Assembly (NCBI RefSeq): GCF_004010195.1
Contig: NC_057719.1
Location: 1,567,736 to 1,616,582, forward strand
Length of the DNA stretch: 48,847 nt
Direction of reading: 5' to 3'
Source: Chiloscyllium plagiosum
Lineage: Eukaryota
Below the pieces are notes generated by a model that saw only the letters and a program-made list of their open reading frames with translations, was not told the DNA's origin and did not search any database. Position numbers and translations under genes: made by a program. How positions within the stretch are numbered: position 1 is the stretch's first letter; the number at the start of each line of letters is the position of its first letter. Shown in pieces: positions 1 through 48,847 of this stretch.

Positions 1-1261
1 TCCTTGTAATGCGGTGACCAGAACTGGAAGCAATACTCCAAATGCAGCTGCACTAGAGTTTTGTACAGCTGCAGTATGACCTGATGGCTCCGAAACTCGA
101 TCCCTCTATCAATAAAAGCTAACATACTGTATGTCGCCTTAACGATCCTATCAACCTGGGTGGTAACTTTCAGGGATCTATGTACATGGACACCGAGATC
201 TCTCTGCTCATCCACACTACCAAGAATGTTCCCATTAGCCAAGTACTCTATATTCCTGTTGCTCCTTCCAAAGTAAATCACCTCACACTTTTCCACATTA
301 AACTCCATTTGCCACCTCTCAGCCCAGCTCTGCAGCTTATTTATGTCCCTTTGTAACCTGCAATATCCTTATACACTGTCCACAACTCCACAGACTTCAG
401 TGTCATCTGCAAATTTACTAACCCATCCTTCTACGTCCTCATCTTATAAAAGTGACAAACAGCAGTGGCCCCAGAACAGATCCTTGCGGTACACCACTAG
501 TAACTGAGCTTCAGGATGAATATTTCCCATCAATCACCACCACCTTTCTTCTTTCAGCTAGCCAATTTCTGATCCAACCCATTAAACCCCTTCAATGACA
601 TGACTCCGTATTTTCTGCAATACCGTGGGGAACCTTATCAAACCACTTACTGAAATCCATATACACCACATCAACGGCTTACCCTCATCCACCTGTTTGG
701 TCACCTTCTGAAAGAACTCAATCAGGGTTGTGAGGCACGACCTACCCTTCACAAGATCATGTTGATTGTCTCTAATCAAATTATTCCTTTCTAGATGATT
801 ATAAATCCTATCCCTTATAACCCTTTCCGACACTTTACCCACAACCGAAGTAAGGCTCACTGGTCTATAATTACCCGAGTTGTCTCTACTCCCCTGCTTG
901 AACAAGGGAACCACGTTTGCTATCCTCCAGTCTTCTGGCACTATTCCTGTAGACAATGACGACATAAAGATCAAAGCCACAGGCTCGGCAATCCCCTCCC
1001 TGGCTTTCCAGAGATTCCTAGGATAAATCCCATCTGGCTCAGAGGACTTATCTATTTTCACACTTTCCAAAATTGCTAACACCTCCGCCTTGTGAACCTC
1101 AATCCCATCTAGTCTAATAGCCTGTATCTCAGTATTCTCCTTGACAATATTGTCTTTTTCTAGTGTGAATACTGATGAAAAATATTCATTTAGTGTCTCT
1201 CCTATCTCTTCGGACTCCACGCACAACTTCCCACTACTGTCCTTGACTGGCCCTAATCTTA
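1..1261 (-). mobile_element. CR1-family LINE ORF2 (reverse transcriptase) fragment, 3' part; runs off the window start
   Basis: ORF 582..1340 contains CR1 ORF2 motifs DWRIANVVPLFK, NYRPVSLTSVVGK and GRSCLTTLIEFF. The frame is disrupted. Confidence 0.92.
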
Positions 1262-1964
1262 TTCTGGAGTAGAGTGGTGCTGGAAAAACACAGCAGTTCA
1301 GGCAGCATCCGAGGAGCAGGAAAATCAACGTTTTGGGCAAAAGCCCTTCATCAGGAATACAGGCAGAGAGGCTGAAGGGTGGAGAGATAAATGAGAGGAG
1401 TGGGGAGAAAGTAGAATAGAGTACAATAGATGAGTGGGGGTGGGGATGAAGGTGATAGGTCAGGGAGGAGAGTGGGGGAAGGTAGCAAAGGGTACAGTGG
1501 GTGAGTGGGGGTGGGATGAAGGTAATAGATCAGAGAGGAGGGTGGAGTGGATAGGAGGAAAAGAAGATAGGCCGGTAGGACAGATCATGGGGACGGTGCT
1601 GAGCTGGAAGTTTGGAACTAGGGTGAGGTGGGGGAAGGGGAAATGAGGAAACTGGTGAAGTCCACATTGATGCCCTGGGGTTGAAGTGTTCCGAGGCGGA
1701 AGATATATTGGTGGATGTGCAAGTAAAACTTTGGATGTGGAAGGCTCCTTCAGGGCCTTGGATAGAGGTGAGGGAGGAGGTGTGGGTGCAAGTTTTGCAA
1801 TTCGTGCGGTGGCAGGGGAGGGTGCCAGGACGGGAGGGTGGGTTGTAAGGGGGCATGGACCTGACCAGGTAGTCACAGAGGGAACGGTCTTTGCAGAAAG
1901 TGGAAAGGGGTGGCGAGGGAAATATATCCCTGGTGGTGGGGTCCGTTTGGAGGTGGCGGAAATG
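1262..1964 (-). mobile_element. Penelope-like element 3' fragment (Cys-rich linker, truncated endonuclease, terminal repeat with degenerate hammerhead) inserted in CR1
   Basis: Minus strand encodes GTLPCHRTNCKTCTHTSSLTSIQGPEGAFHIQSFTCTSTNI, then IFRLGTLQPQGINVDF in another frame. A pyrimidine-rich UTR and CTGATGAAGGGCTTTTGCCCAAAACGTT follow. Confidence 0.85.
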
Positions 1965-2940
1965 TCGCTAGTCATCCTTTTATTCCAGACATACCTATAG
2001 AAAGCTTCAGGATTCTCCTTGGCTCTACCAACCAAAGACTTCTCATGTCCCCTCTGCCTCCTCTTCGCTCACTCTTTAATTCTTTCCTGGCTAACTTGTA
2101 ACTCTCAAGCACCCTACCTGAGCCTTTGCGTCTCATCTTTACATAAACCTCCTTCTTCCTCTTGACAAGAAATTCAACTTCCTTAGTAAACCATCTTTCC
2201 CTCACTCAGCCACTTCCTCCCTGCCTGACAAGAACATAGTTATAAAGGGCAAATAATAGCTGTTCTTGAACAAGCTCCACATTTCAAGTGTGCCCATCCC
2301 TGCAGTTTCCTTCCCCATCCTATGCATCCTAAATTGTGCCTAATTGCATCGTAATTGCCCTTCCCCAGCTATAACACTTGCCCTGCAGTATATACCTATC
2401 CCTTTCCATCGCTAAAGTAAACGTAACTGAATTGTGGTCCCTATCACCAAAGTGCTCACCTCTCTCCAAGTCTAATACCTGTCCGGGTTCATTACCCAGT
2501 ACCAAATCTAATGTGGCCTTGCCCCCTTGTTGGCCAATCTACATACTGTGTCAGGAAACCCTCCTGCATACATTGGACAAAAACTGACCCTTCTAAAGTA
2601 CTCAAACTATAGTATTTCTAGTCAATATTGGGAAAGTTAAAGTCCCCCATAACAACTACCTTGGTACTCTTGCTCCTATCCAGAATCATTTTTGCAATCC
2701 TTTCCATTACATCTCTGGAACTTTTCAGAGGCCTATAGAAAACTCTCAACAGGTGACCTCTCCTTTCCTGTTTTTAACCTCAGTCCATACTACTTCAATA
2801 GACGCGTCCTCACCAAATGTCCTTTCTGCCACCGTAATACTGTCCTTGACTAACCATGCCATACCACCACCTTTGTTCTTACTGAATCGTCTAAACCTCG
2901 GAGCCTACAACAATCATTCCTGTCCCTGCTCTATCCATGT
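1965..2940 (-). mobile_element. CR1 LINE ORF2, upstream part (APE endonuclease C-terminus and linker); continuation of the 1-1261 element
   Basis: Minus strand gives GEHFGDRDHNSVTF (endonuclease end) and WFTKEVEFLVKRKKE/KENPEAFYRYV. It is collinear with 1-1261 across the insertion. Confidence 0.88.
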
Positions 2941-2945
2941 CTCCA

Positions 2946-3405
2946 CAGGAGCAGGAATTGGCAATTCAGCCCTTGAAGCCTACTGCAATACTTGGTATGA
3001 TCATGGCTTATCTCATCTTGGCCTCAACTCCACATTCCTGCCCTTACCCCATAACCTATAACTCATTAATTAAAAATCTGTCCATATCCTTAAATTTATT
3101 CATTGTCCTGGTACACTGGTGCAGTGAATTCCACAGATTCATGACCCTTTGAGAGAAGAAGTTTCTCACCTCTGTTTTAAATCTGCTATCCCATGTTCTA
3201 AAACTTTGACCTGTCATTTCAGATTGCTCCATGAGGGAAAAATCCACTCTTCATTCATATCTTTAATCTACTTTTGCATCTTACAAACCTCAATTAGATC
3301 TTCTCTCATCCTACTAAAATCTAGTGTGTATTGGCCTAAATTGCTCAATCTCTTCTCAGAAGGCAAGCCTTTCATCTTTGGAATTAATCTCGTGAACTTC
3401 CTCTG
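2946..3405 (-). mobile_element. Older CR1 3' end fragment
   Basis: Minus strand gives RFKTEVRNFFSQRVMNLWNSL, the CR1 ORF2 C-terminal motif. Confidence 0.75.
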
Positions 3406-3682
3406 AACTGTCAAAGCATACAAGGCTATGGGCCAAGAGTTAGGAAAGTGGGATTAGAATAGTTAGGTGGTTGTTTTGACTGACGTGGGCCAAAGGCCTT
3501 TTTCTGTGCTGTAGATTTCTCTGACTCTAAGCCTGCATGTCTGAGCAGGTTGATTAAAATAACTACTAAAGATGAGGACATTAAGGTGGGTCAGTGATAT
3601 TGAAGTACTGGTCAGACGTGAGCTAACTGAATGACACAGCCAACGCTGAAAGACTGAATAACCTTCAATGTGCAAAGGATCG

Positions 3683-3980
3683 TAGAATCTCTACATTGCG
3701 GAAAGAGGCTATTCGGCCCATCAAGTTTGCACTGACTCTCTGAAGCACATCCCACCCAGCCGTCGCCCCCGATCCTATTCTTGTAACTGTGCATTTACTA
3801 TGGCCAATCCACCTAACTTGCACATCTTTGGACAGTGGGGGGAAACTGGAGCACCTGGCAGAAACAGATGCAGACACTGCAGAACATCCAAATTCTACAG
3901 AGCGTCATTCAAGGCTGAAGTCGAATCTGGTCTCTGGTTCCGTGAGGCAGCAGTGCAGACCACTGAGCGACCGTGCCACG
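3683..3980 (-). mobile_element. tRNA-derived SINE (HE1/V-SINE type)
   Basis: Reverse complement starts GGCACGGTCGCTCAGTGG (A-box-like) and contains the GTGGATTGGCCAT core and a CR1-derived tail. Confidence 0.8.
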
Positions 3981-4299
3981 TTGTTTAAAGGCAAATTGTA
4001 TGTTTAATAAAAATACATTATTCAGGGGTATGAGGACCATTGCCCATTTATTATCTTGAGAAGGTGGTGATGGGCTACTTCCAACATAACTATCTGGATG
4101 TGGATGTGTGGCCAAGGACAGCTGCTGAACTCTGTTTAGGTTTCCTTAACATGACCCAGTGTTTGAGAGTCAGGTGGCAGTGAAGAAAATGTGGCAGTAT
4201 GACTAAAACCGAAAATACTGGAAGCTCTCAGCAGCATCTGTGGTGCAAAAGCTTTGGGTTCATGTTTTGCGTTGATGTCCTTTCATCATAACAGGACGC

Positions 4300-5520
4300 A
4301 ATTAGAGTCATAGAGTCATCTAACATGGAGACAAATCCTTTAGTCCAACAAGTCCATGCCAACCAGGTATCATAAACTGAACTAATCCCATGATTTAGAG
4401 ATGCCAGTGTTGGATTGGGGCGTACAAAGTTAAAAATCTCACAATACCAAGTCATAGTCCAACAGGCTTAATTAGAAGCACTAGCTTTTGGAGCGCTGCT
4501 CTTTCATCAGGTGGTTATGGAGTATAAGATTGTAAGACATCTTATACTCCACCACTACCTGATGAAGGAGTGCCGCTCTGAAAGCTAGTGCTTCCAGTTA
4601 AACATGTTAGACTATAACTTGGTGTTGTGTGATTTTTAACTTTGAACTAATCCCATTTGCCTGCATTTGGCCCATATCTCCCTCAACCTTTCCCATTCAT
4701 GTACCCATCCAGATGCCTTGTAAATGTTGTACTTGTACTTGCCTCCACCACTTCCTCTGGCAGCTCATTTGTATGTGCACCACCACCCGATGTGTGGAAG
4801 ACGTTGCCCCTCAGGTCTTTTTTAAGTCTTTCCCACTCACCTTAAACCTGTGCCCTCTAGTTTTGGATTCTCCTACTCCAGGGAAAAGACCTTGGCTATT
4901 CACCGTGTTTATGCCCTTCATGATTTTATAAAACTCTATAAGGTCACCGCTCAGCCTCCGACGCTCCAGGGAAAAACATTCCATCCTATCCAGTCTCTCC
5001 TTATAACTCAAACCTTCTGGTCCCAGCAACATCCTTGTAAATCTTTTTTGAACTCCTTCTAATTTAACAACTTCCTTTCTAAAGCAAGGTGATCAGAATT
5101 GTATGCAGTATTCCAAAAGTGGCCTTGTCAATGCCTTGTACAGCTGCAATATTTTGTCCCAGCTCCTTTACTGAGTATTCTGACCAATGAAGGCAAGCAT
5201 ACCAAATGCCACCTTCACCACCCTGTCTACCTGAGATGCCACTTTCCAGGAATATGAACCTCATCCCTAAGTCCGTCCCCAAGATCCTTCCATTAACTGT
5301 GCAAATTCTGCCTTGGTTTGTCATACCAAAATACAACATCTTGCATCTATCTAAATTGAATTAACACCATTTCTCAGTCCATTTGCCTATCTGATCAAGA
5401 TCTCATTGTACTGTTAGATAACCTTCTTCACAGTTCACCATACTACTAATTTCGGTGTCGTCCGCAAGCTTAGTAACCATACCTCCTATTTTTCCCATCT
5501 AAACCTTTGATATAAATGTC
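4300..5520 (-). mobile_element. CR1 LINE 3' fragment interrupted by a fold-back insertion at 4392-4643
   Basis: GLSYKERLDRMECFSLERRRLSGDLIEFYKIMKG motif and CTATGACT-type tail near 4303-4319. Confidence 0.88.
4392..4643. mobile_element. Fold-back PLE terminal-repeat element (family B) with hammerhead motifs on both strands
   Basis: Inverted arms ~4426-4530 and ~4539-4644. 13-bp TSD GAACTAATCCCAT at 4379-4391 and 4644-4656. Plus-strand motif CTGATGAAGGAGTGCCGCTCTGAAAGCTAGTG at 4559-4590. Confidence 0.85.
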
Positions 5521-5930
5521 GAACCACAACCAAACCTTAAGACCATAAGAGCAGGCATGGCATCATGGACTAGGCTAGACCACTCAAAGCATTCTTAAGC
5601 AGGCAGCCCAGACTGTAACTTTGCTATTTGTTTCAATAAGTGTATGGTGAAAATTACCCGGAGTAAATTAGCTAGGTTGACGACCAGGTTTTAAAACTGA
5701 CAAAAATTTACTCACAAAGTTACGGAATGAAACACAAAGAACAGTATATAGAATACCCACAGAATTCAGTCTCTCCAAACTGGATTTAATTGTGCTGTTC
5801 TGAAAATACACCACAGTCCCAATAAACAAACTCCCTTAAACATAGAGGAAAAATGAAACAAAGGTTTACAGGTCAAAGTTAGAAGGGCAGAAGCAGAGAG
5901 GGTCTAGCAACCTGTTTCCACACAGGGCAA

Positions 5931-6042
5931 AAGTGAGGACTGCAGATGCTGGAGATCAGAGTCTAGATTAGAGTGGTGCTGGAAAAGCACAGCAGGTCAG
6001 GCAGCATCCGAGGAGCAAGAAAATCGACGTTTTGGGCAAAAG
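5931..6042 (-). mobile_element. PLE terminal-repeat fragment (family A), truncated inside the hammerhead stem II
   Basis: Near-identical to 1262-1345 and 10682-10795; ends at GGGCAAAAG. Confidence 0.75.
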
Positions 6043-6360
6043 TCCAGACAGCCCACATTGTTGATTGTTGGAACAGCCCATCTGGTTCAGTAATGTCCTA
6101 GTGGATAGGTAGGCAGCTGTGACTTGCAATGTCAGCAGATCTCCTGGTAAGAACATCTACAAGCAGTAGCAGCAGCCTTCTGGTCTGAAGCTGTTGAACT
6201 GTTGAGGCTGGAAGGCAGTGAAATACTGTGTATGTGTAAAACATGAATAAATTCCTCTTCCCTTGCTTGTGCTCTCCTGTTTATATTTGTGGCACTGCAC
6301 AGGGAGATGCTGCCAGCAACCTGTTTCTGTGATAAGGTAAGGGTAGTTTTTCATGTAATA

Positions 6361-6456
6361 TGATGTGGAGGTATTGGTGTTGGCCCGGGGTGGACAATTG
6401 ACTAGGTTATAGTCCAACCTGTTTAGACTATAACCTGGTGTTGTGTGATTTTTAAC
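6361..6456. mobile_element. Collapsed fold-back PLE element (family B), no hammerhead left
   Basis: AGGTTATAGTC...GACTATAACCT inversion. Shares GGTGTTGTGTGATTTTTAACTTT with 4621-4643. Degenerate 12-bp TSD at 6349-6360 and 6457-6468. Confidence 0.7.
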
Positions 6457-6496
6457 TTTCACATAATAGTTAGCCTTGTTGACGGGGTCAGAAGGC

Positions 6497-6905
6497 CCTG
6501 GAGATCAGAGACAAGATTGAGTGGTGCTGGAAAAGCACAGCAGGTCAGGCAGCATCCGAGGAGCAGGGAAATCGACGATTCGGGCAAAAGCCCACAAGAA
6601 CCTAGGCGATGCTGGTACAATTGCAATATTTAAGAGGCATTTGGATGGGTATATGAATAAGAAGGGTTTGGAGGGATATGGGCCGGGTGCTGGCAGGTGG
6701 GACTAGATTGGGTTGGGATATCTGATCGGCATGGACGGGTTGGACCGAAGGGTCTGTTTCCATGCTGTACATCTCTATGACTGTATGACTCTATCAGGAA
6801 TGAGCCTGATGAGTCCATTCCTGATGAAGGGCTTTTGCCCGAAACGTTTTTCCTGCTCCTCAGATGCTGCCTGACCTGTTGCGCTTTTCCAGCACCACTC
6901 TGATC
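6497..6905. mobile_element. Fold-back PLE element (family A) interrupted by a + strand CR1 3' end (~6603-6793)
   Basis: Left arm 6497-6593 is inverted relative to the right arm 6817-6905. CTGATGAAGGGCTTTTGCCCGAAACGTT at 6821-6848. The CR1 tail CTCTATGACTGTATGACTCTAT lies between the arms. Confidence 0.8.
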
Positions 6906-8042
6906 ATAAACAAGACTGCCTTGTCTTTGTGTTATTTACCTGTGGTGCTGGTGATGGTGATAGCATTCATGAGGGAAAGTCTATTTGTGTAAACTCATCT
7001 GTGAAGAATGCTCCCTTGTCAAAGGGCTTTTTAAAAAGATGATGCTCTGGATAAGGGCATTGTTGACCAGGATGGCATTTGTTGGCAATCCCTGTGTATC
7101 CTTGAGAGGTTGGTGAGCTGCTTCAGTTCTTGAAGCTCACATTTATGTATGTTAGAGAGGGAGTTCCCAGATAGTGACTTGAAGATTTTGGAATGACAGA
7201 TTTTCAAGCCAAGGCACTATGTGATTAGTAAGTTATACTGTTCCCATGCATCCGCTGGCCTTAACCTGCGATCTTCATCACCAAAGTCTGGGAAAGTGTG
7301 GTGTGTTGCTGTAGTGCATCTTGTATTTGGTGCTACCTGCCACAATTGGAGGGAGTGGATGTTTGAGTTGTTAGGTGCACAACTTACGAGCACATAACAC
7401 TCTGTGAAACACCACCCCCATCTCAAAAATAACTTGAGTTGAGTACCTCCAGTAAGGCTGTGCTTCATATTCCAACAAGAGGATTTGTCCTTTAGAGCCT
7501 GTTTAAGTCACATTTTAGCTGATTGGTTTGCCTCAGCAACAGCTGTCGAGGACTAAATTAGATTGCCATTTGTTGCATTTTAACCTGGCCAGGCGGCATT
7601 GGTAAAATCTACCCAAATGCAGCTGGTGCTTGGTTTATTTTTGTCTTTCCAGCTGCTTGCTTTGATTGAGTTGCTTGCTTGCTTGGCCCATATCAGCACA
7701 ATTGTTTTCCTTTTTGGTGCTTTTTAATTGGCAACTGCTCAATATTGCATCAAAAAAGGATGCTGCTTTACAGTATTATACTTTGAAGAGATAATATTCC
7801 ATGTACCCTCTGACTTGTTTGACCAGATAATGTTTTTTTTTGTGTGCTGCTGGTTGAAAGATAACTATTGGCTAGGGTTCCCAAGGAGAACACTTTTCAG
7901 TAATGCCATGGGATATTTTACTTTCACATGAGAGATTTCCTCACCTCGAAAATTATGCTGTTTTCTCTCCACAAGTGCTCACTCTTTCGGGTTAAAGTAT
8001 GGTCAGAGGTAAGCAATAACCCTTGCTTTGGAAGTTGCTTGC

Positions 8043-8300
8043 AGCTCAGCAAATAGCATTTTCACATCCAAGTCAGAAGGTTGTAAATTTCATTCAAGAG
8101 ATTTCAAGAGTTCAAGAGATTTCAAAATTCAGTCTAGCACTCCAGGTCAGCACAGAGACAATACTGCGTGTGACAGAGTTACCTTTTCTCAGGTAGATGT
8201 AAGTGATTCAGTGGCACTGTTTCAAAGCAAAGTTCTCCCTGGTGTCTTGGTTAGTATTTGTCCCTAGTCATCACTAATCATTATCTAGTTATTACATCGT
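8043..8300 (+). mobile_element. Decayed DeuSINE/SacSINE-like SINE
   Basis: AGTCAGAAGGTTG head and TTCTCCCTGGTGTCTTGGTTAGTATTT core, similar to 16985-17310. Confidence 0.55.
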
Positions 8301-8599
8301 TATTATTTAGTTACTGTCATCCTACAGTCCATTGTATCTGTTCTAATACTAACCTCTTAACATGAAACATAATGTACTATAATTAAATTTCTTTATTCTT
8401 TCCTCTTTTTGTCATAATCTCCAGCGTTGAGGTTCAGTTTCTTCCAGCTCAATATTGGGAAGACCAGAGCCTGATTTTCTTCTATCTATGCTGTAAAGTC
8501 ACTATTGGTTTCACTCCCCTCTTTGGTCACTGAATTGGGATGAATCAGACCTGTCTGCAGTCTTTGTGCCAGATGTAACTCCAAGCTGAGTTGTCGTCT

Positions 8600-8730
8600 T
8601 AGATCACAAAGGGTCACTGGACCCAAAATGTTAAGTGTGCTTCCTCTCCACAGATGTTGCCTCACCTGCTGAGTTTTTCCAACAAGTTGAGTTTGTTTCG
8701 GATTTCCAGCATCTGCAGTCTTTGTTTTTT
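8600..8730 (+). mobile_element. Old PLE terminal-repeat relic with decayed hammerhead (related relics near 4205-4290, 36460-36577, 39628-39735, 45045-45220)
   Basis: AAGGGTCACTGGACCCAAAATGTTAA (stem II hairpin and decayed GAAACGTT), then the CCAGCATCTGCAGT end shared with family A. Confidence 0.5.
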
Positions 8731-8878
8731 TTTTAAACTTGTCCAGCTGCTTTCATTTTCACTTATTGTTGTCTGTATTCACCCTGATTTGACCCATATG
8801 CAACTAAAACTATTGCCCTGTCATTATCACAGCCAGAACGTACTACTACAGTGCTCTGAGGTCTGGCCTCCTATCCTT

Positions 8879-8964
8879 TAAGGGCAGCACGGTGGCACAG
8901 TGGTTAGCACTGCTGCCTCACAGCGCCAGAGACCCGGGTTCAATTCCTGCCTCAGGCGACTGAC
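8879..8964 (+). mobile_element. 3'-truncated HE1-type SINE (tRNA-like head only) flanked by a 41-bp direct repeat
   Basis: GGCAGCACGGTGGCACAGTGG (A box) and GGTTCAATTCC (B box). Identical repeat at 8838-8878 and 8965-9005. Confidence 0.88.
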
Positions 8965-9109
8965 ACGTACTACTACAGTGCTCTGAGGTCTGGCCTCCTA
9001 TCCTTCCTGCTTTGCAAATTTCTTTTTCTCCCAAATTCTGCTACGGGTGTCTTACTCCATTCACCTGTCCTTGCTATCCTGGGTATGGCCTGAAAGTCAC
9101 CAATGTCTG

Positions 9110-9770
9110 CGGTTTAATTAATTGCTCATCCTAGTGTTTAAATTCATACATGTTCTTTCCGTTTCCTAACTCCTTAGCTAAACTCCTTCAGCTTTACGCC
9201 CCTCCCCGAAATTCTCTGTTCTCAGCCTCTGACATCTTCTGTGTACCACCCAGCCCACATCCCAGCTTTGGTGGCTGTACCTTCAATCATCTCCGTCCCA
9301 CACTTGGAAATTCCCCTACCTCTCTCCTTAAAATTCTCCTTTAAAACCAAAAGTGATTATTTTGAATGTGACCATTTCTAAGGGTGGCATGGTGGCCTCA
9401 CAGCGCCAGGCACCCGGGTTTGATTTCTGCCTTTGGTAACTGTCTGTGTGGAGTTTGCACATTCTCATTGTGTCTGTGTGGGTTTCCTCCCACAGTTCGT
9501 AGATGTTCAGATTAGGTATGTTGGCCATGTTAAATTGCCCATCTTGTCCAGGGATGCTAGATCAATTTACCATGGTAAATGCAGGGTTAGAGGGATTAGA
9601 GAGGGGGCCAGGTGGGTCTGGGTGGAATGCTCTTCAGAGGGGTTGGTGTGGACTCGAAGGGCCAAATTATCTGCTTCTACACTGTAGCGTTCCTGTGGTC
9701 AAAGTATTCCTTTTGTCTCCTTATACAGACGTGAGACACCCACATGGTGTAAGTGCTGCTTAAATGCAAA
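9110..9770 (+). mobile_element. Decayed L2-like LINE 3' end split by a SINE
   Basis: Similar to the L2-like 3' region at 39870-40172 (TGGAA(A)TTCCC/TGGAATTACATCCC motif; ends in AAATGCAA/AAGTGCAAGT). Confidence 0.5.
9382..9686 (+). mobile_element. HE1-type SINE with internal deletions
   Basis: TGTGTGGAGTTTGCACATTCTC core and CR1-like tail. Confidence 0.85.
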
Positions 9771-10119
9771 TATCTTAAATGGCACATCTGATTTTCATGA
9801 TGTTTTAGACTTTATAAAACATATGACCCATTGGATAAGTTAGAAGAAATGTTTTCACACACTGTTGGAAAGAGTTGTTGGATTGAATGTCTGTCTTCTG
9901 TCGCACTAGAATTCTATTCCCCTCATAATAAATTTTGAGTAAGTGCCCCTTTGTTCCTAAACTGTTAATCAACTGAAGCAATTTTTAAATGTACGCCTTC
10001 TTCAAATCTTGGAATTTTTCGAACCCCTGTTTAAACCCCTATTGGCCTTCTTTGTTCCAGTGGCCTTTCCATATTATAGCTCCCATTTCTGGTATAATCA
10101 TAGTGAATCTTCACAGGGC

Positions 10120-11390
10120 CTTTTCATGGGAGGTCATGTCTGATCAACTTCACTGAATTTTTCAAAGAGAGGACCAGGTGTACAGGTGAAGGAATGCAAT
10201 TGATGTAGTCTACTTGCAGTTCAGCAAGGCTTTTGATGAGGTCTCGATTGGGAGACTGATAGCAAAGAAAAGAGCCCCTGGGGTTCAAGGAAATTTGGCT
10301 AATTCAATCTGTTATTGGCTGACTGGCAGGAAGCAGAGGATAATGGTTGGAGGGTGATGTTGTGATTGGAAGCCTGTTGAATGTAGGTGGGTTAATCAGT
10401 AAGTTCACAGATGATATGTAAATAGGTGAGTGGTAAATGGAGAGGAGGTTAGCCTTATTATAGGAGGGTATAGATGGGCTGGTCAGATGGGCTGATCCGT
10501 GGCAAATGGAATTCAATCCAGATAAATGTGAGGTGATAAAATTGGGTTAGACAACAAGGCAAGGAAATACAGGGTACATGATGAATGGTAGGACAGTGGA
10601 AAGTGTAGAGGATCAGAGGGACCTTGGTGCATGTCCATGTTCACTGGCCCCTTATGGTAGCAGGACAGATGGGTAAAGTGGAGAAAGTGAGGACTGCAGA
10701 TGCTGGAGATCAGAGCTGAAAATGTGTTGCTGGAAAAGCGCAGCAGGTCAGGCAGCATCCAAGGAACAGGAGAATCGACGTTTTGGGCATAAGCCCTTCT
10801 TCAGGAAGGGCTTCCTGAAGAAGGGTTTATGCCCGAAACGTCAATTCTCCTGTTCCTTGGATGCTGCCTGACCTGCTACGCTTTTCCAGCAACACATTTT
10901 CAGCTCAGATGGGTAAAGTGGTTAAGAAGCCATTCAGGACACTTGCCTTTATTAGATGAGGCATCGGGTTTAAGGGCAAGGAGGTAATGCTGGAACTGTA
11001 TTAGACCATAGCTCGAGTATTGTGTTCTGTAATCAATGTTTGTGTTGTATAAAATAGATAGGGTAAACAGGAAGAAATCTTTCTCCTTGATGGAAGGATC
11101 AATGAACAGGGGGCATCGCTTTAAGATAAGGGCAGGAGGTTTAGGGGAGATGTGAGGAAAAACGTTGTCACCCAGAGGGTGGTGGGAGCAACCCTCTGCC
11201 TTGACCAGCCTTACACTGCCTGTAAGGCTGGTCAAGGCAGAAACCTCAAAACATAAGTATTTAGATCTACATCTGCAATGTCAATCATGTAAGTGCAGGG
11301 GAATGGAATGAGAATAGTTAGAGGGTTACATCTGACTGGTGTGGACACAGTGGGCCAAAGAGCCTTTTTTTGTAGATCTCTACGACTCGG
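10120..11390 (+). mobile_element. Decayed CR1 LINE fragment interrupted at 10682-10905
   Basis: Remnant RT and C-terminal segments (AGCAAGGCTTTTGATGAGGT, GGCAAATGGAATTCAATCCAGATAAATGTGAGG) and a 3' tail. Confidence 0.8.
10682..10905. mobile_element. Fold-back PLE element (family A) with hammerhead motifs on both strands
   Basis: 95-bp inverted arms 10714-10808 and 10811-10905. Perfect 16-bp TSD CAGATGGGTAAAGTGG at 10666-10681 and 10906-10921. Confidence 0.92.
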
Positions 11391-12221
11391 TGATTTTGCT
11401 ATCATTCCTGGATCAGCCAAGATTGCACCAAATATCCCTGTCAGTGGCCCCACTAATTTCTCGTTAAATATTCAACAACTTGATTATTTATTTTATGTCC
11501 TTGACTGTTTAAAAATAGAATGTTTAGACAATGTTTAAACCTAACACTATATGGCTATTGAACTGGTCAAAGAATAGTTTCCCATGATGTTCCTGATGAG
11601 ACTATACTATGACAGAGATGTTGTGTATAGTGCACTTAAAGTGATGAGGCCAGGCACTGAACAGTGCAGCAATGTTGCTGTAGTAGATTGTTGTCTTATT
11701 TTCCACTCTATTTCATGTCCTTGCTGTGTTGCATTTGATGCCTATGTGCCAAAGCTACTCTGGATCTTTCTAAGGTAACAGATTGCAAACCTCAACAAGG
11801 ACTTTTCAAGCGTTTAAAAAAAGCTGTCATGTAGTTTCTTGGAGATGGGACGGGTGGACACCACTGGTCTGGTGTAAGGGTTGAGTGTGGCAAATGCAAA
11901 TGGGGAAGAGGCCACGGTTTCAGTTCCCAAGCTGATGTTTGTAGAGGTGCCCATGACAGTGAATGGAGCTGCTGTGTCATAAAGGGAGCTCCTCCTGGAC
12001 TGTAACGTTGTTAGAGTGGCTGTGGGAAGGAAACACATGGGAATGGTGCTTCACTGTAAGACCCAGTGAATTTCATATTCAAGGGTGACAGGTACTTAGT
12101 GATTCTTCTCCATAATGTCCAACATTAAACACTCCCTTCACATCTCCAGAGGTTGTTTCGGCTCAGTTATCGCTGACTCCCTCTCAGAATAAGTCAGGTA
12201 TTTCCTTCACTGAAGATGATT

Positions 12222-12522
12222 GGGCAGCAGTGGTTAGCATTACTGCCACTGAGTGCCAGGGACCAGGGTTCAATTCCAGCCTTGAGTGACTCTGGAGTTT
12301 GCATTTCTCCCCATGTCTGAGTGCATTTTCTCCAGGTGCTCTGTTTTCCTCCCACAGTCTAACTGTGCAGATTCAGTGGATTGGCCACGCTAAGTTGCCC
12401 ATAGACTGAAGTTGTGTAGGTTAGGTGGACTTGCCATGGTTAATGTGAGGTTACTGGGATAGGATTGTGGTCAGTGTGGACTTGATGGGTTGAATGGCCT
12501 TCTTCCACACAGTAGGGATTCT
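12222..12522 (+). mobile_element. HE1-type SINE, diverged
   Basis: GGGTTCAATTCC B box, GGAGTTTGCATTTCTCCCC core and CR1-like tail. Confidence 0.8.
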
Positions 12523-12689
12523 AATCAATGATTATGTTCTGTGTATTACAGTTGCACAGATATCTACCACACTCCTGTCCCTAGAAAAAGTGGTCACTCT
12601 TAAGGTGTAAGCTCAAATATTGAATATTAGCAGGCTGTTTGATCATGTACGCCACATTCCTCACCCAAAGGCCATCTATACTGTAGTGG

Positions 12690-14680
12690 AACATAGAAGA
12701 CAGAACAGTACAGCACAGTACAGGCTGCTTGGCCCTTGATGTTGTGCTAACCTTTTATCCTGTTCTAAGATCAAACTAACCTACATACCCTTCATTGTAC
12801 TATCATCCATGTGGCTATCCAAGAGTCGCTTAAATGTCCCTAATGTCTCTGACGCTACTACCACTGCTGGCAGTGCATTCCATGCACCCACCACTGTCTA
12901 AGTAAAGAACCTATCTTTGACATCTCCCGGAAACCTTCCTTCAATTACCTTAAAATTATGCCCCGTCATGATAATCATTTCCACCCTGGGAAAATGTCTC
13001 TGACTATTCACTCTATCTATGCCTCTCATCATCTTGTACACCCCTAGCAAGTCGCCTCTCATCTTTCTTAGCTCCAATGAGAAAAGCCTGAACTCCCTCA
13101 TCCTTTCTTCATAAGACATGCCCTCCAATCCAGGCAGCTTCCTGGTAAATCTCCTCTGCACCCTCTCTAAAGCTTCTACATCATTTTTATAATGAGGCGA
13201 TCAGAACTGAATGCAATATTCCAATGCAATATTCTAATGAAGGCCAACCCACCGTACACATTCTTCACAACCCTATTACTTGGGTGGCAACTTTGAGGGA
13301 TCTATGGACGTGGACTTCAAGATCCCGCTGTTCCTTCAGACTGTCTTTAACCCTGTATTCTGCATTCAAATTTGACCTTCCAAAATTAATCACTTCACAC
13401 TTTTCCAGGTTGAGCTCCATCTGCCACTTCTCAGCCTAGCTCTGCATCCTGTCAATGTCCCGTTGCAATCTACAACAGCCCTCCACACTATCCACAACTC
13501 CACCAACCTTAGTGCCATCGGCAGACTTACTAACCCACTCTTACACTTCCTCATCCAAGTAATTTATAAAAATCACAAAGAGCAGAGGTCCCAGAACAGA
13601 TCCCTGCGGAACGCCAGTGGTTACTGAGCTCCAGGCTGAATATTTTCCATCTACCACCACTCAGCCAGATTTCCCTGTATCCCATGCCTCCTTGCTTTCT
13701 GAATGAATCTACCATGGGGAGCCTTATCAAAGGCCTTGCTAAAATCCATATACACCACATCCATGCTCTACCCTCATCAATGTGTTTCATCACATCCTCA
13801 AAGAATTTAATAAGGTTTGTGAGGCATGACTTGCCCCTCATAAAGCCATGCTGACTATCTCTAATCAAACTGTGGTTTTCCAAGTAATCATAAATCCTGT
13901 CTCTCAGAATCCTCTCCAATATTTTGCCCACCACCGACATAAGACGATTATACATGTTCCCTTTTTTGAACAAGGGAATAACATTTGCCACCCTCTAATC
14001 ATCTGGCACTACTCCAGTGGACAGTGAGGATGCAAAGATCATTGCCAAAGGCACAGCAGTCTCTTCCCTTACTTCCTTTAGTAGTCTTGGGTATCTCCCG
14101 TCTGACCCAGTGGACTTATCTATCCTCATGTTTTTCAAAATTTCCCGCACATCCCTCTCCTTAACATCAACCTGCATGAGCGTATCAGCCTGTTTCACGC
14201 TGTCCTCACAAACGACAAAGTCCCTCTCAGTAGTGAATACTGAAGCAAAGTATTCATTAAGGACCTCCCCTACTTCCTCTGACTCCAGGCAGAAGTTCCC
14301 TCCACTACCCCTGATCGGCCCTACCGTCACTCTGGCCAACCTCTTGTTCCTCACATAAGTGTAGAACGCCTTTGGGTTTTCCTTAATCTTATCCACAAAG
14401 GCTTTTTCATGCTTCCTTCTAGCTCTCTTCAGTTCATTCTTCAGTTCCTTCCTGGCTACCTTGTAACCCACTAGAACCCTGTCTGATCCTTGCCTCCTCA
14501 ACCTTAAGTAAGCTTCCTTCTTCCTCTTGACTAGATATTCCACATCTCTTGTCACCCAAGGTCCCTTCACCTTGCCTCAGTGGGACAAAGCTGTGCAGCA
14601 TTCACAGCAAGTGCTGCCTAAATAACCTGCACATTCGTGTCAGGCATTTCCCTGTGAACATCTGCTTCCAATTTATGCTG
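12690..14680 (-). mobile_element. CR1 LINE ORF2 fragment with 3' end
   Basis: ORFs 13995..14570, 13551..13991 and 12898..13161 carry CR1 motifs (KENPKAFYTYV, SQHGFMRGKSCLTNLIKFF, QRRFTRKLPGL). Confidence 0.92.
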
Positions 14681-14869
14681 CACAGTAATGCCTCTCATAC
14701 CCTTTTCTTTAATACTTCATCAATTTGTGATCTAGACTACCTATTGGAGTGGTCATTTTAGCTAGTTACTGAATGTAGGAAAAATTAAGTTGTTGAGTCT
14801 TTGCAGCACAGCGGAAACTATTTGGTCTTTCAAGACCTTGCTGGCTCTTCGAAGAGAAATTACTCCCAT

Positions 14870-15570
14870 TCATAGAATCATACAGCACGGAAACAGACCC
14901 TTCACTCCAACTTGTCTATGCTGACAAGGTCCTCCTTGCTTGCATTTAGTCCATACCCCTGTAAATCGTTCCTATTCATTTACCTCTCCAAACGTCTTTT
15001 AAATGTAACTGTACCTGCATTTACCACTTTGTTAGGCAGTTCATGCCACATATGAGCCACCCTCTGTGTGAAGAAGTTGTCTCTCAGGTCTCTTAAATCT
15101 TTCTCCACTTACCTTAAAATTACTTCCTGTATCCTAGGGAAAAGACATTTGCTATTCCCCTTGACGATGCCCCTCATGATTTTTATAAACCTCTCTAAGG
15201 TCACCCCTCAGCCTCCTATGCTGCAGAGAAAAAGTCCCAGACTATCCAGCCTATCCTTATAACTGAAATCCTCCAGTCCTGGTAACATCCTTGTAAATCT
15301 TTTCTGCACTCTCTCCAATTTAATAATATCTTTCCTATGGCAGGGTGACCAGAACGGTACACTGTACTCCAAAGGTGGCCTCACCAACATTCTGTACAAT
15401 TGCAACATGATGTCCCAACTCCTGTATTCAGTGCTCTGACTGATGAAGGCAAGTGTGCCACATTCCTCCTTTACCACCCTGTCTACCTGTGACACAACTG
15501 TGACATAACCTGGGATTGTGTGATCCAGCACCTTCACATCACATCTTTCAAGGAACTAAAAACCTGAACC
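14870..15570 (-). mobile_element. CR1 LINE 3' fragment
   Basis: LVRPPLEYSVPFWSP...LERVQKRFTRMLPGL motif. Confidence 0.88.
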
Positions 15571-16209
15571 CCTTCCCCTAATTGTTTCCTTCGCCCCACA
15601 AGTGCCCATTCAGTTTCCTTTGAAGTAGTTCATTTAACTTTGACAGCAGCCAGTTCCAAGTTACTCCCACTTGCTGCATTAAAACAAAGGTCGTCTTTGA
15701 CTTTCACTCCCCCCATCCCCCAACACACCCAAAGCTTAAATCTGTGTTCCCTAGCCTTTGTTGCAACAGCTAACGAGAACAATTTTTGTTTGCTTTATCT
15801 AAACGTGTCATAATCTTATATGCCCCTATCAAATTCCGCCTCGATCTGCTTTACTCCAAATTGTGGGTGGGGGGGTGCAGGGTGCAGGGTGCAGTGATGC
15901 TGTTGGAACAGCAGCCCATAAGCTGAGGACCTGATTTGTTTTTGTTTTTGCGGAGTGGCGGTGGAGGAGAGGTTTGTTGTCGATGGTGGATACACAAAGT
16001 GCTTTACAGCAGGGATGCATCGCATGAGGTCAGGGTCTCCTGCACAGAGATGACCATTTGGCCCCTTCCTACTCCTTTGTGGCAGCTGGTTATTCAAACG
16101 TGTCAGCAAACATTCAAACGCTAAAAACAGCTGAGGCCACTTTTCCAAGTGAAGAGGATAGAGGAAGTATAGTTTAAAAGTTCAAGTTTATTGTATTAAA
16201 TCTTGTTAA

Positions 16210-16299
<90 letters not shown>

Positions 16300-16984
16300 T
16301 AACCAATAATTCCTTTCACACACTGTAATTAATGAGTACACCAATGTTTGTTTTTCATCAGTAACAGTGAACACAGCCGATGTTGGTTGTATAAACCCGC
16401 CATTGTGTAAGGGCGAACTCTTCCAGTTATAACTTCTTACTCTTTTTATTCTTAAACTATTCAAAATGGTACCAGACTGTGGTGACAGTTGAACCTTTCA
16501 CTGTATTTTACAGTATTATTCACTGTAAAATGCAAGTGACAATAAATCAATTCACTGTTCCTGAGCCTAGATAAGCAGATTTTTTTTTGTGGGGGGTGGG
16601 GGGATCTTGGGTAATCAGGAGATATGGGAAGATGCCAGTGCAGGAAAGTTCGGTTGTAATGATGCAGCAGACTCAAAGTCATGTGGTCAACTCCTACTCC
16701 AATTTCTTGTGTGCCGTACAGTTCGAGAAGATTCAATCCCCGAAGTCTGTGCCGAGTTAGCTGATCTTTGCCAGAGGCAGTGGAAAGAATGCTGCAGATA
16801 GTAGTGGGGGAAAGGTTTGTTCTCTGGTGCTTTCTGCTGAATGTTCACTATTGAACAGTGGCCACATATGAAGACCCAAACATCAGCAAACGTGTAGGTC
16901 TGTGAAGCACCTGAAAGGTGGGATAAATTTGTAGGGAGAATGGTAATTGGTCATCTTGACCTTGCAGGGCATTGAAAAGAAAGG

Positions 16985-17310
16985 ACTTACATTTTTATAG
17001 TGACTTTCGTGATCTTTGAATCCCAAAGTGCTTTACTATTAGTGAAAAATGTTTGAAATACATACACTGTGGTAATGTAAGGAATGTGGCAGCCAATTTG
17101 ATTGCAAGCTCTCTCAAACAGCAATGTGAGAATGACCAGATAATCTGTTTTTGTGATATTGATTGAGATAAATATCCGATTAACACCCCTGCTGTTATTT
17201 GAAGTAATGCTGAAGAATCTTTTATGTCCACTTGAATGGAGTGCTGTTTTCATGTCTGATCTGAAAGATGCTGTCTCTGACAGTGCAGCTTTCCCTTAGT
17301 ACTGAATGGA
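16985..17310 (-). mobile_element. DeuSINE/SacSINE-like SINE
   Basis: Reverse complement has ACAGATTATCTGGTCATT..CATTGCTGTTTG..AAATTGGCTGCC (Deu core) and an L2-like tail. Confidence 0.75.
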
Positions 17311-17639
17311 GATAAGAAGGGCAGGGGCAAGGAATCTGCTCAAAGTCCTAGCTGGAACAAGAGGAATCTCATAATGGCTTGGATTTGTATAGGAATAAAG
17401 TACCACTGGACCAGGTTTATGCTGATTTACTGGTTGCAGATCGAGGAGCAAATTATCCTAATTTCCTGCTCCTAAGTGCTTTTGAGTGATTTACACTGAA
17501 AGCAAGGCAGTTTGTTTTAAATATTAATTCACAGGATGTCTGGCAAGGTCAGTATTTATTGGCTATCTCGAATTGTGCCTCTGCTACATCCAAAATGATT
17601 TGATGGGTCATTTCAGAATCAGATTGAGTCAACTACATG

Positions 17640-18410
17640 TCATAGAGTTATAGAGATGTACAGCATGGAAACAGACCCTTCGGTCCAAGCTGTCCATTGC
17701 TGACCAGATATCCCAACCCAATCTAGTCCCACCTGCCAGCACCCGGCCCATATCCCTCCAAACCCTTCCTATTGATATACCCATCCAAATGCCTCTTAAA
17801 TGTTGCAATTGTACCAGCCTCCACCACTTCCTCTGGCAGCTCATTCCATACACGTACCACCCTCTGTGTGAAAATGTTGCCCCTTAGGTCTCTTTTATAT
17901 CTTTCCCCTCTCGTCCTAAACCTATGCCCTCTAGTTCTGGACTCCCCGACCCCAGGGAGTCTATTTATTCTATCCATGCCCCTCATAATTTTGTAAACCT
18001 CTATAAGGTCACCCCTTAGCCTCCGACGCTCTAGGGAAACAGCCCCAGCCTGTTCAGCCTCTCCCTATAGCTCAAATCCTCCAACCCTGGCAACATCCTT
18101 GTAAATCTTTTCTGAACCCTTTCAAGTTTCACAACATCTTTCCAATAGGAAGGAGACCAGAATTGCACGCAATATTCCAAGTGGCCGAACCAATGTCCTG
18201 TACAGCCGCAACATGACCTCCCAACTCCTGTATTCTGGATCAGTGGTGCTGGAAGAGCACAGCAGTTCAGGCAGCATCCAACGAGCAGCGAAATCGCTGC
18301 TCATTGGATGCTGCCTGAACTGCTGTGCTCTTCCAGCATCACTGATCCAGAATCTGGTTTCCAGCATCTGCAGTCATTGTTTTTACCTCCCAACTCCTGT
18401 ACTCAATGGA
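17640..18410 (-). mobile_element. CR1 LINE 3' fragment interrupted at 18233-18384
   Basis: FTQRVVRVWNELPEEVVEAGTIATFKRHLD motif and 3' tail. Confidence 0.9.
18233..18384. mobile_element. Fold-back PLE element (family A variant) lacking the hammerhead
   Basis: 60-bp arms 18232-18291 and 18294-18353. Perfect 17-bp TSD ACCTCCCAACTCCTGTA at 18216-18232 and 18385-18401. Confidence 0.88.
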
Positions 18411-20214
18411 GTCTTATTTAGGCCAGGCTGTGGAAGGATGGCTGATTGCCTTATCTAAAGGTTATGAGTAAACCAGATGGTTTAACAATTTGGTAATTGT
18501 ATGGTCATTATTATTAACTGAGATTTTTAAAATTCCAGCTTTATTTAATTAACAACATACGGATTTCCCAGCTGCCATAATAGCTCTGAACCATTAGTCT
18601 AGATCTCTGAATTACTAATTCAGTGATACAACCATTCCACTACTCCTGTAAACTTGAGTGTTGCCTTCTGTGATTGAATATGCTTCAAGGGGAAATAGTG
18701 AAATCAGATGTTATGTAGATTATGTGCACTTCCTAGTAGTGAGCTCAGTGACCTGAAGGATGAACAAGGTTAGCCACCCGTAATGCTTCACTGGTTGCAA
18801 TGTGACTTTGGTTGTAGCAATCCTTAGTGTCTGTTGGGATTCACATACGACTGGCTTGCTATTCCAGCTGACCCTGTGTTTGATTCAGTCAAGTTCAGAA
18901 TGTGACTTGGAGAGAGACTTGGAGAATCAGAATTTGAAATAAGTGTTAAGAGATCGAGAGCCAATGTGGCTCAGCAAAGACAGATGGTGAGTTGATAGGA
19001 ATTTGTGTGATTTTGGTGCAAGTGGAGAGTTTTAGATAGTTAAATTTCACAAGGTGAGAAATAAAAGAGAGAAGGTGAGAAATAAAACATCATCAAGGAG
19101 AGTATTGGAATGATTGAGTCTGGAGTAAAGTCATGGATGTTGGTTTCAACAGCAGATAAGCGGAGGTGGGGAAGGACAGTATAGAAATCGTATTTGTTCC
19201 CATTGAGATGCAGAGTGTATGAGATATAGTTTGACCAGAGATAGTGACTGAGGAAGAGGTTAGAACAGGTTCCAAGGGTAATAAATGTGTGACCATGACC
19301 AATTATGCTTTCTCAGTCTTGTCCAGAACCAAACGTTGGAAGAAACCAGACAGTCCAGAGGTGTGGGTTGTGAGAGCTGGTGTAATGTTAAGACCTGTGG
19401 GACTGAGATGAGATGAGATGGATTAGAAGCTCTAATGCAACTGAATTTGATCACCTCCACACAAGCATTTTCCAACAGGGTCACTGGCTGATTAGCTGGA
19501 GCCTTAGCTGTAGCCACTTGCATGGCTGAACAGCAGAGTTCTGGTTGGAGGTTAACCAGCTCGTCACAGACCGGGAAGAGAACCTTCGTGTGTGCTGTTA
19601 ACGCTTCACCCCTTTGGAAAATACAATCCATCTTCCACAACAATAGTCATGATGTAAGGATGAGTGTCTGCTGTAATAACCAAATTCTATCCTGGCACTC
19701 GTCCAAGGTTGGGAAATAGTAACTTCTTTGAACTGAGGTGAGTGCAAACAGAACTTTTGGGGGAAAATAATTTGTTGGTCTGTTTTTGATTTTTGTGATT
19801 GACAAGGGAAACTGAAGGTTGCGACTGGTGGAAAAAACAGGTCTTTTTATTTTTGATTTAAATCTCCAGACAAGGAAACTGTTCAGTTAGGTCACATTTG
19901 CTTTTCTGCTTGGGCCCCTATAAAGAATAGTGCTGGCCCTGTCTGATATTATGTGGACACTGAGAATTCAGGCCTTTGTATCGCTGATTGTTGTCTGTGG
20001 TAAAACAGCTGCACAAAACTTTACTGTTGAAAGCTACCTTATTACATAAATACAAGAGATAAAAGTACAGAAAGGATTGCTAGACACAGATCTAGAAAGA
20101 AAGAAACATATACAGAGTAAGGTAGAATGAGAAGCTGAGAGAGACTGCAAGGACACAGATAATATTTATAAATTCTGGAATGAGCCCTTTTCATTAACTG
20201 CCAGCAATAGTCAG

Positions 20215-20636
20215 GATTTGGGTGTACAAAGTTAAAAATCACACAACACCAGGTTAACTCTGTTATCTCACTTTTTAGATTAGAATCAATCTAAACATCA
20301 GGTCATAGACAGAGAACACAGGGGGCTAACACCTTCAACATATTGTCTAGCTATCACCATTGTTAACCCGAGAATGCAACTTTTTAAAAAAGGGTTTTGT
20401 GATTTACACATGAAAGAAGTGAAACTATCACTGTATTCTAACAGATGAAAGGCTTAACAGTAAATCAATTTTTCAATGTATAATTTCAGTTACATCACAC
20501 TGCAAATTTTTGCTATAAATTCTGTGTTATGATCGAGCCCTCCACAATCACCTGATGAAGGAGCGTCACTCCGAAAGCTAGTGTGCTTCCAATTAAACCT
20601 GTTGGACTATAACCTGGTGTTGTGTGATTTTTAACT
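20215..20636 (+). mobile_element. PLE terminal repeat (family B) with a short inverted 5' copy
   Basis: ~20230-20256 is the inverse of ~20610-20636. 13-bp TSD CAG(C/T)AATAGTCAG at 20202-20214 and 20637-20649. Confidence 0.82.
20549..20583 (+). ncRNA. Minimal type I hammerhead ribozyme motif, apparently intact
   Basis: CAC-CUGAUGA-A-GGAG(CGUCA)CUCC-GAAA-GC-UA-GUG: stem I CAC/GUG, stem II GGAG/CUCC, palindromic AGCU stem III. Predicted cleavage after A20580. Activity not shown. Confidence 0.75.
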
Positions 20637-23600
20637 CAGTAATAGTCAGTGCATTGATGTTGATAGTGGATTTTTAAATGACGTAGCTTGTGTATTGTGG
20701 GTATGTGAGGAGATGATGGGTCAAAGTGTATTTGTGATAGCATTTTTAAAAAAAGTAATTATTATGTTGTCATTACTTTCCTGCTGTGAACTTAATGGCA
20801 GTTGTCCATGGCCCTTCATTAAATGGTAGATCACAAGTGGGTGTGAATGGGTTACTGTTTAAGGAGAGTAACACAAACAAGCTTAGTCCCTTGCATGTAT
20901 TTTCAGTCGGAGTTGATGAGGTAATCAGTGGAATATTCATCTTGTGTCTGTCTTTTCCCAATTATAGTCATTTATGTACTTTTATTTTGTAGGATCTGTC
21001 ATCCATTTCTGTATGTACAAATGCACACATGCCCCTCTTTATCCTGTGTTGGATGTTTTGCCTCACTTTCTTGTGCTTACTAAGTGACTGTCTTCCTTTT
21101 GATTTGTTTGTATCTGTTCCCTTTTCTAAATTTTGTGGTAATGTTAGAACAGTATAAAGCATTATTTTGGCCACATCTAGAGTACAGTACACAGTTTCGG
21201 TGACCACATTAGGGAAATGATGTAATTGAAACTGACGGAGAATTTTAACTATGAGGAACGATTGGTTAGGCTTGGATTTTCTTTGCATTTGAGAAAGCTA
21301 AGGGAAAATTTTGAGATGCATAAAATTATGGAAAGTGGATAGGAAGGACCTATTCCTCTTGCAGGTTACTAAGCAGGGAGCATGGACGTAAAGCTATTGG
21401 CTGAAAGATTAGAGAGGCCCAGAGGTAAATTTTGCAGGGACTTTTCACTTAGATTGGAGTTAGTGTCTGGAAATCACCAAAAAGATTGGTACAGACTGAA
21501 CCTATTACCATATTCTACCTCCTCTCTCCTCACTGCATCGCTGTGTCCTGCTTGGTGTCTTGTTTTATCAGAAATCTTTACTCTATTCTGAAAATGTTGG
21601 GGGAGGGGTCTGTAGAGTTTATATTTTGGTTAAATACTGTGTACATACTAAAAATTGAGTGTTGATTTGCCACACGCTGTCTTGAGGGAGCTGTGTAAAT
21701 TGTGCATTGTAATGAAAAGCTTTTCACATGTGTAAGTGATGTATTGTTGAAAGGCATTGTTGGCACACAATACAAATGTTGTTCAGTTCAGTGGAAGTAT
21801 TGCACGTCTGTCGGTGGTTTCACATTTAACGTAAAAAGCCAAGAACATCTGGGCCTCGAAATAATGATAAGGTGAAAATGTATTTATCTCCTTGGTCCAT
21901 TTAATATACAGCATTGTTTCTCTGCTTTCAACTGGTTTATTGCTGTCTGTTTTAATACCTTTAATTCCCTTGTTTGTGTCCCCACTAGCCCAGCAGTTTG
22001 ATAACCTGTTACCAGGTCTCTATATCAGGAGGAGGAGTTGCCACCATGGGCTACATGCTTGTAAAACACAAAGCCATGGTGTATCTTATGCTTACTCCTT
22101 TTTGTCCTAACTGGACTTGACAAACAGACCAGAAATAAATTCCAAACTGCAATTTAAGCCTTTTGGAAACTGCTGGTCTTTATAAAATGAGTGACTATAA
22201 TGCCAAAATGATGCCCATACATCACAAGCATGTGTTTTAACATCAGCCTTCTGCAAAAGGCCACAAGGAGCATCTATATGCATGTATGCTGCTGAGGTCA
22301 CTAGACTGGGGATGACAAAGTGGAAATTCTGGCATTGTCTATGGAATAGATCTGCTTGGCTGCTGTTGTGTCACCACTTGGTGCAGTTGCAGTGCTATTG
22401 GGGAGGGCCCCTTCCAGAAGCCAGGACTATTCTTGTATCCCCTTGTTGGGATCCTCCACCTTGTCCAGATGCTAAAGTGCCCGATAAAATGGCTGCCAGT
22501 GCAGCGCTGTGTTCTTGCTCATGCTCACCTGCTGGTTGCATTCACAATAAATGCAGCCTTTACAAGAAGATCCCTTCCCTACAGTTCTAAATCTCACTGC
22601 CTTCCACCAAATCCCTGAAAGATGCATTCATTTCCAAGTGATGGAAGTTTGTCTATCATAGTTTAAGAAGCCCTGCAAAACTAACTTTTACTCAAGGGGC
22701 AGCATAGCAGTAGCAGTGAGAAGAACACTTTTCCGTTTACTTCACTGATAACATTGCACCAACTATGCCATATCTAACCCAAAATAAAGCTCCCTCTGTA
22801 CTTGCGTGCTCTGTTACACCCTAACTTCAGAACAGTGTCGTCTCATTTCCTCTCATACTGCTAGTTTGTGTTGACTGTATGAGCATTCTGCTGCTGGGGC
22901 CAGATGGCTGTGGTCTATGCTGGCATCTAGCCAGACTTTCATCCCATGGACCACTTCAGTTATTAAATGGCATCAACCTGAGCTGCATTTGAACTGTAGG
23001 CCCAGGTGAAGGTGTCAGCTGTGGGATGAGGGGAGCCAGTCATTTAAACTCTCATCTGCCTGAATTTCTGAGGATTGTTCCAAAATATTAAATGGCATTT
23101 TGGCTAGTCCTGCTTTTTGGATTAATATAAACTTTAATGTTTGAATAATGTTATCCCAAAAAGTGCATAGGAGAGGGAAAGGCATTGTGTAACAGTGATA
23201 GTGGCTAGTAATATACACCTCCAGTACCACTCTGGTGATAGTCTCCTAACTGCTTTTAACAATATGGCATTATCCTGTAATCTGTTGGTGGGCTATTACA
23301 CAAGCTCCTGCTTGGTACACTTGACTTGATGGAAGAAAGGAGGGAAATGTTAATAACCACTCAGATTGGCATAGAAGTGGAACTGTTCGGTTTCTAACCT
23401 AGTACATTCAGAAAATTCCAGACCTACACTGAATGAAGTTTCCCGTCTCAACAGTGACCCTCAGATTAAATCACCAGTGCTCCCCATCCCCCCTCTCATT
23501 AGAAGCCCGCTGGTCGTCTGGGACTATAGCAATTTAATGTTTAAATTGAAGTATAGAGTGACAGAGGAACAAAGTGAACACCCTATTCAAATCCGAACCA

Positions 23601-23934
23601 GACAGCACTTTTACAAAAGTCAGTGATGTACAAACTAATAGCTCAATTATATTTGGAACTTGATCATTTTGATCACTGATCTTTTCTGATCCTCTACCTC
23701 CCTAAACTGTAATAAAGACAACTTCAGGATAGAAGATAACCATGTAAAAATCTTTATACTGTACAGTTCATTACTTGCAAGTACACTGGAGGTGTTAAAA
23801 CATTGTCATTCATTGGTCAACTTCAAGCCACTTTAAACAGAACACCTGTACAAAATAGGTACAGCACAAAAAGGAGTGCACTACTGAATACTGCCCAGTG
23901 CAGCGTCAGGAAGTCAAATAACCTTCTAGTCATT

Positions 23935-23947
23935 ATAAATAAATAAA
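23935..23947 (-). promoter_or_regulatory. AU-rich element in the presumed BTBD6 3' UTR
   Basis: Minus strand UUUAUUUAUUUAU, ~215 nt downstream of the stop codon. Confidence 0.45.
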
Positions 23948-24161
23948 GTTAATTTACAATCAAACATTCCTTCAAATTTTAAAGATGGTTTGACTCTGCG
24001 TGATTTTTGATGTAATAGGCCCACGTGTGGAGTTTAATATATTAATCAGTTGAAGCAGCAGGAAGTCTGAATTCTTGCTGTGCTCCCTTATGTTAGCAGC
24101 AGTTGGATGCAAAACATCTTTTGTTTTTAGTTTCAGGGAGGCAGGTTTGAGCATTTTTTGT

Positions 24162-25194
24162 TCATGCATAGAAAATAAGTTCAGGAATCTGCCCACCTTG
24201 TACCCCTGTGCCATTAGTGCTGTCAGATGAACACTGGAACTGAAATGTCACTTTCCCACACTGCACTTCTGTCATTCCCTCTTGTCCAAAGTAGCTAAGC
24301 TCATTGCCATCCAGGATGGCACTGGCAGTGTAAAAGGTGTCCTGCTCCACCTGCACCGGGTGCTCGAACCAGACTGAGAAAGTGGTGCTAGAGCCATCTG
24401 ATATGAACTTAGTAAAGTTTTGAGCCAGGACCACCCCCTGCCGCTTCAGTTCGATCTTGACACTGTATTCGGCCTTGCCACAACTTGAGCCGTACAACCC
24501 GAGACCAGCGATAAAGATGCGCTTGTCCACCGCAAACTGGATGCTATCACAGCGGCCCCGGTACCTCCACTGGTTGCTGCGGTAAGCAGAGGACTGGAAG
24601 CGATGGCACCGTTGGGATGCTAGCCCCTTCCTTTGAGTGGTGGGGAATTCCAACTGCGGCTTCTTCAGCGCAGTGTACCACAAGAATATGTTGTGCGTCT
24701 GCTCCAGGGTCAAAAGGTCACATTGTGCAGCCCCATTGGCAAACTCCTCCAGCGTCATGGTGGGAATCCGAACGATGTAGAGAGCCTTGCCCAGCACGCT
24801 CCTCTTGTTGCGGGCAGTGGGAGGGAGCCCTTGTCTTTTGCACTCTGCCTCTGCCCAGCTTACAATGGCTTCAAACACCACCACCTCTTTCGTGTTGAGT
24901 GTTTCCCGTGACAGGATGATCTCCAAAGTCTGCAGATCGATCTCGCAAAAGCCCTCTGACCTGAGGGCAAGCTCTGCCTGGGCATCAATCACCTCCCAGC
25001 AGCGTTGGGTCAGCTCAGGCTCCTCAAAGAGCCTACTCTGGGACAGTAGGACACAAGCATTCTTTGCCTCCAAGCTGGTCTCCAGGAAGTTAACGCAAGC
25101 CTTTGCCAGATACGGGACAATGTACTTCTTGGCAGCGTACAGTGAAGCCAGCACTGTGTCTGCCTCCAAATCAATCTCATCACTGTACAAATAC
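24162..25194 (-). CDS. BTBD6: BTBD6 last coding exon (end of BTB, BACK and PHR domains, TGA stop)
   Basis: CTCTCTGCAG acceptor; YLYSDEIDLEADTV...GGQIPELIFYA*. Residues SRLFEEPEL, TLEEFANG, QSSAYR and FEHPVQVEQ match BTBD6 rather than BTBD3. Confidence 0.96.
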
Positions 25195-25473
25195 CTGCAG
25201 AGAGGGGAATAAAAACTCACTGAAAAGCTCACCACTTAAACCTCACGCAGGAAAAAAAAAGTTAAATTCCTGAGGAATTAACTTAAATCTAATGCACGCA
25301 AAAAAAAATTAAAGGCAGCTTGGAATTTCTTCATCTTAAAGCAAAGTAGTCGCAGACAGCATTTTAAAAGAAGTATCTCGGATTTTAAGTGAGTGATCAA
25401 ATAACATGCTTTAAATGGTTATTCATAGTCCCCACGCCGCTCCCCCAACACACACACACTCTATGTCCCTTAC

Positions 25474-25592
25474 TTTAGCAGAATAAGGAAAGCTGCGGGT
25501 TCCACATCTGGAATATGAATGTCGGGCTTATCCTCAGCGAGTTCCCCGTAAAACATGGCATAGAAAACGGAACTGCCGACTGCCAGAATATA
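25474..25592 (-). CDS. BTBD6: BTBD6 119-bp exon (BTB domain)
   Basis: CCTTCCAG/GTAAGG boundaries; YILAVGSSVFYAMFYGELAEDKPDIHIPDVEPAAFLILLK; phase fits both neighbours. Confidence 0.96.
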
Positions 25593-25931
25593 CTGGAAGG
25601 GAATAACACAAGTTCAAAACAAACAAAAGATTAAGAACACGGCGCACACATTCATTAGCAACGCCTTTCCCTGCAGGATCCTACATGCAAAAAAAACCCA
25701 TTCCTTGTATGTAATTTCTAATGTGCTTAACTGCTTTTTTTGAAAGAAAGAAAACAATAATTAGTTGCCAAGCATGTAAGTGGAACAATCGCTCCCTGTC
25801 ACGCAACCCTCAGCACACTGGAGTTCAAATAAACGGATCGATTCCCCCGCGCTGATTGTGACTCCTGTTTAATGCATTCATTTCCAACAAAATACACTTC
25901 AAACAGCTCCCGTGGTTAAGGCACAACACAC

Positions 25932-26022
25932 CTTATGAGCTGGAACTCTCTGTGTGCATCCAGGAGGGCCCACAATAAAATGCACGTCGGCCATCAGTTC
26001 GTTATTGTACATCATTGCATTT
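25932..26022 (-). CDS. BTBD6: BTBD6 91-bp exon (start of BTB domain)
   Basis: CTTTTGCAG/GTGTGT boundaries; NAMMYNNELMADVHFIVGPPGCTQRVPAHK. Confidence 0.96.
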
Positions 26023-26136
26023 CTGCAAAAGAGAGAGGGGGCAAAACGTTAGGTTATTTAAGAAAATTAATTTGAAAAATTAAAAAAAAACCCAAACAGG
26101 AGTAAACAGAGAGGCGGGAAGGCAGGGAGTGATTAC

Positions 26137-26455
26137 CTTTCCCGGAGAGTGGGGTAAAAGGATTGCCAGTTACTGTTCCGAATGTGGTTGTTGTTGAGAT
26201 TTTGTTGCTGGCCCTGGCGGAGCAGGAAGCTGCGCTTGGAGCTGCTGCTGTTGCTGCTGACAGTGTTACCAGAGCCGCCACTGCTGCTGTTCTCGCTGGA
26301 TTGCAGACTGCTGCTGCTGCTGCTGCTGCTGTGTTTGGAGGGATACAACTCTGCAGCCATCTTCTTACCCAGGGAAAGCGTTACGATCTCATAGCAAGCC
26401 GGGAGCTTGCTACCGCTGCTTTCTCTCTTCACACTCTTGGACTTTCTCAGGGTTT
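26137..26455 (-). CDS. BTBD6: BTBD6 N-terminal exon containing the conserved MAAELY start (ATG at 26360)
   Basis: Poly-T tract plus TAG acceptor, GTAATC donor; ETLRKSK...KLPACYEIVTLSLGKKMAAELYP...WQSFYPTLRER. Confidence 0.88.
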
Positions 26456-26602
26456 CTAAAAACATCAAAAGAACAAAAAAAAGTCAAGGGGGGTGGGGGG
26501 ATAGAGATACAAACCCGAAAGTCTCCGGGATTTACAGTGGGCTCTTAATTCACATTTAAAAAAAAACAATTAGGAAAAGCAGCTTTCTGTCGATGTACTG
26601 AC

Positions 26603-26627
26603 CCTGGATATATTTCACGAGCAACAT
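26603..26627 (-). CDS. BTBD6: Putative first coding segment of BTBD6 (MLLVKYIQ), giving a 528-aa long isoform
   Basis: ATG at 26627; 25 nt to an AGG|GTCAGT donor; phase 1 joins in frame to the 26455 acceptor. The total CDS is 1587 nt with no stop. Inferred only. Confidence 0.6.
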
Positions 26628-27059
26628 AAAGATTCTGGACTGTTTGAGTTTAATTTTCCACCAGTGGATGCGAGCCAGATTTGCAGTAAAGTTTTTTTCA
26701 CCCCCTTCAAGACTAAATCACACTGTAAACAAAACAAAAAAACCTGCGACTGTGCTCTTCCTCTTCCCTCCTCGTCCTTCGACTTGAAAAATCCCCAAAG
26801 ATAAAAGCACTCCAGTAAATATCCGGCCAAAAGGGGGGGGGGGGGGATCCTGCCGAGATTTGTTGCAGTTTTTGTTTTTCTTTACACGCTGTTTGTCTCT
26901 TCCGGGGTAAAAGTTGGAAGAGTGCAGTTGAGGCTTTTGTTTCTTCCCCGCCAGCGAGAAGCAGCACTTGGAGATATATTTTAATTCCGACCTGTAGACT
27001 TTACTCCAGAGCTGCCTATGAATCTACAAACTATCAGATCGTGCTGGCTCGCTCTCTCT

Positions 27060-27270
27060 TTTACGAACGGCAGGTGTTCACGTGATGAAAACCTAACCCA
27101 AACATCAGGCTCCAATAATAAAAGGAAGGAGGGGGTGAGCTCGGAGGGAAGAGAGAGGGGGGAGGGATGAGTACTCAGCCCCGGATTGATTGGGAAATGA
27201 AGATGGAGAGGAAAAAGGGGCTGGCGGACACAGAGATTTGCTTGTCAGTCTCCAATCAGCCCACCCACAA
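27060..27270. promoter_or_regulatory. Likely BTBD6 promoter region
   Basis: CCAATCA boxes in opposite orientations (ATTGG 27189-27193, CCAAT 27252-27256), E-boxes CAGGTG 27071-27076 and TCACGTGA 27078-27085. More CpG than the flanks, and upstream of the CDS. Confidence 0.5.
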
Positions 27271-28349
27271 TCACATAGAGACACAATTCTGTATCTCACT
27301 GCACACACCAACCCTGTGTGTTTGTGTATTAATTCCAGGGGGTGTGTTAACGTACTGACCGGCTCAGGTTAAAACCGATAAGGGGGGGGGGGGAACTGCC
27401 TTTGGAAATTAAAGTTCACTCAGGATCCAATTTAATGGCAGCTTTTAAAACGCACGGTTCAGCGGAACAAATAAAGCCCCTTTCTCCTCTTCCTCCCCCC
27501 ATCCTGGTTAATCAGAGCCGCAAACTGATTATTTTTGTTTTTGTTTTAATGATTATACTTTGATCAGCAAACGTGGGGAGGGATACCTCCACAGACACAC
27601 ACACACACACACAGCGCTTGATCAGCCCAGCCCCACTCCCAGGCCAAGCTGTACAAATCTCATTGCAACACACGCCCTTATTGTTTTTTCCCTTCTGTAA
27701 ATCGGCTGAGTCTAGCTTTGTTCAAGCTCCTCTACTGTACCTGGGCTTTTTTTTTTTAGCTGTCCGGGGTTAGGAGAGAAGAGGCGGTGAAAGTTTGGGT
27801 TCTTCGATCCTCCCAGCAGCAGGAAGCCATGATCCAGCTCTGAGTCTAACTATCCCTCCTCCTCCTCCTCCTCCTGCTCCTGTCCAAACCAGCGATTCCG
27901 GGGAATCGGGCAAGCGCTGGGAGGTTGGGCTTAAAAGATATACCATCTGCTTTCTTTACCAATCCCAAGCTTCGTCAGCAGAGGGACTCCGAGCTCCCAA
28001 TCCTGGCGAATAAAATATCCATGCCTTGCAGGATTTAAAGGGCACGTTATTGTTTTAAAAGCGCCAATGCTTTACTTGTCAAACATTGGGTGTCATGACA
28101 CAAGTCTCAAACATCATGCAAAAAAATTACTGATGGCGATCTGCAGTTGATATGACTCTAGTGTTCTTTTCGTTTAACCCTAGCAATGCAGTATTAAAGG
28201 CTACAAGTTTAAAATAGTACTCCGTAACACTGGGTTTAACAAACAGAAAAATCTGAATATTATCTAGTGGCCCTGTTGATAATGATGATAGAACCTTTCT
28301 ATTGATTTAAGGCATATGGCTGCGTTATCACTAAAACCTAGAATAGAAA

Positions 28350-28480
28350 CACTGTTGGAGGTACTATCTTTCAGGTGAGGCAATACTGGAATGCTCCATC
28401 TGCCCCCTCAGATGGACATCAAAGATTCAATGAGGCTCATGTTTTTCTAAGAGGAGAATTGCATTATCTGGTGTGGCTAG
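28350..28480 (+). mobile_element. DeuSINE-like fragment
   Basis: ACTGTTGGAGGTACTATCTTTCAGGTGAG...CTGCCCCCTCAGATGGACATCAAAGAT. Confidence 0.5.
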
Positions 28481-28697
28481 TTCCTGGGAGTGATGATCAC
28501 CAACAATATGTCTTGATCCACTTATGTTTATGCTACAGTCAAGAAAGCACAACAATGCCTCTACTTCCTCAGAACGCAAAGGAAATTCACAGCATGTCCA
28601 TAAAGACTCCAAGGAATTGTTATAGATGCATTATAGAAAGCATCCTATCGGGATGCATTAGGGCTTGGTATGGCAACTGCTCTGCCCAGGAAATTAC

Positions 28698-28830
28698 GAG
28701 CTAAAAATGTGTTGCTGGAAAAGCGCAGCAGGTCAGGCAGCATCCAAGGAGCAGGAGAATCGACGTTTCGGGCATGAGCCCTTTTTCAGCTCTGATCTCC
28801 AGCAACTGCAGTCCTCACTTTCTTCTCCAT
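28698..28830. mobile_element. Asymmetric fold-back PLE element (family A) with a half hammerhead
   Basis: Minus arm keeps GGGCTCATGCCCGAAACGTCGA but lacks CUGANGA. Flanked by GAAATTAC at 28690-28697 and 28833-28840. Confidence 0.8.
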
Positions 28831-28936
28831 AAGAAATTACAGAGAGTTGTGAACACAGCTCAGTCCATCACACAAGCCAACTTTCTATCCCATTGATTCC
28901 AAATATACTTGCTGCCTGAGGAAGGCAGCCAAAATA

Positions 28937-29345
28937 TTTGGTGACAGTGATCACAACTGCCTCACATTTAGCAAAGCCTTGGAAAGTGAAAGGAGCAATT
29001 ACTGAGGGAAGGTATTCAATTGAGGAAAAGGAAATTATGATGCTATAGGACAGGAGTTGGGAAGTATAGACTGGGAGTATTTGTTCCACAGAAAGGGCAC
29101 AGCAGACATGTGGAGACTATTTAAGGAGCAGTTATTGCAAGTGATGCACAAATTTGTTCCTCTGAGGCAGGTAAGAAGGGGTAAGATTAAGGAACCTTGG
29201 ATGACGAGAACAGAGGAACTGCTTGTCAAAAGGAAGGCGGCAACTTACGTAAGGTGGAGGAAGCAAGGACCAAGCACAGCTTTAGAGGATTACAGGCTTG
29301 CTAGAAAGGAGCTCAGAAGTGGACTGAGGAGAGCTAGGAGGAGGC
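28937..29345 (+). mobile_element. CR1 fragment duplicating ~29562-29970
   Basis: Direct comparison shows a collinear, highly similar sequence with substitutions mostly in the 5' half. Confidence 0.9.
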
Positions 29346-29531
29346 CTCTCAGAGCCTCAAAGGTCCGATCTAATTTCAAAGCATGCACCCATCGATTAAA
29401 ATGACAATGTTTAATTCTTTAGAACTCAACATAAGTCTGACCTGGTTCCTTCTTTGTGTTTCTGAACCGCTGTCTATATCCTTCTGGTACCAATTCATAA
29501 GCACTAAAATAGCCTGTTTAACCTCTTCATA
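29346..29531 (-). mobile_element. Ty3/Gypsy (Gmr1-like) gag fragment, SCAN-related capsid region, disrupted
   Basis: Minus strand reads YEEVKQAIL/(1-nt deletion)/AYELVPEGYRQRFRNTKKEPGQTYVEF*RIKHCHFNRWVHALKLDRTFEALR. Confidence 0.8.
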
Positions 29532-31400
29532 CAGGTGTCAGATCTCACGGTGGGAGAGCACTTTGGTGACAGTGATCACAACTGCCTCACATTTAGCATA
29601 GCCTTGGAAAGTGAAAGGAGCAATTACCGAGGGAAGATATTTAATTGGGGAAAAGGAAATTATGACGCTATCAGACAGGAGTTGGGAAATATAGACTGGG
29701 AGCAATTGTTCCACAGAAAGGGCATAGCAGACATGTGGAGACTTTTTAAGGAGCAGTTATTGTGAGTGATGCACAAATTTGTTCCTCTGAGGCAGGTAAG
29801 AAGGGGTAAGATTAAGGAACCTTGGATGACGAGAACAGAGGAACTGCTTGTCAAAAGGAAGGCGGCAGCTTACGTAAGGTGGAGGAAGCAAGGACCAAGC
29901 ACAGCTTTAGAGGATTACAGGCTTGCTAGAAAGGAGCTCAGAAGTGGACTGAGGAGAGCTAGGAGGAGGCATGAAAAAGGCTTGGCAAGAAGGATTAGGG
30001 AGAACCCAAAGGCATTTTACTCATACGTGAGGAATAAGAAATGATCAGGGAGAAAGTAGGGCCGATCAGGGATAGCAGAGGGAACTTGTGCGTGGAGTCT
30101 GAGCAGATAGGGGAAGCCCCAAATGAGGTTTTTGCTTTGGTTTTCACTCAGGAAAGGGAACTTGTTATAAATGAAAACTTAGAGGAGCTGGGATACAGTC
30201 TTGGTCAGATCAAGATTGATGAAGTTGATGTGCTAGAAAATGTGGAAAACATTATGATTGAGAAGTCCCCAGAGTCAGACCACATTTATCCTAGGCTGCT
30301 CCAGGTAGCGAGAAAGGAGGTTGCTAAGCCGCTGGCGAGGATATTTGCCTCCTCACTCTCCACGGGAGTCATATCGGAGGATTGGAAGGAGGCAAATGTT
30401 GTACCTCTTTTCAAGAAGGGGAATAGGGAAATCACTGGCAATTACAGACCAGTCAGTCTTAGTCTGTGGTCAGCAAAGTTTTGGAAAGAATTCTGAGGGA
30501 TAGGATTTATGACTATTTGGCAAAGCATAGTGTGATTAAAGGCAGTCAGCATGGCTTTGTGAGGGGCAGGTCATGCCTCATAAATCTTATTGAGTTCTTT
30601 GAGGAGGTGTCAAGACAGGTCGACGATGGTCGAGCAGTGGAAGGTCAAACTCGAATGCTGAACATAGGATTAAAGACAGGATTCTTGGCAGTGTGGAGGA
30701 ACAGAGGGATCTGGGTGTGCAAGTACATAGATCCCTCAAAGTTGCCACCCAAGTGGATAGGGTTGTTAAGAAAGCATATAGTGTTTTGGCTTTCATCAAC
30801 AGGGGTATCGAGTTTAAGAGCCGTGAGGTTTTGCTGCAGCTCTACAAGTCCCTCGTGAGGCCACACTTGGAATATTGTGTCCAGTTCTGGTCGCCTTACT
30901 ATCGGAAAGATACAGAGGCTTTGGAGAGGGTGCAAAGGAGGTTTACCAGGATGCTACCTGGACTGGAGGGCTTGCCTTATGAAGAGAGGTTGAATAAGCT
31001 TGGACTTTTCTCACTGGAGAGAAGGAGGAAGAGAAGAGACCTGATCGAGGTATGCAAGGTGATGAGAGGCATAGGTAGAGTCAATAGCCAGAGACTTTTC
31101 CCCAGGGCATGATTGACTGGTACGAGAAGTCATAGTTTGAAGATATTAGGAGGAAGGTATAAAGGAGACATCAGAGGTAGGTTCTTTACGCAGAGAGTTG
31201 TGAATGCATGGAATGCGTTACCAGCGGTGGTGGTGGAAGCAGTGTCATTGGGGACATTCAAGTGACTGCTGGACATGCAAATGGATAGCAGTGAGTTGAG
31301 GGGTGCATAGGTTGTTACTATATTTTACATTAGGATTAAATCTTGGCACAACATCGTGGGCCAAAGGCCTGTTCTGTGCTGTACTTTTCTATGTTCTAAA
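29532..31400 (+). mobile_element. CR1 LINE ORF2 with an internal RT deletion and intact 3' end
   Basis: GEHFGDSDHN, DWKEANVVPLFKKG, SQHGFVRGRSCL and LVRPHLEYCVQFWSP motifs; TTCTATGTTCTA tail. Confidence 0.93.
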
Positions 31401-31830
31401 ATGAGTGCAGAAAGATTAACTAGGATGTACTTCGACTGGAAGGTTTGAGTTATAAGGCAAGGCTGGGACTTCTTTTCTGGTGCATAAGAGACTGAGGGGT
31501 AACCTTATAGAGATCTATAAAATTATGAGAGGCATTTGATAAGGTAAATAGCCAACAGTTTTTCCCCATAATAGAGGAATCTAAAATCAGAGGACAAAGG
31601 TTTAAAGTGAGAGGGGAGAGAGTGGCAATTTTTTCACACAGAGGTAGTGGTGGTGATGAGTACAATTTTGTCATTTCAGAAACATTTGGACAAGTACATG
31701 GATGCGATAGGGATGGAGGGATATGGACCAAATGCAAGCTAATGGGACTAGTTTACTTGTGAAAACTGGGCGGCATGGATAATCTGGGTTGAAGGGCCTA
31801 TTTCCATGCTGTAAACCTCTACAGTTCTAT
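31400..31830 (+). mobile_element. Second CR1 3' end fragment
   Basis: Diverged repeat of the CR1 C-terminal and 3' UTR sequence. Confidence 0.75.
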
Positions 31831-32269
31831 AATATAATCAAAGATCCCTCCCACCCCAGTTACAATCTCTTCTAACCTCTTCAGTTGGGGCCAGAAAATA
31901 GAAAAGCTTAAGCACACATACCAACGGATTCAAGACAAGCTTCTTCCCCACTGTTGTTAAACTTATGAATGCACCTCTCAAATTTTCAATTTAATGTTGA
32001 TCTCACTCTTCGTGCACCTTCTCTCCAGCTGTAACATTGTATTCTTTGTTTTGTTCTATTACCCTAATGCATTTTGAGTGTTATCATCTGTCTGTACTGC
32101 ATGCAAAACAAAACTTTTCACTGGGTACATGTGACAATAATAAATCAAATCAAATCAAATCAAAAGTTACCTCCTAGCAAGCTTTGGCCATTTGCCATTA
32201 TATCATCTTATGTCATCAGTTTGCCCTTTTGCTTGATAACATTCCGGTCAAATACTCTGGGATGTTTTA

Positions 32270-33620
32270 CACCCTCCTGTTTAACCAATCTATTGGAATT
32301 CTTTGAGAAAGTAACGTGCTGTGGATAAGAGGGGACTGTAGAAGTGCTGTACTTAGATTTCCAGAAGGCACTTGATAACTTGGTGCAACAGTTGTTGAAA
32401 ATAAAAACTCATGCTTTAGGGGCTAATGTTTTAGTACAGACAGAACTCGCTGGCAGCAACCAGAGACATAAATAGTTCTTCTGGGTTAACAAATCACACT
32501 TGATGTACTTCAAGGATCTGTACCAGGGCCTCAACCTTTTATAATTTGCATAAATGTCTTGGATGAAAGGGGTGTCTAAAGGCATGGCTGCTCAATTTGC
32601 TGATGAAACAAAAACAGATAGGAAAGTAAGTTGTGAAGAGGTCACTAGGCTAGAAAGGGATATCAGAGTTGAGAGTGTGGAGCGGGAAAAGCACAGCAGG
32701 TCAGGCAGCATCCCAGGAGCAGGAGAATGGACGTTTCAGTATAATCGAAGTTTCGGGCATAAGCCCTTCATCAGGAATTGAATCAGCCCTGATGAAGGGC
32801 TTATGCCCGAAACTTTGACTCTCCTGCTCTTTGGATGCTGCCTGATCTGCTGTGCTTTTCCAGCACCACAATTTCAACTCTGATCTCCAGCATCTACAGT
32901 CCTCACGTTCTCCTAGAAAGGGATATCGATGGGTTGAGTGGGGAGGAGAAGATCTGACAAATGGAATATAATGTGGGAAAATGTGAAATTGTCCATTTTG
33001 GCAGGAAGAGTGAAAATGATGCATATTATCTAATGCTGATGTACTGCAGAGCTCTGAGATGCAGAGAGTTCTGCGTGTCCTTGTGCATGAATCATAATAA
33101 GTTAGTAGGTAGGTTCAATAAATACTCAAGGTTCAAAATGTTATCAGTTATTGAAAGGTGGATTTAATACAAGGTTAACGTATGCTTCAGTTACACCTTA
33201 AGCTTACAGCTTAAGCATTGGTGAGACTGCATCTGGACTACTATGTACAGTATTAGTCACTTTATTTAAGGAAGGTTATAAGTGCATTGAAACAGTTCAG
33301 AGGAGGTTTACCAAATTAATGTTTAGTAAAGACAGAGTGCCTTATGAGGAAAGGTTGGACAAGCTAAGCTTCATTGCTGGAGTTTAGAACAGTAAGAGGT
33401 GACTTCTTTGAAACAGGAGGTCTGGTGGAGGGGGGTGAGGGGGGCTTGACTAAGTAGATGTGAGAGGATGCTTCCTGTTGTGTGAGAATCTAGAACTCTT
33501 TTTAAGTAAGCAGTAGATAGATTCTTGACAAAGGGGTGAAGATTTATATAGAATAATCTGATCAGCTATGATCTTATTGAATGGCAAGCAGTCGCTTGTT
33601 CCTAACTTGAATGCTATGTA
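32270..33620 (+). mobile_element. Old CR1 RT fragment interrupted at 32665-32912
   Basis: SCLTNLLEFFEKVT, FADETK and MEYNVGKCEIVHFGRK remnants. Confidence 0.8.
32665..32912. mobile_element. Fold-back PLE element (family A) with hammerhead motifs on both strands
   Basis: Inverted arms centred near 32780. 15-bp TSD CTAGAAAGGGATATC at 32650-32664 and 32913-32927. CTGATGAAGGGCTTATGCCCGAAAC is present on both strands. Confidence 0.88.
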
Positions 33621-33927
33621 AGAGTACCATATAAAGACATTGTGCTATTCATTAGGGCTGCTGATGTTATTTGTTTCAGAATGCTTGACTCTATTGGGCT
33701 CTTCATAGTGTTCTGTCAAAGAGTGAGAGAGCTACATAACGTCTAATGTTAGCAGGTACTTCTGGAACCAGAAGTCAACATGTTGGCACATGTTAGTGTG
33801 CATGGCCCTCATATGGTTCACAGCCAGGAGGCATGTGTGAATGTCTGCTGCACTAATCCAATCTTTCCACACCTCAGTAAGTTTTAATGCACTGTCTAAT
33901 GGAAGAATGGCCACATGAGTGTACCTA

Positions 33928-34265
33928 GGCGGCATGGTGGCTCAGTGGTTAGCCCTGCTGCCTCACAGTGCCAGGGACCTGGGTTTGATTCTAGCCTTGG
34001 GTGACTGTCTGTGTGGAGTTTGCACATTCTCCCCGTGTCTGCGTGGGTTTCTTCTGGGTGCTCCGGTTTCCTCCCACAGTCCAAAGATGTGCAGGTTAGG
34101 TGAATTGGCCATGCTAAACTGCCCATAGTATCTAGGGGTGTGTAGATTAGGTGCATTAGTTAGAGGTAAATGTAGACTAATAGGGTAGGGGAATGGGTTT
34201 GGATGGGTTAGTCTTTGGAGGATCGGTGTGGACTTGTTAGGCCTAATGGCCTGTTTCTACACAGT
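33928..34265 (+). mobile_element. HE1-type SINE, full length
   Basis: GGCATGGTGGCTCAGTGG A box, core TGTGTGGAGTTTGCACATTCTCCCCGTGTCTGCGTGGGTTTC, CR1-like tail. Confidence 0.92.
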
Positions 34266-35080
34266 ACGTCTTTGAGAGGAGAGTTGCGGAGAAGCTACTA
34301 CTTCTATTGCCAGAATGCAGACCGCGAGACATGATCTTAGAATCCGAGAAATGGCAATCAAGAAAGAAATCAGGAAACAGTTTTCGCACCAACAACTGGG
34401 GACTTGACTGAATCATAGTGGTTAACATCACAACATCAGTGGCTAATCTGGGTCATGTGCTGAATTCATAGGGAAATAAGGTAATAGTCTCTCAGCATGG
34501 AGCCAAGTGGAGTCCCCTAGCTCTTAAAATGTCGTCTTCATATTAAATAGTATGTTTCTCCCCCATCCTGCCAAACTCCCCACCCCTATATTCTTTGATC
34601 CTCATTTTGAGGTGTTGACTGTTGTGGTGCAATATCATTGACTCAGGCTGTAGACCAAAACCACTTTAATTAAGGATGGTGTACAATTATCTCCACTCCT
34701 TCCCCACCACCAACTCCCCTCGCCCTGGATATTCCCATTGTAGCCCAGCTGTGATCAGCTAATTTGACAGTCTGGGGATTTAAACCAGTGACAGGTTTAG
34801 GCAGCAGACAGGCATATTATTTGTGAAATAGACACTGAACCAGCAACACAGGAGTGCAGTCACTTAAAAGAAAAATGAAAGTGTTATTACAGAGCTAAGT
34901 GATTGGAATTGAGTACTCTGAGATAAAGAGCGGCTTGCTCTTTCTTTAATCATACACCATCATTAGTAAAATAATCCTATTTACAGGATTTATAAACCAC
35001 TTCAGAAGAACAGATGTGTTTGCATATACAGGACTCTGGATCTTCAATAAGTTCAACTCTCTGATAAAAAGAAGGGACAG

Positions 35081-35480
35081 AACTTGCATTTATTGATAAA
35101 ACACATTTTGTAACCTCATTGTCTCCCAAAGTGTTTGAAGTCAATACACAACTTTTGAAGCGGTCACTATTTTGATGCAGGAACCAAAGGAGTCAGTTGC
35201 TCTCAGCAAGGTTTGAATAAAGGCAATGTGATAAATGACCAGCGAGTTGGTTTAATGTTGATGAATGTTGGTCAGGATGCTCCTCCATGGAACAGATTAT
35301 GTTCCCTTCCAGTGACAACAAATGAGAACCCAGGTCTAACCTGGTGCATTTGAAAGATGGCGTGTGTGGAAATGCAGCACTCCTTTGTAATGCACTAGGG
35401 CATTAGCATGGATTATCTATTCAAATCTTTGGAATGGGGACTTGTGCCCACATCTTCTCACCGTCACATGTACACACTCA
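35081..35480 (-). mobile_element. Decayed DeuSINE/SacSINE-like SINE
   Basis: Similar to 16985-17310 (ACTTGCATTTA end, CCCAAAGTG, GCAGCACTCC). Confidence 0.6.
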
Positions 35481-36809
35481 CTGAGTAATTGTTGGGGAAC
35501 ATAGTGTATTTTCAAACTGTTTTTGTATATGTTTTTCAAAAATTGGTACATTGACAGATGAGTTATTTTTCCCTTCCTGCTTAGATCCCTAGACCGTTAC
35601 AGTTGCTGAGTGTTCTATTGCCCAAGCATCAAGTTAGCAGCTATTGGCTGCCTGCGAGCTTGCAGTGCAGTGGTATCCTGTTCCTGTCTGTGTGCAGCAG
35701 GATATGCACACATTTGGGTGTTACTGAGTTAAATTCAGGAGTTGGAATCATCCCCGCACTCAGCACAGATAGGAACCAAATCCAAGATGTGTTCAGTCCT
35801 TCCGGCTGTCACTGAGCTGATTTCGTCTTTTTGTGCCTAGAAATATGTGTCAATAGCTACTAGTACTGAGATTTCATGTATTCCTCTGCATTGAAATTCC
35901 ATAATTCCAAGAATTTGTTCACGAATTATTGCAAAACTGACTAAAAGTGAAACAATTCGCTACGTTATGAATTTCTTTGTTACAGTTGTGTAGCACTTTG
36001 TGTCAGGAGAGGAGGAGGCAGTAATGTTGGTCTTTCCAACTCTATTAATTCCATACTTGTTCAAAGAGCAGCTTTGTATCCATCTCTTCTCAGTATCCTT
36101 CTTTGACGTCTAATCTCACTAACTAGATAAAAATGAGAAACCCTGCTTAGCTGTTTTTTAAAATGTATTCACTGGTTGTGGGCATTGCTGGCTGGGCCAG
36201 CATTTATTGCCCATTCCTTATTGTCCTTGAGAAGGTGGTGGTGATCTGTTGTCTTGAATTGCTGTAATCTTCAGATATGCTAATATAACTGTGCTGAGCA
36301 TGTATTTTTCACTTGCTTTAACCTGCGTCCCAATAGCCTACTATGTTTTAACTTGAAATAAGGGAAATACTGTTTTGATCACTGACCAGAAATTGAAGTG
36401 GGCCAGTCATGTTGTTATGATCCCAGCCAATATTATTGCTGGTCAACTAAAATCAAAGTACTGTGGATACTGGAAATCTGAAATGTGAACAGAAAATGCT
36501 GGAGAAACCTGACAGTTCTGACAACATCTGTGGAGAGAGAAACAGAGTTAACATTGGAGTCTAGTGTGATTCTTCAAAGTACCAAAGACTGGACTCGATC
36601 AATGGTATATTCTCTGCCTGGGATGAGTACTGCTCTAACAACAATAAAATCAGGATGAAAAGGAATTTATGGTGGTGATGTTCCCATTGTTCTCCTGCTC
36701 TTGTCCTTCTAGATGATATAGGTTGTGGGTTTGCAGATGCTAAAGAAAGCAGAGTAGACTTTGGAGAAGTAGAATTCATATCAGGGAATTCCTGTTTCAG
36801 TTCAGAGGA

Positions 36810-37200
36810 AATCCAGGCAGAGACTAGATAGGCTTGGATTGTTTTCTTCAGAATAGAGAAGACCGAAGGGGGGCATGATTGAGTCGTATAAGATTATGAG
36901 GGGTATGGACAAGGTGAATAAAGAGCAGGTGTTCCCCTTGGTTGAAGGGTCAGTCATGAGAGGGCATCCTTTTCGGGTAAGGGACAGGAGATTCAGAGGG
37001 ATTTGGAAAATAAAAAGCTTTTTTCACCCAGTGGGTGGTGGGAATCTGAATACACTGCCTTGGAAGGTAGTGGAGGATGGAAACCTCACAACCTTGAAAA
37101 AATATTTGGATGAGCAATTCAAATATCAGAACATTCAAGGATATGGGACAAACGCAGGAGATTGAGATTAGCGCACTTTTAAATGGTAGTTGTTGATGCA
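36810..37200 (+). mobile_element. CR1 3' fragment; its tail resumes at ~39038-39085
   Basis: MIESYKIMRGMDKV...LKKYLDE motif. Confidence 0.75.
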
Positions 37201-39037
37201 GAGTCATAGAGATGTACAGCACAGAAACAGACCTTTCAGTCCAACTCGTCCATGCCAACCAGATATCCCAATACAATCGAGTCCCACCTGCCAGCACCCG
37301 GCCCATATCCCTCCAAACCCTTCCCATTCTTATACCCATCCAGGTGCCCTTTAAATGTTGTAATTATACCAGCCTCCACCACTTCCTCTAGCAGCTCATT
37401 CCATACACGTACCACCCTCTAAGTGAAAAAGATGCCCCTTCGGACTCTTGTATATTTTTCCCCTCTTACTCTATAATATGCCCTCTAATCCTGGACTCCC
37501 CCACCACAGGGAAAAGACCTTGATTATTCACCCTCTCCATGCCCCTCATGATTTTATAAACCTCTATAAGGTCACCCCTCAGCCTCCAATGCGCCAGGGA
37601 AAACAGCCCCAGCCTGCTCAACCTCTCCCTATAGCTCAAATCCTCCAACCCTGGTGACATCCTTACAAATCTTTTCTGAACCCTTTCAAGTTTCACAACA
37701 TTCTTCCGACAGGAAGGAGACTAGAATTGCACGCAATATTCCAAAGTGGCCCTGTACAGCCGCAACATGACCTCCCAACTCCTGTACTCAATACTCTGAC
37801 CAATAAAGGAAAGCATATCAAACACCATCTTCACTATTCTATCTAATTGTGACTACTTTCACAGAGCTCTGAACCTGCACTCCAAGGTATCTTTGTTCAG
37901 CAACTCACCTAAGTGTATAAGTTCTGCTAAGATTGATTTCCCAAAATGCAGCACCACACATTTATCTGAATTAAACTCCATCTGCCATTTCTCAGCCCAT
38001 TGGCCCATCTGATCAAGATCCCGTTGTAAATCTGAGATAACCTTCTTTGCTGTCCACTACACCTCCAATTTTGGTGTCATCTGCAAACTTACTAACTGTA
38101 ACTCTTATGCTTACATCCAAATCATTTATATAAATGACAGAAAGCAGTGGACCCAGCACCGATCCTTTTGTTACTCCACTGGTCACAAGTCTCCAGTCTG
38201 CAAAGCAACCCTCCACCACCACCCTCTGTCTTCTACCTTTGAGCCAGTTCTGTATCCAAATGGCTAGTTTCTCTGTATTCCATGTGATCTAACTTTGCTA
38301 ACCATCTTCCATGGGGAACCTTGTCGAATACCTTACTGAAGTCCATATAGATCACATCTACTGCTCTGCCCTCATCAATCCTCTTTGTTACTTCATCAAA
38401 AAACTCAATCAAATTTGTGAGACATGATTTCCCACGCACAAAGCCATGTTGACTATCCCTAATCAGTCCTTGCCTTTCCAAATACATGTACATCCTGTAC
38501 CTCAGGATTCCCTGCAACAACTTGCCCACCACCAACATCAAGCTCATGGTCTATAGTTCCCTGGTTTGTCCTTACCACTCTTCTTAATCAGTGCACCACG
38601 TTAGCCAACCTCCAGTCTTCTGGCACCTCACCTGTGACTATTGATGATACAAATATCTCAGCAAGAGGCCCAGCAATCACTTCCCTAGCTTCCCACAGTT
38701 CGAGGATGCACCTGATCAGGTCCTGGGGATTTATCAACTTTTATGTGTTTCAAGACATCCAGCACTTCCTCCTCTATAATATGGACATTTTTCAAGATGT
38801 CACCATCTATTTCCCTACATTCTATATCTTCCATGTCCTTTTCCACAGTAAATGCTGATGCAAAATACTTGTTTAGTATCTTTCCCCATCTGCAGCTCCA
38901 CACAAGGCAGCCTTGCTGATCTTTGAGGGGCCCTATTCTCTCCCTAGTTTCCCTTTTGTCCTTAATGTATTTGTAAAAACCCTTTGGATTCTCCTTAACT
39001 CTATTTGCCAATGCTATCTCATGTCCCCTTTTTGCTC
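37200..39037 (-). mobile_element. CR1 LINE ORF2 fragment with 3' end
   Basis: [38 protein letters not shown] and SQHGFVRGKSCLTNLIEFF motifs. Confidence 0.93.
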
Positions 39038-39312
39038 GAGTCAATGGGTCTTTTCTGCGCTGTATGACTCCATGAATCTATGAATGTAGAAGACTCCTCA
39101 GGAGAGTGCGGTTTCACCCGTGGCCTAATATGAGAGGGAAATCTTATCTATTTGATTCCATCATATGTGTTTTCTCCATCTGCTACAGCACAAATCAGCA
39201 GAGATGCGTGACCGGGCTATCTTCTCATGAATGGATGTCGTAAAGAGTTAGAGAAGATATTTGAATACTAAGACGTCAGCAGAATCCTGCAGATGCTGGA
39301 AGTCTGAAATAA

Positions 39313-39627
39313 AGGCGGCACAGTGGCTAGCACTGCTGCCTCACAGCGGCAGAGACCCAGGTTCAATTCCCACCTCAGGCAACTGTCTGTGTGGAGTTTG
39401 CACATTCTCCCCGTGTCAGTGTGGGTTTCCTCCGGGTGCTCCGGTTTCCTCCCCCAGTCCAAAAATATACAGATTAGGTGAATTAGCCAAGCTAAATTGC
39501 CCGTAATGTTAGGTGAAGGGGTAAATGTAGAGGAATGGGTCTGGGTGGGTTGCTCTTTGGAGGGTCGGTATGGACTTGTTGGGCCGAAGGGACTGTTCCC
39601 ACACTGTAAGTAATCTAATCTAATCTA
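39313..39627 (+). mobile_element. HE1-type SINE with (TAATC)n tail, inserted in an older PLE-repeat relic
   Basis: B box GGTTCAATTCC, conserved core, TAATCTAATCTAATCTAA end. Confidence 0.9.
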
Positions 39628-39869
39628 AAAGTGTGAAATGCTGGAAAGGGTCCTCTCAACCTATAACATTAACTTTGTTTCTCTCTCCACAAATGTTGTC
39701 CGACTTGCTGAATATTTCCAACATTTTTTACTTTTATAACATATTTGAATTGTCACCCCTCCCTCTTCGTAAGTAAATCACTTTACAATGAATCATACTC
39801 AGCCTTTTGGTATCTCAACAGCTAAATTGGTGCCGTTGTTATGCAGAGTACACGTCAGTCGAGAAACCC

Positions 39870-40172
39870 TGCAAACCTTTGGCCTTCGCTAATTGTGGCT
39901 TCTTGGTGCAACCCTAATTTCATCACCCCACCATTGATGTCTTTGTCTTTAGTTGCCTGACCTCAAGCTCTGGAATTACATCCCTAAATCGTTCTGTGTG
40001 CCTATCTATATCTCTCCCCTTTTGAGACAATCCTTTAAATTTACCTATTTGGCCAAGGTTTTATTGACTTGTCCAAATACTTCTTTGTAGAACTGAGTTT
40101 TGTTTTCATGACTTTCCTGCGGAGGCACCTTGGGACGTCTTGCTGTGTTATAGGCACTATATAAGTGCAAGT
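39870..40172 (+). mobile_element. L2-like LINE 3' end
   Basis: CCACCATTG..AAGCTCTGGAATT.. region ending GGCACTATATAAGTGCAAGT. Confidence 0.55.
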
Positions 40173-41637
40173 TGATTGTTTCTGAGTATCTCTGCAGTTG
40201 GATGTAACAGAATTCATTGCTCATGGCTAATGACGTTGAAACAGTTTCTTTTAAGATTGGGTTCTGTCCAGGATATTAAGAATTAACTACATTGTACAGA
40301 TGACCACCTTCTCAAGGGTAACCAGGGACAGGCAATTAATGCTGGCCCACTCAGCAGCACCCACATCCCACAAGTGAATAAAACAAATTGTTGAATCAGG
40401 GTTAACTAGAATGAAAATTTGCACCTTCAAGCATTATTGATTCGGTTTCATTCCTACAGTTATCCAGTAGTTTTCATGGTCATTTTCGGTAGTTCTCATT
40501 CACAGATGCCGATATTTATTGGCTTTTTGTTTTATGGTAGATTATTTGCCTGGTTGGGGTTTGTATTGAGTTTTTTGGGTGAGAGTTTGAGAGTGGCATG
40601 TGCTGTCAGTGAAGAAGAGACATCAATTTAAAATAAGGTTTGGAAAAATTGTTTTAGTCAGATAATTTTGTTGAGCATGGAATGTTTGCCACAGGGAGTG
40701 ACTGAGAAAAAGACAATCACTGCTTTTAAGAGAAATTATGGAGAAGCAGAGGGAGATGCAGGCTGTACACACAGCATAGGGTCGTGGAATTAGTTTTGGA
40801 CTGCCCTAGCAAAGAGCTGGTGTATGCATTGCTGTGCTGTAGGCTCCTGTGGTTCCAGTTACTTGCCTGTTCCAGTCAGGATGGCGCTAATAGTGTCACA
40901 GTTGGCCTCAATCACTCCTGGGCCAGGGAAGTGAAAAATCAGCCAGGGTTCATGTCCTCGACTACTATCCAATAGCTTTTGCTGGACACAGAGCTCCTGA
41001 GGGAGGAAGAAAAAAAGCAGGGAATGTTTTTAGAAACTGCTTCTGTACCGTGGAAACCAGATACACAAAATGACATTCATGAAGTGAAACAGGCCTTTCA
41101 TTGAGGTAGGAGCTGAGCTCAAACTCCTGGGATTCTTTGCGTTGGAGCTGGAAACAGGAGTGGCTGTTTGAAAGGGAATATTATAGTGTCTGGTAGAGGG
41201 AGGAAGCTGATGTTGCTTTATGAAAGATTGGTTGTAGCTCATGGTAACTTGTCATTTGAAACTTGATGTTGCAGAGTTTGACCGAGCTCTAAAGATCATG
41301 TAAAATCCGTGTCATTTTGTACATCACATACTCTCATTTGTCTGATTGTGTGCTGTGCCTCCACTCTCATAAAGGATTAGACAAACAGAACTCTGTTCTT
41401 TCAGTCCGGGCACAGCAGAGCAGGCTGTCTGTATCCTAAGTCAGTTTCCATTGGAGACACATAGTTTAAGTAATTTTTTTAAGATGTGTCAGCTGGGACT
41501 TAGTAGCAACCTTGTTGCTAAATCAATGGGTTGTAAGTTCAAATTCCAGTCCAAGACTTGAGTGCAAATTCTAAGCTCACGCTGCAGTGTAGAGCTGAGG
41601 GAGTACTGCACTGTCAAAGGTACTTTCCTCCAGGTGA

Positions 41638-43400
41638 CATAGAGTCATAGAGTTATACAGCACAGAAGCAGACGTTTGAATCCAACATGTCCATGCTGAC
41701 CAGATATCCTAAATTAATCTAGTCCCATTTGCTAGCACCCGGTCCATATCCCTCCAAGCTCTTCCTATTCATGTACCCATCCAGATGCCTTTTTAAATGT
41801 TATGATTGTACCAGCCTCCACCACTTCCTCTGGCAGCCCACTCCATACACACACATCAACCTCTGTTTGAAAATGTTACCCCTTAGGTCCCCTCTCACCC
41901 TAAACCTATGCCCTCTAGTTTTGGACTCCCCTACCCTGAGAAAACAGCATGGCTATTCGCCTTATCCATGCCCCTCGTGATTTTATAAACTTCTATAAGG
42001 TCACCCGTCAGCCTCCCATGCTCCAGGGAAAATAGCCCCAGCCTATTCAGCTTCCAAGCACTCCAAACCTGGCAACATTCTTATAAATCTTTTCTGCTAT
42101 ATCCAGTTTCAAGTTTCACAACAATTTCCATATAACATTGAAAAGTGGCCGAAGCAATATGTTGTACAGCCGCAACCTAACATCCCAACTTCTATACTCA
42201 ATCAAGGCAAGCATACCTTCTTCAATACCTTGTCTACCTGCGCCTCCACCTTCAAGGAGCTATGCGCCTGCACCCCAAGGTCTTTTTGTTCAGCGATGTT
42301 CCCCAGGATCCTCCCGTAAGTATAAATCCTACCCTGAATTGACTTACCAAAATGCAGCACCTCACTTTATCTAAATCAAATTCTTATCTGCCACCCCACA
42401 GCCCACGGGCCCATCTGATCAACGTGACATTATACCCTGAGATAACATTCTTCACTGTCCATTATGCCAGCAATTTTGGTGTCATCTACAAACTTACTAA
42501 CCATTACTCCTATATTCAAATCCAAATCATTTATATAAATGACAAAAAGTAGTGGACCCAGTACTGATCCTTGCAGCATTCCATTGGTCACAGGCCTCCA
42601 GTCCAAAATACAACCCTCCACCACCACCCTCTATCTCTTTTGAGCCAATTTTATATCCAAATGGCTAGTTCTCTGTGGATTCCATGTGATCTAATCTTGC
42701 TAACCAGTCTTCAGTGCAGAACCTTGTTAAACACCTCACTGAAGTCCATATCAACAACATCCACGATTTTGCCTTCAATCTTTTGTCACTCCTTCAGAAA
42801 ACTCAATCAAATTAGTAAGACAAGATTTCCCACAAACAAAGCCATGTTGACTATATGGATGTAAGTTAGCTTGCTGAGCTGCAAGGTTTGTTTTCAGATA
42901 TTTCGTCCCCATGACTAGGTATCATCATCAGTGAAAGTATGATGATGTTACTTAGTCATTGTCAGGAAACGTCTGAAAACAAACCTTCCAGCTCAGCGAG
43001 CTAACTTAAATCCATAATATCAACTGAAGCTACAAATCTCAAAAATGGCTACCATATTGCCTATCCCTACTCAGTCCTTACCTTTCCAGATACATGTAAA
43101 TCCTGTCCCTCAGGATTCCCTCCAACAGCTTTCACCATTGATGTCAAGCTCACTGGTCTGTAGTTCCCTGGCATATCCTTACCAACTTTCTTTAAAAAAA
43201 AATGGCACCACATTAGCCACCCTCCAGTCTTCCAGCACCTCACCTATCGCTATTGATGATACAAATATCTCAGCAAGGGTCCCAGCAATCTCTTGCCCAG
43301 CTTCCTGTAAAGTTCCAGGTAACACCTAATCACATCCCAGGGATTTATCCAACTTTATGCATTTTAAGATGTCCATCCCCTCCTATGTAATATGGACATG
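41638..43400 (-). mobile_element. CR1 LINE ORF2 fragment with 3' end, interrupted at 42855-43050
   Basis: [18 protein letters not shown] and SKFVDDTK motifs; tail at 41638-41655. Confidence 0.9.
42855..43050. mobile_element. Fold-back PLE element of a third family (C) with hammerhead motifs on both strands
   Basis: Arms ~42854-42930 and ~42940-43016. Degenerate TSD CCATGTTGACTAT (42842-42854) / CCATATTGCCTAT (43052-43064). Minus strand CACTGATGATGATACCTAGTCATGGGGACGAAATATCTG. Confidence 0.82.
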
Positions 43401-44149
43401 TTAAATAAAGGCTCCACCCTGTCATCTTAAGTGGACTTAAAAGATCTTATGACATCTTTTCGTAGAAGATCAGGGGAGTTATCGTAAGTGTGCTGGCTGA
43501 TGTTGATCCCTCTCTCAACATCACAAGAAACCGATAACCTTTACATTCTCCCAATACTGTTTGCTGTATTCAAATTAATTGCTACATATCCGACAACACC
43601 ACAGCGAATGCACTTCATAAGTACCTCACTGTCCATAATGTCAGCAGTTGGCAGGCTGTAACAAGTGGTGTGTCACATGGATTTAACGCTGGACCTCAAA
43701 TATTTATAATCTATGTAATTAATTTGATGAAGTGGCCAAATCTGTGATCGCTAAGCAAGTTGTGAAGAGGATTTAAGGCAGTGGATCACAAGTGAGTTTG
43801 GGAGCTCTCTTGAAGCTCAGTTACTGGGGAGCTCAAGTGAGTACCAACAGCTGTGAGGTTCCTTCAAATCCTTGAGTTTTGTTTAGGCTGCTGTGGCCGA
43901 ATGAACAAGGTTTTTGAGGCCTGATCACTGTTGCAAAAAAAAAATTGAAAACCATGCATTTCCTTTTATTTTCCCAAATAAAACCCTGCTGTTTAAACAA
44001 ACTCACCCAAATGCTGAACACTTCCCCTTGCCCACTGCTCAGCTGCTAATCCCCAGCTCCCTGCCCAACTCAGGAGGTAAAACAAAACTCCCTAACCCTG
44101 CCAGAGTCGCATGAAATCTGAGGCATTAAAATTGGATCATGCAAGAAAA

Positions 44150-44850
44150 TAAAATTGGGAAGAGTTGATATAAGCAGTCTGCGGAGGAATATTGACAGGT
44201 TAAGTGAGTGGGCAGAGATTTGGCAGATGGTGTTATACTGTGGGAAAGTATCCAATCATCTAATTTAGTTCAGAAAAACAGCAAGCACATTATTTAAAGA
44301 GAAAGAGAGGCCTGTGTGTCCCAGTACCTGAATCACAGGAAGTTTGTACAACAAGTGATTAGAAATGTGAGGGAATTAGAATATAAAAGTAGGGAATGTT
44401 TTACTTTAGTTGTAGAGATCATTGAAGATGACACTTGGAGTATGTGGAGTTGGAGGTTTTGAGCTACAGGGAGAGGCTGAATAGGCAGGGGCTGTTTTCC
44501 ATGGAGGCTGGGGGCTGACCTTATAGAGGTTTATAAAATCATGAAGGGCATGGATAGCCAAAGTCTTTCTCCTAGAGTAGCAGAGTTTAAAACTCAATGG
44601 GGTGTAAGTTTGAGAGGGGAAAGATTTAAAAGGGCCCTGTGGAGTAACTACTTCATGCACAGGAACAAGCTGCCAGAGGAAGTGGTTGAGGCTGGTACAA
44701 AATTTAAAAGGCATCTGGATGGGGACACGAATAGGAAGGATTCAGAGGGATATCACAAATGCTGGCAAATGGGAAGAGATTAATTAATGATGTCTTGGAT
44801 GAGTTGGACCAAAGGGTTTTTTTCCGTGCTGTACATCTGTGTCTATAACT
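44150..44850 (+). mobile_element. Decayed CR1 fragments, including a 3' end
   Basis: NKLPEEVVEAGTKFKRHLD motif. Confidence 0.75.
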
Positions 44851-46109
44851 TTATACTGTGTACAGCTTAGTTTACTTTAATTGAGAAAGGGTGTAATTGT
44901 GTTAAAAACACTGCAGTAAAGTTTCTAGAAGTTAAGCTAGAAGCAAAGATCATTGAAACTCAAGGCAATACAAGACTTACTATTATCCTTGTGAACCTTC
45001 TTTGCACTCTCTTCTAAGACTGGTATGTCTTTCCTAAGCATAATGAAAGAGAAACTCAACAGGTCTGGTAGCATCCATGGAGAAAGAAATGTTTCAAGTG
45101 CAATATGATTCTCCTTTCAACTGAAAGATGCTGGGAACATAAGCAGGAGGATGGAAGGACACAGCAAGCCAGGCAGTCCCAGGGGGTGGAAAAGTCAATG
45201 TTTCGGGTATAACCCTTCTAGGTATGAATATGTAGTAACGTGGGGGTAGAGGAGCAAATGGAACAGATGGTAAAGGTGTCCTGGAACAAAAGGCAAAATG
45301 AGTGCTAATATACTAGAGAGCAGGTGTAGTTGAAAAGTAGGTTTTAATAGCAGAAACTAGGTCAGCTCCACTGAACATAAACACATGCAATTAAGACACT
45401 TGGGGGTTTTGGGGGATAGGGAGGAGGACAGAGGACAGCATGGAGTGATCTAACTTAGTGTCATCTGTGCATTTGGAAACATCCCCTCGCCCAAGTTTAT
45501 TTATATGCTGATAGGTTGAACCCTGAGAAACACAATGTGTCATATCTCTTTACCCCAACTCTATATCCAACCATGTCATAAGGTTGCTTTCAGTTTTGTG
45601 TGCTTTCATTTTTGTGAAAAATCTTTTCATGTTGAATTTTTCAAATTTCTTTTGAGTTCAGCATTCATAACGCACCTTAATCAACTAGGATAGTTATCTT
45701 CTAAAGTAGAGTTAATCTATGCTCACTCACTTTGAATAATTGGTGCTTGTCCAGGAGCTCCACTTCCATCCCTGCTGATGGATTCCAATAACTTTGTTAT
45801 AGCTCATATGAAGCTGAAGTCTGCAGTTACATGATTTATTCTTTAAATAATGAACTGATATTTGCATTTTTAAAAAATCCACATGCACAATTCTTGAATT
45901 TATAGAACTTTGAGAAAAGTTATGCCTGCAGCATCTGCAATTCCCTTACCTAGTTCTTATAATACTCTACAGTGGAGATTATTAGATTCTGGGAAATTGT
46001 CCACCTTAGAGTTCCACTATTTCCTGTAATACTTTTTTATTTTACTTCTATCCTCTAAGCTTCACCTTTTCATTTTGTTTCACTCAAATCCCTTCACTAT
46101 ACAATACTT

Positions 46110-46900
46110 AGAAGGTATAGTTACTAAGTTTGCAGATGACACCAAAATTGGAAGTGTAGGAGATAGTGAAGAAGATTACTTCAGATTACGATGGGATCTT
46201 GATCAGATGTACCAATGGGCCAAGGAGTGGCAGATGGAGTTTAATTTAGATAAATCTGAGGTGCTGCATTCCAGAAAGGCAGGAGTGGTAAGGTTCTGGG
46301 GAGTGTTGCTGAACAAAGAGACCTTGAAGTGCAGGTTCATAGCTCCTTAAAAGTGGAGTCGCAGGTAGGTAGGATAGTGAAGAAGGTGTTTGGTATGTTT
46401 TCCTTGATTGGTCTGACCATTGAGTATAGGCGTGGTAGGTCATATTGTGGCTATACCAGACATTGGTCAAGCCACTTTTGGAATATTGCGTGCAATTCTG
46501 ATCTTCTTCATATCAGAAAGCTCAGGGGTGAACTTATAGAGGTTCATAAAGTCAGGAGGGGCATGGATAGGATAAATAGACTAAAAGTCTTTTCCCTGGG
46601 GTGGGCGAGTCCAGAACTAGAGAGTATAGGTTCAGGGTGAGAGGGAAAAGATATACAAGGGATCTAACGGACAACCTTTTAACGCAGAGGGTGGTGCATT
46701 TATGGAATGAGCTGCCAGAGGAGATGGTAGAGGTTGTACTATTACAACATTTAAAAGGCATCTGGATGGCTATATGAAGAGGAAGGGTTTAGAGGGATTT
46801 GTATCAAGTCCTGGCAAGTGGGACTAGATTAGGTTAGGCAATCTGGTCAGCATGGACGAGTTGGACCGAAGGGTCTGTTGCCATGCTGTACATCTCTATA
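46110..46900 (+). mobile_element. CR1 3' fragment with internal deletions
   Basis: KFADDTKIG and WAKEWQMEFNLDK motifs plus 3' UTR. Confidence 0.85.
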
Positions 46901-47102
46901 ACTACTCTTATTTGACTATGGTTTTATTGTTACCCAATATTGTTTTTTTCTGTGTATGTCCTTTAGATCAATTCTCCTTTACCATTCTCTTTCCTTTAGT
47001 AATTAAGAAATTAGAAATAATCCATTTCAATAAAACCTTTTGTTACCTTTCAGATCCCTTGCATTATCTTTTTGTACTCTGGTTTTCTTTGCATTTCTTA
47101 GA

Positions 47103-48847
47103 TTTTTTTATAGATATTTTTATTAAAAGTTTAACATTTTTACAAGTTTACAAAAATAAACAAAACTCTCAAGTACAAACATTGCTATACAATTAAATCT
47201 TAAATATATAATATCCAAAATTTAACAAAAGAAAAATACCGAGAGAAAAAAAACAAAACTCAACTCACTACTAATCTAACCTACAACTAACCAGAGTGTA
47301 TATTTAAGTCTCTTACATTATTCAAATAAGAGAAAGAGAAAAAAAAACAGCGGATAACACAGAAATTGGGTAGTGAGATACATGCTCGGAATGTGTTAAC
47401 ATAGGAAGTCAAGGGGAATACATTCCATAATTAATCTGTGCCAATTTGAAAGTCCAGGGGGGGCCCCTCAGCCACCCAGTTTACCAAAATATTTTTCCTT
47501 GCACAGAAAGAGAGAATAGAAAATAGTCTCTTTCCATGCATGTCCAGGGAGGATAAGTTCGAAAAGCCCAAAAGGAGAGATACGGGGTCCACTTTAATTT
47601 CCGTTCCTAAAATTTCTGTCAGGGTACTTGCTACTTTAGTCCAGTATCTACGGATCTTATGACAGGTCCATAGACAATGTACAAGAGTGCCCACCTCTAT
47701 TTTACATTTGGGACACATTGGGGATGCCCCTGCCTTAAATTTTGCCAATCGATCTGATGCTATATGGGCCCTATGAAGTATCTTCAGCTGGATAGCCTGA
47801 GTTCTGTTACAGGTGGTGATTCTTCTGGCGTTTTCCCAAATGCCATTCCACGTTTCTATAGAGATTTCTAGTCTCAATTCCTGATCCCATGTTTTAAGCA
47901 GATTGTCCATATCTCCCGATACTTCTTCATGTAGTAAATGATAAATAGTACTGATGGAAGATACCCCATTGGTCGTAGTACTCTACATTCTCTATCTGAT
48001 TTATAAAGACTATCTAATAACGTAGTCTTCTTCTGTGTATAGAAGAATTTGGAAGTATCGATAGAGGTCTCCATGAGGTAATCCGAATTTCTGACGTAGC
48101 TGTTCAAAAGACATCAGGACCCCATCCTTAAATAGATCCCCTAGACATGAGATAACCCTGGATCTCCAGAGTTTAAAAGTGGCATCTGTAAACCCTGGTT
48201 GGAATCCCCATGCTCCCACTATCGGCGCATAGGGAGATGTTTTATGTGAGTTGCCCTCATTTTGCCGCATTATATTCCAAGCTTTAATTGTATTTAGTAT
48301 TATAGGGTTTTTACAGTGATCCGTAATGATTTTCTTCTTGTCTGAAAACTAAAGGTTAATAAGTGGGTATTTTACTTGAGAGGCCTCGATGTCCAACCAG
48401 ATTGATTGTGGATCAGACAAGACCCGATCAGCTATGTAACTTAATAAGGAACTTAACTGATATTTCCTAAAATCTGTGGAAATCCAATCCTCCCCTTGCT
48501 GTAGCTTCTTCAGCTTAATGAGGGGCCGTCTATGATTCCAGATAAAGGAATCCAACCAGCCATTTAATTTACGTAGAGCCATCCTCAGCAGCATCACCGA
48601 AAGCATTCTCATAGGGTATAGGAGACGGGGCAGGACATTCATTTTAATGATTCCAGATAAAGGAATCCAACCAGCCATTTAATTTACGTAGAGCCATCCT
48701 CAGCAGCATCACCGAAAGCATTCTCATAGGGTATAGGAGACGGGGCAGGACATTCATTTTAATTAGTGCTATTCTACCCAACCAGGAAATTGGAAGGTCT
48801 CCCCATCGCTGGACGTCCTGCCTTATCCTTTCCAGTAAATGCACAAA
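47103..48847 (-). mobile_element. L1-clade LINE ORF2 C-terminal region, 3' UTR and poly(A) end; runs off the window end
   Basis: LPISWLGRIALIKMNVLPRLLY and zinc knuckle CPKCKIEVGTLVHCLWTC. Minus-strand AATAAA (47119-47124) precedes an A7 tract. Confidence 0.92.
48532..48763. repeat. Perfect 115-bp tandem duplication within L1 ORF2
   Basis: 48532-48646 equals 48647-48761, with AT microhomology at the junction. Confidence 0.95.

Follow-up and report, generated by a model that had tools for sequence, protein, structure and literature searches.

How nine short inserts came to lie within one stretch of 48,847 nucleotides of the Chiloscyllium plagiosum genome (the window), and what they record of the elements that left them, is the question raised by this locus. 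TFIIB-repeat exons flank the window on the + strand, a BTB-BACK-PHR exon is nested on the - strand, and a coding exon within the window (Table 1) contains peptide words which we take to be those of BRF1. The earlier naming of the host gene as BRF1 is therefore supported by predicted exons.

Nine inserts and their origin

The inserts are real and far above chance. The preliminary description had seen two inverted repeat copies in all nine; this is true of five clean fold-backs (4392, 10682, 18233, 32665 and 42855), in which the whole element matches itself at 76-95%, but three sites are lopsided (20215, 28698 and 6361) and one (6497-6905) is interrupted by about 180 nt from the 3' end of an RT-bearing LINE. 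The overhang of one arm over the other was correctly described, and measures as a one-sided tail of about 30-38 nt. Rather than seven TSDs, six are clear, those at 6361 and 28698 are weak, and none was found at 6497. The 10682 insert is missing from the orthologous site in two relatives, and its TSD, the 5% differences between its arms and these empty sites rule out an assembly artefact. No bridging contig of the same species was found for it among the matches listed.

Table 1. Positions of inserts and of sequence features in the window
Feature	Position	Strand	Details
Family B fold-back	4392..4642		Tail on left (antisense) arm; 14-bp TSD, copies at 4378 and 4643; intact core on + only
Family B short lopsided fold-back	6361..6459		About 100 nt; without hammerhead core; weak TSD
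Family A fold-back	6498..6905		Split by LINE 3' fragment (6608-6789); core on + at 6821
Family A fold-back, young	10682..10905		16-bp TSD; tail on left arm
BRF1-like coding exon (host gene)	16222..16294	+	Peptide-word match
Family A fold-back	18233..18384		No core on either arm; TSD about 17 bp; right-arm tail
Family B lopsided insertion	20215..20636		422 bp; antisense arm 43 nt and sense arm 381 nt, the latter with 3' UTR, promoter region and core; 13-bp TSD with 1 mismatch
TATAAA box, family B	20514..20519	+	30 nt upstream of 5'-end hot spot
Predicted transcription start, family B	20544	+	Position -8; arms ending there carry non-template G
Minimal type I hammerhead motif, family B	20552..20583	+	Stem II of 5 bp; palindromic AGCU replaces stem III
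Poly(A) signal ATTAAA	20592-20597	+	GU-rich stretch downstream; assigned to family B, not to a copy
Family A lopsided fold-back	28698..28826		Arms 92 and 41 nt; antisense arm 0..+91 without tail, joined to sense arm of tail only; core mutated; weak TSD
Family A fold-back	32665..32912		15-bp TSD; cores on both strands; stem III palindrome lost
Family C (Poseidon-type) fold-back, decayed	42855..43051		13-bp TSD with 2 mismatches, read by eye

The inserts are stubs of a known and very common class, Penelope, and do not constitute a new element family. That they are ORF-less products of the integration of Penelope-like elements (PLEs), as proposed earlier, is borne out by longer copies with GIY-YIG and RT coding upstream of the repeat. 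The GIY-YIG motif lies on the same strand as the hammerhead core, about 465 nt upstream of it in family A, 340-380 nt in family C and 541 and 1066 nt at two loci of family B, and RT motifs are found 1.0-1.4 kb upstream in families A and C, in the order RT then GIY-YIG. The expected association with PLE coding sequence thus stands for GIY-YIG in A, B and C and for RT in A and C; in family B, RT was searched for and none was traced, which counts against the best explanation given below. A Pfam search of ten PLE fragments found RVT_1 or GIY-YIG in four, one of these above the cut-off, and missed six.

A sister family, D, contains a full tandem element with an ORF in frame from an AUG within the upstream hammerhead, and in family D a partial pLTR tandem overlaps the ORF start at loci L236 and L246. 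Tandem ends are also present at one family C locus (L138). No full-length copy of family A or B was found. When the 283 tailed arms from families A, B and C were compared, those with full tails had no sequence in common beyond the tail, so that none of the 283 represents an upstream-pLTR copy. In family A, C-x4-C-x2-C precedes the endonuclease, a feature considered in placing families A and B with respect to the Neptune clade; the corresponding linker of family B was not recovered. Families C and D, 45-72% identical to each other, fit the Penelope/Poseidon clade by features rather than by a tree against named elements, given that they have no linker Zn finger and that the D ORFs open at hammerhead stem II. 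The hallmarks of EN+ PLEs, namely a 30-40 bp tail at one end, an inverted copy and a TSD, are all present.

The three families share design and motif as described earlier; in sequence they have no more than the first 11 nt of the core in common. Cores of the form CUGANGA...GAAA occur at 4559, 6821, 10815, 20552 and 32789 on the + strand and at 32774 on the - strand, with a further one at 42931 (-) that has a poor stem II; no intact core is present at 6361, 18233 or 28698. A hammerhead descriptor gave 104 matches in 1.15 Mb and none in each of three shuffles, and 85 of the 104 carry a palindromic 4-mer for stem III (ACGT 63, AGCT 22). Core, paired stem II, palindromic stem III 4-mer and short stem I are thus those of the minimal type I hammerhead. 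An Rfam search of the inserts returned weak miRNA-hairpin matches only, and none from the hammerhead models. Stem II varies in sequence among families with pairing kept, and there is little covariation inside families. The minimal hammerhead is described in part of PMC4209133 as folding as a dimer, for which a second copy is required, and the antisense arm presumably cannot provide it. Release of the core from the hairpin is calculated to cost 17-27 kcal/mol in the four symmetric elements with a core. The claim of a ribozyme on each strand is therefore unsupported, because most window copies do not have two intact cores (only 32665 has cores on both strands, without the stem III palindrome), a dimer partner is presumably missing and release of the core is predicted to be costly. 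The hammerhead is likely a passenger. It falls within the first 50 nt of the RNA, and the fold-back hairpin is predicted to enclose it.

Fold-back points and the 5' end of the element RNA

The survey was extended to a position-chosen sample of 1.15 Mb, in which 72 fold-backs were found, and to genome-wide counts made by sequence patterns. The density in the sample is about 60 per Mb, with arms of about 100 nt and no ORF. Exactly one arm carries a tail in 65 of the 72, and 43 have a TSD of at least 10, against 4 of 300 random intervals; the 43 is an undercount, given that the script overlooked the TSDs of 32665 and 42855. The 65 one-tail fold-backs have 64 distinct pairs of 5' ends, and this, with the empty sites in two relatives, agrees with the earlier proposal that each copy formed at its own insertion. 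Among the matches listed, junctions judged by eye are distinct in 46 of 50 for family A and 43 of 50 for family B, and one junction recurs in 4 of 50 in each.

The preliminary description had also stated that fold-back points differ between copies. They do in detail, but they form a tight cluster at one place per family, and this clustering, which was overlooked, is the informative part. Counting from the hammerhead core, the stretch from -10 to -1 holds the 5' ends of 72 of the 264 arms in family A and 27 of the 68 in family B; genome-wide, 2,123 family B fold-backs turn at the core, 262 at +44 and 16 at about -63. The hot spot is at -4 in A, -8 in B, -18 in C and -23 in D, so that its distance to the core varies, whereas it lies about 30 nt after a TATA-like box in each family. 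The position in family D was predicted beforehand, and about 30 of 50 junctions, by eye and among the matches listed, then proved to be there. In contigs of relatives, 5 of 15 joints among the matches listed fall at the point corresponding to 20544.

A non-template G is seen at the hot spot in family B and more weakly in family A. At position -9 of family B, 20,162 copies have the template C, 3,013 a non-template G and 1,325 A or T, compared with 5 G per 100 at an interior control, among the matches listed. At position -5 of family A, G outnumbers A by 10,585 to 6,035, where composition expects 42:58. Element homology stops at that G in all 15 A and all 12 B copies compared. Against the best explanation count the size of the A excess, only 1.75-fold, with a weak upstream box (TTTATCT), the fact that a subfamily variant can yield a G excess, as seen at the +34 control in A, and the many arms that stop within the repeat before reaching the hot spot. 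In family C, 40 G and 60 A per 100 among the matches listed are not separable from composition, and joins with a GC overlap inflate the A count. Since the ends lie some 30 nt beyond a TATA box and frequently carry an extra G, the capped 5' end of the element RNA is the likely template of each arm.

RNA reads place poly(A) addition in family B after 20609 and 20612 (+57 and +60), where 369 and 454 reads have A-tail loose ends; addition thus occurs inside the repeat and upstream of both sites at which copying starts. No poly(A) loose end was found for family A among the matches listed, and reads at the 10682 element come mostly from other copies. The RNA reads contain no place where many molecules begin, which counts against the best explanation; we infer the cap and the transcription start.

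Formation of the stubs

What is directly seen is the origin from PLEs, the TSD, the tail on one side, a pair of fixed outer ends and a fixed inner hot spot in each family, and the non-template G in B and, more weakly, in A. With a probability of roughly two in three, the stubs are dead-on-arrival products of several PLE families, in which two cDNAs were copied to the likely capped RNA 5' end and joined head to head. The endonuclease would nick both target strands, 12-17 nt apart, and RT would initiate at two internal sites about 35 nt apart, one per nick, thereby creating the tail. These start sites would lie at roughly +75 to +90 and +112 to +125 from the core, and because they are only 90-135 nt from the RNA 5' end, RT would run off the cap and put C opposite it. 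The cDNA ends would then meet, either blunt or with 1-4 nt of microhomology or short filler, and the second strands would be filled in. Passages of PMC11167929 report that a lizard Poseidon protein in vitro cuts and also extends each of the two strands, and that two internal RT starts define the tail.

Snap-back self-priming, in which a short palindrome lets one cDNA (or antisense RNA, as in PMC3846280) fold and serve as its own template, is the strongest of the alternatives, yet unlikely. It fits family D, where the hot spot coincides with a native 10-bp palindrome, about 21 of 50 junctions are near-identical (by eye, among the matches listed), and the arms are of the same subtype in 19 of 19 loci, with private variants common to both arms in three; short palindromes also occur at many A, B and C junctions. 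Nevertheless, in 27 of the 65 one-tail fold-backs the tail-less arm outreaches the tail arm in the 5' direction by more than 10 nt (the tail arm extends further in 14). Had it been copied from the tail arm, a later deletion would have to be invoked; later deletions at the palindrome centre could be another source of arm asymmetry. At some junctions an extra G is present on both arms with filler between them, and solo arms of family A end about equally often at the two outer sites (91 vs 79), so that both are real start sites. Somewhat less probable again is that the hammerhead structure or a bound protein causes RT to stall or dissociate, the G being an ordinary non-templated addition with no cap. 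The A and B hot spots do lie within 8 nt of the core, and family C has no G excess in a simple test, but the distance to the core is 4, 8, 18 or 23 nt by family while that to the TATA-like box stays at about 30, interior positions of family B have no G bias, and a structure is expected to halt RT on its 3' side, not past it.

The MITE-like ribozyme class that had been suggested, a non-autonomous class derived from fold-back masters with active ribozymes kept, is largely refuted and now very improbable. Copy number is very high and some junctions recur, as it would have them, but most listed A and B junctions are distinct, the recurring D junction is found in three sequence subtypes as a blunt join of two -23 ends, and the minis have no upstream promoter and often broken or absent cores. 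The MITE class itself was rejected on the unequal ends, TSDs that vary, mostly between 11 and 17 bp, and the 64 of 65 distinct end pairs. Retrozymes, described in part of PMC7229834 as non-coding head-to-tail monomers with hammerheads and circular RNA, were rejected on the head-to-head arrangement and the tie to PLE ORFs. Just as far-fetched is the idea that arms were copied from hammerhead-cleaved RNA, such that the stubs record in vivo ribozyme activity. One 18233 arm ends at the predicted cut, and a non-template purine precedes +28 in 774 copies as compared with 557 at the +35 control; this signal amounts to some 5% of the 16,620 counted at -4 and only 1.4-fold over control, the C tested lies in a CpG, and passages of PMC11167929 report cleavage to be dispensable in vitro. 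Copying from cleaved RNA is at most a minor route.

The reading of two cDNAs joined head to head can be taken further, tentatively and at somewhat less than even odds, to PLE replication via a target-primed strong-stop step, with the pLTR as the equivalent of U3-R-U5. The order in the pLTR would be TATA, cap (4-23 nt before the hammerhead), poly(A) (in B, +57/+60) and RT starts. The unit RNA would have start sites only near its 5' end, from which RT would copy to the cap; a long copy would need a jump to the repeated R at the RNA 3' end, and a second jump would rebuild the promoter and yield the partial tandem. Two hammerheads, one per R, could dimerise and hold the ends together. The minis would be failures, both cDNAs having joined before jumping, and by extrapolation about 200,000 fossil strong-stop pairs would be present in the genome.

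PLE copying and the origin of pLTRs, tails, inversions and partial tandems are called unresolved in passages of PMC8557442, PMC3846280 and PMC11167929. Should the stubs indeed have arisen by run-off at a capped 5' end, the genome alone maps the transcription start and both RT starts of each family, and one model covers pLTRs, tails, inversions and partial tandems; a retrovirus-like first step in Penelope copying would then be indicated. The stubs themselves are ordinary transposon debris in the genome, though the abundant intronic hairpins could be editing substrates.

Comparison with known systems

Minus-strand strong-stop DNA of LTR retroelements is a short first cDNA begun internally, close to the capped 5' end. 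In L1 twin priming, two primers lead to an inversion, and a cap-derived G is also known. Family B resembles LTR retroelements in its U3-R-U5-like order; unlike them, the primer would be nicked target DNA rather than tRNA, and there is no LTR and no integrase. In contrast to both strong-stop and twin-priming systems, both arms here start at fixed sites.

EN+ PLE insertions have an inverted 5'-truncated pLTR, a 30-40 bp tail and a TSD (PMC8557442; PMC3846280), and the inversion has been attributed to self-priming on an antisense template (PMC3846280). The stubs share with these elements the head-to-head inverted copy, one-sided tail and TSD, as well as TATA/Inr-like motifs in the pLTR and a pLTR that overlaps the ORF start, but differ in that both arms are about 100 nt and ORF-less, with a defined end and an extra G (PMC8557442; PMC3846280). 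Passages on Anolis Poseidon PAc (PMC11167929) describe an ORF that begins at stem II, cutting and extension of both strands, and two internal RT starts about 110 nt into the ORF that set the tail, as here; they assume a multi-copy mRNA and do not treat fold-backs, cap run-off or an early poly(A) site. The short stem I, the one nt before stem II and the palindromic 4-mer for stem III match the minimal PLE hammerheads of PMC4209133, which in part reports opposite-strand hammerhead pairs 100-700 bp apart in Schistosoma and, in those passages, does not name sharks; the hammerheads described here are predicted from sequence. Searches of the openly accessible literature listed nothing on a cap G, a strong-stop step or a pLTR poly(A) site in PLEs. 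In short, the inverted copy, the tail and opposite-strand minimal hammerheads are already published, and what is added here is the clustering of ends about 30 nt after a TATA-like box, the non-template G and a poly(A) site before the copy-start sites.

Fold-back insertions in a BRF1-like gene

Nine fold-back insertions, each of two inverted arms, had been described in BRF1, most with one arm overhanging the other by ~28-35 nt and seven with a target-site duplication (TSD). The one-sided tails measure ~30-38 nt. Self-comparison of the window recovers inverted pairs at all nine places, albeit of uneven quality, and six TSDs are clear (13-17 bp), with two weak and one absent. The host assignment was upheld by TFIIB-repeat exons on the plus strand on either side of the window and by one internal exon, assigned through its match to BRF1 peptide words; the gene is BRF1-like. 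A BTBD6-like gene is nested antisense in it, as in human BRF1. The 10682 element has an empty counterpart in two related organisms, whose contigs run directly from 10665 into 10906 and retain a single TSD copy.

Features of the window, with fold-backs listed by start or span
Position	Strand	Feature	Remarks
1267-1898	-	Family A arm of greater length, 3' UTR included	Carries a deletion and, near 1398-1545, an internal duplication; without fold-back partner
4392, 10682, 18233, 32665, 42855		Clean fold-backs	From window self-comparison
20215, 28698, 6361		Lopsided fold-backs	One arm ~40 nt or little more; from window self-comparison
5926-6045	-	Solo family A arm, full tail	5' end +8, that of the 6498-6593 arm, 450 nt apart; no TSD found
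6497-6905		Fold-back	Interrupted by LINE 3' end, which BLAST ties to an RVT_1 frame
8610-8730, 36449-36555, 39645-39723		Older kin of family A end	~75% diverged; tail motif retained
11195-11241		Perfect 21-bp inverted repeat	5-nt loop; no kinship to PLE families
16222-16294		BRF1-like exon	
20215-20636		Fold-back	Seems shared with one related organism, whose contigs enter it from both flanks; 10682 absent there
20592-20612		Used poly(A) site, family B	Family has tens of thousands of copies
24162-25235	-	357-aa frame, BTB + BACK + PHR	Last exon of BTBD6-like gene nested antisense in BRF1
28937-29345, 29562-29970		Direct duplication	409 bp, 96%
48532-48763		Exact tandem duplication	117 bp; assembly artefact possible

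The proposed link of families A, B and C to Penelope-like elements (PLEs) is supported by a GIY-YIG motif upstream of the hammerhead core, on the same strand, in longer copies of each, with RT motifs further upstream in A and C. Pfam lends modest support, matching RVT_1 or GIY-YIG in four of ten fragments, one above cut-off. Family C and its sister D look like Poseidon-type elements. Two longer D copies, L236 and L246, are near full-length Poseidon-type tandems, and strong RT matches number at least 142 genome-wide. L236 (G000:C5:14199880-14203656) has a hammerhead at each end and an ORF in frame from the AUG of the upstream hammerhead, which makes the "terminal repeat" double as the transcription unit's 5' end.

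Abundance and ribozyme content

Exact core patterns were matched 16,308 times for A, 7,089 for B and 296 for C in the 3.56-Gb genome, and never by reversed controls. A sample of 120 stretches of 10 kb chosen by position, 20 of them adjoining the window and 1.15 Mb in all once N is excluded, contains 72 fold-backs, ~60 per Mb, and 217 unpaired arms; the window has only about twice that fold-back density. Exactly one arm is tailed in 65 of the 72, and a TSD of at least 10 accompanies 43 of the 72, compared with 4 of 300 random intervals. In contrast, unpaired arms in this sample seldom have one (11 of 170 for A), and some of these arms may represent one half of a larger insertion. A minimal-hammerhead descriptor gave 104 matches in the sample, 85 with a palindromic 4-mer, and none in three shuffles.

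The suggestion of a MITE-like ribozyme class did not survive, given that 65 fold-backs show 64 distinct 5'-end pairs and most listed junctions are unique (by eye, 43 of 50 for B and 46 of 50 for A among matches listed). Only one junction, in D, recurs strongly, and its copies fall into three sequence subtypes; both arms are of one subtype in all 19 loci retrieved, chosen by junction from the 50 matches listed. Nor does the window bear out a ribozyme on each strand: both-strand cores remain only at 32665, and no intact core was found at 6361, 18233 or 28698. Freeing the core from the hairpin has a predicted cost of 17-27 kcal/mol in symmetric elements and 1.3 in the lopsided 20215, and a lone minimal hammerhead did not cleave in PMC4209133. 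The fold-back ribozymes are likely to be inert. The fold-backs do not form a new class; they represent a known kind of PLE insertion in miniature and at extremely high abundance.

Arm 5' ends and the origin of fold-backs

Positions are counted from the first C of the core. Arms have their 5' end at -10 to -1 in 72 of 264 cases for A, 27 of 68 for B and 5 of 29 for C. B fold-backs genome-wide turn at the core 2,123 times, at +44 262 times and near -63 16 times (at most 30 nt between 13-mers), which is a peak and not a decay. In B, TATAAA lies at -38 and the end point at -8, also reached by 5 of 15 joints listed in relatives' contigs; in C, a TATA-like box lies near -48 and junctions gather at -18; in A, a weaker TTTATCT lies ~30 nt upstream of the end point at -4. 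A box at -53 in D led to -23 being predicted beforehand, and both arms were at -23 in ~30 of 50 junctions among matches listed (by eye), where the pattern permitted 20-50 nt and a native palindrome sits at this point. These junctions are blunt joins, 2-nt overlaps or, at four loci, carry an extra G.

Reverse transcriptase that copies a cap leaves its mark as an additional G at a constant 5' end. At B position -9, template C was counted 20,162 times, G 3,013 and A+T 1,325, and the counts at position -5 of A were 10,585 for G and 6,035 for A, although such an excess can be mimicked by a subfamily variant. At an interior C of B, G made up only 5 of 100 non-template bases among matches listed. Element sequence ends at the extra-G point in all 27 retrieved A and B copies bearing it. 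Family C, with 40 G to 60 A among 100 matches listed, shows no G excess over base composition, a point against the cap reading.

We favor, at roughly two chances in three, two cDNAs, one per nick, that run off the RNA cap and join head to head. Reverse transcription would begin at two start sites near the RNA 5' end, one cDNA from each nick, and the ends would be joined after both had run off the cap. PMC11167929 describes cutting and extension of both strands, with two internal RT starts setting the tail. Snap-back of one cDNA, copied back on itself, is unlikely, as the tail-less arm is the longer in 27 of 65 fold-backs and extra Gs are present on both arms. Stalling at the ribozyme is very unlikely to make the end points, given that the distance from hot spot to core differs by family, and arms ending at the hammerhead cut contribute little at best (774 copies, compared with 16,620 at the A end point).

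Polyadenylation and known elements

In one poly(A) single-cell run under the same species label, A-tails on B RNA fall at +57 (369 reads) and +60 (454 reads), 12-15 nt past ATTAAA and ahead of a GU-rich stretch, and the genome has no A-run there; the reads derive from several copies in this one RNA sample. Both sites are upstream of the outer ends (+84 and +122). No such hexamer is at the equivalent place in the A, C and D references, and no transcription start was seen in this run. The RNAs may be PLE-promoter starts or host transcripts using the site, and B repeats may furnish 3' ends to host transcripts. The poly(A) site of family B is the basis for a tentative proposal that cDNA synthesis must jump, as in LTR elements, from the cap to the repeat at the RNA 3' end; this is somewhat doubtful, and read-through multi-copy RNA and the circular RNA proposed in PMC4209133 compete with it.

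A literature search on PLEs, confined to main texts, found nothing on a cap G, a strong-stop cDNA (a short first cDNA ending at the capped RNA 5' end) or a terminal-repeat poly(A) site. The arm-end statistics open the way to a direct test of how PLEs replicate. Published accounts already describe the inverted copy, the one-sided tail, the TSD and TATA/Inr motifs (PMC8557442, PMC3846280), as well as hammerhead pairs on opposite strands (PMC4209133). The cysteine linker of A resembles that of the Neptune clade (PMC8557442), and L236 shares with lizard PAc an ORF beginning in the upstream hammerhead (PMC11167929). Penelope of D. virilis has an internal promoter (PMC2377424), whereas the TATA or TATA-like boxes here lie upstream.
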